Positions 1-64,000 of a stretch of 64,000 bases of DNA are shown one piece after another. The stretch lies in contig CAVPNL010000006.1 in assembly GCA_963706575.1 (NCBI GenBank), positions 480,001-544,000 of the forward strand, given 5' to 3'. Positions within the stretch are counted from its first letter, which is position 1, and the number at the start of each line of letters is the position of its first letter. A program made the position numbers and the translations under genes. The notes under the pieces are model-generated. The model ran no database searches, was not told the DNA's origin, and was given only the letters and a program-made list of their open reading frames with translations. Source of the DNA: an uncultured delta proteobacterium. GTDB lineage: Bacteria > Desulfobacterota > Desulfobacteria > Desulfobacterales > JAHEIW01.

Positions 1-798
1 TTTTGTATTTGCGGCCTGAACGGCGGTATCATATCTTTCCTGACTCATCGGATGAGTGGCAAATAACAGGTCCACGGTCGTGGATTTGTGTTTTGACATG
101 CTGTTGAGCATCTCCATCAAACCGACAAATCCTTCAGAACCATAGCCTGCGCCCACCATATATTCAATGCCCAGTGCATCGGCTTCGCGTTCATTATTCC
201 GGCTGTATTTTGCCAGTAAGGCACCGGCACTGATCTGGCCCAGCTGACCTGCCAGCTCGCCCAAAGCGGCGCTCTGGGTTCCGGCCAACACCGAAATGCC
301 GCCAACCAACGCCTGGGTAAGCTGCCCCTTTGACATCTGCTCGGCGGCGTGCCGGGCGTTCACATGCCCCAGTTCGTGTCCCAGCAGGGCGGCCAGCTCG
401 GCTTCATTTTCCAGTGTAAGCATAATGCCGCGGGTGGCGGCAATGCTGCCGGCGGGAAAGGCATAGGCATTGACATAAGTGGCGTTTACCACTCGAAACG
501 AATAGGGCATATGGGGACGATGGGAAGCAGCCGCCATCTTGTTGCCGACCTCACTGATGTAGCGGTTTAATTTATTGTCCTGCACTTCCCCGTAATCGGT
601 GGAAAACTGGAGCGGCGAGTACTGTTTGTCGATTTGGATTTCAGTATCTTCGGATACCAGCATAAATTGTTTTTTACCGGTAACCGGATCCGTGGCGCAT
701 CCGAAAATAAAACCGGCAGCGGTCATCGATGAAAGCCACATGAATTCCCGTCGGGTCAGAAAACCTTTCTTTGTATGGCTCAAATGGTTGTATGGCAT
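1..798 (-). CDS. M48 family zinc metalloprotease, probable Tat-exported lipoprotein (3' end runs off window)
   Basis: Manual translation from ATG at 798: MPYNHLSHTKKGFLTRREFMWLSSMTAAGFIFGCATDPVTGKKQFML...; twin-Arg-like TRREF, lipobox-like IFGC, HExxH motif (LLGHELGHVN). Absent from the ORF track because it is open at the window edge. Confidence 0.85.
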   Translation of the reverse strand, partial: MPYNHLSHTKKGFLTRREFMWLSSMTAAGFIFGCATDPVTGKKQFMLVSEDTEIQIDKQYSPLQFSTDYGEVQDNKLNRYISEVGNKMAAASHRPHMPYSFRVVNATYVNAYAFPAGSIAATRGIMLTLENEAELAALLGHELGHVNARHAAEQMSKGQLTQALVGGISVLAGTQSAALGELAGQLGQISAGALLAKYSRNNEREADALGIEYMVGAGYGSEGFVGLMEMLNSMSKHKSTTVDLLFATHPMSQERYDTAVQAANTK

Positions 799-819
799 AG
801 AGCCTCCCTTCTCCTCTTT

Positions 820-1242
820 TTACCGACCGATCACCTTATACGTTTCAAGCAATCGCTTACCCAGGGTAGCAGCAAGTTGCCTGAAAAAAATGATCCCATT
901 TTCCGCATCCTCTTCTAAAATTCTGGACAATTCTTTACTGGCGGTTTTCAGCAATTTGGTCGGCTCTAAACATTCGGCCGATGCGGAATAAACATTCCCC
1001 CCGATAAGACTGGACCATCCAAAAGCTTCTCCATTGCGCTCGGCATTGTAAACCACCTGTTGCGGTTGGCCGACACTTAATTTTACACTTCCGTTGAGCA
1101 GAATGAAAAAAAAATTGGCGGGATCATTTTCGCGGAAAAGAACTTCACCTTTTTTGTGAGAGGACATTTCGCAGATGTCCATGAATTTTTTTACGAAATC
1201 CATGCTGGTGCCAGTAAAAAGAGCGGATTGCTTGATGTACAT
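820..1242 (-). CDS. Stand-alone cyclic nucleotide-binding domain protein
   Basis: 140 aa; GEVLFRENDPA..FFILLNGSV and GEAFGWSSL..YSASA motifs typical of cNMP-binding domains. Confidence 0.85.
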   Translation of the reverse strand: MYIKQSALFTGTSMDFVKKFMDICEMSSHKKGEVLFRENDPANFFFILLNGSVKLSVGQPQQVVYNAERNGEAFGWSSLIGGNVYSASAECLEPTKLLKTASKELSRILEEDAENGIIFFRQLAATLGKRLLETYKVIGR

Positions 1243-1600
1243 GATTTTTCCTGTCTAAGTGTTTTAGCTCTTCGAAATTGAGTTTGACCTTTTTGAGATG
1301 GGTTCTAGAATGGGCGCTAACCCCGTATATATAAAATAAAGTCGCCGGGTTGTCAAAATAATAACCGGCGAATGAACCAGAGCAGGGCAGCAGGTTGTTT
1401 TTGGCTGCCTGCGCTGACTCTGCCTGCGGGCCCGGCTGAAAAATGGCAAGCGAGTCAGCACTTGGCGCTAAACACATCAAATCTAACGTTTTTGTAAGTT
1501 AAGCCGGTGACCCTTTACATTTATGTATGATTTTCGAGGCGATTATTTTAAGCTGATTCATGTGTTCAGGATTTATGGGCATTTGCGCGCTTTTCATACT

Positions 1601-1617
1601 CTGGCATGTTCATTGCT
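1601..1617 (+). promoter_or_regulatory. Putative sigma-54 (-24/-12) promoter upstream of the glutamate synthase genes
   Basis: CTGGCATGTTCATTGCT, with GG and GC separated by exactly 10 nt. Confidence 0.55.
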
Positions 1618-2238
1618 GATACTCAAGGTTGGTATGGTGGTTGTCGGCCTACCTTGATTAAGACCTGCAGGATGAAATTTCTGAGTTTCTTGAAATTACA
1701 TGCATCTGCGCCCGGCAATATTTTGATTTTCGGATTAATAGTTGATTTATATCAATTTTTTGTTTTTCATATTTGTTTTATATGATATAAGCGACGGGTT
1801 GATAAAGCCCGGCGGTTTTAAGAAAGGGGGCTTTAAGCAAAATCGAAAAGGAGGGAAACGCCACATTAAAATATTCCCAATCGGGGTTATTCTAAAATGT
1901 TGGCTGGCATTGTAACAAACTAAACATTAACTCCCGATCAAGATTCGGGAACTGTTCCCATATGATGCCTCACATGTTCCATTGCGGGTCCATGGTTTCT
2001 GAAGGTTTTCCAGGACCCGCGATATGCCTCCGATAAACTCCCATAAAGATTTTGATTATGAAACGATTGACGACCATAACTTGCAGCTCATCCTGCCTTA
2101 AGCGATAGCCTGACTGATCCGCACACTTTACCGACAACGCATCGATTCCCGTCGCTGGGGCGATTGTATCCCTGTTGGGTTCTCCCCAAAGGGATTTTTG
2201 ATCTTTAAACTGACACCGAAAAAAGGAGATCAATTCCC

Positions 2239-3369
2239 ATGTGTCGCTTATTTGCCATCACCAGTCAGGAGCCGTTATCACCGATGGTTGCCCTGAATGC
2301 GCTTGACGTTATGCGCGAGGGGCATGATTGTTCCGGGGTCGGGATTTTTTTGCGGGATCTTGCCGGGCCCTTTGAAGAGATAAAGGATGCGCCGATTTTA
2401 TCGGGAATTTTCAGCGATAAAGGGTTAAAGCGTCTGGACACATTTATGATGGATATCGGCTTTATGACCAAATACAAAATTTCGGTCAAATTGCCCAAGA
2501 TTCCCCCGCCCGGTGTTCCCAAACGGGATGTTTATCTGATTCGGGCCTATGAATACCCCGAAGAGTGGGAGGATCTCAGCCAGGCCGAGCTCTATGATCA
2601 GCTTCTTAAAATCCGGCTTCAGCTGCGGGCCATGGGGGAGGAAAAAAACGATATGATCGTTTTTTCTTTCTGGCCGGATGTGATTATGATCAAGGAAATC
2701 GGGGATCCCATGCTGGTTGCCGAGCACCTGAACCTGGACCGCAAAGAACTTTTTGCCAGGGTGATCATGGCCCAGGGGAGGCAAAACACCAACTATGCCA
2801 TTACCCTGTATGCCTGTCACCCCTTTTTCATTCAGGGATATTCAACCATGACCAACGGCGAAAATACGGCCTTCGTTCCGATTCGCTCGTTTTTGGAGTC
2901 GAGGGGATTTCCAGGTTATACCGGCTACCAGTCGGATTCAGAGGTTTTTACCCATATTCTGCATTATGCGGTTTCCAAGCTTGGCCTGGGCCTAGAAACA
3001 TATAAACATATTATCACCCCGCTTCAGGACGACGATCTGATTGATCATCCCAGCAGCCGTTTTTTAAAGAACCTGAAGCAAACCTGCCGGCCCTTGATTA
3101 TCGATGGGCCCAACTGCGTCATCGGCTGTCTGCCGGACCATAGTGTATTTATGGTGCAGGATCGTAAAAAACTGCGACCCGGTGTTGTCGGCGGAAAGCC
3201 CGGCGTCTATGCCTTTTCTTCAGAAATATGCGGCCTGGACGCCGCTATTCCAAACCGGGATAAAAGCAAGGACTTTCAACCCATGCACCTGGATACGGCC
3301 ATTGTCGGTCCGGGGCGTCAGGAGGTTACCCTATGGAACCAGAAAGACCCATTACCCCTTCCACACTGA
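2239..3369 (+). CDS. Glutamate synthase, class II glutamine amidotransferase subunit (GltB domain 1-like)
   Basis: N-terminal MCRL (Ntn Cys), GRQNTN, CHPF, NGEN, DSEV, DRKKLRP; RBS AGGAG. Confidence 0.85.
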   Translation: MCRLFAITSQEPLSPMVALNALDVMREGHDCSGVGIFLRDLAGPFEEIKDAPILSGIFSDKGLKRLDTFMMDIGFMTKYKISVKLPKIPPPGVPKRDVYLIRAYEYPEEWEDLSQAELYDQLLKIRLQLRAMGEEKNDMIVFSFWPDVIMIKEIGDPMLVAEHLNLDRKELFARVIMAQGRQNTNYAITLYACHPFFIQGYSTMTNGENTAFVPIRSFLESRGFPGYTGYQSDSEVFTHILHYAVSKLGLGLETYKHIITPLQDDDLIDHPSSRFLKNLKQTCRPLIIDGPNCVIGCLPDHSVFMVQDRKKLRPGVVGGKPGVYAFSSEICGLDAAIPNRDKSKDFQPMHLDTAIVGPGRQEVTLWNQKDPLPLPH

Positions 3370-4967
3370 GTATTAAAGACTTACCGTGGCAGGTTCTATG
3401 GGATAAAGAAAAATGTTCCCTATGCGGCAAATGCACGGCAATATGCCCGGTAAATGCCATTGAACTGGGGGTATTTCGCAAGCGGTTGCTCGAACCCCCG
3501 ACGGATCTGGCGCAGGCTCCGGCCATGGCATATAAAAGTTATTACGGCATCCGCCAAAAAACAGACCCGGCTTACCGCTGTATCGGCTGTGCCATGTGCA
3601 CCATGGTTTGCCCCAATGACTGCATTGTTCCCTGCCGAAGTGATGAAGCCGATAAACTCAAATTTCACGTTGACCAGGGCGGCCAGCCCCGCCGACGGGG
3701 CGGACGGCGCAATGTGCCCGGTGGTATTCTCGATCGCCTGAAATTCATCCGGATCTCGATGTTAACGGACCCGGCCCTGGATGCCGGCCGCCATGAGTTC
3801 GAACTGCGCACTTTGCTGGGACGCGTTTTGCCGCCTGAAGACAATCTAAAATTTTTAAGCCTCAACGGCTGGATTCCACCGGTTCGCGAAATCTATCCGT
3901 TGATCATCGGTGCCATGTCTTTCGGGGCCCTGTCCCCCAACATGTGGGAAGGATTGCAGATGGGTGTGGCCTATTTAAATGAAGAACTGGGTATGCCGGT
4001 ACGGATCTGTACCGGTGAGGGCGGATGCCCGCCGCGGCTGTTGCGGTCGCGGTTTTTAAAATATGTCATCCTGCAGATCGCCAGCGGCTATTTTGGCTGG
4101 GATGAGATTATTCACGCCATCCCGCACATGAAAGAAGACCCCTGTGCCATCGAGATCAAGTATGGGCAGGGTGCCAAACCCGGAGACGGCGGACTGCTGA
4201 TGTGGTACAAAGTCAATAAGCTGATTGCCGCCATCCGGGGCGTGCCCACCGGCATCAACCTGCCGAGTCCGCCCACCCACCAGACCAAGTATTCGATTGA
4301 AGAATCGGTCGCCAAGATGATCCAGTCGATGTATATGGCCTGGGGCTTCCGGGTGCCGGTATATCCGAAAATATCCGGTACCTCGACGGCCATGGCGGTT
4401 TTAAATAATCTGACCCGCAATCCCTATGCCGCCGGGCTGGCAATTGACGGTGAGGACGGCGGCACGGGTGCCGCCTATAATGTTTCCATGAACCACATGG
4501 GGCATCCCATCGCCAGCAATATTCGCGATGGATACCTGACCCTGGTGCAGCTGGGCATGCAAAACCAGCTGCCGTTGTTTGCCGGTGGCGGTGTGGGCAA
4601 AAACGGGAACCTGGCGGCCAATGCCGCCGCGCTTTACATGCTGGGAGCCAGCGGAGTGCAGATCGGCAAGTATGTCATGCAGGCCGCTGCCGGATGTCTG
4701 GGTTCTGAATCCGATCGCTGCAATATTTGCAACATCGGATTGTGTCCCAAAGGAATTACCTCCCAGGATCCGCGTCTGTATCGGCGGCTTGATGCCGAAA
4801 AAGTGGCTCAGCGGGTGGTCGATCTTTATCTAAGCTTTGACACTGAATTGAAAAAAATCGTGGCGCCGCTGGGGCGATCCACCTCATTGCCCATTGGCAT
4901 GTCCGACGCGCTAGGCATCGATGATCCCGCTGTGGCGGAACGGTTGAAGATTAAGTACGTTGTTTAA
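3333..4967 (+). CDS. Glutamate synthase FMN-binding subunit with N-terminal 2[4Fe-4S] ferredoxin
   Basis: Two CxxCxxCxxxCP motifs, AMSFGALS, TGEGG, EIKYGQGAKPGDGG, DGEDGGTGAA, C-terminal Cys cluster. Confidence 0.9.
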   Translation: MEPERPITPSTLSIKDLPWQVLWDKEKCSLCGKCTAICPVNAIELGVFRKRLLEPPTDLAQAPAMAYKSYYGIRQKTDPAYRCIGCAMCTMVCPNDCIVPCRSDEADKLKFHVDQGGQPRRRGGRRNVPGGILDRLKFIRISMLTDPALDAGRHEFELRTLLGRVLPPEDNLKFLSLNGWIPPVREIYPLIIGAMSFGALSPNMWEGLQMGVAYLNEELGMPVRICTGEGGCPPRLLRSRFLKYVILQIASGYFGWDEIIHAIPHMKEDPCAIEIKYGQGAKPGDGGLLMWYKVNKLIAAIRGVPTGINLPSPPTHQTKYSIEESVAKMIQSMYMAWGFRVPVYPKISGTSTAMAVLNNLTRNPYAAGLAIDGEDGGTGAAYNVSMNHMGHPIASNIRDGYLTLVQLGMQNQLPLFAGGGVGKNGNLAANAAALYMLGASGVQIGKYVMQAAAGCLGSESDRCNICNIGLCPKGITSQDPRLYRRLDAEKVAQRVVDLYLSFDTELKKIVAPLGRSTSLPIGMSDALGIDDPAVAERLKIKYVV

Positions 4968-5041
4968 TTCGTTTAATTTGTTTGATTGGTTCCATTGGTT
5001 AACATCTGAACTTTGAATCGTCTTTAAACCAATCAAACCAA
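4961..5041. repeat. Inverted tandem-repeat element, 9-bp unit (family A, GGTTxxATT / AACCAAT)
   Basis: tgtttaatt-cgtttaatt-tgtttgatt-ggttccatt-ggtt ... aaaccaatc-aaaccaa; the first unit contains the host TAA stop. Confidence 0.75.
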
Positions 5042-5145
5042 AGTGAGCTAAAGTGACTAAAATGAACTAAAGTGAGCTAAAGTTAAAATCGGATTTTATC
5101 CTTTTAAAATTTTAGGCACTTTAGTCACTTCCAACTTTCGTCACT
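5040..5145. repeat. Inverted tandem-repeat element, 9/10-bp unit (family B, AAAGTGnCT / TTTAGnCAC)
   Basis: aaagtgagct-aaagtgact-aaaatgaact-aaagtgagct-aaagtt ... ttttaggcac-tttagtcac-ttccaactttcgtcact. Confidence 0.85.
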
Positions 5146-5168
5146 ATTCTATAGTTTGGAGACCCTAA

Positions 5169-7517
5169 ATGGATAACCAAGCCTCTGTTAACAATAAACC
5201 ACCCCGGGTGATTTCAGGAACATTCAGCGGCCAGCGGGTGGAATCAAGGGTTTTAGAAGAGCAGATTCAAGAAGCTGTGGCGCAGGGTGAGCGCTCGATA
5301 GAGGTCCGTGCCTACGGTCAGCATGGTATCGGCGGGCGACTCTGGCGCAGCGGAAATGAGCCGGTCCATGTCAAGATAGCCGGCCACACCGGACAACGGG
5401 TGGGCTCTATGGGCTTTCCCAACACCTTTATCGAAGTCCTGGGTCCGGCCTCCGATGATGTCGGCTGGCTCAATGCCGGTGCCGAGATTGTCATTCATGG
5501 AAATGCAGGCAACGGCTGCGCCAATGCCATGGCGCAGGGTAAAATTTTTATCGCCGGCAACATCGGAGCCCGCGGCATGACCATGACCAAGCATAATCCG
5601 CGTTTTGCACCGCCCGAACTCTGGGTGCTGGGCTCTGCCGGTGATTACTTCGGTGAGTTTATGGCCGGTGGAATTGCCGTGATTTGCGGGCACGGGGCCC
5701 AGAACCCGCAAAATGTTCTGGGCTATCGACCGTTTGTCGGAATGGTTGGCGGGAAGGTTTTCTTCCGGGGACCGCATAGTGGCTACAGCCAGCCGGATGC
5801 CAAGCTGATTGCGATCAAAGACGATGACTGGAACTGGTTGACAGAGAATTTAATCACTTTTCTGCAGCAAATTGATCGATCCGAGCTCATTAAAACATTT
5901 TCCGATAAAAAGCAGTGGCAGCTTCTGGTGGCCCGCACCCCCCAGGAAAAAGTCTCCAGCCCGATGCGATCCATGCATTCCTTTCGGGCAGAGACCTGGG
6001 ACAAAGAGCTGGGCCAGGGCGGTTTAATTGGTGATCTTACCCATCTGGATCGATCGCCGATTGCATTGATTACCAACAGTTTTCTGCGGCGATTTGTTCC
6101 GGTTTGGGAAAACCGCAAATATGCTGCCCCCTGTGAAGCGACCTGTCCGACCGGCATTCCCGTGCAGGAAAGATGGCGCCTGATTCGTGAAGGCCGCGTG
6201 GATGAAGCGGTGGATCTGGCGCTGGCTTATACGCCCTTTCCGGCATCGGTGTGCGGATATTTGTGCCCCAACCTGTGCATGCAGTCCTGCACGCGGCAAA
6301 TTTCAGCAATGGCACCGGTGGACGTCACCCAGCTGGGCCAGGCGAGCCTCAAGGCCAAACTGCCCGATCTTCCACCGCAAAGCGATAAAAAAATCGCAAT
6401 CATCGGCGGAGGGCCGGCCGGGATATCGGTTGCCTGGCAGCTGCGCCAGCAGGCGCATCAGGTCACGATTTACGAGGTGGCAAAGACACTCGGCGGGAAG
6501 ATTACCCAGGTGATTCCGCAGAGCCGCATTCCCAAAAAAGTGATTACCAAAGAAATGCAACGAATCAAAGAGGTGATTCCGCAGGTAAACCTTCGACAGC
6601 CTCTGGGCCCAAAAGACATCATCCAGCTCAAAGAGGATTTTGATTTTGTTGTTATTGCCACCGGCGCCCAGAAACCCAGAAGCCTGCCGATTCCAGGCAA
6701 TGAAAGAACCATCGCAGCGCTTGATTTTCTGAAGGCGGCCAAAAAAAACAAAACCAAAGTGGGTAAAAATGTCGTCATTATCGGCGCCGGCAATGTGGGT
6801 TGCGATGCGGCTGCCGAAGCACACCGTCTGGGAGCCCGCAAAATCACCCTGCTCGATATTCAGGAACCGGCATCTTTCGGCAAAGAAAGAGATGCTGCCG
6901 AGGCGGTGGGGGCCGAGTTTATGTGGCCGGTATTTACTCAGGAAATTACCCCATCCGGGGTGAAACTGACCACGGGAGAAGAGGTGCCCGCGGATACGGT
7001 GATTGTCTCCATTGGCGATGTGCCGGATCTCGAGTTCATTCCCGAAACGGTCACAACCGAAAACGGGTTTGTTAAGGTCAACGACAACTATCTGACCTCA
7101 GACCCCCAGATCTTTGCCATCGGTGATGTCGTCAAGCCGGGGTTGCTGACCGAAGCCATTGGTTCCGGCCGGGTTGTTGCCCGGACGATTTGCGATATTT
7201 TAGAAGGTAAAAGACCGGCTTTCGAAAAGCGCTCCATGATCGATCGCCGGCGGGTGACACTGGAATATTTTGATCCCCGCATTACCGAGTTTGCCGATCT
7301 GGATCATTGCGGGTCTCAATGCTCATCCTGCGGTGCCTGCCGGGACTGCGGCATCTGTGTTTCTGTTTGCCCGCAGTCGGCCATCAGCAGAAAAGAGCTC
7401 GAAAGTGACGCCTATGAATATGTCGTGGATGAAAACCTTTGCATCGGATGCGGTTTTTGTGCTGGCGCCTGCCCCTGCGGTGTGTGGGACCTGGTCGAAA
7501 ACACACCTATTGAGTAA
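5169..7517 (+). CDS. Glutamate synthase GXGXG domain fused to GltD-like FAD/NAD(P) oxidoreductase and C-terminal ferredoxin
   Basis: GXGXG beta-helix repeats (AGDYFGEFMAGG), APCEATCP, GGGPAG and GAGNVG dinucleotide motifs, FAIGD, two C-terminal CxxCxxCxxxCP. Confidence 0.88.
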   Translation: MDNQASVNNKPPRVISGTFSGQRVESRVLEEQIQEAVAQGERSIEVRAYGQHGIGGRLWRSGNEPVHVKIAGHTGQRVGSMGFPNTFIEVLGPASDDVGWLNAGAEIVIHGNAGNGCANAMAQGKIFIAGNIGARGMTMTKHNPRFAPPELWVLGSAGDYFGEFMAGGIAVICGHGAQNPQNVLGYRPFVGMVGGKVFFRGPHSGYSQPDAKLIAIKDDDWNWLTENLITFLQQIDRSELIKTFSDKKQWQLLVARTPQEKVSSPMRSMHSFRAETWDKELGQGGLIGDLTHLDRSPIALITNSFLRRFVPVWENRKYAAPCEATCPTGIPVQERWRLIREGRVDEAVDLALAYTPFPASVCGYLCPNLCMQSCTRQISAMAPVDVTQLGQASLKAKLPDLPPQSDKKIAIIGGGPAGISVAWQLRQQAHQVTIYEVAKTLGGKITQVIPQSRIPKKVITKEMQRIKEVIPQVNLRQPLGPKDIIQLKEDFDFVVIATGAQKPRSLPIPGNERTIAALDFLKAAKKNKTKVGKNVVIIGAGNVGCDAAAEAHRLGARKITLLDIQEPASFGKERDAAEAVGAEFMWPVFTQEITPSGVKLTTGEEVPADTVIVSIGDVPDLEFIPETVTTENGFVKVNDNYLTSDPQIFAIGDVVKPGLLTEAIGSGRVVARTICDILEGKRPAFEKRSMIDRRRVTLEYFDPRITEFADLDHCGSQCSSCGACRDCGICVSVCPQSAISRKELESDAYEYVVDENLCIGCGFCAGACPCGVWDLVENTPIE

Positions 7518-7578
7518 GCAATCGGGAGCTGACACGGGAATTTTGAAGATGGATAACGTTTAGGAGATGGGATAGCGC

Positions 7579-7690
7579 ATTGGTTTTAGAATTGGTTAAA
7601 TAGGTCTTTACGTCTAAGCGCCGTGCACTATGCCTCTACATTTTTACCAAAATTGAACCAATCAAACAAATAAAACCAATAAAACAAAAT
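7579..7690. repeat. Degenerate family A inverted tandem-repeat element upstream of carA
   Basis: attggtttt..aattggtt ... gaaccaatc-aaacaaat-aaaaccaat-aaaacaaaat. Confidence 0.6.
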
Positions 7691-7713
7691 CGATTTTAAG
7701 ATACAGACGACTT

Positions 7714-8847
7714 ATGGACGCATTACTCGCATTAGAAGACGGCCGCACCTTTGCCTGCCGATCCTTTACCGGGCCGGGGGAAGCAACGGGTGAGGTGGTA
7801 TTTAACACCGGTATGACCGGATACCAGGAGGTGCTTACCGACCCGTCTTACAGCGGACAAATGGTGGTCATGACCTATCCGCTGATTGGAAACTACGGCG
7901 TCAATCCTGAGGACATTGAGTCCGGCCGCATTCAGGTCGCGGCCTTTATCATTAAAGAGTATCAGGCCTATCCCAGTAATTTCCGCTCGACGGCAACCCT
8001 GGCCGATTACCTGACAGACCATGGCATACTGGGTGTTGAACACCTGGATACCCGGGCCATCACGCGGCATATCCGAAATGCCGGTGCCATGCGGGCGATT
8101 ATTTCTACTGACGACCTAACGCCGGCTTCCCTGGTGCAAAGAGCCAACGAAATCCCCAAAATGGCGGGTTTAAATCTGGCTAAGGTGGTGACGACCCCGG
8201 AGCCTTTTTACTGGGAGAATGGTAAACCGGAAATTATTAATCCCGACAGCCGCCCACTGGACAAAACGATCTGGCGACATCGTGGCCGAAAGCGCTCGGT
8301 GATCGCATTTGATTTTGGCATCAAATTTAACATACTGAGACAACTGGAAAAGGTCGGTTTTGAGCTGGTGGTGGTTCCGTCTGCCACAACGGCTGACACC
8401 ATTGAAGCCATGGCACCGGACGGTATTTTTCTTTCAAACGGTCCGGGTGATCCTGAGCCGGTTACCGATGCCATCGAAACCATTCAAGCGCTATTGGACT
8501 ACCGCCCTATTTTCGGTATTTGTCTCGGGCACCAGCTCCTCGGGCTGGCGTTGGGTGCCAAAACTTTTAAGTTGAAATTCGGCCATCGGGGTGCTAATCA
8601 ACCGGTCAAAAATTTTCGATCCGGGAAGGTCGAAATTACCTCCCAAAACCATGGATTTGCCGTTGATACGGAATCTCTCCAGGGAAATGACGTTGAAATT
8701 ACCCACATAAACCTAAATGACAATACCCTGGAGGGCTTCCGGCACCGCAAATACCCGTTATTTTCGGTGCAATACCATCCTGAAGCATCTCCGGGTCCGC
8801 ACGATGCACGTTATCTCTTTGATGAGTTTAAAGAATTGATGCGATAA
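7714..8847 (+). CDS. carA: Carbamoyl-phosphate synthase small subunit
   Basis: GEVVFNTGMTGYQEVLTDPSY, SNGPGDP, GICLGHQ, SVQYHPEASPGPHD. Confidence 0.98.
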   Translation: MDALLALEDGRTFACRSFTGPGEATGEVVFNTGMTGYQEVLTDPSYSGQMVVMTYPLIGNYGVNPEDIESGRIQVAAFIIKEYQAYPSNFRSTATLADYLTDHGILGVEHLDTRAITRHIRNAGAMRAIISTDDLTPASLVQRANEIPKMAGLNLAKVVTTPEPFYWENGKPEIINPDSRPLDKTIWRHRGRKRSVIAFDFGIKFNILRQLEKVGFELVVVPSATTADTIEAMAPDGIFLSNGPGDPEPVTDAIETIQALLDYRPIFGICLGHQLLGLALGAKTFKLKFGHRGANQPVKNFRSGKVEITSQNHGFAVDTESLQGNDVEITHINLNDNTLEGFRHRKYPLFSVQYHPEASPGPHDARYLFDEFKELMR

Positions 8848-8849
8848 CG

Positions 8850-9020
8850 CATTAGGGATCGTCTTCGACTACGGCGGAGACTAGAGGAGCAGCCCTCTGG
8901 GCTTTGAGGAGCGTTCCTTCGGAACTTTAGGTTTGAGGCAAGCTCAGGCCTAAAGCGTAGCGCTCCTCAAACGAAGTGATCCTAAAGCGCAGCGCTCCTT
9001 TGGCTGCGAACGAAGTGAGC
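8850..9020. repeat. Hairpin-unit inverted repeat element (family C) between carA and carB
   Basis: Left arm: mini-hairpins (gccc-tct-gggc, gttcc-ttc-ggaac) joined by TTTGAGGAGC-like linkers. Right arm: CCTAAAGCGnAGCGCTCCT units containing GCTCCTCAAA. Confidence 0.75.
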
Positions 9021-9024
9021 ATAT

Positions 9025-12000
9025 ATGCCCAAGCGTACAGACATCCATCGGATTTTAATCATCGGTGCCGGCCCGATCATCATCAGCCAGGCATGTGAAT
9101 TCGATTATTCCGGCACCCAGGCGTGTAAAGCCTTAAAGGAAGAAGGCTTTGAGGTCATCCTGGTAAACTCCAATCCTGCCACCATCATGACCGATCCGGA
9201 GACGGCGGATCGAACCTATATCGAGCCGGTCACCCCCGAAACTGTGGCGATGATAATCGAACGCGAGAAGCCGGATGCCCTGCTGCCGACTCTTGGCGGG
9301 CAAACCGGCTTGAATACGGCCATCGAAGTCGCCAAGGCCGGTGTTCTGGATAAGTTCAACGTTGAGATGATCGGTGCCTCCATCCCCGCCATAAAAAAGG
9401 CGGAAGACCGCGACCTTTTCCGTAAAGCAATGACCAGCATCGGGCTGCGGATTCCCAATAGCGGGATCGCTCAAACCATGGGTGAAGTCCGTAAAATTGC
9501 CGATGATATCGGATTTCCCATCATTGTGCGCCCCAGTTTTACCCTTGGGGGGACCGGCGGCGGTGTGGCCTATAATTCCGATGATCTTTACAAACTGTCC
9601 CGGGCCGGCCTGGACGCCAGCCTGATCGGGCAGGTGATGCTGGAAGAATCGGTGATGGGCTGGAAAGAATACGAATTGGAGGTCATGCGGGACCAACAGG
9701 ATAATGTGGTCATCATCTGTTCCATCGAAAATATGGATCCCATGGGGATCCACACCGGAGACAGCATCACGGTGGCCCCGGCCCAAACCCTGAGTGATAA
9801 AGAATACCAGCTGATGCGCAATGCGTCCATTGCCATCATGCGGGAAATCGGTGTGGACACCGGCGGATCCAATGTTCAATTTGCGGTCAATCCTGCCGAT
9901 GGCGAGATGGTGGTGATTGAAATGAATCCCCGGGTGTCGCGCAGCTCCGCTCTGGCTTCAAAAGCCACCGGATTTCCGATTGCCAAAATTGCGGCCAAGC
10001 TGGCGGTCGGCTATACGCTTGATGAAATTTCCAACGACATTACCGGCGAGACCCTGGCCTCTTTTGAGCCGACGCTGGATTACTGTGTGGTCAAGGTACC
10101 GCGCTGGACATTTGAAAAATTCCCTGAAACACCGGACTTTTTAACGACCGCGATGAAATCGGTTGGCGAAACCATGGCCATCGGCCGGACTTTTAAAGAA
10201 TCCCTGCAAAAGGGCCTGCGCTCTCTTGAAATCGGCCGTTACGGCCTGGGGGCGGACGGCAAGGACCTGTCCGAGGACCCGAATATGAAAAACAGCTTGC
10301 CGTCTCGATCGGAAATCGAGCAGAAGCTGGCGTCTCCCAATTCGCAACGCATATTTTACCTGCGCTACGCCCTTTTAAGGGGGATGACCATCGAATCGAT
10401 TCATAAATTATGCGGAATCGATCCCTGGTTCATCCAGCAGCTCGCACAAATTGTGGCCCTCGAGCGTGAAATTCAAACAGCCGGCACGCCAATATCGGAT
10501 GCGCGTTTAAAGCAGGCCAAGGAATGGGGCTTTTCAGACGTTCAGCTGGCACATTTAACTGCTGTGGAAGAAGCCGACATCAAAAAACAGCGTACCGAAA
10601 TGGGGCTGAGACCGGTGTATAAGCTGGTGGATACCTGTGCGGCTGAATTTAAGGCGGCAACCCCTTATTATTATTCAACCTACGAACAGGAAAATGAAGC
10701 CCGGGTTTCAAATCGTAAAAAGGTGATGATTCTCGGAGGCGGTCCCAACCGCATCGGCCAGGGAATTGAATTTGACTACTGCTGCGTACACGCCTCATTT
10801 GCGCTGCGCGAAGAAGGCATTGAAAGCATTATGGTCAACAGCAACCCGGAGACCGTCAGCACGGATTATGACACCTCCGACAAATTGTATTTTGAACCGC
10901 TGACCAGAGAAGATGTGCTGCATATTGTGGAAACCGAGAAACCGATGGGGGTCATTGTTCAATTCGGCGGTCAGACCCCGCTAAATCTATCCGTGGGACT
11001 GCACGCCGCCGGTGTGCCGATTCTGGGTACCCAGCCCGAAAGCATTGACCGTGCTGAAGACCGCAAGCTCTTTCAGGCGATGCTCAATAAGCTCGGTCTG
11101 ATTCAGCCGGCAAACGGCACGGCCTTAAACGTAAAAGAAGCTCTGCACGTTGCGGAAACCATCGGTTATCCGGTGGTTGTGCGACCCTCTTACGTACTGG
11201 GTGGACGGGCCATGAAAATCGTTTATGATCAAGCCGCGCTCGAAAATTTCACCCAGCTGGCGATTCAGGCCTCACCGGATTATCCGGTATTGATCGATAA
11301 ATTCGTAGAGGATGCATTTGAATTTGATGTGGATGCCATCTGCGACGGCCACACCACGATTATCGGTGGTATTATGGAACATATCGAAGAGGCCGGTGTG
11401 CATTCCGGTGATTCCGCCTGTGTTCTGCCACCGGTCAATATCGACCCCCATTTCATCGAAGAAATGACCCGGGCCACCAAGGCCATGGCAAATGAATTGA
11501 GAGTCGTCGGCTTGATGAATGTCCAGTATGCCTTAAAGGACGGCCAGCTGTATGTACTGGAAGTCAACCCCAGAGCATCCCGCACCATCCCGTTTGTCAG
11601 CAAGGCAACGGGTGTGCCGCTGGCCAAGCTGGCCACCAAAGTGATGCTCGGCCGGACCCTGCAGGAACTGGAATTAACCGCCGAAATCGTTCCCACACAC
11701 ATATCGGTTAAAGAAGCCGTGCTGCCGTTTGACCGCTTTCCGGATGTGGACCTGTTGCTCGGCCCGGAAATGAAATCCACTGGGGAGGTCATGGGAATCG
11801 GTTCGGATTTCGGGTCCGCTTACGCCAAAGCACAACTGGGAGCCGGTCAGAATCTGCCGACTACGGGTACGGTTTTTATCAGTGTGATCGACAACGATAA
11901 AAAGACGGTTTTGCCGCTGGCCGCCAAATATCGCGATGCCGGTTTTAAAATCATGGCCACGCATGGGACCTCCAGGTTTTTAGCCGATAACGGGATTCCC

Positions 12001-12285
12001 AATAAAGCCGTAAACAAAGTTTCCGTCGGTCGGCCCCATGTGGTTGATGCCATCAAGAATGCCAAGATCCAGCTGGTGATCAATACGTCTATCGGCGGTG
12101 AAACCCGGCGGGACGGTTACTATATCCGGCGCAATGCCCTGCGGTATAAAGTTCCCTATGCCACCACCACGGCCGGCGGAATGGCGATTTACAAGGCGAT
12201 CGAAGCCCTGCGGCAAAAAAAGACAACGGTCAAAACTTTACAGGAATATAATCGGGAAACTCGAAACTTGAAATTGGGGGCCTAG
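9025..12285 (+). CDS. carB: Carbamoyl-phosphate synthase large subunit
   Basis: [24 protein letters not shown], duplicated ATP-grasp halves, C-terminal MGS domain. Confidence 0.98.
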
Positions 12286-13701
12286 GTGAAAGAAATCTAC
12301 CAAGATGACAAACCCCGTGAAGCCTGCGGGATTTTTGGAATTTACGATCATCCGGAAGCGGCAGGCCTGACCTATTTCGGCCTCTATGCACTGCAGCACC
12401 GCGGCCAGGAAAGCGCCGGCATCGCCGTTGCCAAAGACATGCAGATTGTTGAGCATAAGGGTATGGGGCTGGTATCGGATGTTTTCGACATGGACCATCT
12501 GGCTCAGCTGGACGGCGGCAGCGCCGTGGGTCACGTGCGCTATTCGACAACAGGCAGTTCCATATTGACCAATGCCCAGCCGTTTCGGGTCCGTCATCGC
12601 AAAAAATCTTATGCGGTTGCGCATAACGGTAATATCACCAATGCCCATATTCTCAAAAATGAACTCGAGCAGGCCGGCTCCATTTTTCAGTCCACCATGG
12701 ACAGCGAGATATTTTTGCATCTTTTTGTAAAAAACCTGAAGTTCGGTTTTGAAGAGGCGTTGGTTAAAACCGCGTCCAGGCTGGAAGGGGCGTTTTCTTT
12801 TATTATGTTAACCAGCAAGGGTGAAATTATCGGGATGAAGGACCCGCATGGTTTTCGACCCCTTTGTCTGGGTAAACTCAACGGTAATTATGTGCTGGCG
12901 TCAGAGACCTGCGCCTTTGATCTGGTTGAAGCCGAGTTTATCCGCGAAATCGAACCCGGCGAAATTGTGATTATTGGTGAAGACGGCGTTAATAGCATTC
13001 AAACAACGGCAGCCGCGAACCGGGCATTTTGCATTTTTGAGTTTATTTACTTTGCGCGGCCGGACAGTACCATTTACGGTCAAAATGTCTATCAGACGCG
13101 CAAGGCGCACGGGCGCTGCCTGGCACGGGAGGCGCCGGTGGATGCCGATCTGGTGATGCCGTTTCCCGATTCCGGCACCTATGCCGCCCTGGGCTATCAT
13201 GAAGAATCCGGCATTCCGTTTGAGATGGGAATGATTCGAAATCACTATGTCGGCCGCACCTTTATTCAGCCCACTCAAAGTATGCGGGATTTTGGCGTGC
13301 GGATTAAATTGAATCCGGTCAAAGAGATCCTCAAGGGCAAAGATCTGATTATCATTGAAGACTCCATCATCAGGGGCACCACTATTAGAACCCGGGTGAA
13401 ATCCCTGAGGAAATTAGGCGTGAGGCATGTCCATATGCGGGTTGCCGGTCCACCGCACCGGTTCCCCTGTCACTATGGTATTGATTTCTCTACCCGGGGG
13501 GAGCTGATTGCGGCCCGCAAATCAGTGGATGAACTCAGAGAACACCTGGGACTTGATTCGCTACATTATCTCAGTATTGAAGGATTGTTGAATTCTACCG
13601 GTATCGAAAATCCGCAACGGCATTTTTGCAAAGCCTGCTTTGATGGATGCTATCCGGTCAGTTTTGATGAAATGGTGTCCAAGGAGTGCCTCGAAGAATA
13701 G
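12286..13701 (+). CDS. purF: Amidophosphoribosyltransferase (propeptide / Fe-S type)
   Basis: Propeptide then CGIFG, LQHRGQESAG, GHVRYST, PRPP motif IIEDSIIRGTT, CKACFDG. Confidence 0.97.
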   Translation: MKEIYQDDKPREACGIFGIYDHPEAAGLTYFGLYALQHRGQESAGIAVAKDMQIVEHKGMGLVSDVFDMDHLAQLDGGSAVGHVRYSTTGSSILTNAQPFRVRHRKKSYAVAHNGNITNAHILKNELEQAGSIFQSTMDSEIFLHLFVKNLKFGFEEALVKTASRLEGAFSFIMLTSKGEIIGMKDPHGFRPLCLGKLNGNYVLASETCAFDLVEAEFIREIEPGEIVIIGEDGVNSIQTTAAANRAFCIFEFIYFARPDSTIYGQNVYQTRKAHGRCLAREAPVDADLVMPFPDSGTYAALGYHEESGIPFEMGMIRNHYVGRTFIQPTQSMRDFGVRIKLNPVKEILKGKDLIIIEDSIIRGTTIRTRVKSLRKLGVRHVHMRVAGPPHRFPCHYGIDFSTRGELIAARKSVDELREHLGLDSLHYLSIEGLLNSTGIENPQRHFCKACFDGCYPVSFDEMVSKECLEE

Positions 13702-13764
13702 GTTTCAGGTGTCAGTGTTCAGGTTTCAGCATGATCGATACTGACACCCGACACCTGACACCGA
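13701..13764. repeat. Inverted tandem-repeat element, 7-bp unit (GGTGTCA / CTGACAC)
   Basis: ggtttca-ggtgtca-gtgttca-ggtttca-g, 11-nt spacer, ctgacac-ccgacac-ctgacac-cga; begins on the purF stop codon. Confidence 0.85.
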
Positions 13765-13931
13765 CTATTCAGAGCTTAAATCACCGAAATACTGATGAAT
13801 CCGGGCGGTTATGCAAAAATATATAATATTTACATGTAGTTATAAATTCCTCCTTGCCCTTTTGAGGTGCGCGGTATAAAATAGTAATGTTAAGCTCATT
13901 TTAAGGCGGCCCGGGCCTTGTGGAGGAATTC

Positions 13932-14441
13932 ATGCTTGAATCCAGATACCTGAAAGATAATATTGAAAATATCCAAAAATTACTGGCTATTCCCGCCCTA
14001 AAAGGTTTTGAAACAAAAAGTTTGGGAAAGCTGCTGCGGCTCAGTAAAATTCGAGGGTATGAGGACGGCGAGTTGATTATCAAGGAAGGTGATTTTGATC
14101 CCTGGCTCTATTTCCTTCTTGCGGGTAAGATACGCATCACCAAAGAAGGCTTGGAAATCGGCACCATAGACAAAAAGGGTGAAATCTTTGGAGAAATGCG
14201 TGTTATCGACAGTTTAAGTCGATCCGCATCCGTGTATTCCGTCGGCAACACCATGTGTTTGGCGGTAGATACATCCGCCAAAAGAAGGCTGTCAGCCGGC
14301 AGTACCCAGGATGAAAGATTGGACTTTTTACTGTTGCTTTACCGTATATTTGCTGAATTTATGTCCATCCGATTACGCGCCACCAATGAAGAACTGGTTA
14401 TGGCGAAAAAGAAAGTCAAACGATTAATCGAACAAATATGA
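13932..14441 (+). CDS. Cyclic nucleotide-binding domain protein
   Basis: ATG at 13932 after GGAGG; IIKEGD..LYFLLAGKI, GEIFGEM..RSASV. Confidence 0.85.
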   Translation: MLESRYLKDNIENIQKLLAIPALKGFETKSLGKLLRLSKIRGYEDGELIIKEGDFDPWLYFLLAGKIRITKEGLEIGTIDKKGEIFGEMRVIDSLSRSASVYSVGNTMCLAVDTSAKRRLSAGSTQDERLDFLLLLYRIFAEFMSIRLRATNEELVMAKKKVKRLIEQI

Positions 14442-15445
14442 CCGTTAGAAAAACCGTCGCCTTTTCAAAGAAATCTGCCAATCTTTTTTTTCACATTCTC
14501 ACCAAATGCAATCTCAGTTGCCGGCACTGTTACATAAATCCAGAACAGCAGGGCGAATCCAACCTACCTTTAAAAACCATCAAAGCCTGGTTGGAGGCCT
14601 TTTCTCAGGATAGCCCCAGTGCAAATGTCATATTCCTGGGCGGTGAACCGACGCTGCATCCGGACCTGAATCACGCCATTAAATATGCTCACCAACTCGG
14701 TTTTCGTTCCATCACCGTTGATACCAACGGCTATCTTTTTCATGATATCCTCTCCAGGGTCAGTCCCCGGGAAGTGGATTTTTTTAGCTTCAGTCTCGAT
14801 GGCGCCACCCGCAAAACCAATGATGGGATTCGCGGGAGCGGATCCTATGATGCCTGCATCAACGGCATTCAGAAGACAGTTGCGAAAGGCTTTGCAGCCA
14901 GTCTGATTTACACCGTTAGCCGGCTAAACATACATGAACTGGAAATGATGCCGTCGCTTTTGAACGATCTGGGTATCGAGCGTTTTTTTATTCAGGTCAT
15001 CGGTCTGCGTGGCAAGGCGGCTGACAGAAGCATGGTGGGCAATCTGCAGGTCACACGATCTAAATGGTTGAAAATCGTTCCGCAGTTGGCGCAAAAGATT
15101 GCCAGACGGGGCATAACTGTGAGCTTTCCAAAAGTATATTTAGACCCTCAAGAAAAATTTGAATGTGCCGGTCTGGTGGCCCGCAATTATTTTATCTTCC
15201 CCAATGGCAGGGTTTATCGGTGCCCGCTTTGCGAAGATCTGCCCATCCACAGCCTGGAGTTTATAGACAATCAGCCGGTAAAGACCGCAAAACTCAACGA
15301 GAGCGATTTGTTCGCTTTGAACATTCCGGAGGGTTGCGTAATGAACAGACTGATTCAGCCCGACAATTTAAGCTACACAGTCGGCGGTGTGCCGGAGTAT
15401 AAAATCGCGTGTTGTCTGCTTAAGGAGGAGATTGCTCAAATATAA
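14438..15445 (+). CDS. Radical SAM protein with Cys-rich (SPASM-like) C-terminus
   Basis: CNLSCRHC, FLGGEP, DTNG, SLDG; C-terminal C..GRVYRCPLC..C..CC. Confidence 0.9.
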   Translation: MTVRKTVAFSKKSANLFFHILTKCNLSCRHCYINPEQQGESNLPLKTIKAWLEAFSQDSPSANVIFLGGEPTLHPDLNHAIKYAHQLGFRSITVDTNGYLFHDILSRVSPREVDFFSFSLDGATRKTNDGIRGSGSYDACINGIQKTVAKGFAASLIYTVSRLNIHELEMMPSLLNDLGIERFFIQVIGLRGKAADRSMVGNLQVTRSKWLKIVPQLAQKIARRGITVSFPKVYLDPQEKFECAGLVARNYFIFPNGRVYRCPLCEDLPIHSLEFIDNQPVKTAKLNESDLFALNIPEGCVMNRLIQPDNLSYTVGGVPEYKIACCLLKEEIAQI

Positions 15446-16045
15446 ATCGTCCTCCTACTCGTCCTCGTCCTCGTACTCGAAAATCTGAAAAATAGCAGGA
15501 TTATTCCGAACTAGGTGAAGCCTGAGGACGGCGACAGGACGATGCATCTGGAATTATAAATCTGTCTCATCCTCGCCCTAAAAAACTAAAAAGGTTAGAG
15601 TAAAATGAAAAAATACAGATTCGATCATGAAAAACTTGATGTCTATCAACTTGAACTTCAGTTCATCGCATGGGTAACCCCATTAATTGAGGAAGTAAAG
15701 GCGTCAGCCGGATCGAAAGTTCGAGAGGTTTGTAACCACTTGGACCGTGCAAGTCTTTCAGCTCTATTCAACACCGCCGAGGGTAATGGAAAAAGGCAGT
15801 CGAAATTGCGGGGTCGGTTTTTTGATGATGCAAGAGGGTCGGCAGCTGAGTGTGCATCCTGCCTGGATGCCTTAGTTGCAAAAGGTGTTTGTTCTGAGGA
15901 TCGTGTTGATAAAGGCCAAGATCTTTTATATCGAATCGTTTCGATGCTAACTAAGTTGGTAAATCGATTTGCACCTGTCACGGAGATACGCGAAGAGTTG
16001 GTTCGATATAATGTCGAGGACGACGACGAGTACGAGTACGATTAG
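15445..16045. mobile_element. Cargo-carrying inverted tandem-repeat element (6-bp unit GT[A/C]CTC) enclosing a four-helix-bundle gene
   Basis: Left arm aatc-gtcctc-ctactc-gtcctc-gtcctc-gtactc-ga (15445-15480); right arm tc-gaggac-gacgac-gagtac-gagtac-gatt (16014-16043) is its reverse complement. Mobility is inferred. Confidence 0.65.
15605..16045 (+). CDS. Four helix bundle protein (23S rRNA-IVP / bAvd-like family)
   Basis: FDHEKLDVYQ..., HLDRASLSALFNTAEGNG, FFDDARGSAAECASCLD, RIVSMLTKL family motifs. Confidence 0.9.
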   Translation: MKKYRFDHEKLDVYQLELQFIAWVTPLIEEVKASAGSKVREVCNHLDRASLSALFNTAEGNGKRQSKLRGRFFDDARGSAAECASCLDALVAKGVCSEDRVDKGQDLLYRIVSMLTKLVNRFAPVTEIREELVRYNVEDDDEYEYD

Positions 16046-16051
16046 ACAATT

Positions 16052-16333
16052 ATGCCCACCATTCGACAAAAAATCATATCGCTTTTAATCGAAGAAGAGA
16101 TGAGTGCCCGGGAGATTTCCGCGGAACTGGGGATATCTGAAAAAGAGGTTTCTGATCATCTAGCGCACATTGCGCGGTCGGTTGCTTCTCAAGATAAGAA
16201 CGTAATGATTACGCCTGCAAACTGCCTGGCTTGTGGATATGTGTTTGAAGACCGCAAACGTTTTACCCGGCCCGGCCGCTGTCCGCAATGCAAAAAATCT
16301 CACATCCAGAGCCCGCGATTCCGCGTTTACTAA
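16052..16333 (+). CDS. Small HTH + zinc-ribbon transcriptional regulator (COG3357-like)
   Basis: TIRQKIISLL..SAREIS..EKEV..HL HTH; CxxCGYVF..RCPQCK. Confidence 0.8.
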   Translation: MPTIRQKIISLLIEEEMSAREISAELGISEKEVSDHLAHIARSVASQDKNVMITPANCLACGYVFEDRKRFTRPGRCPQCKKSHIQSPRFRVY

Positions 16334-16433
16334 ATTCACCACAGACCCACACAGACAGACACAGACAAAATCATTGCCCGCCGGAGGTGGAACCAAAACG
16401 TCCGTGTGAGTCTGTGTGGGTCTGTGGCTAATT
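16333..16433. repeat. Inverted tandem-repeat element, 10-bp unit (CACACAGAC), between convergent genes
   Basis: ccacagac-ccacacagac-agacacagac ... gtccgtgtga-gtctgtgtgg-gtctgtgg; fills the gap between two stop codons. Confidence 0.9.
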
Positions 16434-16807
16434 CATTTCTTTTGAATCCAGTTGCCTGCCGCATCCTGCACCCACTCGCCCGGACTGGCTTTTTGGGCAA
16501 GTTGCAATGCGCGACGCTTTCCGACAAGTTCGGCCGTGGTCCCCTGTTGTTTGGCGATAGCTGCGTATACCGCTTTGCGGTCTTCATTTTCAGCTGCCAC
16601 CACATCTGCTTTTTCTTTTTTTCCGCCGACAAATTCCAGATAGCCTTTGTTGTTTTCGCCCACAATGCCCTTCGCTTTAAGCTCAACTATAACCGGCAGC
16701 CGTTCTTTCATTCTGGTCTTTATATCATCGGCAAATGACGAAGCACTGAGCATCAAAGCTCCCAAAAGCAACGATGTTAATATGGTGGTGAAAATACCTC
16801 GTTTCAT
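16433..16807 (-). CDS. ydbL: YdbL family (DUF1318) exported protein
   Basis: Signal peptide; KAKGIVGENNKGYL, ENEDRKAVYAAIA, GEWVQDAAGNW; synteny with ynbE and ydbH. Confidence 0.85.
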   Translation of the reverse strand: MKRGIFTTILTSLLLGALMLSASSFADDIKTRMKERLPVIVELKAKGIVGENNKGYLEFVGGKKEKADVVAAENEDRKAVYAAIAKQQGTTAELVGKRRALQLAQKASPGEWVQDAAGNWIQKK

Positions 16808-16846
16808 ACAGAACTCTCCTTATTTTTCGATTGAATCATTATGCTT

Positions 16847-17062
16847 TTATTCGCTGGCTGTTGGTTTTTTCTCAAGCTTTTCTTCGGCGGCATCAATATC
16901 TCCGAAGAAATTATCCAGGGCCCGATCGACTTTTACGTTCACGTCGATCGTAATGTGAATCGGCTTGATTTCCACCGGCGCCACTTCCACTTTGTGTTGT
17001 GTGCAGCTCAGCGCAGTGGTTATCAAACCTGCGCCGAGCAATATCAAAACATGTCTCATCAT
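16847..17062 (-). CDS. ynbE: YnbE-like lipoprotein
   Basis: Lipobox ALSC; KPIHITIDVNVKVDRALDNFF. Confidence 0.8.
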   Translation of the reverse strand: MMRHVLILLGAGLITTALSCTQHKVEVAPVEIKPIHITIDVNVKVDRALDNFFGDIDAAEEKLEKKPTASE

Positions 17063-17066
17063 TGTT

Positions 17067-19859
17067 TTACTCCCTGCTTTTTTGAATCATTTGAATGAGT
17101 TCTTTATATTGCATTAATTTATTAAGAGGCAATCTAAAATTCACGTCCAGGCGGATTCCTTGAAAGGTCGAACCCTGGACGTCGGCTTCAACTTTTGCAA
17201 ATCCGCCTATATCTTTTTGATAAACAAACGGCAAGGATTTTGCCGGTTTTCCGTCTAGCTGCATTTTCAACAGCAAATCTTCTCCTTCGGTCGTCAGATT
17301 CAGCTTGGCCCATTTGTAATCATAATCTTCCAGGGCTTTTCTGGCAAGCTCCATTTGAACATACTGTGGTGTATCCGGCGGGATGCCGGCGGTTAAAATT
17401 TCGGCGTCCGTCATGCGAATCTTGCCGGATTCACCGGGTGTCGTAAACAGGAAACCGTCTGTGAAGCTTAACTTCCCGTTTTGATATCTTAAAGGGATTC
17501 TGCCGTTGAGCTGGCCTTCGGCGCTTACACTGGCTGCACCGAATTGCTGAAGCACTTTGGCCAGGTCCAGGCGGTCGCAATATAAAATGAGATTATAGTC
17601 TTCGATGCCGGAGGTAAAACGAATTGCCGGCGCGTCTACTTTTCCGTCACACCAGATAAAATGGCTCTTTTCGACCAGAACCGATTGGGTCGATTCGATT
17701 TGAAAATCGATTTCTCCATTTTCGAGATTCATCTCGCCGAAGGATGCGCGCGCGAATTTTAATTTTTGGCCGGGAGCACTTCGCATTTGCGCCAGGTCAG
17801 GGATTAAAAGGTCCATCTGAATGGCCTCGATCGCAATTTTGTCATTTCGGTGTCGTAATGCGCCGTTACTTAAACTCGATCTAACGGCGGCGTTGAATCC
17901 CTTTTTTCCGATGACCAGATTACCCTCTTCAAGCAATTTCCCTTTAAAAGTAAATCCTGCGGCTGCCGGCAGCAGTTTCCCCAGATCGATTTCAGGACCC
18001 GTTTCAGGATAAAAAATTTCAAAGTGCGCCTGGGTCTCGTGATCCTCAAAGGACGCCAGATGGGTTTCACCGGAAAATGTTGCCGCCAACTCAGGTATCA
18101 AATGGTTTTTAAGTTTTCCGTTGAAAGAAATTCCGGATGTCGTTTGTCTTAAGTCTGCTTGAATGGTTCCTAGATTTAAGTTTCGATACCTCGCAGCGGA
18201 AATGGATACGCTTCCTTTTTGTTCCGAATTTCCGACCGGAAATTTCAGTGGTATGGTGCCTTGTGCCCGTTTGAGGCGAATGTCTCCCCCGGCAGCCTCG
18301 ATATCGGTATTGCTAAACTGCATGGTTGCCGCTATCCCCTGAGCTCCGTTTTTGTCCTGCTGCAATTTCCCATTCACTGAAAGATGTTTGAGGATAATTT
18401 TGATGGAGCTCAGTGTAATTGCCGTGCCGGACAAATCTAAATCATTAATCGATAATAGCGGATTCGGTTCGTTCTGGATGAAGTCTGTTTTGCCTTCTAA
18501 GACGAATTGCGGACATAAAATGTTTACATCTCCAGATTTGATACGAACATCCGCAATACCCAGTCGATATGCCGTACTGATATCACCGCCGATTCCTTTG
18601 CCGGATAGATGGACACCTGGAAATTTAGTGGTGATATGGAAATTTTCGTATTCAAAAGCCGGACCTCCGCGAACCGGTTTGTTTTCGATCCGTATTGGTG
18701 AGGTCAAAACGCCAGTTGGCCATTTTGGGCGTAAACGGCCGAAAATTTTAGCGGTATGTCAAAAGGCCGAGCAAATCTTAGCGGAACAGATAACGGTTTT
18801 AGATCGGCTGAAGAATCAAATGACAGCGTAGAATTTTCCGGATATTTTGTAACCCTCTTCAGACGGTTTAACCGTTGCGGCCATATTTGCAAGGCTTGCG
18901 GCTATCGGCGCTACCGCCGAAAGACCGGATAGCGTGAGGTTCCAATTCTGCTGGTCGGGTCCTTTGAGGTCAATGATCAAGGGTTTTTGATTATCTGGAT
19001 TCGCTGAATGGTTCTGAAATTTAAGGTTTTTATAGCGGATATCTATTGCGGAACCTTTAAACCGGCCGGCGATCGATGAAACCTCAAAAGGCGCGAGCTT
19101 TAATTCAGCGTTTGCCTCTAGGCTGGCAAATCCCGCTATGCACAACCCGTCTATAGGTTTAACTATATCGGCAAATCTAAGCAGATCCAGCTCTTTGACC
19201 GCCAGATGAGATACGATACGATTTTGCTCCAAATCCATTTGGGCTGAAATTTTAAGGATTTGTCCGCGCGGGTACAGGCGGGCGGTCATGTGCAAAGCAT
19301 TTACAGTGTCTTGGGCAGAAACCATATCGATTTCAAAAGGAATTCGATATTCTCTTGTCATTTGTAATGCCAATCAGCATGCCGTTGTTTATTTCAATGC
19401 GTTGCGGGAATAACGGGTAAGATGGGCTGGCAGCCGTTTTATCCTTCTTTTTGTACGATTGGAGTTTGGCTTAAAAATTTCGCCAGATCAAAGCCGCGCA
19501 AGCCCAGCTGGCCGGTTTTGTATTCGCAATAAAGCTCAACACCACTGGCCACAATTCTTTCAACCTTTTTTTGATAAATTCCCCCGGGCGAATAATCGAC
19601 ATGAATGGAACGAATAATCAGTGCGGGATTTTCAGGCGTGCCGATTCGCAGTGATCCCAGGTCTGCACCGTATAGATCCAGTTCTTGGACTTCTAAAGCA
19701 AAATCTGTAATTCCGGCATCTTTTTTCAGGACGGAAATAATTTTGGATTCCACAAAACCGGGTAGAAGATATGAGGTCAGAAAAAATAGACCGACACCGA
19801 TAACGATAAGCAGCACAAAAGAAAATAATCGGTATGGCTATTTGACGTTTTAAGGGCAT
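17067..19859 (-). CDS. ydbH: YdbH-domain (AsmA-like, intermembrane lipid transport) protein, split by about 3 frameshifts
   Basis: Fragments 19632-19859, 19439-19816, 18816-19373, 17067-18707; N-terminal TM anchor; C-terminal GQLNGRIP..ALEDYDY..LDVNF; followed by ynbE-ydbL. Confidence 0.75.
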
Positions 19860-19875
19860 TTGGTGTCACTGTAAG

Positions 19876-19955
19876 GGAATAATGGAATACTGGAATGATG
19901 GAATAACGGTTTTTTAAAGGATATTATCCATTTTAATAATATAATCATCCCAGCC
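19876..19955. repeat. 8-bp tandem arm (GGAATnnT) with decayed inverted partner
   Basis: ggaataat-ggaatact-ggaatgat-ggaataac, then atattatcca..aatcatcc. Confidence 0.65.
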
Positions 19956-20013
19956 GGATGTCTATAATGGCATCGATTAAGACGTCTCTAAAGCTGCTTG
20001 AGTTGACGTATCC

Positions 20014-21558
20014 TTATTTTTTTCTTTGAATAAAAGAGCTGCGGGTCATCCCCGCCCCGATTGAATCGTATAAAATCGTTTTTGCATGCTTTAAATTTTC
20101 GACGTTTTGATTTACAGCATATCCCTGGATATTATCCGCGTCGCAGCTGTACCCCGCAGGAGGTCATAAGGCAGTCTTTGCATACAAACCACAGAGCAAT
20201 TTCCACGTTCGTGAATATTAATCACCATTTTATTGGGCGACAGTATCAGCGACAATATTTTTTAAATCCGCTTTGCCGCCACTTAGGACCTGTTCAATGG
20301 TTAACGGGATCATGGCAAAATTGGCCTGGTGTTCGATCAGGAGGTCAATGTCATCCATGACCAGATTGTTGCGCGACATTAATGTATCCAGATGATATTT
20401 AGCGCCGCGGGTGGCGTGAAGAAATACGCCTTTCCCATCCATTCTGCCGAACATATTTTCTCGGACTGTAAACGGCCTGACTTCTATATAGTGGGCGAAA
20501 CAGCCATGGGTCCTTGTCAGGCTGTCAACAATACCCCACCTGGGTCTGAGATGAGAACGGCCCTCGCCCTTGTGCAGTGAAAGCACAACATCATGGTCGG
20601 GTGCAAGGTAGGCCGCGACAACGGTCTTGTATTTGCCGGATTTCACATAGGCGTCGGCGATTTTTGCAATGTGATCCGGCTGGCGGTCAACAGTCATAAC
20701 ATCAAACGCAAAGGCATTGACGTGTTGATCATAAAAGGCCAAGGCATTGCGAAAGCGTTTAAATGTCCCCTTTGCAACTTCTTCCGGATTCATTTGCTCA
20801 ACATAATGATGTTGAACTCTGGCGGCAGTTGCCGGAATACGATGTTCAAGTTTGCCCAGCTGATTGTCAATAATGATGCCATCGATTTTATTATCGCTTT
20901 TTATTTTTAGCAGCGCCGTTGCAATGTTGCGCGCAAAGTCTTCACCGGCATTAAATTCTGCCTTTGCGGTTATAACGCCGGATGCGGCATTTGATACAAA
21001 CGCTTTGGTTTCAAGTACGGTGGCCAGGGCATCATCGCCAAAAATAATATTGGCTGTATCGTCCGGTGGGAAGGCTTTGGCGCGATGCACATTCTCTGCA
21101 CCGACAATGATCGATAGATCTCGCGGTCGCAGGATACCGGCCAGCGACATCATAAACACGAACTCAACGGACACATTAAAGCCCGGGCAGCCGGCATACA
21201 AGTCGAGTACCAGTGCGTCCGGACAATCGCCTTGCACGAGCTTAAACGGATGCCGGATAAGGGGTCCCGGGTCGAATCTATCTTCGCCGACATTGGTGGC
21301 CCCGATGATCAGCTTGATACGGGCAGGATCGATATTGGATGTTTGCAACAGGTCCTTAAAAGCCAGGACACCGATACGTTCATCCTCAGAAGCCAGCATC
21401 CGTGTGCGCACACCGATTCTTTCTTCGATGGTTTTGTTGTTGACCGGTATGTCGCCCTTGAACATCAGGCCTTTATTTTCATAAATGGAATTGTCAACGA
21501 GCTTGCCCCCGTTCCAGGCACCCTGGGCGATGATTTCTAAAACTATATCTGGTGCCAA
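20014..21558 (-). CDS. 3-oxoacyl-ACP synthase III (FabH)-like protein with large central insertion; frameshifted near 3' end
   Basis: IEERIGVRTR, catalytic Cys in DLYAGCPGF, IFGD, EHQAN; the shifted 3' part reads ERGNCSVV and DSIGAGMTRSSFIQRKK*. Confidence 0.75.
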
Positions 21559-21617
21559 AGTTAACGCCTCCTTAATTTAATCGATAGTGGATTCGAATTT
21601 TTTAATCACTTCATATG

Positions 21618-21719
21618 AAATGCCTAAAATGATCTAAAATGCCTAAAGTTGAGGAATTCTATCATTTTTAAAAGACAGAGCGTGAGCGACACCATAAGTT
21701 TAGGCATTTTAGCTCATTT
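21618..21719. repeat. Family B inverted tandem-repeat element
   Basis: aaatgcct-aaaatgatct-aaaatgcct-aaagtt ... tttaggcat-tttagctcattt. Confidence 0.85.
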
Positions 21720-21769
21720 GTTTTTTGATTTAAATTTTGAATTGGAAGAGGATACTGCCCTCGGATGCC

Positions 21770-22795
21770 TTAGACATTGAAGCGAAATTGAATAATATCC
21801 CCGTCCTGCACCTCGTAAGCTTTGCCTTCCAATCTCACGGTCCCCCGCTTTTTGGCCTCGGCATAACTGCCGGCGTCCGTCAAATCCTTAAAAGATACAA
21901 CCTCGGCGCGGATAAACCCTTTTTTCATGTCGCTGTGGATGACCTCCGCTGCCTCCAGGGCCGGGGTTCCATTTCTTAAGGTCCAGGCCCGGACTTCATT
22001 GCTGATAATGGTAAAAAAAGAAATCAGATTTAGAACCTGATAGGACTGTTGGATGACGCGATCCATGGCGGATGCCGGGATATTAAATTCATTCAGAAAT
22101 TCGGCAGCTTCGTCAGCAGGCATTTGCGCTAGTTCCTGTTCCAGTTTACTTCTGACCACCAGGCAGGCCTCTTGGGCGATGAGGCCTTCGGCCTCCGGCA
22201 GGCGATCATCATCGTCTTCGTTGTTAAACAGGATCAAAACCGGTTTGGCGCTTAAAAAGGTAAACCCCCTGAGTTTGGGAGCCGAGGATAGGTCCGGTCT
22301 TTTTCTTAATGGCATTTCACTTTCAAGGCATTGCCGGCACTCCAGCAACAGGGCCTGTTCTTCGGCGTCCATTTTTTTGCCGCGTTGGTGGTCCACTTCG
22401 ATGCGTTCGATGCGTTTTTCGGCAACCATCAGATCGGCCAGAATTAACTCCTGATCCAGCCGCATAAAATCTTCCGCCAGCGCCGGTTTTTCAAAGCCGT
22501 AAGCTGCATGATTTCGAACGACATGCAGCAGCGCATCACAATCCCTTACCGATGTCCAGCGACTCGACTCGCCGGGGCGGTCTTTTTTAATTCCGGGCAG
22601 GAAATATTCCACCTGGGCATAAATGGTCTTTTGAGGCTTAAACATCCGGCTGAGGGCATCGACACGGTCATCCGGAACGCGGATGGCGGCAATGCGGTCT
22701 TCGCCCCTGTGTTCGGCGCCGCTAATATTTTTAGTTAAGGCATCGAAAACTGTTGATTTGCCGGCACGCGGCAGGCCAATGATTCCAAGTTTCAT
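21770..22795 (-). CDS. ychF: YchF/OBG-family ATPase (DUF933)
   Basis: GIIGLPRAGKST, FFT..EVRAW, IHSDMKKGFIRAEV, RLEGKAYEVQDGDIIQFRFNV. Confidence 0.9.
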   Translation of the reverse strand: MKLGIIGLPRAGKSTVFDALTKNISGAEHRGEDRIAAIRVPDDRVDALSRMFKPQKTIYAQVEYFLPGIKKDRPGESSRWTSVRDCDALLHVVRNHAAYGFEKPALAEDFMRLDQELILADLMVAEKRIERIEVDHQRGKKMDAEEQALLLECRQCLESEMPLRKRPDLSSAPKLRGFTFLSAKPVLILFNNEDDDDRLPEAEGLIAQEACLVVRSKLEQELAQMPADEAAEFLNEFNIPASAMDRVIQQSYQVLNLISFFTIISNEVRAWTLRNGTPALEAAEVIHSDMKKGFIRAEVVSFKDLTDAGSYAEAKKRGTVRLEGKAYEVQDGDIIQFRFNV

Positions 22796-22989
22796 CTAAA
22801 GGCCTCAAAAAATTCTTCGGATCGTTTCGATTTTATAGGGATAGCGGGTGTCAAACGTTACACCAGAAATCCCCTTCAAGACGAACACCCTGGACGTGCC
22901 TTAGACCCTACCATTGGCAGCGGAGATGAAGCAAATAAAAATTAAATTTATGGTCAGCCGCGCGGTCGAAGCCGGTTTTGAAACCACTT

Positions 22990-24105
22990 CTATGTTTTTG
23001 TTGATGATTCTACGGCGTCGGTTTCAATTCCAGGGGCTGCATCGGTCGGTGATATTTGCCGGCGGAACGGATTGTTGAATATGAATACAGTGATAATCGG
23101 CAGGACAAGGCCCATGGCGCTGACCGTTATCATCAATATTCCCAGCTCTTCGTATTGGCCCCGCGGGATGGTGAAAATTTTATTTAAATAATTGGTGCCA
23201 AGGTTGCTGGCGGAAAGGGCCAGATTGGTAAAGGCTGCCATGACCGCAAAATAGGTGGCTTTTTTGTCCCGCGGCGCCTCCTTTGCAATCCACGCCAGCA
23301 TGGGAATCATGGCCACCTGACCCAGCGGTGAGTCGGCCATGGTATCGATGATGGCGATGGTGCGCGCGCCAAAGCCGAAATGGGCCTCGGTCCAGACATG
23401 CAATCCAAAGTACATGCCGATAAACGGCAGAATCATTATGGTTTGGTAAACCGATAAAAATACTACCAGATACGGCACCGGATGACGGCCCATCCAGCTA
23501 CGCAGGGCAACCATGCCGGCGATGGCCAGCAAAGAGGCGATCTGACGCAAGGTGCCGAGAAAAGCCTCATTAAAGCCCAATACGTCGATTTGCCACCAGA
23601 GGGCTCCTGGACCGAATGAAGGAATGGCCCGAAAGACAAAAATAATAACGGCGATGCCGATGATTTCACGACGTTTGATAGGATCCATTTCCCGCACCAG
23701 CTGGTGAATCAGATATCCGATAATACCCAGGGACCCCGCAAAGATGATTTCTTTTTTTAACTGCAGGTCTGAAAGCCCCAGCAGCAATGTCATGATCACA
23801 AATATCCCGCTGCCGCCTAAAATATACCAGTTGGGGATGTGGGGCGTCGTGCGTCTGCAACATTGTATCGATTTGTTCTGCAGAGAAGCCTTCTTGCCGC
23901 AGTTGATGATGGCGACGCCGGGTCGTCCAGCTGCCCAGGGTAACCCCTAAAACAGAGATAATGGGTATGACCAGAGACCACTTGTACATGATCTCGTAGG
24001 AGAGTATGCTTGCCAGCCAGCCGCCCAGTCCGGCCACCAGGGCGCTGCCGCCGATGATCGCCATGCGCCCCAGGGTCTGCATGGTGACATGCATGCGCTG
24101 CAGTT
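22990..24105 (-). pseudogene. MFS / folate-biopterin (BT1)-like transporter, 5'-truncated and frameshifted
   Basis: Multi-TM fragments 22990-23799 and 23666-24094 (MQTLGRMAIIGG; ATYFAVMAAFTNLALS); N-terminal part missing, abutting asmA directly. Confidence 0.6.
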
Positions 24106-25377
24106 TTGCACATCTTCAGTTTTAAAGGATCAAGATTGAATATTCCGTCTTTGGCCTTGATTTGAAGTTGCAGATTTCGATTTTGGCTTTATTGACGACA
24201 AGTTGCCCAATCTGAATCCGGCCGTCTAAAATAAGTTTGCGCAGGGGTTCGTAATCGGCGGCCTGCTTTTGAGTCGGTTTTTCAGCCGCCGCCGTCGGCT
24301 GCTCTGATTGGGGGGTAAATAACGATCTGCATCAATGCGGTCCAGATTGAAATCGAATGCCAGATTGGGTCTCGAAAAATCAGAGGCGTTCAGCGAAAAT
24401 TTGAGCGTCGATTCGTCCAGGTTGAGAATTCCATCCGAAACCACTAATTTTTTTTGATCCCCTTTAGAGATTCGCCTTTAGCGCCACACGACCCAATGCA
24501 TCAGGATCGGAAGTCGCGACGGGGAAACTCCTGGCCCAAGGCCGCTATTAATTTTCGTGGGGAAAACGCTTTGATCTCGACGGCCAGATCGACGCCCGGT
24601 TTTGAGCCCGGGTTACTTACCTTACCGTTGAGTTGCAGGATCAGCTCTTTGAGTGCCTTGATGTCAAGCGCCAATGGAATCGTTGCCTGCTTAAAATCTT
24701 TGCCGCCGGTCTCAACTGCCGTCAATGGACAGCGGTTGATTATCCAGGAGCGCTGAAAATGAAAGTGTGACCGGACGCTCCAGGGAAACATCTTTTAATT
24801 TTAAGTTGACCGCTGTGATTTCTTTGCGGGTATTGGCGGTGTGGTCAATCCAAATAATCGAACCGTTCTTAATTGAAAACTCACCAACTGTCAGATCCTT
24901 GATCGGCAGTCCGGCTTCTGCTTCTTCCGCTTTAGGCGCCTTGCCAGCTTTTTCAGCCGCTGATTTTTCCTTAGCATCTTCGGGCTGGGCCCAGTTCACC
25001 TGCCCGTTTTTGTTTCTCACCAAGGTAATGTTGGGTTCATTTAAAATAAATCGTTTCACTTGAATATCTTTAGAAATCAGGGGCAGAAGTTTTATGCGGA
25101 CTTCAAATGATTTGATGGTGACAAGCTCTTTTTCCGAAAATCCAGCTGTGTTCCCTAACCGCAGATCAGAAAAGGAAATACCGGCCCAGGGGAAAAGGGA
25201 TAAGCTCAGGTCATCGCCCACCGAAAAGGGTCGACCGGTGGCGTCAGCTACTTTTTTCTCCAATTGCGGCTTGTAATCCCGAATGTCGATGAATGCCGGT
25301 GCGATTAACAATACGGCGATAACCAGCACGACCAGACTGGCACAAATAATCAGCCCCCACTTGATGGCCTTGTTCAT
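24106..25377 (-). pseudogene. asmA: AsmA family protein, frameshifted and 3'-truncated
   Basis: N-terminal TM, YKPQLEKKVADATGRPF..LSLSLFPW, FDFNLDRIDADRYLP; breaks off after QIKAKDGIFNLDPLKLKM. Confidence 0.75.
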
Positions 25378-25537
25378 GGTATGTCTCCTTTTTCTAAAGT
25401 AGAGGGAATTTAACTTCAGCTAACGTATTCACCCTATTGCGAGCTGTCAAGATTGCTGCAAATGAGGGTGCACTTGGGACAATTTCAATATGAACGACTT
25501 GATATAACGATTAATTTTCAGCTTAAAAATGAATTTT

Positions 25538-26986
25538 CTACTTCTGCTTTTTAGATACCAGTGCTTCCTGCAGTTTTTCTCCCAAGGCGCCTAACGACGA
25601 TTGATCCTCCTTGGTGAACTGCTGCCAATTCTGTTCATCGCCGGATGTCCCCGGTGCCAGTGTGATTTTCCGTTCTTTAGCTGAAATCTCTGTGATGACC
25701 ACAGGAATGGTATTGCCTTCCTTAAGCTTTTCGATGACGGTGGATTGAGATGACTGACTGATTTTGGATTTCGGAAGCAGACCGGTGACGCCGGGTGAAA
25801 GGGTGATAAAATAACCGAATTTTTCCTTCTTTTCGATAACGCCTTCGACTCTCTGGCCTGCCGAATATTTTTGCGGTACCTCGCTCCAGGGATCTCCTTC
25901 GGCATCGCGTATGCTTAACGAAATCCTCCGGTTTGCGAGATCCAGGTCTTTTACCAGAACAAAAACACTTTCACCCGGCGTCACGATTTCTTGCGGTTTC
26001 AAGATTCGTTTTTGATAACTCATTTCACTGATATGGACCAGGCCTTCAATTCCATCCGCGATTTCTACAAAGGCACCGAATTTCGCACAGCGCGTGACCC
26101 TACCTTTGACCTTATCGCCGACCTTAAAGTGGTCATCTGCACTCAGCCACGGGTCATCGGTCACTTGCTTGATGGAAAGCGAAATTTTGAGGTTATCTGA
26201 GGCGTCGGGCCTCTCGATATCAATTACTTTGACCCGCACCGGTTCACCCATGGAACCAAACGTTTGCGGATCCTCTACCCGGGACCAGCTCAGTTCCGAT
26301 ACATGTACCAAACCATCTACGCCAGGGTGTAATTCAACAAAAAGGCCATAAGGCATCAGCTTTGTGATACGCCCATTCAATACATCGCCGTTTTGCAACC
26401 CGGTACAGAACTGTTTTTTAGACTTTTCCAGCTCCTTACTCAACAGGGCCCGCCGTGAGACGACAATGTTTTTATCGCGCGCGTCAACCTGGTTGATTAG
26501 AAACGGGTGGGTTTGACCCACATAGTCCTCCAGATTTTCAACAAAATTTATATCGATCTGACTTGCCGGGCAAAACGCTTTTCTGCCCATAACCTCAACG
26601 CGCAGTCCGCCCTTGCATGTTTCCAAAATCTTGCCTTCCACCGGGACTGTATTTTCATAAGCCTCCTTAAGCAGATCAAAACTGCCCGCGCCTGAAAAGG
26701 CGTTTGAAAGTCTGATTTCATCTTCGCTGAGTCCAACGACGAATAATTCGAGCGTATCGCCCTCTTTATGAGGCAACTGTTTGTCTTTATCCAGCATTTC
26801 AGCTGTGTCAACGATGCCGTCAATTTTGTTGCCAATATCCACAAAGATGCTGTCTTTGCTGATGGAAATAATTTTTCCCTGAACCTTGTCGCCGACTTGT
26901 ATATCTGATTTTTCAGCGGGGCTGTAAGCGTCCAGGAGTGCGGCAAATTCTGCTTCAGGATTTGTATTTTTACCATCGTCTGTCAT
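25538..26986 (-). CDS. rpsA: 30S ribosomal protein S1-like protein (probable paralogue)
   Basis: About five S1 domains (YGLFVEL..GLVHVSEL, FGAFVEI..GLVHISEM); C-terminal LGALGEKLQEAL. Confidence 0.85.
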   Translation of the reverse strand: MTDDGKNTNPEAEFAALLDAYSPAEKSDIQVGDKVQGKIISISKDSIFVDIGNKIDGIVDTAEMLDKDKQLPHKEGDTLELFVVGLSEDEIRLSNAFSGAGSFDLLKEAYENTVPVEGKILETCKGGLRVEVMGRKAFCPASQIDINFVENLEDYVGQTHPFLINQVDARDKNIVVSRRALLSKELEKSKKQFCTGLQNGDVLNGRITKLMPYGLFVELHPGVDGLVHVSELSWSRVEDPQTFGSMGEPVRVKVIDIERPDASDNLKISLSIKQVTDDPWLSADDHFKVGDKVKGRVTRCAKFGAFVEIADGIEGLVHISEMSYQKRILKPQEIVTPGESVFVLVKDLDLANRRISLSIRDAEGDPWSEVPQKYSAGQRVEGVIEKKEKFGYFITLSPGVTGLLPKSKISQSSQSTVIEKLKEGNTIPVVITEISAKERKITLAPGTSGDEQNWQQFTKEDQSSLGALGEKLQEALVSKKQK

Positions 26987-27234
26987 TATATGGCTCCTTA
27001 TGGAAAATGGAAAATCGTGTCCACCCTTCTCTGTGGCCGATACTTTCGTAATCTAACAACTGAAGGCTTCAGTCGCAAGGAGATTATGCACTCGGGTTTT
27101 TGATTTGAGCTGTTGACTTTTTTAGCATTTATACTCAGAATAGCATCCTTGTGAAGCGATTAGCGCATAAGCTATAATTCGACTATAACTCGTCTCAAAA
27201 ACCTGATAGAACTCCCAACCGAGGAAGCTAAATT

Positions 27235-28052
27235 ATGAGTCAGCAAGGGCACAGGTATTTGATGGAGAGCGATGAAGAATCTGTCCGACTTGATCGGAAA
27301 ACGGCTACGGATGCGGTTGAAAAACAGGCGCTCTGGGCCGGGATTGAGCCGGGCATGCGCGTTGCTGATTTAGGCTGTGGTGCTGGAAAAACCACTTTTG
27401 TATTGAACCAACTCGTTGGGCCGGCTGGATCCGCCGTCGGGATCGATATGTCACCGCAGCGGCTTGACTATGCCCAAAGCCATTATAGCCGCGCGGGAAT
27501 TGAATATGTATGTAAAGATATTCGTGAACCGTTAAATGATCTTGGAATGTTCGACTTTGTATGGTTGCGGTTTGTTCTCGAATACTATCGTCATGAGAGT
27601 TTTGATATTGTAAAAAATATTTCCAAGATCCTCAAACCCGGCGGCATTTTATGCCTGATTGATCTGGATTGTAACTGTCTGCGTCATTTCGGCCTCTCTG
27701 AGCGACTCGAAAAGTATCTAATCGAAATCATGGAAATTATGGAAAATAAGTTTAATTTCGATCCATACGCCGGAATAAAGCTTTACGCTCACCTTTTTGA
27801 TTTGGACTATCAGGACATCGCCGTGAATCTTACCCCGCATAACCTGATTTATGGTGAATGAAAAGAGACGGATAATTACAACTGGACAAAGAAAGTGGAA
27901 ATGGCAGCAAAGACTTCAGGATGCCGGTTCCAAGATTACGAAGACGGGTACGAAGGCTTTATCAAAGAATTCTGGATTTTTTTTCGGATTTCAGAAGGTT
28001 TACCTATACCCCGTTAATTTCCTGCCGGGGTCGCAAGCCTGTGGCGGATTGA
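27235..28052 (+). CDS. Class I SAM-dependent methyltransferase (frameshifted 3' part)
   Basis: VADLGCGAG, GIDMS, FDFVWLRFVLEY, LKPGG; coding-like sequence continues after 27861 in shifted frames, so the end is approximate. Confidence 0.75.
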
Positions 28053-28073
28053 GACAGGTTCTGGATTTCTTCA

Positions 28074-30232
28074 CTAAAGAAATCGCAGAAGACGATTGAT
28101 ATACTTGAAATACTGATCGGTGAACTGCAAACTCAATGCCCATAAGTTATAGCATTTCTCATAAGCAATGCCCTGTTCATCGGCAAATGCAACGGGATAG
28201 AGAAGCGCGGGCAAGTTTGCTTTTTGATATTTTGTGGCCAACAGATCCAATGTGGCCCTTAAAATGTTTGCCGAAAGCGCCTTTTTGTCGATCACAAAAA
28301 CCTTGATACAATTGGTCAGATCGAAAGATTAAGGCCCAGGTCGGTTAAATTCACCATAAAAATTGCCTTCAGTTGACCCTCCTGCCGCAGTGCAAGTAGC
28401 CGGCGGTCGCGCTGCAAGTCCAAACGTTTGTATTCTTCAGAAAGCTCATCAATGCGATGATGGTTCGGTCTTAAATCGGCGGCATCCAGCAGCAACCCTC
28501 CGGATACGTGCTGGTAAAAACTTTCGAGTTCTAAAAGGTCGACCCTTGAAACCGGACGAATCTGCCAGGATTCCGGCAGGTGTTGCACCGGGTCAGAATT
28601 ACACTGATGACGATAATAGGCAAACGGGTCTATGGAGCATCCTTTGGGATCATGGATCGAATTGGCAGCGCCGCCAAAGACGCGACTCGGAAATCTATTT
28701 TCAGGTCGATAATAACAGATCAAATAATCCATATGGAGAGAATCGAGCTGGTGAGAATTATTGCCATACGGCCAACTTGATCAAGACGATCAAACCCGCT
28801 TTGTTGAGAGCTCGGATTTGCGGGCCGCGTGGTGATGGATTAACCAGGTTTTATTATAATAGCGCAGCATGGCCATATGCCCCATGATGCGGCCGTTGTC
28901 CTGATAGATAAAATGCCGGGCAATGTTGGACTCATTATTGTAGAGCTTTTCGTAAGTCGCTTTGATCTGCTGTTTGTTTTTCTGGATATGTATATACTTA
29001 TCCGGATAAATGAACCCCGTTTCAAAGAAAAAATTCCAGAGCTCATCCAGGTTCACGCGGTTGCAAAAATATGATTTGTCATTTTGGGTTTGCTGCAAGA
29101 TGGAGATCAGTTTGACATGGTCTTTAATATTGATATCCAGCAAAGCCACACCGCATTTAACCCAATTCCCCGCTTTTTCAGCTTCAATGTTTTTGCGATA
29201 AACCACTTGAGCGCGGCATTTGATTTTAAAGCTGTTGGCAAAGCTCAACTCCAGAGCCGGCAGAATCATGCCCGGCAATAGCACAGAATTATTTTGATTT
29301 TCTTCTACCGCAAATCCCGATCCCGATAAATCGACGATTTTAAGATCAAACATCTTATTGGTGAAGGGATGCCTGAAAAGAACATCCGGAGACGGTGTCA
29401 AGTGATATCGGTGACTGCGGAACTCTTTATGCTTAAACCGCTGAATTTCATTAACCAGTGGCTTTAAAATATAGACACGGCTTTTCCTGCCGGCGCCTTG
29501 CCGAATGATTTTGCATTCACCGGCAAAATAGGTTTCCTTCTGGTCCGATAGAATTAGGTTGACCGGCGATTCCGAGTTGATCCATTCAAATGTTTGGGGT
29601 GGAGTGGCTTTTAGTTCGATCTTAAGTGAACAGGCATTAAAATCAACCAGGGTGCCGGAAAACAGGGTGCTGTTTTGAATTAATTGGGCTTTTATATCTT
29701 GACAGCCGTAGCGAATAACTTTTCGCGAACTGACTTCAAAACCATAATCCGGTAAGCGCAGGCGGATGACTTTTTTATCCATCCGGATGAGTTCGGGTTC
29801 CACTTGAATCAGGTTCTGGCTGTCAGGAATCAAAATATTTTGAAATTCATAAAAATCGAGTACCTGCAAATCCTCTTCTGATTTTTCCCAAACGCAATCC
29901 AGCCTGTTGTCCAGGCAGGGTTGCGGTCTGGCCAATAGCGTAAGACGTGTATGATAATTGCGGTGTTTAAAATTAATCAGGAGGGTGCTGTCTTGAAAGT
30001 TGATGAAGTTAAGCTTATTAATGAGCTGATTTTTACTGACCGGTTTTCGGTCTTCCTGGCCCTTTTCCTCTGTGATTCTGCGGGAAACCGCATAGATGTC
30101 AGTTTTTTCGGGAACACTGATTTGTGGATCGGCGTCTGAGTCTTTTACGGGTTGGGTCTTCTGAGAAGCTTCTGCTTCAGTCAATGGCCCAATGAGCAGT
30201 AGCTTTTTTCCAGCGGTTTCCATGTCCTCCAT
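28074..30232 (-). CDS. Large PilZ-domain protein with C-terminal acyltransferase(GNAT)-like region; 2 frameshifts
   Basis: PilZ-type RxxxR and DxSxxG motifs (SRKVIRY..DFNACS; RSHRY..DLSGSG); fragments 28790-30232, 28316-28732, 28074-28295. Confidence 0.65.
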
Positions 30233-30712
30233 TCCTTTCTACTTAATCCAGATCACAAGTGAGATACCCCCCCAGGTTGTTTTATCTCACATTTTCGATC
30301 AAGATTTCCTCGACGTGTAAGTCCGCCATTGGTCATTATCTTTTTTAGCTATATGTCATATTACCTCCTGCCTCAAGACCCAGTCAGCCTGTAACATATT
30401 CGGAAATGGCAAACAACAAGTATTTTTGAAAAACAACAATTATTTTTTTGAATTTCATTTAGTTATTGGTGATTGACTTCTATAAATAATGTTAACTATA
30501 GCGGCAAAAATAAGATTGTAAAGGATAAAATGATTGCCTGGTGCAGTCAATTTTGAAAGCTACAAGATATTGTGTTGCTCTGAATGAATAAGCAAAATAT
30601 AGCCTGATTTTTTAACGGAGTGGTTGCGATTTCTAAGCCGGGGTTTTATATTTTACCAGAGGCCATTTCAAATAGTCAAAAGACACCAGGAACGTGAAAG
30701 GAACCAAGTGAT

Positions 30713-31639
30713 ATGGGCAATCAGATAAGGACCACAATCCTGCTGGCCGTGATGACGGCGTTGATTTTATGGATTGGCCAGCTATTCGGCGGGCGACAGG
30801 GTATGATTATCGCGCTTGTGCTTGCCGCCGGCATGAATTTTTTCAGCTACTGGTATTCGGACAAAATCGTATTAAAAATGTATCGTGCGCAGGAAGCCAG
30901 CCCGCAGCAGGCCCCGCAGCTTTTTGAGATGGTCCAAAGGCTTTCGCGCAAGGCCGGTCTTCCGATGCCGAAGTTATTTATCATTCCCCAAGAAGCGCCC
31001 AACGCGTTCGCCACCGGTCGCAACCCGGAACATGCCGTAGTGGCGGTTACCCAGGGATTGCTTAATATAATGGATCGAGATGAGGTGACCGGCGTGCTGG
31101 CCCACGAGATGGCGCACGTGAAAAACCGCGATATTTTAATCGGCAGCATAGCGGCAACCATGGCCGGCGCCATTATGGTTCTGGCGAGCATGGCGCGCTG
31201 GACGGCCATTTTCGGCGGCCGTGGGAGCAGTGATGACGAAGGCGGGGGTGGCGCCATTGGTCTGATTGCGATGTCACTTTTGGCACCATTTGCGGCCGTG
31301 ATTATTCAAATGGCCATATCACGTTCGCGAGAATATTTAGCGGATTCGACCGGTGCCGGTTTTGCGGGCAAACCGGAAGGATTGGCCCGGGCGCTTGATA
31401 AGCTTGGCCGCTATTCGAAAAAGCTGCCGATGCATGCCAATCCGTCGACGGCGCATATGTTTATCGTGAATCCGTTGTCGGGCAGAAGTTTAATGGGTTT
31501 GTTTTCAACCCATCCGCCGTTGGAAGAGCGCATCGCGCGTCTAAGGGGGAATCCCCCCCAGACCGGCAAGACTTTAGAATCCGGCGAGGATCGTCGACAA
31601 GCCCAGGCCAGGGCCATGTGGGATCGGCTTTCAGATTGA
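30713..31639 (+). CDS. htpX: Zinc metalloprotease HtpX
   Basis: PNAFATGRNP, AHEMAH, ISRSREYLAD, FSTHPP. Confidence 0.95.
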   Translation: MGNQIRTTILLAVMTALILWIGQLFGGRQGMIIALVLAAGMNFFSYWYSDKIVLKMYRAQEASPQQAPQLFEMVQRLSRKAGLPMPKLFIIPQEAPNAFATGRNPEHAVVAVTQGLLNIMDRDEVTGVLAHEMAHVKNRDILIGSIAATMAGAIMVLASMARWTAIFGGRGSSDDEGGGGAIGLIAMSLLAPFAAVIIQMAISRSREYLADSTGAGFAGKPEGLARALDKLGRYSKKLPMHANPSTAHMFIVNPLSGRSLMGLFSTHPPLEERIARLRGNPPQTGKTLESGEDRRQAQARAMWDRLSD

Positions 31640-31691
31640 TAGCGGGGGGCTTGCTGTTATATTTCACCGCAGAGACGCAGAGATTTTTTTC

Positions 31692-31726
31692 TTGTTCTGA
31701 TTTCCTGAGAGGGGAAATCAGAACAA
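31692..31726. terminator. Strong hairpin between convergent htpX and hgcB (likely bidirectional terminator)
   Basis: ttgttctgatttcc ... ggaaatcagaacaa, a 14-bp perfect stem; preceded by a CGCAGAGA repeat remnant. Confidence 0.65.
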
Positions 31727-31739
31727 ACAACCTGCTGCA

Positions 31740-32027
31740 TCACGTACCGCAGCAGACGGCGGTGTTCTTGCCTTTGATCCAGGTCTGAATAATATAGGAG
31801 GCGCATCCGACCCCGGGGGCCACAGCGATCGCTTCGGTGGGGCAGTTTTTGGCGCAGGCACCGCACTCCATACACCCGTCTAAATCATGAATCCGGGCTT
31901 TTTTGCGGTGAAGTGAAAAAACCCCATGAGGGCATACGATTTCACACATGCCGCAACCCACGCAGGCCGCTTCGTCCAACCGCAACGTTGTCACACCGGC
32001 AAGGTATCTAAAATTTTCCATTTGCAA
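31740..32027 (-). CDS. hgcB: Mercury methylation ferredoxin HgcB
   Basis: Two CxxCxxCxxxCP motifs including CMECGACAKNCP, GVGCA, C-terminal vicinal CC; directly downstream of hgcA. Confidence 0.93.
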   Translation of the reverse strand: MQMENFRYLAGVTTLRLDEAACVGCGMCEIVCPHGVFSLHRKKARIHDLDGCMECGACAKNCPTEAIAVAPGVGCASYIIQTWIKGKNTAVCCGT

Positions 32028-32090
32028 ATCCTAAACTAAGCAAGCCAAAAAGTCGAATCACAAAAAGCACGAAAAAAACATTGAAGCCGC

Positions 32091-33296
32091 CTAACCTGCA
32101 AAGGCCGATGCGACCCATGCGACCAGCGCCGCTAACAGGGCCGCCGCCTGCAACGGTATGGCTTTACGCATTTCTTTTTCGACCCCCGAAGGTGAAGTAA
32201 AAGGCGTTGATCCGGTAAAATTCATTGCCAGGTAAGAACTGACGGCCGTCGTCCAAAGTATCAGCGCCAAGGCGCCTAAAAGCTGCAAATCGCTTCGAAA
32301 CAGCGCTATAATTCCGGCTGCGCCCAAAACACCGATGATGGCCCCTTTCAGTGCAAAGGATCGTCCCGGTATCCAGGGCAAAAGCGCCGGGGTGGCGACC
32401 GCCCCGGCCAGGATTCCGGCCGCATAGGCGACTGTCAGCATGATCCCTCTGAGCCATGCGGCTGAAAAGGAAAAAACATGGGGTCCGATCCCGGAAATCA
32501 GAAATGCTGCCAGAAGAACCCACAACGACGGCTTCGGCAAGTGGGCACAGTTCCACCGGTGTCAAGGATGACCCGATCGATGGTATTGAAAGTGACCTTG
32601 CGCATGGATGATTCAGATTTAAATCCATTGTTTAAAAAGTTCGGAAGATCTTTGCTGCGCACCGGCCCATAAATTACTTTAAAGCCACTTTGTTTTTTGA
32701 CGTCATGCGCGGCAACGCCAGTGGCCGCCAGTTGCGGCAGAATCAGCCGGCTGTGGGTTACCACTTTTTTAACTTCCGAGCGGTTTACCCGGCGAACGAC
32801 TTCTTCGGTTGAAAAAAAATTTTTTCCGGCCGCACACCACACATTGATACCACGGGTGTCCAGAACCAGGATCCAGGCATTTATGGATGTGAGCGCCTTG
32901 CGCAAATGATCAAATGTCAGTTTATAGTTTGCAGTGACCAGAATCGGTGCCTGGGAATCCGGCGCTCCCGACACAATACAGACCCGGTGCAATTTTATAT
33001 TGGCTACGGTTAATTCCCAGCCGCGCTCTGATCGTACCGGCATGATCCGGCCATTGCAGGGCTGTTTTTACGCGCGGTACCGGCCCGGCCGGCGTCTGGA
33101 CAAACTCCTCTACGAAATCAAGCAAGGCAAAGCCCGGTTTCTCAAACGGGCTGCTTGGCGGTCCCGCGGGCGCCCCACAACACGCCTCATCCTGCTGAGC
33201 GGTCTCGGTTAAGGGCCCGGGAGCGATGCTGATCCCCATCGGCTGACCGTTCTGCTTTTCACAGCAGTTTGTATTTTGCGGGAATTTTTTCTTCAT
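32091..33296 (-). CDS. hgcA: Mercury methylation corrinoid protein HgcA (frameshifted in this sequence)
   Basis: TANYKLTFD, cap-helix GINVWCAAGK, LILPQLAATGV, TM region ending NFTGSTPFTSPSGVEKEM; frame breaks near 32970 and 32550. Confidence 0.92.
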
Positions 33297-33319
33297 TTCA
33301 TCAATTCGGCATCCAAGTT

Positions 33320-33337
33320 TATCGTAAATATACGATA
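33320..33337. promoter_or_regulatory. Palindromic operator upstream of hgcA
   Basis: TATCGTA-AATA-TACGATA (7-4-7) about 25 nt upstream of the hgcA ATG; TTGACC -35-like box further upstream on the minus strand. Confidence 0.6.
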
Positions 33338-33433
33338 TACAATCTGGCTGCTGGCGGTCAAGTGCAAATCCATGATCCAGGGATAACCATTTGGGATGTG
33401 GCAAACGGTGGGACTGTTTCACGGTCATATCCG

Positions 33434-33661
33434 TTACGAAGACAAAATATTTTTGGTTCGTTGCGCAACCAGTGCACATTCCCTGCTGCGTTTCGCACCT
33501 AAAAACGCGATGGCTAAAACCAATACCGGAATGGCGACAAACAATCCGAGGACCGGGATTATCGTAAAACTGACAATCGTTAGGGCCAAGCCCAGAAAAA
33601 GTAAAAACAGGCCAACAGCAAAATCAGAGAATCTTTCAAAATAACAGCTTATGCGATTCAT
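33434..33661 (-). CDS. Small hypothetical membrane protein (2 TM)
   Basis: MNRISCYFERFSDFAVGLFLL...SRECALV; start uncertain. Confidence 0.6.
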   Translation of the reverse strand: MNRISCYFERFSDFAVGLFLLFLGLALTIVSFTIIPVLGLFVAIPVLVLAIAFLGAKRSRECALVAQRTKNILSS

Positions 33662-33721
33662 AATGGCACCCCTTATAGGAAACAATCTTGAACTTCGATT
33701 GTCGCTCAATTTAGCTCTAAG

Positions 33722-33907
33722 TTAGTCTTTAATTGATTTTTCACAGTGACAGGAATTTTGGCTGAGGCATACCCTGCAGCGGTCATCGCTGCAAAGCTGG
33801 CATGAATAGCAGTCTTTACAGGAATGTTTTCGGGCCCCCTCTTTTGGCGGGTCGGGGACATAAACTTTTCCCTTTAATCCGCGAACGATGGTAAATGGCA
33901 TCGCCAT
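33722..33907 (-). CDS. Small Cys-rich hypothetical protein
   Basis: 61 aa with CKDCYSCQLCSDDRCRVC..CHC; RBS AAGGGG. Confidence 0.65.
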   Translation of the reverse strand: MAMPFTIVRGLKGKVYVPDPPKEGARKHSCKDCYSCQLCSDDRCRVCLSQNSCHCEKSIKD

Positions 33908-34065
33908 ACCCCTTGGCCGGTGTAAATTTTAACATGAAAATGCTGCGATTCTTCAATCTTAAGATAAGAATGGAATCGGCGGATTCAAGCGGTCGGATAC
34001 TCTTAGAACCGAGCCGGTTAATCGCTGTTTAAGGCGGGATATTTATCTGTTATATAGATCGTTTC

Positions 34066-34164
34066 GGTTAAATGGTTAAATCGTTGAATGGTCAATTCGT
34101 TAGCGGACATTATTCCTTTTTGACTATTTAACGAATCGACCAATTGACGATTCGACTATTTAAC
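34066..34164. repeat. Inverted tandem-repeat element, 8-bp unit (GGTTAAAT / ATTnGACnA)
   Basis: ggttaaat-ggttaaat-cgttgaat-ggtcaatt-cgtta ... ttgacta-tttaacga-atcgacca-attgacga-ttcgacta-tttaac; contains the glycosyltransferase stop codon. Confidence 0.85.
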
Positions 34165-35529
34165 TCGGGCGCAGCTCTGGCTGTTGAAATGCTTATATCT
34201 GACCTGTTGTGAGTTAATATACAAATAGCCCCTGGATTTCGCGGGTTTTGGTTTGGCAATGAGTTGCTCCATATCATCGCCAAAAAAACTTTTCATTATC
34301 GCCGATAGCTGATTTCGCAGAATTGAATAGGAGTAGTGCCGGGCGGCTATCGCATAATTACTGCCCACCATTTTCTTTCTTCGTTTCGAAGATTCCAGAA
34401 TGTCCACAACACTTTGGACTGTTTTTTTCGAAAGAAAACCATCCATGACAGCCAGGTCAAATCCGAGTGGCTCAATATCCCGCACAAAGGTGGAATAGCG
34501 ATTGACCAGAATTGGTTTTTTGAAGTAAATCGCTTCTATAAACGCATTGCCGAATCCCTCATAAAGGCTGGGAAAGGTAATGAAATCCGCGTAGGGATAA
34601 ACATCCCACAGAGAATATCGGCTGCCGTTTTTGCCGTTTCCGTTCCACGGATCGGTAATGCGAATCGAAACCAGGCGCAAATCCACGTTATGTTCACACG
34701 CATATTCTTTTAGCCATTCCGCATATTCAAATCCTTCATCCCCGGCTTCGTGAGATATGACCAGTTTATTTTTCTTATTTTTAAGTTCCTTTACCAGTTC
34801 AATGGCGAACTCGATGCCTTTACGCTGAACAATGCGGGTGGGCTGCAAAATCATACGGTCATCCGGTTCCAGACCGATAGACTCGCGAAAGATCTCCGTT
34901 CGCTTTTTGCTCACATTGGGCGGGTTTTCAAAATCCAAAACATTTGGAATAATTGTCGAGGCAATACCGGTGCGCAGGGCCAGTTGCTCCTGGGCGGCTG
35001 AATTGATAACGACATGTCGAATATTATTCAAATTGGGCGGAAATGCCATTTGAATATAATCGTTGACGGCATTGATCGAAAAACGGACTCTTTCCCAGTA
35101 AAAATCGTGATGGTGTGCAATGGTCGGCAGTTGGGTTTCGGCAATGGTTTCGGTTAAAGCCAGACCCAGGGGGACATGCAAAGGTATCGTCAGCGCATTT
35201 TCGGCAACCAACAAATCAATTTCGAATCGCTTGATGAATTCATGGAGTTTCAATTTAAGGTCTGAACGCAGGTCATGGATGGTTTGGGTGACAGGCTGCT
35301 TGCGACCTTTCTGGCCGAAAACGCGTGCATTGATCCACTGGTTTATCTCGTGTTGGAAGTGGGCTTCGGGAACATGGAAGCTTTAATCCGGAATGCGATC
35401 CAGGGCGCCGGCAAACCAGAAACATCTGTGCCCGCTTTGCTGCAGGATATCGGCCCATTTACTGGATTCAAGGGAGACTCCGTCCGTGCCTGCAAATCGT
35501 GTTGATACAAATCCGATATTCTTATGCAT
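34156..35529 (-). CDS. GT4 family glycosyltransferase (compatible-solute synthase-like); frameshifted near 5' end
   Basis: Manual start [57 protein letters not shown]. Confidence 0.8.
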
Positions 35530-35887
35530 TCAAATAAAACCTGTGCCGCAATGTTTCAAAAGGGTAGAATGAATAACCTTATTTCAACCGGGAACCTGCT
35601 GTCGATAATCAGGCGCAAAGGTATAGAATATAATTACCATCTTACTGGAAACAACCCTGCTGCTATTTTTTAAAATTTTTTTGATTCTCAAATTTTAATT
35701 GTTTTGTAAACACTTTTAATTTGAATGCGATGAAATTTGTGGCCGATAAATGCCGGCGCGATTTGGTTATATGATACCACAGTGTTCCGCAGATATACAA
35801 TATATAGTGGTATGTCAAGCATAAATAGCCAATCGGTTGTGCTAAAGACCGACACCTTATCTGAACCCGGGATAACACAAGCGATGG

Positions 35888-36992
35888 TCAGAGCGGGCGG
35901 GCCGTGGGAGTCATCTCTTCCAGCAGGCTGCCGACAACGGTACACTGCAGACCAAAAGGAAGGTAACCGGCGTAACCGAGCAGCGGCATTTCAAAAATTT
36001 GATAGCGGTGCACGAAGGGTATACTGTATTGCCATTTGGCCAGGCTGAAAAAATTCCACATTTCCCAGAACACGCCGCAAATGACTGCGGCCATTGCAGC
36101 CGCTACTACCGCGGTCCAATTGCCAGCGACCGCACCGAATAAAATATGGCGCTCGTCCATCAGGGTCTGCAGCGATAGAATAATGAGCAATGGTGCGACC
36201 CAGAGCAGCGGGAAAAGAATGTTGGGCCAGATGCCGATGGCGGCCAGCCCGGCAGCGGATAGCATCAGTGTAAGGGTGGCTAAGGTTTTAGGGAAGGGGA
36301 TACGCAGCGGTTTTAGATGGTCGAATCGCTGTTGAAGCCACCGCGCTGAAAGCAGCCAGTCACGGAGGCCCAAAACCGCAGGCAGCACAGTGGAGAACGG
36401 CAGGGTGGCATACCAAAAATATTCCCAGGCATTAAATTGGGGACCGATATAGTACCAGTTTTGCACGAAACGGTTCAAATATTCAAAAAACCACCAGAAC
36501 GCGGCGCTGATCGGGAAAAGCAGTAGAAAAAATGCCGGTCGATCCAGCATCATGCAGTTTCCCCGTTGCCGATGAGCAAAGGGCGTTGATGACGATAATG
36601 AAGGCGAGCCACAGGGGCGTAAAGGTGTGCGGCTGGAAACCCGCCAGCCATTCGAAACGCGTCCAGGCCATCATCCAGGCCATCATTCCGATGATCAGGC
36701 CGAACCATCCCCACCAGGGAAACGAGCGTGCCGGCCGACTTTCAGGTTCAACCTTCCGGGGTTGTTTAAGGGCGTTGATGATCAGCGCTGTCAGGCAGGT
36801 GCAAATGATCAAGGTGTAAAGGATAAATACAAGCCACGAAAAGGCTTCGTGACGAACGTATCGGGTGGCGGGCGGAAATTCCAGATAGTCTGAAACAGGA
36901 TATCCGGCCATCCATACGCCGAGCAAGGGCAAGCCCAGCAGCATGACAGCCAGTATAAAAAATTTGAAAAAAAAGCGTTTGATGCCGGACAT
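35888..36992 (-). CDS. Hypothetical integral membrane protein (one frameshift)
   Basis: Overlapping hydrophobic ORFs 36483-36992 and 35888-36553; FWEMWNF..KWQY..FEMPLLGYAGYLPF. Confidence 0.7.
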
Positions 36993-37038
36993 ATCACGCT
37001 GCCTTCAGAACACAAGCTCCGATTTATATTAAAATTTT

Positions 37039-37122
37039 ACCACGAAGTTCACGAAGGCCACGAAGTAAATAATTTAAGAGACGTTTCCTCAGCCTTCGTG
37101 TATCTTCGTGTCCTTCGTGGTT
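37039..37122. repeat. Inverted tandem-repeat element, 9-bp unit (CACGAAG / CTTCGTG)
   Basis: accacgaagtt-cacgaaggc-cacgaag ... cttcgtgtat-cttcgtgtc-cttcgtggt. Confidence 0.9.
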
Positions 37123-37161
37123 AATTTAAGATTCTAGAAAAAACTCGAAAGCGGTTGATTG

Positions 37162-38142
37162 CTATGATGCTTCTGTTTGCAAGGCTTCGGGTAATTCGCA
37201 GGTCTCTGCCGATTTTCGGGCCTCCACATAGTGGGCAGCGGCCAACGCGGCCGTGGCGCCGTCCGATGCCGATATGACGATTTGCCGGAAATATTTTTGT
37301 CTGAGGTCACCGATGACGTAAATCCCGGGTGCATTGGTTTCGCACTTTTCATCGGTGACGACATATCCGTCGGCATTCATTTTGGTGCCGGCCGGAACCA
37401 ATTTATTGTTGGGTTCAAATCCGATGAAAATAAACACGCCGTCCGCTGACAGGTCGCTTTTCTCACCGCTTTGGGTATTTTGCAAATCCACTCCGCAAAC
37501 GCCGCTGTCGTCAGCTTTGATTTCGGTAACGACCGAGTTCCATAAAATCTCAATTTTGCACTCGGCCTTGACGCGTTGCTGCAAAAGCGCACCGGCCCTT
37601 AAGGCATCCCGTCGGTGGACCAGATAGACCTGTTTGGCCAGTTTGGCCAGATAGAGGGATTCTTCGGCGGCTGTATCGCCGCCGCCCACCACCACCACGG
37701 TTTTATCTCTGAAGAAAAATCCGTCACAAACCGCACAGTAAGAAACGCCTTTGCCGTATTGTTCTTCTTCCCCCGGGATATTGAGTTTACGCGGGTTACC
37801 ACCGGTAGCCAGTATAACTGCGTGGGCCTGTAATTTATCGCCGTTGGCAAACTTTACGGTATGGAAATCAAGACCGGGCGCAAGATCCACAACTTCTTGA
37901 GAGATGACTTCCAGCCCGTATGATTTGGCATGCTGAGAAAACTTTATAGCCAGATCGGAACCGCCGATGTGTTCATCACCCGGCCAGTTTTCCACCGAAT
38001 CGGAATTATTCATCTGGCCTCCGGGCAAACCCACCTCTATTAGAACCGTCTTTAATGCAGCGCGCATAGCATAAATACCGGCGGTCAGACCGCCAGGCCC
38101 ACCGCCGATAATAATCAAATCATAAACCTCATTGCCCGACAT
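37162..38142 (-). CDS. trxB: Thioredoxin-disulfide reductase
   Basis: GGGPGG, GVSYCAVCDG, GGGDTA, VHRRD. Confidence 0.95.
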   Translation of the reverse strand: MSGNEVYDLIIIGGGPGGLTAGIYAMRAALKTVLIEVGLPGGQMNNSDSVENWPGDEHIGGSDLAIKFSQHAKSYGLEVISQEVVDLAPGLDFHTVKFANGDKLQAHAVILATGGNPRKLNIPGEEEQYGKGVSYCAVCDGFFFRDKTVVVVGGGDTAAEESLYLAKLAKQVYLVHRRDALRAGALLQQRVKAECKIEILWNSVVTEIKADDSGVCGVDLQNTQSGEKSDLSADGVFIFIGFEPNNKLVPAGTKMNADGYVVTDEKCETNAPGIYVIGDLRQKYFRQIVISASDGATAALAAAHYVEARKSAETCELPEALQTEAS

Positions 38143-38284
38143 ACAGCGCCTCCTTTTGTTTAGTAAGGATTTTATTCATCGACAAACCGTCTTCTAATAT
38201 AAGATCCGTAAACTCCAGTTACAAGAATAAAATCCCAGTTGGGTCTTTACTGCATCGATGGTTATTTGTTATCTGTTATGCGTT

Positions 38285-38935
38285 ATGTTTTCAATCGAAC
38301 AATTTTATCAGGCATATGAAACCGAAGCGGCTGAGGTCGCAATTAACGGCAAGAAATTTAGTATTCTGCTCCCCAAGTATTTGGACCGGTTTATCAATCC
38401 CAATGATGTGCTCCACGATTTTCCTTTATGGGCCAAGATCTGGAAAGCATCCTGGGTGCTATCCGGCTATCTTGCCGATTTACCGCCGGATGTCAACAAA
38501 CGTCTCTTAGAAATCGGTGGCGGTGTCGGATTTGTGAGCATTGTCGCAGCGACTTTCGGGCACCAAATTACGATGACCGAATATAATCCGGATGCCTTAA
38601 ATTTTGCCCGCGCCAATGCCTGCCTGAATAGTTGCCCGGATTTGCCAATCAAAAAGCTGGACTGGAATCATTCTCGGCTAAAGGATCAATATGACATGAT
38701 TGTGGCTGCTGAAGTTACCTATAAAGAAGAGAATTTTTTTCCTTTGATTCGACTTTTCAAATCGAACTTAAAGCCCGGGGGCGAAATCATAATCGCTTCG
38801 GAGATCAGAGAAAGCGGCAAAGATCTTTTTCGTCTTTTTAAATCCGATTTTGACATCACCGTGGCAAAGAAAACCTTGCGTTCAGAAAGGGTCGCCATAC
38901 CCATTGTTTTATTGAAAATGCGTAAAAAAGATTGA
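38285..38935 (+). CDS. Lysine methyltransferase-like SAM-dependent methyltransferase
   Basis: PLWAKIW..S, LLEIGGGVG, LDW, AAEVTY; start may be 38258 or 38285. Confidence 0.8.
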   Translation: MFSIEQFYQAYETEAAEVAINGKKFSILLPKYLDRFINPNDVLHDFPLWAKIWKASWVLSGYLADLPPDVNKRLLEIGGGVGFVSIVAATFGHQITMTEYNPDALNFARANACLNSCPDLPIKKLDWNHSRLKDQYDMIVAAEVTYKEENFFPLIRLFKSNLKPGGEIIIASEIRESGKDLFRLFKSDFDITVAKKTLRSERVAIPIVLLKMRKKD

Positions 38936-39032
38936 GCCCGCTACTTGTTGAGCCCGATGAAAGCCGAAGAACATTTAATTTTTATACCGTTTAACGGCTA
39001 ACGGGTAACGGGCGCAACAGGCGAACCGAACG
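38932..39032. repeat. Degenerate inverted tandem-repeat element (TTGAGCCCG / AACGGG)
   Basis: ttgagcccg..gttgagcccg ... aacggct-aacgggt-aacgggcgc-aacaggcg; the first unit contains the host TGA. Confidence 0.6.
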
Positions 39033-39210
39033 TCGTTTAATAAAATTGCATTTTGGCTCAAATTTGCCTATATTTAAATATAGAACGCTTCGCTCACCAT
39101 AATGCGGCGATGCATTGTTGGCCCTCCATCACGCAAACACAACTGAGGATCGGGTTGACTTCAGTCAATACGAATTATGTGGGGTAATCATTTGATATTG
39201 GAGCATAGAA

Positions 39211-39639
39211 ATGACTTTAAAATCATTTAGCGGCAAAGAACGCAGAGCATATGTCAGACTCGAAAGATCTTTACCGGTGCGAATCAAGATTTCTGCAAAT
39301 CAAATGAACAAAACCTATACGGCAACGACGAAAAATATAAGTCAGGGTGGGCTCTGTCTCGAAATTTACCAGGATACCCAACAACTGATTGAGAATTTGG
39401 CTACTGCCGATTTTAAAGTCGGCATTGATCTTGACATCCTGATACCCAAACCCCATTCGGCAGCTTCTACAACGCCTGACTGGATCAGCAGCCGGGTGGA
39501 TTGGTCGCGAAAACCGACTGCGAAAAATCCGGCGATGCTGATAGGACTTGAATTTGAAGGTTTAACCGACGAGGCCCGCAAACGGATCCACGGCTATATT
39601 GTTGAAGAATTTGTGAAGCGTTATGAGGAGCCTGATTAG
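39211..39639 (+). CDS. PilZ domain protein
   Basis: ERRAYVR (RxxxR), NISQGG, IGLEF. Confidence 0.85.
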   Translation: MTLKSFSGKERRAYVRLERSLPVRIKISANQMNKTYTATTKNISQGGLCLEIYQDTQQLIENLATADFKVGIDLDILIPKPHSAASTTPDWISSRVDWSRKPTAKNPAMLIGLEFEGLTDEARKRIHGYIVEEFVKRYEEPD

Positions 39640-39685
39640 AAAAAAAAGAGAGCGGCCGTTTGTTCATCATCGACCGTCTCTCTTT
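39640..39685. terminator. Putative bidirectional terminator
   Basis: aaagagag-cgg ... ccg-t-ctctcttt flanked by A/T runs between convergent genes. Confidence 0.5.
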
Positions 39686-39767
39686 GTATTTCAATAATAA
39701 GAATGAGGTTTTGCCAGTTAGCCGTTTACCATTGACCGGCCACTCCTTTGCACAGCAATACACGTTC

Positions 39768-40508
39768 CTATTCTATCTTATCCACCAGGCCCCAATCCAT
39801 AGCCTTTTCAGCGCTAAACCAGGTGGTTTTCTTCTCGAGCTCTTCCCACTTGTTTTTATCTAACCTGGAATTGGCAGTCAGCTTTCCAATATATCGTTCC
39901 CGCAATAGATGCATCAAATCGTTTTGAGAACGGATATCCGATGCGGTCTCACGTCCCGGCCACTTCCAGAGTGCGGCTTCATGAACCATGAAAATCGTGC
40001 CCGGGGCCGCAAAACGCTCGTTGCAGACCGCAAAAACCGGAACAGCCGCACTGGCGATGATTCCGGAGGCGTGAGCGGTGATGCGGAATCCCTTTCGCCG
40101 GGCGCGTTCGATTTGATCGGCCAGCGCCAGGCCCGAAAAGGCGTCCCCACCGGGTGAATTAATAAACAGACTGACATCCCGGATTTTGGTGTTGTTTTCT
40201 AAGACAACCAGATCATTCCAGAGTCGGGTCACATCAGAAACCGACAGGCCGGAAAAGATCTTAACAAAGGCTCTTTCTTTTGAAATGAAAGAGAGCTGCG
40301 AAAGATGACCTTCCTGATTGGGAACTTCCATGGATCTGTTAATCCGATCCGACTCATCTTTGTCGACAACTTTGACTTTGGTCGGGTCCGCGGCCTGGAC
40401 TTTTACGATGACCTCCTGGGCTTGGGGCGGAGCTTGTCCATTCGGCATGGTGGCACAACCGATAAAAAAAAGGCCAGAAACTGCAACGAGTATCAAACGT
40501 TTTAACAT
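39768..40508 (-). CDS. ClpP-family peptidase with lipoprotein signal
   Basis: Signal with lipobox FFIGC; FINSPGG, IASAA (Ser), FMVH (His), WFSAEKAMDWGLVDKI. Confidence 0.85.
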   Translation of the reverse strand: MLKRLILVAVSGLFFIGCATMPNGQAPPQAQEVIVKVQAADPTKVKVVDKDESDRINRSMEVPNQEGHLSQLSFISKERAFVKIFSGLSVSDVTRLWNDLVVLENNTKIRDVSLFINSPGGDAFSGLALADQIERARRKGFRITAHASGIIASAAVPVFAVCNERFAAPGTIFMVHEAALWKWPGRETASDIRSQNDLMHLLRERYIGKLTANSRLDKNKWEELEKKTTWFSAEKAMDWGLVDKIE

Positions 40509-40556
40509 GGCAAAACCTCCTCATATTTTTATTCATTTTAGGGCATTGATAATTAA

Positions 40557-40573
40557 AGCAAGATTTATACCAA
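40557..40573 (-). promoter_or_regulatory. Putative sigma-54 promoter for the ClpP-like lipoprotein gene
   Basis: Minus strand TTGGTATAAATCTTGCT, GG-N10-GC, about 50 nt upstream of the ATG. Confidence 0.6.
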
Positions 40574-40854
40574 AATAAAGCGCCGGTGGGATTATAAAGA
40601 TTTGTTTTAATATCAATTGGTTAGAAAAAAAATGGATTTTGGACTGCCAGACAGCTGCCGAGAAATTTTTTCCGGAGTCACGGATTTGACATGATAGGGT
40701 TCATATCGCCTGCAAGTTTAAAGATCAGCCCGCACCGGCTTAAGCGGGAGGTTAATCTGACGAAAATATCATTTAAATTTCAAGTCTTTAAGAAACCAAC
40801 CGATATTAACTTTAATGAACCGAAATTGATCATTTTGGGAAGAGGAAGCAACTG

Positions 40855-42063
40855 GTGGCAACGAAAGAATATGAGCGCAGCGTTTCAGGTCCAAATACGG
40901 ATGTCTGGATCATATCCGGAGGCAGGCATTCGCAAATTGGTCTGAGCGCAATCGAAGGTGCTAATAAGAATGAACAGGTAAAAGCGGTGAAGGAATATCG
41001 AATCTCAGATATCGCCTATTACTTGCTGAATCCGAAACCCATCGAAGTTGATAAGCGGCTAATCGGTTGTGAAATTCATTATCAACAGCGGCTGGCGGCT
41101 AAAATTATTGAAAAGATAAAGGGTCTTTTTCCCCGCAAACTGCGCCATAGATGGAATGGCCATATGATTCCGCCGGAGATTCTTTTATCGCATTGTAAGG
41201 TAGAGATGCCCCCGCTGAAAGATAAGGCGCTCGAGAATCATTTATACAGTATTTATGAGTACTTGCGCTCATATGATTCTATTTCCAAGCGCTTGCCGCA
41301 GCTCGATCCCGATCATATCGCGCATGTCATCGGCATCTGCAAAGATATTGGCGGCAGTTTGACCTATTTAAAGCTTCAAGGCAGCAGTGAAGACAAATTA
41401 AAATACATGCAAAATTATATTTCAAAAGACGTGGGTGTTCTGCTTCGCAAAGCATATATCGGTGACGGCCTGTTTGAGATGCGGGGGTTTGATTCTGCAG
41501 TCTATGATTCCAATCATGCCCATCGACTCATTGTCTATCAAAAAAACGGGAAACCCAGATGCTGTGTTTTGAATTCAAAAAATGCGGTTGAATATAGCCT
41601 GGAAGATTTAAATCTGTTGAAATTGTTGCTTTTGCTGCAACAGGCGCTGGCGGATGATTTGAAATTAAAGAAAGCCCTTGGCTATTGCATCCGCGGAGAG
41701 GCAAAGCCTGTAAAATTATTCTTTAACCGACAGCTCGAAGTGGATTATTCCAAGTCCATCTTTCCCCCGGTTTACCGTGACATATTAAAGGAGAAAAAGA
41801 CCAATTCAAACCAGCAAAATCTGATCAGACCCGCCTTAAATTATTTGCAGATTGGAATTTCTTTTAATTATATACCGCAGGCAGACATGGCGGCAGACAA
41901 CATGATCACGCTGATTTCAGTGCTTCACGATTTAAGAGCGTTGGAATTACTCCGGAAAAATTTGCCCCAGGTCTACAATGAAATTGAAAAGCGGGTGGGT
42001 GTTTCTGAAGCCGGCAGGTTTTACCTTTTGGATTCAATAGAAGGTTGCAGCAATGATGAGTGA
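40855..42063 (+). CDS. Hypothetical protein, translationally coupled to Lon-like protease
   Basis: 402 aa ORF, GTG start after GAGG, overlaps the next start; no motif recognised. Confidence 0.8.
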   Translation: MATKEYERSVSGPNTDVWIISGGRHSQIGLSAIEGANKNEQVKAVKEYRISDIAYYLLNPKPIEVDKRLIGCEIHYQQRLAAKIIEKIKGLFPRKLRHRWNGHMIPPEILLSHCKVEMPPLKDKALENHLYSIYEYLRSYDSISKRLPQLDPDHIAHVIGICKDIGGSLTYLKLQGSSEDKLKYMQNYISKDVGVLLRKAYIGDGLFEMRGFDSAVYDSNHAHRLIVYQKNGKPRCCVLNSKNAVEYSLEDLNLLKLLLLLQQALADDLKLKKALGYCIRGEAKPVKLFFNRQLEVDYSKSIFPPVYRDILKEKKTNSNQQNLIRPALNYLQIGISFNYIPQADMAADNMITLISVLHDLRALELLRKNLPQVYNEIEKRVGVSEAGRFYLLDSIEGCSNDE

Positions 42064-44332
42064 CTATAAAGACAATGATTATGAATGGATAAAAGAGTTG
42101 CTGGATTATCCTCATCAGCTGGAAGAGCGACTTAAATTTTTTGATAGCACCTCTCAAATCGAGATCCCTGAAGATCCGATTGAACGGGTCATCTTCCAGG
42201 ACAAGGCCAAGCGGGCGATTCGGAAAACTGCGCAAAACCGGGGCCACATTCTTATGGTGGGAGGGCCGGGCACCGGTAAATCCATGCTGGCCAATATGTT
42301 TAAAGAAGTTTTGCAAAAATCCCTGGGGGATTATTTGCGACCCGCAGATGCCATCGTTGCCTATCCCGGAAAAGATAGAAACCATGTGCGGATTGCTTAT
42401 GAGACGCCCCAAAAAATCGAACCGTTGCTGGAAAATTTTAACCAAGCGATTGATTTGGCAAGGGAAGCTGTGGATGAATTCAGTCTGGCTGAACAAATTC
42501 AAGCGGCCCGTAAAGTCAAAAGGGGTCTCCTGTGGGCGACGGTGATCGGTATTGCCGCCGGCGTTTTTTATCCGGCCGCCTTTGTTGCCGTCGGGTTGAC
42601 GGGAATGGGCGCCATATTCATGTATATGCAGGAGAACAATCACCGCGCTCAGGAAAAAATTCAAAGAGAGTCAAACACCGATCGTCGCAATGCGGTCAAG
42701 CACTTGTATGATATGGTGCCGGATATTTTATATGATCCCCGAAAAGATAGCGACTTGATGGCCAGAATATCGGAACCGGACGCCAGAAATATGAAGGGCG
42801 GTTTTCGCCATGATCCATACCAATCCGGCAATCTCGAAACCCCCTGCCACAAAAGGGCCTATCTGGGAGCACATGCCAAATCGCCTATCATTTATGTCGA
42901 TGAATTAAAAACCCTGATTAAGGTTGGCTACATGGCGGAATTGCTGGAGATTATGCAAAACAAACAATATATCCTTGAAGGTGGCCGAAATACCGGAAGC
43001 GGTGCCGCCGATCGGTCCGAGAATTATTTAAAAGCCGATAATATTATCGTTGCCTGCTGTAACCATGACACGCTACAGCATCTTCAACAGGAAGGCGAGG
43101 GTGCGTTCCTCAGCCGCATTGAAGATAAAGGCGAAATTATCCGAATGGAAAGTGCCGTACCGGAAACACCTGAAAATATTCGGCAGGTGGCGCAGTATAT
43201 TAAACAGGAGATTTTCAATCTGGGGGAAGAGTTTAAGGATTCCTGGGGTGAGGTAATTGAAAAGGAAGGCTATGAAAGAGTTCGGCAGCGCAGCGAGTAT
43301 ATTTTTGGAAAATCACTTCCAGCTGATTTTAAACTGCAGGAACGCGAGTTTGACAAAAGTGCCGTTCTTGAACTGATTAAAGAGCTGAGGTGCCGTTCTT
43401 CGGACGGTAAGCTCAGCAGTATTTTGCGCCCGATAAATGGTGTCATCAAAGCGGCCGAGTTTGAGGCTATTTTTGAAAATTCGGCGCTGGTTCAAGCGCG
43501 ACATGTTAGACAGGCGCTTAAAGAGCATTTGAGTTTAGAAGGGGGTCTTTCCAAAGAATTCAGTGAACACAAAAAATATTTAAAAAAATATATCGACTCG
43601 ATGACTGATTCCATCGGCTATGTTGTCGGTCTGGCCGTCATCCATTCAAGTTCCAGCGGCCAGATGATGGGTCAACCTCTGCCGATTCATTGTCAGATTA
43701 ATCTGGGAAACGCGGATAAAGTCGTTGCCCCGGGGAAAATCGGTGATATCGCCAAGGCTGCGGCGCAAAATGTCCGGGCTTCAATTAAAAAGGTGTTAAA
43801 CAAGATCGGGGCTCCGTATGTCGGTTATGAAATGTATGTCGAATATATTCAGGCGCACGGTGGGGTTGAAGGCGACAGTGCGTCTGTCGCCATTGATATT
43901 GCGCTGATTTCGGACTTTGTAAAGCAACCGGTCAATCAGCGATACGGTGTTACCGGTTCACTCACCGGTGACATTATTCTGGCGGTTGGTGGGGTAACTG
44001 AAAAAATTCGTTCGATCATGGATCCGATCCTGGGAATGGAAGGCGCATGCATACCCTGGCTCAACAAACGCGATATTGAACCACTGCTGATAAATGCTGA
44101 AAGCGAATATATTCTAAAGGATGATATCCCCGGAATACGGATCTACCGGGCCGCCGGGGAAAAAGAGCCCTTTGATATCTTTTTTTGCAAGACCAAATAC
44201 AATGCGTATCAAATCCTGATGGGATTACGGAAAGAGGCGGTGGAAACCCTCATGGCCCAAAGGAGCCAAAGCGATCTTGAATTCATGAAGAATGCAGGCA
44301 ATTCTTCGGATCAGGCCGAACAGGCGATTTAA
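42053..44332 (+). CDS. Membrane-anchored LonB-type ATP-dependent protease (S16)
   Basis: Walker A GGPGTGKS, two TM helices inserted in the AAA+ domain, Walker B IIYVDE, catalytic EGDSAS and VGGVTEK. Confidence 0.88.
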   Translation: MMSDYKDNDYEWIKELLDYPHQLEERLKFFDSTSQIEIPEDPIERVIFQDKAKRAIRKTAQNRGHILMVGGPGTGKSMLANMFKEVLQKSLGDYLRPADAIVAYPGKDRNHVRIAYETPQKIEPLLENFNQAIDLAREAVDEFSLAEQIQAARKVKRGLLWATVIGIAAGVFYPAAFVAVGLTGMGAIFMYMQENNHRAQEKIQRESNTDRRNAVKHLYDMVPDILYDPRKDSDLMARISEPDARNMKGGFRHDPYQSGNLETPCHKRAYLGAHAKSPIIYVDELKTLIKVGYMAELLEIMQNKQYILEGGRNTGSGAADRSENYLKADNIIVACCNHDTLQHLQQEGEGAFLSRIEDKGEIIRMESAVPETPENIRQVAQYIKQEIFNLGEEFKDSWGEVIEKEGYERVRQRSEYIFGKSLPADFKLQEREFDKSAVLELIKELRCRSSDGKLSSILRPINGVIKAAEFEAIFENSALVQARHVRQALKEHLSLEGGLSKEFSEHKKYLKKYIDSMTDSIGYVVGLAVIHSSSSGQMMGQPLPIHCQINLGNADKVVAPGKIGDIAKAAAQNVRASIKKVLNKIGAPYVGYEMYVEYIQAHGGVEGDSASVAIDIALISDFVKQPVNQRYGVTGSLTGDIILAVGGVTEKIRSIMDPILGMEGACIPWLNKRDIEPLLINAESEYILKDDIPGIRIYRAAGEKEPFDIFFCKTKYNAYQILMGLRKEAVETLMAQRSQSDLEFMKNAGNSSDQAEQAI

Positions 44333-44405
44333 GGCGAATAGGCCCATTTGGGATTTTTCACCAATAGATCGTTTCTAATTTTAAAAAGGGATAATTTAGG
44401 TTCCC

Positions 44406-45476
44406 ATGAGAATTGAATGTCCAAATTGCCGCAGGGTCTGTGCGATTTCAAGCGATCTGATTGTGACCCAAAAGCGGGGATTAAAACTCTCGTGTTCCGT
44501 GTGTAAAGCGGATTTTCATGTTGTATTATCCCTGCCGGCGGAAATAAAACCGGAAGAGGCTCAGAGGACTTCATCCAGAGATTCCTCGACTCGGCGGACC
44601 TCACCGATTGTCGAAACCGAAGAAAATTCCAAGATTATATCATTGAAAAGCAAAATATTGCGCGGTCTGGTGGAATTGCCGCCGATGCCGAATATTATTT
44701 TGAAGGCACGTGAAATTATGGAAGATTCAGGCTCGAGCCTTAAAGACCTTGCCGGTGTCATTGAACACGACCAGGCGATTGTCGCCAGGGTTCTTGCCCT
44801 GGCCAATTCCGCCTATTACGGTTTGAGCGGACTTGTGGCATCAATTCAGCATGCTTCGATATTGTTGGGTCAAAAGACGCTGGGCGAACTGATTACGATT
44901 GCCGCTTCCTCGCAACTTTTAAATAAAAAATTAAAAGGTTACCGGCTAGACCCCGGTGATTTATGGAAGCATTCTCTGGCGGTAGCCCTGGGATCCAGAA
45001 TTATTGCCGAGAAAAGAAACGCCGAATGGGTTGAAGATGCATTTATCGCCGGATTGCTTCACGATGCCGGCAAGATTATACTCAATCCGTATATAGTGGA
45101 GCGCGAAAAAGCGTTTAAAAAGGCCTTAGGAAACGGTCAACCGAAATTTATCGATGCCGAAAAGGAAATTTTGGGTTTTGATCATGCCGAGGTCATGTCG
45201 CGTGCAATCCGGTTTTGGCGTTATCCTGAAAACCAATCGACCGCCATCCGATATCATCATTGCCCGTCGCACTCCGAAAATAGCGAACTGGCCTTCATTG
45301 TCCACCTGGCGGATTTTGCCGCAAAAGAAGCAGGCTTTAAATCAGAAGATGGTGTACCACAGTCTGAAATTGACCCGCAAACATTGAGCTATTTGGGATT
45401 TCAAAAAGAAGACTTAAGCCCTATAATTGCCCAGATCGCCACATCCGTAGAGAAATTAGCCAACGAATTTAAATAA
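44406..45476 (+). CDS. HDOD domain protein with N-terminal zinc ribbon
   Basis: CPNC..CSVC; LPPMP, ANSAYYG, WKHSLA, GLLHDAGK, FDHAE, IRYHH. Confidence 0.9.
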   Translation: MRIECPNCRRVCAISSDLIVTQKRGLKLSCSVCKADFHVVLSLPAEIKPEEAQRTSSRDSSTRRTSPIVETEENSKIISLKSKILRGLVELPPMPNIILKAREIMEDSGSSLKDLAGVIEHDQAIVARVLALANSAYYGLSGLVASIQHASILLGQKTLGELITIAASSQLLNKKLKGYRLDPGDLWKHSLAVALGSRIIAEKRNAEWVEDAFIAGLLHDAGKIILNPYIVEREKAFKKALGNGQPKFIDAEKEILGFDHAEVMSRAIRFWRYPENQSTAIRYHHCPSHSENSELAFIVHLADFAAKEAGFKSEDGVPQSEIDPQTLSYLGFQKEDLSPIIAQIATSVEKLANEFK

Positions 45477-45531
45477 TCCGCCCCGCGTTATTTTAAAACG
45501 AGCTCAATGCTGCATATTTAATCCTTACCTT

Positions 45532-45566
45532 AACCAGGAGCCGGCGACCAGAAGCCAGCCGCCAGA
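45532..45566. repeat. Solo 7-bp tandem arm (RRCCAGN)
   Basis: aaccagg-agccggc-gaccaga-agccagc-cgccaga. Confidence 0.55.
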
Positions 45567-45641
45567 AAAAAAGTCTTGCCCATCGAACCATTTCGCGCCA
45601 ATATATCAGCAACCATATCATTGCTGAACAGGGAAGATCCC

Positions 45642-46803
45642 ATGCCCCAATATGATTTAACTGAATTTTTAAAATTATCTTCGGTGCTTAATTATAACCT
45701 GAGCGCAGCGTCATTAAATCGTTACAATGTCATGATGTATATCATCGGCGGCAAAACCCTGGATCGGGGTGTTAAGAAGGACCGGGAAAAAAAAGGCGTT
45801 TTGATGGATGCGCTGGGTTATCTTTTCAGCGCCTACCAGCAGAAGAGACGACGCCTGGGGCCCATGGCCGTCTTGCACCCGTTGCGGGCAACGGTGCTAT
45901 TTGCACGCAATCAAGAGCGGTTGAACTTGATCGGTCTGCTGAGTGTCCTGTTGCATGATATTATGGAGGATATCAATCCGTATGATTTTGAAATCATTCA
46001 GTGGATCGATATGGAGGGCAGGCTTTATCACCTGCTGGAGCGCATGGGTGATAAAGATGAGTCAAAACTGCTAAGCAATATCGTTGCATTAACGCGAATC
46101 GAAAGGGAATCCTATTACCAATATATTGGTCGACTGCTTGAAAACGCCGGTCATTCCCCGCAACTGGTTCATGTGAAATTAGCCGATCGCCTGGACAACA
46201 CGATGGATATGCGAATTGACCTTGAAGATCCGCTGGCAGGGGTCGATTTTTTTCAAAAGATTTTTCAGTTGCTTTTTGTTAATAATTATCGCGGGTACCA
46301 ACCTGCCAATGAACATGCAGCCGGCTTCAGCCATGAATGGCGCCCGCCGGCTCTACCAGCTTTTTAAAAATACCGTCTTACTGTCCTTGATCCGTCAACA
46401 TAAATCCCAACACAGCGATCGTTCCTTAAACGTTCTTTTTGAAGCCGTCTGTGATGCCAGTTTGCAGGAGGCTCAAAGAACCTTAATGCATTTGATCGGG
46501 TTCCACATTAAGGATACTGCCGATCAGCGCAAACTGCTCCTGGAGGCTATGAAATATTGTTTCAGCGGTCGGATCGATCTGGTCACCAAGCCGGATCGCA
46601 GTCAATTACTGGATGGCCTGTTTTCGACCTATTTTGCGCACAATTCCAAAAAAGTTCTGTACCGGCAGCTCGATATTTTATATCAAAACAAGGAGCTGAT
46701 GATTCAAGCCTCCATCGCCTTTGTGGTGATATTTTTGCACTTCTTAAATGATTCCAAGTATTATGTTCATGGCATCAGTCATGAAGGAATCAAGCCGCGT
46801 TAG
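45642..46803 (+). CDS. HD-domain protein (RelA/SpoT-hydrolase-like motifs), one frameshift
   Basis: HPL, LLHDIMED, VKLADRLDN; continues in ORF 46216-46803 after a shift near 46320. Confidence 0.7.
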
Positions 46804-46850
46804 AGACAAGTCCCTAAGTTCCTTTAATCAATCTGATCCGCTATGGCGGA

Positions 46851-47321
46851 TCAGATTGCCAGATCACTCGGCACCTTTTTGTCAAATTCGGTCAACCGCA
46901 TGGCCATGAGGTGATTGACCATTTCAAATTCTTCGTAAACCAGATTCGGCTGCTCTGGATTTGAAAGCATGGATTCACGGCTGTGGTAGGCTGCACTGTA
47001 TTCGGGGTCGATCTCAAGGGCACGGTCAAAATCTTGAAAGGCACGGGCAAAATCTCCCATTTGTTCATGGGCGATCCCGCGCAGGTGATAGGCCCGGGCA
47101 TATCCGGCATCCAGCGCGATCGCCCGGTCAAAATCGTCTCTGGCGTCGCGTGCCTTTGCCAGTTTTAAACGGGCCGCCCCCCGGCTGACATAAAATAGTG
47201 CCAGGGTGGGATCATACTCAATTGCCCGTGTAAATAAATCAACGCTTTTCTTGAAATCTTTTTTGATATAAGCGGCGACACCTTCGTCAAACATTATTCT
47301 TGCTGCATATTTATTGGCCAC
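46851..47321 (-). CDS. Tetratricopeptide repeat protein
   Basis: Repeated DFDRAI.LD..Y..AY..RG TPR pattern. Confidence 0.85.
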   Translation of the reverse strand: MANKYAARIMFDEGVAAYIKKDFKKSVDLFTRAIEYDPTLALFYVSRGAARLKLAKARDARDDFDRAIALDAGYARAYHLRGIAHEQMGDFARAFQDFDRALEIDPEYSAAYHSRESMLSNPEQPNLVYEEFEMVNHLMAMRLTEFDKKVPSDLAI

Positions 47322-47583
47322 GTTGCTTTTCTCCCATATTGCTGTGAAATCTTTAACTCTGCCGTAAAATGGCAGTACGGGTCGTAAATCGGGGAACCGT
47401 TTGAAATTAAAAACAATATAATGTCTTTCGTCCTAAAAATATAAATAGTCACTTTCAGCGATATGTCAACAGAGGTGAGAGGGTCAGATTCTCATCCCTT
47501 AAAAACGATTTGACAACCTGAATTCACTGGTTCAAATTAGTCCAACCAATTTTTATTGGTAAAATTTTACCCCGATTTAGGTT

Positions 47584-49143
47584 TTGGTTGCCAATATGAC
47601 AGAGGTATTTATCATTAAGTGGATTTTTGCGCTTTCACCGATTGTGACGGTACTTGTTTTAATGATTTTTAAAAACTGGAGCGGCGCTCGTGCGGGAGCC
47701 GCCGGTTGGTTTGTTTCCTTGATCATCGCAACACTTATCTTCGGGGCTCACCCTGAACTCATTGCCCATTCCCAGATGAAAGGCGTGCTGCTTTCCCTTA
47801 ATGTTCTTTATATTATCTGGGCAGCTCTTTTTTTGTATCATGTTGTAAATGAAACAGGTGCCATTCGCGCAATCGGTATCGGCATACAAAGATTCAGCGG
47901 CGACAAATCTATTCAGATTCTTATCTTTGGATGGATATTTTCCTCTTTTCTTCAGGGTGTTGCCGGTTACGGCGTCCCAATTGCCGTTGTTGCGCCCCTT
48001 CTTGCCGCTCTTGGTTTTTCTCCTGTTGTTTCAGTTGCAGTTCCGGCAATTGGACATTCATGGTCGGTCACATTTGGATCAATGGGGGCTTCGTTTCAGG
48101 CTCTCATGGCTGTCTCGGGACTTGAAGCGTCATACCTGGCACCATGGTCGGCCACGCTGCTGGGCATTTCCACTTTTTTGTGCGGCATATTCGCCGTGTA
48201 TGTATATGATGGCTGGAAAATGGTAAAACACAGTCTATTGGCAATTCTGATCATTGGAACTGCCATGGCAGGCACACAATATTTTCTTTCAGTTTCCGGA
48301 ATGTGGACCCTGGGTGGTTTCGGAGCAAGCCTGGCAGGGCTTTTCAGCGGCCTTGCTGTTGCAAAATTAAAATTATACAACCGGACGCCTCCTTCACAAA
48401 CCCGGCCGGAAATGGGGTTGTGGTGGGCATTGACGGCATACTTTATTCTTATCGTAATTGTTTCTTGCGGAGTCATGATACCTTCTGTCAAAGCATTTCT
48501 CGGGCAGGTAAAATTATCTTTTATATTTCCGCAAATAGTATCTTTAAAGGGGTGGGTTGTTCAGGCAGGCAAAGGCAAAGGCATCAATATTTTCGGCCAT
48601 GGTGGTGCGCTGCTTTTTTATTCATCGATTATAAGTTATTTCGTTTACCGCTCGATGGGCTTTTATAAATCCCATGCGATAAAAACAATACTGCAAAAAA
48701 CTGTGACAAACGGTGTACCCACAAGCCTTGGGATTGTTAGCATGGTTTGTTTTGCCATGATAATGGATCACTGCCAGATGATCAACATCATCGCTGAAGG
48801 GATCAGCAGGGTATTCGGTTCTAGTTATCCGTTGGTTGCTCCATGGATCGGACTACTGGGCGCTTTTATGACAGGCAGCAACACAAACTCCAATGTTGTT
48901 TTTGGGGTCCTCCAGCAGGAGACCGCTCGCCTGGCAGGGCTTAGTGCGGCCCTGATACTTGCAGCACAGACAACCGGCGGCGCGCTTGGCAGCATGATTG
49001 CTCCGGCAAAAATACTCGTGGGTTGCTCGACTGTCGGTCTAGCGGGAAAAGAAGGGCCAGTTCTAAAGACAACGCTTCGCTACGGGCTTGTGATTACCGG
49101 TATTATTGGCGTTATTACAGCACTGCTATCTTTTATCATTTAA
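47584..49143 (+). CDS. lctP: L-lactate permease
   Basis: Highly hydrophobic; FLQGVAGYGVP, FMTGSNTNSNVVFG, GGALGSMIAP. Confidence 0.88.
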   Translation: MVANMTEVFIIKWIFALSPIVTVLVLMIFKNWSGARAGAAGWFVSLIIATLIFGAHPELIAHSQMKGVLLSLNVLYIIWAALFLYHVVNETGAIRAIGIGIQRFSGDKSIQILIFGWIFSSFLQGVAGYGVPIAVVAPLLAALGFSPVVSVAVPAIGHSWSVTFGSMGASFQALMAVSGLEASYLAPWSATLLGISTFLCGIFAVYVYDGWKMVKHSLLAILIIGTAMAGTQYFLSVSGMWTLGGFGASLAGLFSGLAVAKLKLYNRTPPSQTRPEMGLWWALTAYFILIVIVSCGVMIPSVKAFLGQVKLSFIFPQIVSLKGWVVQAGKGKGINIFGHGGALLFYSSIISYFVYRSMGFYKSHAIKTILQKTVTNGVPTSLGIVSMVCFAMIMDHCQMINIIAEGISRVFGSSYPLVAPWIGLLGAFMTGSNTNSNVVFGVLQQETARLAGLSAALILAAQTTGGALGSMIAPAKILVGCSTVGLAGKEGPVLKTTLRYGLVITGIIGVITALLSFII

Positions 49144-49158
49144 AGGCAAACACCCGTT

Positions 49159-49332
49159 ATGGATAATTTTTTTAAAAAACACGGCGCAAAACTAAAAATC
49201 ATCGCGTTGATATTCATGCTGGTTATACCTTTTTTACTTTATACGGCTGCAGTGCAGGGCTCAATCTTTCAGGTAAAACTCTTTCTGGCGTTGATGATCG
49301 GCACGATGCTGTACGTCCTGATAAAAGGTTAG
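49159..49332 (+). CDS. Small 2-TM hypothetical protein (57 aa) following lactate permease
   Basis: Manual translation MDNFFKKHGAKLKIIALIFMLVIPFLLYTAAVQGSIFQVKLFLALMIGTMLYVLIKG*; below the ORF-track cutoff. Confidence 0.65.
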   Translation: MDNFFKKHGAKLKIIALIFMLVIPFLLYTAAVQGSIFQVKLFLALMIGTMLYVLIKG

Positions 49333-49333
49333 C

Positions 49334-49420
49334 AGTGGCTTCAAAACCCCAACTTTAGTCACTTTAGTTCACTTTAGGCACTTTTAGACCTTGAACCTGA
49401 TCTGAAATTTTGAAACCACT
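49334..49420. repeat. Solo family B arm enclosed in a 13-bp inverted repeat
   Basis: agtggcttcaaaa ... actttagtc-actttagttc-actttaggc-actttt ... ttttgaaaccact. Confidence 0.75.
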
Positions 49421-49477
49421 TCTAAGGATATTTTTGTGCTGGAAGATCTTCTTGAAAGACAGCAAAATGGGAGAGTC

Positions 49478-50284
49478 TTATTTGAGGTAAATGATTTCTC
49501 CGCATCGGTGCTGGCTGGCGACCGTCAGGCGCGGTTTGCATCGGGTCAGCGCCTCGGAGACTTCAGCGAGCACTTTTCGGGGGGCGTTATTGGTTTGGCT
49601 TAAATGCGCCAGGATGACGTGTTCAAGGCCCTTATGCTGTAATTCCATCAACAACCGTTTTGACTGTTCATTAGAGAGATGCCCGCTGTGGCTCTGGATA
49701 CGACGCTTCAGGTACCACGGGTAGGGCCCGTTTGTCAGCATCTCCGGATCATGATTGGCTTCCAGGATGAGTAAATGGCAGTGTTTTAGATTTTCTTTTA
49801 AATGGGGCGTGACAGTACCCAGGTCGGTTGCCACACCGATACGGCAGCCGTTTTGCCCGATGGTAAAACCTACCGGATCGGCGGCATCATGGGAGACGGC
49901 AAAAGGATGCACCGCCAAATTGTCAATCTGAAAAGTCGAGCCGCTATTGAAGGTTCGGATCGCGTGAACGCTGCCCATAGATACCTTTTTTTCAATGTTG
50001 CGGCTAAGGTATATCGGTAGCTTTAGCTGACGGGAAAGCACGCCGACAGCCTGGACATGGTCACTGTGTTCATGGGTGACCAGAATGGCATTCAGGTCTT
50101 TGGGGTTTAGCCCCCGGGACTTTAGTCGCCGTTTAATCTCCGTGGCAGAAAGGCCGGCATCAATCAGGATGGCGGTTAAGCCGTCTGAAATATAAATGGC
50201 ATTGCCTTTGCTGCCGCTGGCCAGCACGCAGACGGCCAGATTATAATCGGCGCATTGCCGCGGTCGCTCTAATTCAAGTTTCAT
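49478..50284 (-). CDS. MBL-fold metallo-hydrolase (YycJ/WalJ-like)
   Basis: LASGSKGN, THEHSDH, SHDA, EANHD, GHLSN, AHLS. Confidence 0.9.
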   Translation of the reverse strand: MKLELERPRQCADYNLAVCVLASGSKGNAIYISDGLTAILIDAGLSATEIKRRLKSRGLNPKDLNAILVTHEHSDHVQAVGVLSRQLKLPIYLSRNIEKKVSMGSVHAIRTFNSGSTFQIDNLAVHPFAVSHDAADPVGFTIGQNGCRIGVATDLGTVTPHLKENLKHCHLLILEANHDPEMLTNGPYPWYLKRRIQSHSGHLSNEQSKRLLMELQHKGLEHVILAHLSQTNNAPRKVLAEVSEALTRCKPRLTVASQHRCGEIIYLK

Positions 50285-50323
50285 AAAATATATCCCAGTC
50301 TGCCGTTCATTTGGCTGAATGAT

Positions 50324-50437
50324 CGCTTCGCTTGAGGATTCAAGATCTTCCTTGTAGCCTCAAAGACCGCAGGGCTGCTCGTCAAGGCTCGAAGAGCCGC
50401 TCCTAAAGCCCCGCAAATAGCGGGGCGCTCCATAGAC
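50324..50437. repeat. Family C hairpin-unit element downstream of dut
   Basis: Minus strand: ggagc-gccccgc..gcggggc-tttaggagc-ggctc ttc gagcc-ttgacgagca-gccctgcggtc-tttgagg ... cctcaagcgaagcg. Confidence 0.7.
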
Positions 50438-50896
50438 TTATTTCCCCGTATGCCCGAAACCACCGGTGTTGCGTTTGGTTTCGTCAAGCTCCGCAACGAT
50501 ATCCAGTCTGGCCAGATACACCTTTTTAATGACCATTTGAGCAATGCGGTCTGCGCGCCGAAATGTATAAGGCGTTGCGCCCAGATTGATGACTGCGATT
50601 TTTATTTCACCACGATAATCGGCATCAATGGTTCCCGGGGAATTAATCAGTCCAATGCCATGTTTTATCGCCAATCCGCTGCGGGGTCTAATCTGGGCTT
50701 CGAATCCCCGGGGAAGCGCAATGGCAAAACCGGTGGGAATCAGCGTAAGTTCGCCCTTGTTCAGAACCAGGTCTTTATTTATGGCGGCGCATATGTCCAT
50801 TCCTGCCGATTGATCGGTCATGTAGCGGGGCAGCGGGATATCTGAATCCGTATCCGGATGCAGGCGCATAATTTTAATAACGGGGGAAGAATTCAT
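50438..50896 (-). CDS. dut: dUTP diphosphatase
   Basis: [34 protein letters not shown]. Confidence 0.97.
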
Positions 50897-50904
50897 TACG
50901 CTGT

Positions 50905-51129
50905 GGTTTTAGGGTTCAGGGTTCAAAGGTTCAGCGTTCAAAGGCTCGGATATTCGGTGCCAGGCAAATATTTGTTGTTTGATTGGTTCGATTGGTTCGA
51001 TTGGTTAAGATACAACCACAACCAATAGAACCAATTCAACCAATGAAACGAATGCAACTAAGTATTAAGCCTGCTATAAACCTGAACCTCTGAACGTTAG
51101 ACCTTTGAACCCTGAACCGCTGAACGCCT
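50905..51129. repeat. Nested inverted tandem-repeat elements (outer GGTTCA/TGAACC, inner family A)
   Basis: Outer left 50905-50950, inner left gattggttc x3 (50976-51006), inner right aaccaat x4 (51020-51060), outer right tgaacc/tgaacg x6 (51079-51129). Confidence 0.9.
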
Positions 51130-51132
51130 GCA

Positions 51133-52398
51133 TCAGGCGTAGAGGATATCTTCGAAAGGCTTCTTGTCTTTAACCGGACCCAGCAGGGTCAAACTCATTT
51201 TGTTGTTTTCGAACAGGCTTTTGGAAAGTTCTAAAATTTCCGCTGCGGTAACCGATTCTACTTTTTTGATGACTTCCGGCAGGCGGATGATGCGGTTAAA
51301 ATGAATCTCATTTTGGGCACTGCGGACCATCTGGTTATCATTGCTTTCAGATGCCAGCAGCAGACTGCCCTTGGTGTATTCGACAGCGCCGCGAAGTTCA
51401 GTTGCAGTCACCGCTTTAGCGCCAAGTTTGTCGATTTCATTCAGAACCAGATCGGTGGCTTCGAGAGCCCGGGCGGGATCAACCGCCAGGTAGATGCCGA
51501 ACATGCCGGTATCCACATGGGATGTAATGAAAGAATATACCGTATAGGCCAATCCTCTTTTTTCCCTGATTTCCTGGAAAAGCCGTGAGCTCATGTTGCC
51601 GCCCAGGATCGTGTTGAGCAGGGAGTATGCATAACGGCGGGGGTCGGTTATCGGCAATCCCGGCGCCCCCAGGCAGATATGAACCTGTTCCAATTCCTTA
51701 TGGTTTAAATCAACAAGCGATCGACTCTGGGGGGTGATGCGTTCAGCAATTCCGTTACCCGGTTTGATGGTCTCGAATGCCGGTCCCACCCGGTCGATAA
51801 TATCGCTATGCTCGACGTTGCCGGCTGCCGAAATTATAATTCGATCGGGTTGATACAGGCGATGGAAATATGTTTTCATCAAATCGGCATCAAACCGGAT
51901 AATATTTTCAGGGCTGCCCAGAATCGAACGCCCCAGCGGGTTGTCGCCCCAGAAGTTTTTCCCCGAAAGCAGGTGGACATATTCATCCGGGCTTTCATCG
52001 ACCATTCTGATTTCCTGCAGGATGACCGGGCGTTCTTTTTCGATTTCTCCGGGATCAAAAACGGAATTTAAGAAAATATCCGAAAGGATTTCGACCATGG
52101 TATCGGTATGGGTGTCCATCACTTTGGCATGATAGCAGGTGTTTTCCATGGACGTAAAAGCATTGGTGTGGCCACCGATAGCGTCGAATTCCTTGGCGAT
52201 TTGAAAGGCGGATCGTTGCCGGGTGCCTTTAAAAATCATATGCTCGATAAAATGAGAAAGCCCGCTTTCAGCCGGGTTTTCATCACGGGCACCGACATTG
52301 ACCCAGAACCCCATGGACACCGAACGGGTATGGGGCATTTTTCGGGTCAAAATCCGGATACCGTTTTTCAAAACGGTTTTATCGATTTGAGCGTCCAT
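51133..52398 (-). CDS. M16 family (pitrilysin-like) peptidase
   Basis: [10 protein letters not shown] (HxxEH), [16 protein letters not shown]. Confidence 0.93.
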
Positions 52399-54478
52399 GC
52401 TCCTCTTCCAGGGTCGCTTTATGGCTGAGCCGGATTTTGCCGTCCCGGCTGATTTCTAAAACCTTAACTTTGAGCATGTCGCCCTCTTTTACGACATCGG
52501 ATACTTTGGTTATGCGCCGATTGGCAAGCTGGGAAATATGAACCAGGCCGTCGGTGCCGGGCAGAATTTGCACAAATGCGCCAAAATCGGTAATTTTGAC
52601 CACTTTACCCTCATAGATGGCACCGATCTCCGGTTCCTGAGTGAGGTCTTCTACCATTTTAAGGGCGGCATCACCTTCCTCTTTTGAGAAGGCCGCAATT
52701 TTAACCATGCCGGAATCATCGATTTCAATGCTGGTATTGGTTTCGCTTTGTATCCCGCGGATGATTTTGCCTCCCGGTCCGATGATCTCGCGGATTTTAT
52801 CCGGATTAATCTTGATGGTCGTGATCGTGGGCGCATAGGGCGAGATTTCTTTGCGCGGTTCCGGGATGGTTTCCAGCATTTTATTGAGGATGAAAATCCT
52901 GCCCGCGCGGGCCTGCTCCAAAGCGCGTTGCATGATGTCACGGGAAAGTTCATGGATTTTGATATCCATTTGAAGCGCGGTGATTCCATCTGCGGAGCCG
53001 GTGACCTTAAAATCCATATCACCGGTATGATCTTCATCCCCCAGAATATCTGAAAGAATAACCACCTGGTCATCTTCTTTTACCAGGCCCATCGCAATAC
53101 CGGCTACCGGGGATTTTATGGGAACCCCGCCGTCCATCAGGGCCATGCAGCATGAGCAAACCGTTCCCATGGATGAAGAACCGTTGGATTCCAGGACCTC
53201 AGAAACCAGACGAATGGTGTAATCGAATGCTTCCTTATCCGGTAAAATTTTTTCAATGGCCCGGGTGGACAGCCCGCCGTGCCCGATATCGCGACGCGAT
53301 GGGCCGGAAATGCGTTTGGTTTCGCCCACAGAATAGGGTGGGAAATTATAATGAAGCATAAACTGTCTGAATTCCTCACCGTATAGGGTCTCGACGCGTT
53401 GTTCGTCCTGTCCGGAGCCCAGGGTCAGGACGCCCAGGACCTGGGTTTCACCCCGGGTGAAAAGCGCGCTGCCGTGGGGCCGGGGCAGTAAACCCACTTC
53501 ACAGGTGATCGGCCGAATTTCGTCAAATTTTCGATTATCAATTCGACGATTTTCTTTTAAAATAAGATCGCGGCTGATCTGTTTCTGGATATCTTTAAGA
53601 ATTTCGTAAACTTCCGCCTTGCGGTCGCTATAATCTTCGCCCAGCTTCTCAAATATCTCGGCCTTGAGCTCACGCACTGCATCCTGGCGACTTATTTTCT
53701 CAGGAATGAGAATCGCTTCACGGATGCGGCCGGAAGCCTCGGCATTTAAGGTCTCGACCAGCTGCGGATCCTTTTGCGGCGGGGTAAACGGCCGTTTCGG
53801 CACGCCGTTAGATTCCTTCAATTTTAGCTGCATATCAATTAGCGGCTGCATTTCCTGGTGGCCAAAAAATATGGCTTCCAGCATATCGGCTTCGCTGACT
53901 ACGTCGCTGCCGCCTTCCACCATCACGACACCGGTCTTGGAACCGGCAACGATAATATTGATATCGCTATTTTCCAACTCCGAAGAAGGCGGATTAATTT
54001 TCAGCTGGCCGTCAATTCGGCCCACCCGCACGCAGGCGATCGGTCCGGCAAACGGAATGTCGGAAAGCTCCAGCGCTGTCGAGGCGCCGATCATTGCCAG
54101 GGTATCCGGGTCATTTTCCTGGTCCATGGACAACACGGTTGCGATCACCTGAATTTCATAGCGCCACTCTTTTGGAAACAGGGGGCGAATGGGTCGGTCG
54201 ATCAGACGGGCGGTTAACGTTTCTTTTTCACTGGGCCGACCGATTTCTCGACGGAAATAGTTTCCGGGGATTCGTCCGGCCGCATAAATTTTTTCTTGAT
54301 ACTCTACGGTCAGGGGTAAAAAATTCGAGTCCCTTTCATCATGGGCGGCGACAACGGTCACAAGTACAATGGTATCTCCATATCGAACCACCACTGAACC
54401 GGATGCCTGTTTGGCAACTTTGTCGGTCTGGATACTCAGGGTTCGGCCCCCGATTTCTTCTTTAAGCAAAATTTCCAT
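52379..54478 (-). CDS. pnp: Polyribonucleotide nucleotidyltransferase
   Basis: RNase PH domains, [17 protein letters not shown] and S1 domains. Confidence 0.98.
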
Positions 54479-54719
54479 TTTTTCTCCTAAAATGCTGCAA
54501 CGCCCAATCCGTTTTCATCTATGATGATGTCCGCATTTCAAAGCGGCGATCATGGAAAGGCCAGGCGCTAAATTTGTATGTCTATCAAAACCCGAAGAGG
54601 ATCGGGCTTCGGACAGCGTTTGTTTCATCCGGCATCGCTGTGCCTTTCAGCAGCGCTAAACAATTGCACTGTTGAAACCACTGATGATTGAGGCACAAGG
54701 GGCGAGCCCGTTCGGCAGG

Positions 54720-54989
54720 CTATCGTTTCAACCCTAAGGTGTCAATTATGGCCCGGTAGCGATTGACGTCTTTGTGCTTCACGTAGTTCAGCAGGCGGCG
54801 GCGCCTACCCACGAGCATCAGCAATCCCCTGCGGGAATGATGATCTTTTTGGTGAATCTTTAAATGCTCGGTGAGGGAGGAAATACGATAGGTCAATAGG
54901 CCGACCTGGACTTCGGGCGATCCGGTATCGGTTTCGTGCAGCTTGAATTTGTCAATCAATTTCTTTTTGTCTTCTGTGTCAAAAACCAC
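54720..54989 (-). CDS. rpsO: 30S ribosomal protein S15
   Basis: [19 protein letters not shown]. Confidence 0.98.
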
Positions 54990-55044
54990 TTTTCCAGCCT
55001 CCTCTAAGGGAAATTATGTTTGTGTTATTTTCAGTATCACTTTT

Positions 55045-56133
55045 TCAGTTTGGAAAAACACAGGCATATGAGAACTTGTCCCTGTTCTTTTCATAATTTA
55101 ACACCGCATGCAAGTTATTGTCGCCATCCACAATTTTTATGTTGGCATCTTTTTTTTTGGATTTTTCTGATGACCGATCGATTCTTATATCCGACGTTTT
55201 CAGCCGTTTGCCATGTCTGATCTTTTCGATCAATTTTTGATCGGCAATGCAGGTCGGCATGTCCCCCAGGGCATCGGTCATGCTGATGAGATACCGTTTG
55301 CTGTCACCTGCCAGAACCCGCTTTTCCAGCCGCGTCAGCGAAATTGCCTGCTCAATTTTAAAGCCGCTGCTTGCCGTGCGCTTGAGCGCCAGAAGATGCC
55401 CACCACATCCCAGCTGCCGTCCAATGTCAGCGCACAGGGTGCGGATATAGGTTCCGGCAGAACATGAGACCTCAAAATGAACCAGCGGCAGCTTTACTTC
55501 AAGAACTTTAATTTTTGAAATATGGATCCATCTGGCCGGCTTTTGAATCGGTGTGCCCTTGCGAGCCAACCGATACAGTGGTGTTCCTTTGTGTTTTAAA
55601 GCCGAAAAGACCGGCGGTTGTTGTTCAATCTGTCCCTCAAATTTTTTAACCGCCGATTTTATCGTATCTTCCGGCCAGTCCTTGACCGGTTTGACGGCGG
55701 TAACAGTTCCGGTCATATCCTGCGTATCGGTTTCAATCCCCAGTTTAAGGGTTGCGTCATATGTTTTATTGCCGGCCAGCAGAAACCGTGCCAGTCGAGT
55801 CGCATCATTTATGCAGCATACCAGGACCCCTTCGGCAAATGGATCCAAGGTGCCGGTATGGCCGACTTTTCTGGCGCCTAACAGGCGTTTGACATCAGCG
55901 ACAACCCTGGCAGAGGTGGTATTTTGCGGCTTATCGACAACGATAACGCCGCTTGATTGGGTTTTCCAAACCGGGTGCTTTGCACCCGGTTTCACCCGCA
56001 ACGATTGGGGCGCTTCGCGCCCCTGTCTTTTACCGCCTTTGGCGGTAAAATCCAAGCCATCCGCTTTGCGGTTGGTCGTTGACCCCTGCCGCTTTTTTAT
56101 CGGTTGCTTTTGGATAGGCGATGATGAACGCAT
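55045..56133 (-). CDS. truB: tRNA pseudouridine(55) synthase (start uncertain)
   Basis: VGHTGTLDP, QQPPVFSALK, CSAGTYIR. Confidence 0.93.
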   Translation of the reverse strand: MRSSSPIQKQPIKKRQGSTTNRKADGLDFTAKGGKRQGREAPQSLRVKPGAKHPVWKTQSSGVIVVDKPQNTTSARVVADVKRLLGARKVGHTGTLDPFAEGVLVCCINDATRLARFLLAGNKTYDATLKLGIETDTQDMTGTVTAVKPVKDWPEDTIKSAVKKFEGQIEQQPPVFSALKHKGTPLYRLARKGTPIQKPARWIHISKIKVLEVKLPLVHFEVSCSAGTYIRTLCADIGRQLGCGGHLLALKRTASSGFKIEQAISLTRLEKRVLAGDSKRYLISMTDALGDMPTCIADQKLIEKIRHGKRLKTSDIRIDRSSEKSKKKDANIKIVDGDNNLHAVLNYEKNRDKFSYACVFPN

Positions 56134-56138
56134 CCGGT

Positions 56139-57110
56139 TTATAAATCTTCAGCCAATTCAATGATTTTTGTTTTCAACGCCACCAGCGTTGATTCAATCT
56201 GAAATCCGGCAGCACTGCTGTGTCCGCCGCCGCCAAATTTCCCCGCTATTTTGGCGACATCCACACTGCTGTCGGATCGCAGGCTGACGTGGTAGCGGTT
56301 CATATTGGTGAATTTGCCGGCGCCATTTTTTATTTCATGGATGAGCGCGGCGACTTTCACGTCCTCAATGCGCCGCGCATAATTGATCATACCATCTAAA
56401 TCTTCCGTGTTCGTTCCGCTTGTATTGAGCATGCTGCGGGTTACGGTCATCAGCGACAATTTGCCGTTGTCTGAAATTTCGATCGAGTTCAGCGCCATAT
56501 TTAAAAGCTTGATGCGACCCAGGGAATAGGTTCCAAATACGCGTTGCGCGACACTGTGGGGTTCCACACCGGCATCTGTCATCGCCTTGCTGATGGCAAA
56601 AGCCGCGCGGTTTGTATTTGAAAAACGAAACGAGCCGGTATCCGTTAAAATTCCCGTGTAAATGGAAGTCGCAATGGCTTTATCAAAAGGGATCTCCAGC
56701 GCATTGATCAAGCGGTAAACAATTTCGGCTGTGGCGCAGGCGTTGGTGTCGATCAGTTGGATATGCCCGAAGCCGGTGTTTGAAACGTGATGATCAATGT
56801 TAATCAGGACCGGTATCTTGCCCACCTCAGCGCTGGTTTCACCGATTCTGACCAGGTCGCCGCAATCCAGTACAAGCGCCAGGTCATACGTGTCGGCGGT
56901 TTTGATCTGCCGTACGATTCGGCCGGCACCGGGGAGAAATCGGTAAACGGCCGGAATAGGACTTGAATTGTACATGGTAATTTTTTTGTCCAGCTTGGCC
57001 AGCGCCAGGCCTAATGCCACCAGAGAACCGACGCAGTCCCCATCAGGTTCGGCATGCGAAGCGATCAAAATGTGTTGACCGTCTTTAATATGTTGGATGA
57101 TCTGATCCAT
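56139..57110 (-). CDS. nrnA: DHH family phosphoesterase (NrnA-like)
   Basis: HAEPDGD, IDHH, TDTGSF, GGGGH..AAG. Confidence 0.92.
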   Translation of the reverse strand: MDQIIQHIKDGQHILIASHAEPDGDCVGSLVALGLALAKLDKKITMYNSSPIPAVYRFLPGAGRIVRQIKTADTYDLALVLDCGDLVRIGETSAEVGKIPVLINIDHHVSNTGFGHIQLIDTNACATAEIVYRLINALEIPFDKAIATSIYTGILTDTGSFRFSNTNRAAFAISKAMTDAGVEPHSVAQRVFGTYSLGRIKLLNMALNSIEISDNGKLSLMTVTRSMLNTSGTNTEDLDGMINYARRIEDVKVAALIHEIKNGAGKFTNMNRYHVSLRSDSSVDVAKIAGKFGGGGHSSAAGFQIESTLVALKTKIIELAEDL

Positions 57111-57111
57111 T

Positions 57112-57456
57112 TTAAATTTTGGTTGATTTGATCAACTCGTCAATATGCGCGCCGTATTCCAACGAGTCATCATAAAAAAATTTTATATCCGGCATGTACT
57201 TGAGGTCAATTTCTTGTGCCAGGATCCGTTTAATAAATCCACGGGCACTGTTAAAACCTTTAATGGCCGCATCCTTTTTCTGCTTGCCGCCGGGAGTCGT
57301 AAAGTATATTCGCGCCAGCTTTAAGTCACGCGAAACTTCGACCTCTGTGATGGTGGCCATTTTCAGGCGCGGATCCCCGATATCTCTTTTCAATATTTCG
57401 GATAGGACTTGCTGGATTAAACCGCTGACCCTGTCTGATCGTGCAAATGGAATCAT
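57112..57456 (-). CDS. rbfA: Ribosome-binding factor A
   Basis: RSDRV, DPRL..TITEVEVSRDL, PDIKFFYDDS. Confidence 0.96.
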   Translation of the reverse strand: MIPFARSDRVSGLIQQVLSEILKRDIGDPRLKMATITEVEVSRDLKLARIYFTTPGGKQKKDAAIKGFNSARGFIKRILAQEIDLKYMPDIKFFYDDSLEYGAHIDELIKSTKI

Positions 57457-57740
57457 AAATGAATAATTTCCATCTCCGTATCGATAATTTCTGCAAGGCC
57501 GAGATCTTCGGCCAAATTTACCATCTTATCTATTTTTGAATTGATGATGGCTTGATCATTGCCGACCAGCGAAAAACCGATTTCCGCCCGCTGGTGAACG
57601 TCGTTGGATCCGATTTCCGCCACCGAGGCATTAAAGTTGTTGCGCAGCCGGCTGATAATCGATTTAATAACTTTGCGCTTCCCTTTCAGAGAGCGGCAAT
57701 CATGCAATCTGAAGGTGATGATTCCGATTCCAACTACCAT
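57453..57740 (-). CDS. DUF503 (YlxP) protein
   Basis: SLKGKRKV..NFNASVAE; position between infB and rbfA. Confidence 0.9.
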   Translation of the reverse strand: MVVGIGIITFRLHDCRSLKGKRKVIKSIISRLRNNFNASVAEIGSNDVHQRAEIGFSLVGNDQAIINSKIDKMVNLAEDLGLAEIIDTEMEIIHL

Positions 57741-57741
57741 T

Positions 57742-57915
57742 GTCGCTTCGCTCCCTTCCAGGAGCGCTGTGCTTTAAGAGCGTTTCACTTAAAGAGCGCT
57801 TCGCTTTAGGAAAGGTCCTTTAAATACCTTTAACCTCAAACCCCGGAGGGGTGGTCCTCAAGGCCTGAAAGGCCGCTCTTCGAGGCACCGTCTCAATGAC
57901 GGGGCCGCTCCTTAT
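57742..57915. repeat. Family C hairpin-unit element between infB and DUF503
   Basis: Minus strand: ggagcgg..gaagagc-ggcct ttc aggcc-ttgagg..ccc tcc gggg-tttgagg ... cctaaagcgaagcgctc..cttaaagcacagcgctcct..gagcgaagcgac. Confidence 0.75.
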
Positions 57916-57918
57916 TTT

Positions 57919-60507
57919 TTATTTGATTTCAGGCCTTATCTCTTCCAGGTAATAACAGTCAATCGTATCGCCGACTTTAATGTCATTGAAGTTCTCTATG
58001 CCGATGCCGCATTCATAACCGGCCTGGACTTCTTTGACATCATCTTTAAATCGACGCAAAGAAGAATTTTTGCCTTCAAATACCACCACGCCGTCTCTGA
58101 GAAGGCGCATGTTTTGACCGCGTTCCATTTTGCCATCCGTTACATAACAGCCGGCAATATTGCCTACCTTGGGAATCTGGAAGACTTCGCGAACCTCAGC
58201 GGTACCCATGACGCGTTCCTCAAAGGTGGAAGCCATCATTCCGACCAGCGCGTTTTTAACATCTTTGATAACGTCATAGATAACGTTGTAAAAACGCATG
58301 TCCACATTTTCTTCGTTGGCCAGTGACTGAACTTTGGGACTCGGTCGTACGTTAAAGCCGATAATAATCGCGTTTGATACGGTCGCCAGTGAGATATCCG
58401 ACTCGGCAATCGTTCCGCTGGCTGAATGGACGACGTTTACATTAACCTCATCGTTTGAAAGTTTGGTTAAGGAGTCATTTAGGGCTTCAATTGAACCATG
58501 AACATCTGCTTTAATAATGATGTTTAAATCCTTTACCTCACCTTCCTGCATGCGCTCATAAAGCTTGTCCAGACTCAGCCGGCTGGATTGCGCCAGTTCC
58601 CTTGACCGTTGTTTCTGCTGCCGATGTTCGCTGACCTGTTTAGCATTTTTTTCATCTTTAAGCGCCAGGAATTCGTCACCGGCCATGGGCACCCCGGAGA
58701 GGCCGACGATTTCCACCGGTACTGACGGCCCGGCCGATTCTACCTGATGGCCCCGATCGTCCAGCATTGCGCGGATTCGGCCGTAATGCATGCCGCACAC
58801 CACCGGATCACCGGCGCGCAGGGTGCCTTCTCTTACCAGGACAGTGGCGACGGGGCCGCGGCCCGAGTCGATTTTGGCTTCCACCACATGACCGCTGGCC
58901 AATTTATCGGGATTGGCTTTGAATTCCAACACTTCGGCCTGAAGCAATATCATTTCCAGCAGTTCATCAATCCCCTCGGCCTCTTTGGCCGAGACGTTCA
59001 CAAAAATGGTATCACCGCCCCAATCTTCCGGGCTTAGGCCGATTTCGGCAAGCTCCCGTTTAACCTTTTCGGGTTCTGCATTCTGTTTGTCGATTTTGTT
59101 TATAGCGACGATAATCGGAACCCCGGCCGCTCTGGAATGATTAATGGCCTCCGTTGTCTGGGGCATAACCCCGTCATCGGCCGCAACCACCAAAACCACG
59201 ATATCGGTAACCTGGGCGCCTCGAGCCCTCATTGCCGTAAAGGCTTCGTGCCCGGGTGTATCTAGAAAGGCGATTTGCCCTTTGTCGGTTTTGACATGAT
59301 AAGCGCCGATATGCTGGGTAATTCCGCCGGCTTCCGTTTCAGAAACTCGCGTTTTGCGAATAACGTCGAGTAAGGAAGTTTTGCCATGATCAACGTGACC
59401 CATAATGGTGACCACCGGTGGCCGCGGTACCAGATTTTCGGGATCATCGGTTTCTTGCTTTAATATGGCTTCTTCCTCGAAACTGGCGCGTTCCACTTCA
59501 TATTCGAATTCGCCGGCAATCAGCGCGGCGGTATCAAAATCTATTGTTTGATTGACCGTGGCCATAGACCCCATTGCCATCATGGCTTTTATGATTTCGC
59601 TGGCTTTAATTCCCATGCGTTTGGCCAGTTCCGAAAGCACGATGGCCTCATCAATTTTTATGCGGCGTTTGATCGCCTTGGCAACGGTAATCTGTGTTTT
59701 TTGACCGCCGACTTGTTTTTTGCCTTTACCCATCTTGCGCTGCTTGCGTGGTCGGTATCCGCCAGCGTAAAGGTCTTCACCTTCGACGACCGCTTTTTTC
59801 TTGAAAGAAATTTTCTTTTTCAGAAATTTCTTATCTACATCCGATTCTTCATACTTTTTCTTGCGTTTTCTTTTCTTTGCCTCTTTACCTGCGGGTGAGT
59901 CTTCCTGTGGTGGGCTCGGTGCTGCCGCTTTTTTGCCGATCGGCCGCTTTTCAACTTTGGCCTTTGCTTTTTTGGGCTCGGCCTTTTTCTCTTTTAACGG
60001 CCTTTCAGGCGGTTTAAGCGGCAGCTTGATGATTTTGGCAGAGGGTTCTTTCTTGGGTTTTTTTGCTTTTTTGGCCGCCGGTTTTTCTTCAACCTCCGCA
60101 GCGCCGGCTTCTTGCGGCTCTTCTGCTTCTAATTCTTTAAGCGTTTCGCCTTCAGCGATGGATTCTTCAGTCACCTCGGCAGCGATCGCTTCGTTGTCGG
60201 CTTCTGCGGCCCCATCGCCTATTGCTTCAGGCTCAGCGTCTGGCTTTGCAGATACCTCAGCTTTAACCTTTTTGCGTCGTCTGCGAATAACCGTCGGTTT
60301 GATTCGGGTCTCTTCGATGGTTTCTTTTTTTTGCGGGGTGCTAAAAAACGATGATTTAATTTGGTCAATAGTATCATCATCCAAAGCACTCATGTGGCTC
60401 TTAACGGAGATATCCAAGTCACCGAGCTTTTCGAGAAGCACCTTGTTGGTCATATTCAAATCCCTGGCAAGTTCGTACACTCTGAGCCTGGCCATTCTTT
60501 CCCCCAA
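57919..60507 (-). CDS. infB: Translation initiation factor IF-2
   Basis: [23 protein letters not shown]. Confidence 0.98.
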
Positions 60508-60570
60508 AATTTTAATTCATGAGCGGCGCGCGACCGCAATTTATCCTTCAGACGATAGCATCGTCTATGA

Positions 60571-62220
60571 TTAATTTTCTTTATCGGTTTCAGCGCTTTC
60601 AGGTTTATTTTCAGATTGTTCAGCGGTCTCAGCCGTATCGCTTTCGGCGCTTTCAGGTTTATCTTCAGATTGTTCAGCGGCCTCAGCCGTATCGCTTTCG
60701 GCGCTTTCAGGTTTATCTTCAGATTGTTCAGCGGCCTCAGCGGTATCGCTTTCAGCTGTTTCAGGTTTATCTTCAGATTGTTCAGCAGCTTCCGCTATAT
60801 CGGTTTCGGCTTTTTGAGGCTCATCGCCATCCACTGAATCGGTTTGATCATTTTGCGACGCCCCATCAGGTGGTGCCGTGTCCTTGTCGCTGTCGGTCTG
60901 TTCCTGTTCACCTTCATTTCCATCGGTTTCGCCCGTGTCGGTCTCTTTGGCCTTCTCTTCTTCGATGTCTTCAGCTTGCTGGGCTTCCAACACGGCGGTT
61001 TCAGCGGCGGCAATCAATTTCTTAGCGGTTTCTTCACCGATCCCTCTGACTTGAATTAAATCCTCTGCAGTCGCATTGCTGACTTCTTCGGCTGAGTAAA
61101 GACCCAATTCATAAAGTGCATCCGCCATACTGATTCCAACACCCGGCAGCGCCACCAATGAATCATATCCGCTTTGCATAGCGATGCTGTATTTGGTTTC
61201 ACTTTTTACATCCAGGTGCCAGCCGGTGAGTTTGGAGGCCAGGCGAACGTTTTGGCCCTTTTTGCCGATGGCGATCGATAAAAATTCATCCGGTACGATG
61301 ACCTCCATGGATTGATTGGCTTCATCGATAATCACCCGCGAAATTTCAGCCGGTGCCAGCGCGTTACACACGAATTTGGCCGGATCAATATGCCATGGTA
61401 TAATATCGATTTTTTCCCCTCTGAGTTCCTGCACAACATTTTGTACGCGGCTACCTTTCATACCCACACAGGCCCCCACGGGATCGATATCGGAATTATT
61501 TGAAGCCACCGCGAATTTGGCCCGGACGCCCGGTTCGCGTGCGGCCCCCATGATGGTTACAATTCCCTCTGTGATCTCGGGGACTTCGGTACGAAAAAGA
61601 TGGATCAAAAAGTTCGGATGGGTCCGTGAGAGAATAATCTGCGGGCCGCGCGATTCATGCAATACGTCCAAAATGTACGCCCGAATCCGATCACCGCGCC
61701 GATAGGTTTCCTTGGGGACCTGTTCGCGAACTGGCACAATCCCTTCGGTGTGGCCCAGATTAACAATGATATCGCTGCGGTCTATGCGCTGCACAATACC
61801 ATTGAGCGTGTCACCTTTGCGATTGATGAAACTGGCATAAACGGCATCTTTTTCAGCATCCTTCATCTTCTGAATAATGACCTGTTTGGCTGATTGAGCC
61901 GCTATGCGGCCGAAGGTGGAGGTGTCCATTTTTGTGCCGAGGCTGTCTCCAATTTCGCAATCCGGGTCCAGTTTGCGTCCTTCTTCGAGGCTGATTTCAA
62001 GCGCCGGTTCGGTCACATTCTCGGTTACATCCTTGAATTGAAAGACTTCAATTTCGCCGGAGGTTTCATTGTATTGGACCTCGATATCCATTTTGGGGCC
62101 GTACTTTTTGCGGGCAGCAGATTTTAGGGCCTCCTCCAAGGCTTTGATCAAGACGTCTCGCTCGATACCTTTATCCCGGCTCACTTGTTCAACAACTCGA
62201 CTGATATCTGAAATTTGCAT
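60571..62220 (-). CDS. nusA: Transcription termination factor NusA with long acidic tail
   Basis: FGRIAAQ, S1 and KH domains, [10 protein letters not shown], HhH, repetitive acidic C-terminus. Confidence 0.97.
60583..60810. repeat. About 3.8 x 60-bp coding tandem repeat in the nusA 3' end
   Basis: The 60-nt lines at 60601, 60661 and 60721 are near-identical; encodes [22 protein letters not shown] 20-aa units. Confidence 0.9.
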
Positions 62221-62756
62221 CAGATTTCTCCGTCCACGTCGACCAACCGCGCTTTGGAAATATTTCCATACGGGATGACGACTGTTTTTTCATTTGATGA
62301 TAATTTTATCTGGTCTGCAGCAACTCCCAAAATAATGCCAGTAAAATTTTTCTGATCATTAATGGGTTGCCATGTTTTTATTTTAGCCCTGCGGCCCTTA
62401 AATCGCTCATAATCTTGCGGCTTGGACAAGGGGCGTTCCGGCCCCGGCGATGTGACCTCCAGATTGTATGGACCGATGTCATCCAGATACACATCCAGCA
62501 GGTCATTCAACTGGCGGCTGACATTCATACAGTCGTCGAGTGCCACGCCTCCGGCTCGATCAATATACAGGCGAAGTATCCTGCCACCGGGCTCGCGTTG
62601 ATATTCAACATGGACCAGCTCCAACCCTTCATTATCGCACAGCGGTTCGGCAAGTGCTTCAACTTGTTTTATAATTTCTTTTTCCTTCTTGGATCCGACT
62701 CGTCTGCTCCGGTTATCCGCAAAGTTGGTCTTGGATTTGCGGCTTTTCGTTTTCAT
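62220..62756 (-). CDS. rimP: Ribosome maturation factor RimP
   Basis: LRLYID..LDDC..VSR, YNLEVTSPG.ERPL. Confidence 0.96.
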   Translation of the reverse strand: MKTKSRKSKTNFADNRSRRVGSKKEKEIIKQVEALAEPLCDNEGLELVHVEYQREPGGRILRLYIDRAGGVALDDCMNVSRQLNDLLDVYLDDIGPYNLEVTSPGPERPLSKPQDYERFKGRRAKIKTWQPINDQKNFTGIILGVAADQIKLSSNEKTVVIPYGNISKARLVDVDGEI

Positions 62757-62779
62757 CCGAACCTTTAATTATCTCCCTT

Positions 62780-62811
62780 AAAAAAAACAAAAAACGGGCT
62801 GACGCCCGTTT
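62780..62811 (-). terminator. Hairpin plus U-tract in the rimP-nusA leader (terminator/attenuator)
   Basis: Minus strand aaacgggc-gtca-gcccgttt followed by a T-run. Confidence 0.7.
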
Positions 62812-62951
62812 CCTCAATTCCAGGTAGATCTTTGACTTTTGTGCGATAAAAGTTATCAGTTCATAACACCGACCATAAGGTAATAGTTAAATCCATCCCA
62901 CAGTCCTTAAAAAGTCCTACCCTAACCAACGAAAAGGAAACGAACCCTAAC

Positions 62952-63027
62952 TGGAGCGGGCAACGAGATTCGAACTCGCGACACCAAGCTTGGGAAGCTT
63001 GTACTCTACCAGCTGAGCTATGCCCGC
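62952..63027 (-). tRNA. tRNA-Gly (CCC)
   Basis: GCGGGCATAGCTCAGCTGGTAGAG..CAAGC-TTCCCAA-GCTTG..GTTCGAATC..GCCCGCTCCA; 76 nt, encoded CCA. Confidence 0.97.
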
Positions 63028-63133
63028 TCTTTAATCTAGATGATTATGACAAAATCAGCCGCTTGTCAATATATTTCAATAAATAAAAAAGTGCCTTATT
63101 TGTGGAGCCGGGCTATTTTGAAGTCCATTTTTT

Positions 63134-63209
63134 CACCACGAAGGCCACCAAGCTCACAAAGGATCAAAAAGTCGAAGCTGAGATTTTTTACTTTGTGTTC
63201 TTCGTGGTT
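63134..63209. repeat. Decayed CACGAAG-family inverted tandem-repeat element
   Basis: caccacgaaggc-caccaagct-cacaaag ... ctttgtgtt-cttcgtggt. Confidence 0.75.
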
Positions 63210-63246
63210 TACACAAGGAGCGCTCCAGCACTTGGTGGAAGGAGGC

Positions 63247-63591
63247 CTATCCGAGTAAATCCCTGATGGCCTTGAGTTCCGAATGCAGTTCCTGCAACAT
63301 TTGTTTGGCAGGCGTCTTTTTTTTGCCGATTCTGGCAGACAAATGCTGACGGGCGCCCTGGATGGTAAACTTTTTTTCATAGAGCAGATGCTTGATTTTT
63401 AGCACCAGCTCGATATCACTGCGGGTATACAGGCGTTGTCCCGACGAGGTTCGTTTCGGGCGAATCCGTGGGAATTCGGTTTCCCAGAATCTCAGGACAT
63501 ATGTCGGCAGCCCTGCAATTTTGCTGACTTCACCAATCCGAAAATAAAGTTTGTCCGGAATCTCTTTTTGGGGTGTTTTTGAATTTTGCAT
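63247..63591 (-). CDS. MerR family transcriptional regulator
   Basis: IPDKLYFRIGEVS..YVLRFWETEF..GQRLY..FTIQGAR. Confidence 0.92.
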   Translation of the reverse strand: MQNSKTPQKEIPDKLYFRIGEVSKIAGLPTYVLRFWETEFPRIRPKRTSSGQRLYTRSDIELVLKIKHLLYEKKFTIQGARQHLSARIGKKKTPAKQMLQELHSELKAIRDLLG

Positions 63592-63619
63592 TTTTAGCGC
63601 CTGGGTATGGTCGTGGCGA

Positions 63620-64000
63620 TCAGGCGGGTAAGCTGGCTTTAAAAGCCTTGACAAGCCTGTCCGCTATTGATTGATGGATGGGGGTTACATCCTCATCCTG
63701 CAATGTTTTGTACGGTGACCGGTACGTGACCCGTAAGGAAACACTTTTTTTACCCTCTGCGATCGGTTTGCCTTCAAATACGTCCAATAAATTGAAACTT
63801 TCAACCAGCGCTTCCGATTGGTTGTAGCCTTCGGCAACAATTTTTTGAGTTTCTATATCGTTGTTTACGATGATGGTGATGTCTCTAAAAATAGCCGGAA
63901 ACTTCGGAATCGGCTTAGACTGTATTGTATCTTTGATCAGCGGAAGCAGATGGTCGAAATTGAGTTCAAACAAAAACGCGGGTTGCTTTAAGTCGTAGGC
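63620..64000 (-). CDS. pheT: Phenylalanine-tRNA ligase beta subunit, C-terminal part
   Basis: FDX-ACB domain: PKFPAIFRDI, DVFEG..GKKSV..YRS..KTL. Confidence 0.93.
   Translation of the reverse strand, partial: AYDLKQPAFLFELNFDHLLPLIKDTIQSKPIPKFPAIFRDITIIVNNDIETQKIVAEGYNQSEALVESFNLLDVFEGKPIAEGKKSVSLRVTYRSPYKTLQDEDVTPIHQSIADRLVKAFKASLPA

Follow-up and report, generated by a model that had tools for sequence, protein, structure and literature searches.

In our reading, to which we give equal measures of belief and doubt, the tandem-word repeats between the genes of this bacterium are full and gene-less copies of promoterless cassettes, likely spreading as selfish DNA through a cognate protein. 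Each cassette comprises a tandem-word arm, a four-helix-bundle or GxxExxY gene and an inverted arm, set at a gene junction. Selfish spread would follow from what the cargo protein probably does: it is likely to bind the folded hairpin, mismatched at regular intervals, that its cognate word forms, and likely to assist in copying this hairpin to new sites near stop codons, with single-stranded DNA a more probable intermediate than RNA. The elements probably represent selfish DNA of a kind that has seldom been described, IVS- and MITE-like, and a search of the literature (mainly open-access) found no description of such a cassette.

In the window, the 64,000-nt stretch of DNA that was analysed, short-period arrays were found at all 17 sites named beforehand by the sequence-only reading, which had described a recurring tandem arm, spacer and inverted arm. 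Both arms were present at 13 of the 17 (4961, 5040, 7579, 13701, 15445, 16333, 21618, 34066, 37039, 38932, 50905, 50976 and 63134), and lone arms at four (left at 19876 and 31663, right at 45532 and 49351). Four further sites came to light: three pairs of GAGCG-type arms with a period of 16 (8849-9020, 50285-50437 and 57741-57918, the pairing judged by eye) and one left arm with a cargo remnant. When ten window elements were folded as RNA, eight gave z <= -2.3, the exceptions being those at 4962 (z -1.4) and 7575 (z -0.6). An Rfam search of the window returned tRNA alone, with no family matching the elements. Except where a plus strand is given below, elements carry no strand assignment (.).

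The full anatomy is seen at 15445..16043 (plus strand), where the left arm, built of a TCGTCC 6-mer, lies at a radical SAM gene's stop codon and is followed by a cargo gene and an inverted right arm. The gene (15605..16045, plus strand, 146 aa) encodes a four-helix-bundle protein (TIGR02436, E 6e-13) and extends with its 3' end into the right arm; its protein matches XCC0516, the four-helix gene of structure 2GSC, with E 0.002. A search for relatives of this gene in plasmids and phages found none. Upstream, an ATTGGTT 9-mer element (4962..5045) begins at a gene's stop codon and has its right arm truncated by the adjoining CTAAA(A/G)TG 9/10-mer element (5040..5147, both arms, z -4.2), which is missing from the junction in L014, L016 and L007. 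A degenerate ATTGGTT element (7579..7690, z -0.6) occupies the gltD-carA gap, and a GAGCG-type, 16-period element (8849..9020) the carA-carB gap; the latter junction holds three other families, or no gap, in relatives, and the same arms are found on either side of the four-helix genes G000:C8:10986 and L136. A GGTGTCA / TGACACC 7-mer element (13697..13770, z -3.7) sits at the stop codon of purF, followed beyond the complete cassette by a three-unit CACAGAC 10-mer element of GxxExxY-type design (16333..16433, z -7.5), a lone GGAATnnT 8-mer left arm (19872..19906), and a CTAAA element with the family's common spacer (21612..21725, z -4.4). For the lone two-unit CGCAGAG left arm at 31663..31685, the candidate partner at 31890-31912, within a ferredoxin-like ORF, is probably due to chance.

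Several words in the second half of the window have cognate genes elsewhere. The GGTTAAAT 8-mer element (34062..34160, z -4.6), which ends at a minus-strand gene's stop codon, has the cognate four-helix genes L052, L061 and L174; the three-unit CACGAAG element of GxxExxY type (37033..37127, z -6.3) has the GxxExxY genes L070, L072 and L074; the degenerate TTGAGCCCG / TAACGGG element (38931..39036) has the four-helix genes L045 and L046; and the CTGGC 7-mer family, present as a lone right arm (45533..45567), has the four-helix gene L137. A lone CTAAA right arm (49352..49384) adjoins DNA that by eye resembles the interior of a TA-flanked MITE, with no MITE end found there. GAGCG-type elements lie in the dut-MBL gap (50285..50437), which in relatives carries other families or is 36 nt long, and follow the infB stop codon (57741..57918). 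The M16 peptidase-dut gap is filled by a GGTTCA 7/8-mer element (50905..51130), in whose spacer an ATTGGTT element is nested (50974..51062, z -7.7); this nested element is absent from the GGTTCA copies of L026, L033 and L035. Last comes a degenerate three-unit CACGAAG / CACAAAG element (63130..63220, z -2.3).

The host is a sediment bacterium with hundreds of short hairpin repeats between its genes. Across the whole genome an element is present in 309 of 3327 gaps of at least 40 nt, against 1, 2, 1, 2 and 2 gaps in five dinucleotide shuffles, which excludes chance and bears out the expectation that such elements are commoner than in shuffled DNA. Arms are non-coding in 357 of 406 merged elements (23% of the genome is non-coding). 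A family-aware count, in which some sites were entered twice under overlapping word patterns, gave 435 pairs and 361 lone arms; when the genome was reversed or complemented, the count fell to 33-37 pairs and 41 lone arms. Arm polarity is fixed genome-wide, word first and reverse complement second, as seen for ATTGGT (48 in this order vs 2 in the opposite one), CTAAAA (45 vs 0), CACGAA (40 vs 1) and GGTTCA (26 vs 1). A stop codon lies within 10 nt of 39 of 162 MITE-free elements against 14.9 expected, and in convergent gaps 14 of 43 elements are near stop codons against 6.6 expected; divergent gaps are depleted of elements, some orientation classes being wrong because the gene caller (4430 genes) missed some short genes, including 15605-16045. 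The proximity to stop codons may reflect a survival filter rather than targeting. In line with the earlier reading, which had seen no obvious one, no target duplication was detected: direct repeats at an element's own flanks did not exceed the cross-pair level in five families, and since element ends are word-defined, a duplication of 1-2 nt could escape detection.

Two statements made from the window did not hold for the genome, namely that spacers are unique and that there are no identical copies. Another spacer of the same family is matched by 92 of 98 CTAAA and 29 of 37 GGTTC spacers, and 126 pairs, involving 92 elements and including some segmental duplicates, are at least 88% alike over the full element. 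Empty copies outnumber filled ones by about 30 : 1. Among 307 spacers tested, convincing cargo coding sequence was present in just 2-3; 17 gave weak cargo matches, most of them to arm-like ends. Because one spacer is common to the CTAAA family, the largest of all, that family was amplified when already empty, and the candidate view of most empty copies as independent scars of cargo loss was rejected on these two grounds. The encoded proteins would act on empty copies in trans. Part of the CTAAA family is carried by a separate, true MITE family flanked by TA: 34 of 105 CTAAA copies lie in or beside it, while just 39 of 341 elements of all kinds are near its ends, and no autonomous transposase was found between those ends among 13 long pairs. 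CTAAA spacers have no evident replication-strand bias. The number and order of units differ among copies, indicating shuffling at the level of units.

Twelve cargo genes were found in the genome, eight for four-helix-bundle proteins (TIGR02436) and four for GxxExxY proteins (TIGR04256); of the cargo types listed by the sequence-only reading these two were recovered; DUF559 was not found in this genome and was rejected as cargo. Word arms were seen by eye at 11 of the 12, one of these having a weak right arm alone, and all eight four-helix genes are flanked by protein-coding sequence. In the genus, four-helix genes occur in 21 and GxxExxY genes in 18 of 22 genomes, patchily and in some cases with internal stops. 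In trees built from 90 and 30 recovered proteins, those with a common arm word fall together, in line with the proposal that each word family has its own small protein. Multi-member clades occupy 2-4 different sites in 9 of 28 cases, with the same word in 8 of the 9 (site groups were formed by single linkage and are approximate), and single sites hold different cargo clades. Against the cassette model, every GxxExxY clade seen in the genus was confined to a single site, and the four-helix clade with most members (17, at one site) lacks paired arms. Beyond the genus, by a loose count, 24 of 29 relatives of the 15605..16045 gene (55-95% identical) are flanked by its TCGT word; they form 20 neighbourhood groups that range from Desulfobacterales to Planctomycetota, Verrucomicrobia, Lentisphaerae and Acidobacteria, and the word is thus kept in five phyla; in metagenomes, 6 of 80 loci have a four-helix gene within ATTGGTT arms. 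This coupling of word and clade could come about through physical linkage alone; we infer that the cargo protein acts on its own word. Cargo runs along the host operon: at 42 of 44 scored sites it points the same way as the gene upstream (p 5e-6 against a background of 0.667), and expression would come from host read-through. In 30 aligned GxxExxY proteins the D and ELK columns are at least 90% conserved; with these PD-(D/E)xK-like catalytic-type residues the protein is a predicted nuclease that could cut. The four-helix protein has no evident catalytic motif and, as a point against the model, few invariant residues in alignment.

Orthologous junctions, whose comparison had been suggested as a check, are empty, filled or occupied by other families, and one junction has four or five unrelated families, or none, within a single order. 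Empty states are short (7, 14, 27 and 36 nt). At the 15445..16043 junction the same cassette is found in L011, and the other ten relatives have three other families or a 7-nt gap; the rpsO-pnp (18 relatives) and nusA-infB junctions are without arms. Nested and stacked insertions were also seen. Cargo loss by internal deletion can be followed at carB-purF, where L005 and L008 have full cassettes and others in the genus graded deletions. The window holds a GAAACTT cassette scar there (12256..12300, plus strand) with left arm and cargo remnant: the left arm is now translated as the last carB codons, and the cargo's ribosome-binding region and first five codons are fused at the start of purF. In several relatives the cargo 3' end supplies the ribosome-binding motif of purF. 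The idea of empty scars left by cargo loss therefore stands for this junction, but not as a general account of the empty copies. The closest relative sampled, about 90% identical, has 11 element gaps of different length with ragged borders, and, against the cassette model, no insertion with clean ends was found. Exact element ends could not be set by comparison with G005, which is too diverged; G000 and G005 carry one spacer in opposite orientations. None of the sequencing runs contains half the words of the stretch, and their contigs at 88% likeness, which come from relatives and paralogous repeats, contained junction variants (5038/5041 to 5155 and 8847 to 9024) and no clean excision.

Three other explanations were weighed against spread of a DNA cassette by its own protein. 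In one, which we think rather unlikely, an IVS-like hairpin is cut from the operon transcript, bound by an Avd-like pentamer and passed to a borrowed reverse transcriptase (RT), the cDNA being inserted at gene ends. Homology to S23p/XCC0516 and the analogy with Avd speak for this, as do excision of IVSs by RNase III (PMC4990558), the orientation of cargo along transcription, the depletion of divergent gaps and the unit-level shuffling. In spacer orientation the CTAAA family has 145 G-T against 100 A-C pairs (p 0.005), or 98 against 75 in MITE-free copies, a hint of an RNA stage. Along the host transcript, however, there is no wobble bias (G-T 402 vs A-C 409), nor in 35 filled cassettes (159 vs 158), with control values of 11 vs 0 in 42 tRNA stems and 7 vs 1 in a small set of 21 terminator hairpins. 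Empty CTAAA copies also lie in both orientations (23 spacers run with the transcript, 28 against it). RT was found in just 9 of 22 genus genomes and in none of the other 13, among them 2 of 5 high-quality ones, and the one RT in this genome is far from all cassettes, so that an obligate RT partner was rejected. GxxExxY cassettes share the design without a known RT link; the accessible part of the myRT preprint has a single mention of GxxExxY, beside a CRISPR RT.

We give a low probability to the arms being host post-transcriptional signals for processing or stability in operon mRNAs, read by the small proteins and kept by regulatory selection. Many elements do lie in housekeeping operons near stop codons and most fold strongly, the coding ends of carB and purF have absorbed arms and cargo supplies a purF ribosome-binding motif, and a regulatory role has been proposed for TAACTGA repeats (PMC4679880). 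Such signals are hard to reconcile with a junction that has four or five unrelated families or none, unlike the conserved rpsO-pnp gap, or with wobble pairs lacking strand bias, nested and stacked insertions, and patchy cargo genes with internal stops. Local origin by replication slippage and template switching, with genes and MITEs hitchhiking and the proteins playing no part, appears very improbable to us: variable unit number and order, the inverted spacer, the MITE-linked CTAAA copies and the lack of target duplication fit it, while fixed polarity, a word that keeps to a single protein clade in different phyla and 20 neighbourhoods, and the few elements near MITE ends do not. Moreover, in the homogeneous families own arms pair worse than arms from other copies (GGAAT 2/22, p 0.0004; CTAAA p 0.002), the opposite of what template switching would produce. 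Arm-to-arm homogenisation was likewise rejected, own arms being no better matched in homogeneous families; in CAGAG, CACGA, GATTG and GTTAT they are better matched, but this is confounded by mixed words. In favour of the cassette model, facing linkers of the stem match below shuffle level in ATTGGT (5/119 vs 13%, p 0.0005), CACGAAG (0/32 vs 11%, p 0.026) and the CTAAA 10-mer (1/17 vs 28%, p 0.025). Whole-linker mismatch reached p < 0.05 in 3 of 11 testable families and after correction in ATTGGT alone, the copies not being independent, and a mixed GTGTCA set had a trend opposite to the mismatch effect.

For two very common protein families, four-helix-bundle (S23p) and GxxExxY, no function is known to us; nor do we know of an explanation for the spread of rRNA intervening sequences. 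The cassette model ties these together with sourceless intergenic heptamer repeats, and if true would also explain similar unexplained repeats in other bacteria. More tentatively, and with more doubt than confidence, we suggest a widespread, transposase-free class of mobile element whose periodic hairpin would be read at one word per subunit, either by a four-helix protein that forms a ring or by a minimal GxxExxY nuclease, in dozens of orthogonal word-protein pairs; this class would target gene ends, remodel the ends of housekeeping proteins and account for 23S rRNA IVS spread and the heptamers of Xanthomonas, cyanobacteria and Beggiatoaceae. The model can be tested directly on about 20 natural pairs of word and protein found in a single genus and on the Xanthomonas pair of GGGAATC and XCC0516, whose protein structure is solved; if recognition is word-specific, the pairs would provide small nucleic-acid binders that are orthogonal to one another. 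The scar at carB-purF shows that such elements can durably alter essential genes.

Among known systems, REPs with a RAYT transposase are extragenic palindromes after stop codons, in both orientations, with a cognate gene and no target duplication. The present elements are likewise extragenic, after stop codons and rare between divergent genes, but their arms are periodic and no GTAG-type tag is visible in aligned copies. Unlike CRISPR arrays, with direct repeats of 23-47 nt and unique spacers, they have units of 6-10 nt (16 in one family) set head to tail in inverted arms. The STRR heptamers of cyanobacteria are intergenic heptamer arrays like the TAACTGA repeats. The latter, found in Beggiatoaceae, Cyanobacteria and Bacteroidetes, have 2-6 units beside start codons and are patchy across phyla, by a spread mechanism not evident to their author; their description treats them as direct repeats that may serve as regulator sites, and four-helix, S23 and GxxExxY genes go unmentioned in the accessible text (PMC4679880). 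Bacterial MITEs, as described in PMC3184786, are also short, gene-less and hairpin-forming with inverted ends, and share with the CTAAA family amplification in many copies around a common non-coding core. The present elements differ in lacking target duplication, in having ragged borders and ends composed of tandem words, and in filled forms that encode TIGR02436 or TIGR04256 proteins and no transposase (the survey covered these two families, other cargo types not exhaustively); no ends common with a transposase-encoding IS were found.

Also related are the Xanthomonas GGGAATC and Nostoc GGGGA(C/T)T repeats, which PMC4692102 describes as degenerate, intergenic tandem units, mostly four, near stop codons and rare between divergent genes, with one word per genome, read as a quadruplex repeat; the present genome has about 20 words, the majority of which could not form quadruplexes. 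The 70 inverted GGGAATC pairs of Xcc have the same polarity as the present elements. In the table of that paper repeat 15, without a listed inverted partner, is placed 6 nt beyond bccP, where it extends over the start of XCC0516; the main text, in its accessible part, never mentions XCC0516, S23 or intervening sequences, and the link between repeat and gene is one that we draw from the published table. Avd of diversity-generating retroelements is an S23-like pentamer that binds a stem-loop via flipped-out bases between protomers (10.1101/2023.10.23.563531), whereas no RT, template or variable repeat is beside the present cassettes. The 23S rRNA IVSs with S23p of Coxiella and Leptospira, as set out in PMC4990558, share a TIGR02436 four-helix gene within complementary arms, no promoter, sporadic distribution and cargo decay. 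The present cassettes differ from these in lying between protein-coding genes rather than in an rRNA gene helix, in arms of tandem words specific to each protein clade, in their large excess of empty over filled copies, and in having GxxExxY as a second cargo.

The intergenic sites at which the sequence-only reading had described tandem arms, a spacer and inverted arms are real in all 17 cases, with both arms at 13 and a lone arm at 4, and the window holds four more. In the genome under study (G000; 25 contigs, 5.67 Mb in total) a first detector found 331 reverse-complement arm pairs, against 28–31 for complement-only or reverse-only pairing. Using called genes, 309 of 3327 gaps contain an element, against 1–2 in each of five shuffles, and the arms are non-coding in 357 of 406 elements. 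Near-identical duplicated segments (C20:5958 and C6:747710, also C16, C17, C21, C22 and C24) are consistent with a 6% contamination figure and push counts up slightly. Arm polarity is fixed in each abundant word (the short repeat unit). Eight of the ten window elements folded as RNA gave z <= -2.3, forming 6–9 bp helices interrupted by small internal loops, and an Rfam search of the window returned tRNA only, with no match to the elements. The elements are real and well beyond chance, and the interpretation first placed on them is partly supported.

We consider it very probable that the elements are small cargo cassettes and their derivatives. G000 carries eight four-helix-bundle genes and four GxxExxY genes; no DUF559-type nuclease, also proposed as cargo, was found in G000. 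Word arms are visible by eye at 11 of these 12 genes, and the words vary among them save at one duplicated locus. The sole complete cassette in the window (15445–16043) encloses a four-helix gene (15605–16045) that matches 2GSC and has its closest named relatives in Desulfobacterales MAGs; sequencing runs matching the stretch are mainly sediment and estuary metagenomes. Of the 22 genus genomes, 21 carry four-helix genes and 18 carry GxxExxY genes; from these, 90 and 30 proteins, most but not all matches, were recovered. Automatic detection found paired arms at 50/90 and 18/30 of their loci, and inspection of 26 loci, mainly its misses, revealed more word arms, among them those of the GGTTAAAT, TTGAGCCCG and GAGCG families present in the window. 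Trees of both protein sets cluster by arm word, which bears out the proposal that each unit family has its own small protein. Since 9 of 28 multi-member clades occupy two to four sites, and 8 of those 9 keep their word, this coupling is more than shared descent at one locus. Against it count the largest four-helix clade, which has a single fixed site and no paired arms, and the lack of any GxxExxY clade at two sites in the genus sample. A four-helix clade lacking paired arms, beside a comEA-like gene (G000:C4:622300 and 16 orthologues, one site across the genus) is possibly domesticated. Among 29 relatives of the window gene, 24 by a loose count are flanked by its word, in 20 neighbourhood groups and several phyla; one Fibrobacterota relative has another word. 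No gene cognate to ATTGGTT turned up in the genomes sampled from the genus, but arms of this word surround a four-helix gene at 6 of 80 metagenome loci. The CACAGAC variant matches only a broader C(A/G)CAGA GxxExxY group. In Kiritimatiellales/Pontiella-type genomes (loci L190, L193, L194, L198 and L214) two complete mini-hairpins flank the four-helix gene, the second one sitting exactly at the stop codon of that gene.

At five orthologous junctions, relatives hold other families or no element, the kind of polymorphism that the sequence-only reading had called for. Empty states are short: 14 nt in L007, an 8-nt overlap in L019, 7 nt in L017, 27 nt in L027 and 36 nt in L034 (all loci fetched from relatives). 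The rpsO-pnp gap is conserved and arm-free in 18 relatives. Elements are stacked and nested in one another. Between G000 and its closest sampled relative, an element is present in one or other genome at 15 of 171 orthologous gaps, of which 11 differ by >40 nt, element-free gaps also varying in length (56/156); one CTAAA spacer is inverted between the two.

The sequence-only reading took empty elements for scars of cargo loss. Such loss is directly visible at carB-purF: L005 and L008 hold a complete four-helix cassette with GAAACTT arms, L007 retains both ends of the cargo gene with the middle gone, and in L010, L011, L012, L014, L015 and L016 the 3' end alone remains, providing an AGGAG motif ahead of purF, with the right arm translated as PurF's first codons. 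A TCGT element sits within the remnant in L003, L006 and L009, and in the window carB ends in codons read from the left arm, while the first five codons of the cargo now open purF. As the usual source of empties the idea fails, because convincing cargo sequence occurs in just 2–3 of 307 spacers and 92 of 98 CTAAA spacers, supposedly unique, share one core. Some CTAAA copies are tied to a distinct MITE family, which has about 110 end pairs in G000, 55 of them with TA at both sides: of 105, 14 are enclosed by the MITE and 20 adjoin it, but across all elements contact is limited to 39 of 341. The TA-flanked MITE is found genome-wide, mostly at 130–300 nt (e.g. C5:291570-291900, C18:179123, C5:138178); some copies contain a CTAAA element and are 97–99% identical at separate sites, and none of 13 long end pairs in G000 encloses a transposase gene. 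A second MITE-like family, starting with AAACTGTT exactly at the infB stop codon in the infB-DUF503 gap (L027, L030, L031, L033, L037), has one pair in G000.

Elements favour gene ends: 39 of 162 MITE-free ones lie <=10 nt from a stop codon (14.9 expected), 42 of 236 stems contain the stop codon, and divergent gaps are depleted. Cargo and upstream gene share their direction at 42 of the 44 sites that could be scored, as we would expect of a promoterless gene expressed by read-through; empty CTAAA copies occur in both orientations. The chances seem even for a mechanism in which selfish cassettes gave rise to the elements, the cargo protein would likely recognise the folded hairpin of its word and promote copying of the cassette to gene ends, and empty copies would be mobilised in trans. 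GxxExxY proteins retain D and ELK residues in alignment and are putatively catalytic, and four-helix proteins have few invariant positions. Copying could pass through DNA or RNA, the former being somewhat more likely. G-T pairs show no excess over A-C along the host transcript or in filled cassettes, and a modest one in the CTAAA family in its own orientation. A reverse transcriptase was found in 9 of 22 genus genomes; the sole G000 copy (C4:301305-302598), with no called neighbours within ~5 kb, has an N-terminus that we take to resemble group II intron enzymes.

In homogeneous families the arms of one element pair worse than arms from separate copies, and facing linkers match less than shuffles in 3 of 11 families, one surviving correction. 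This may reflect purging of perfect palindromes or else a need for periodic loops; by analogy, the latter would fit the S23-like Avd pentamer, which grips a stem-loop's flipped-out bases between protomers (10.1101/2023.10.23.563531).

The window (G000:C6:480001-544000) includes the glt-car-purF and rimP-nusA-infB-pnp operons. An in-frame 54-bp tandem repeat (60582–60807; 4.2 copies, 91% matches) lengthens the NusA C-terminus to 549 aa. On the minus strand, within 31740–33479, an hgcA-like mercury-methylation gene is broken across three reading frames, with the cap-helix motif in the 32498–33043 ORF, and is a pseudogene or an assembly error; an intact hgcB-like ferredoxin (31740–32027) comes next.

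We found no account of the cassette as such in the literature searched, in which subscription journals are thinly covered. In Xanthomonas the empty form is already published as a quadruplex repeat, and in a table of that paper repeat 15 coincides with the beginning of XCC0516, a link on which its text is silent (PMC4692102). TAACTGA repeats have been described, with no mechanism evident (PMC4679880). The derivatives here are MITE-like (PMC3184786), but no target duplication was detected at element flanks, as the sequence-only reading had it. The cassettes resemble ORF-bearing rRNA IVS (PMC4990558), as if transferred into mRNA junctions, and differ from them in lying outside rRNA sites.
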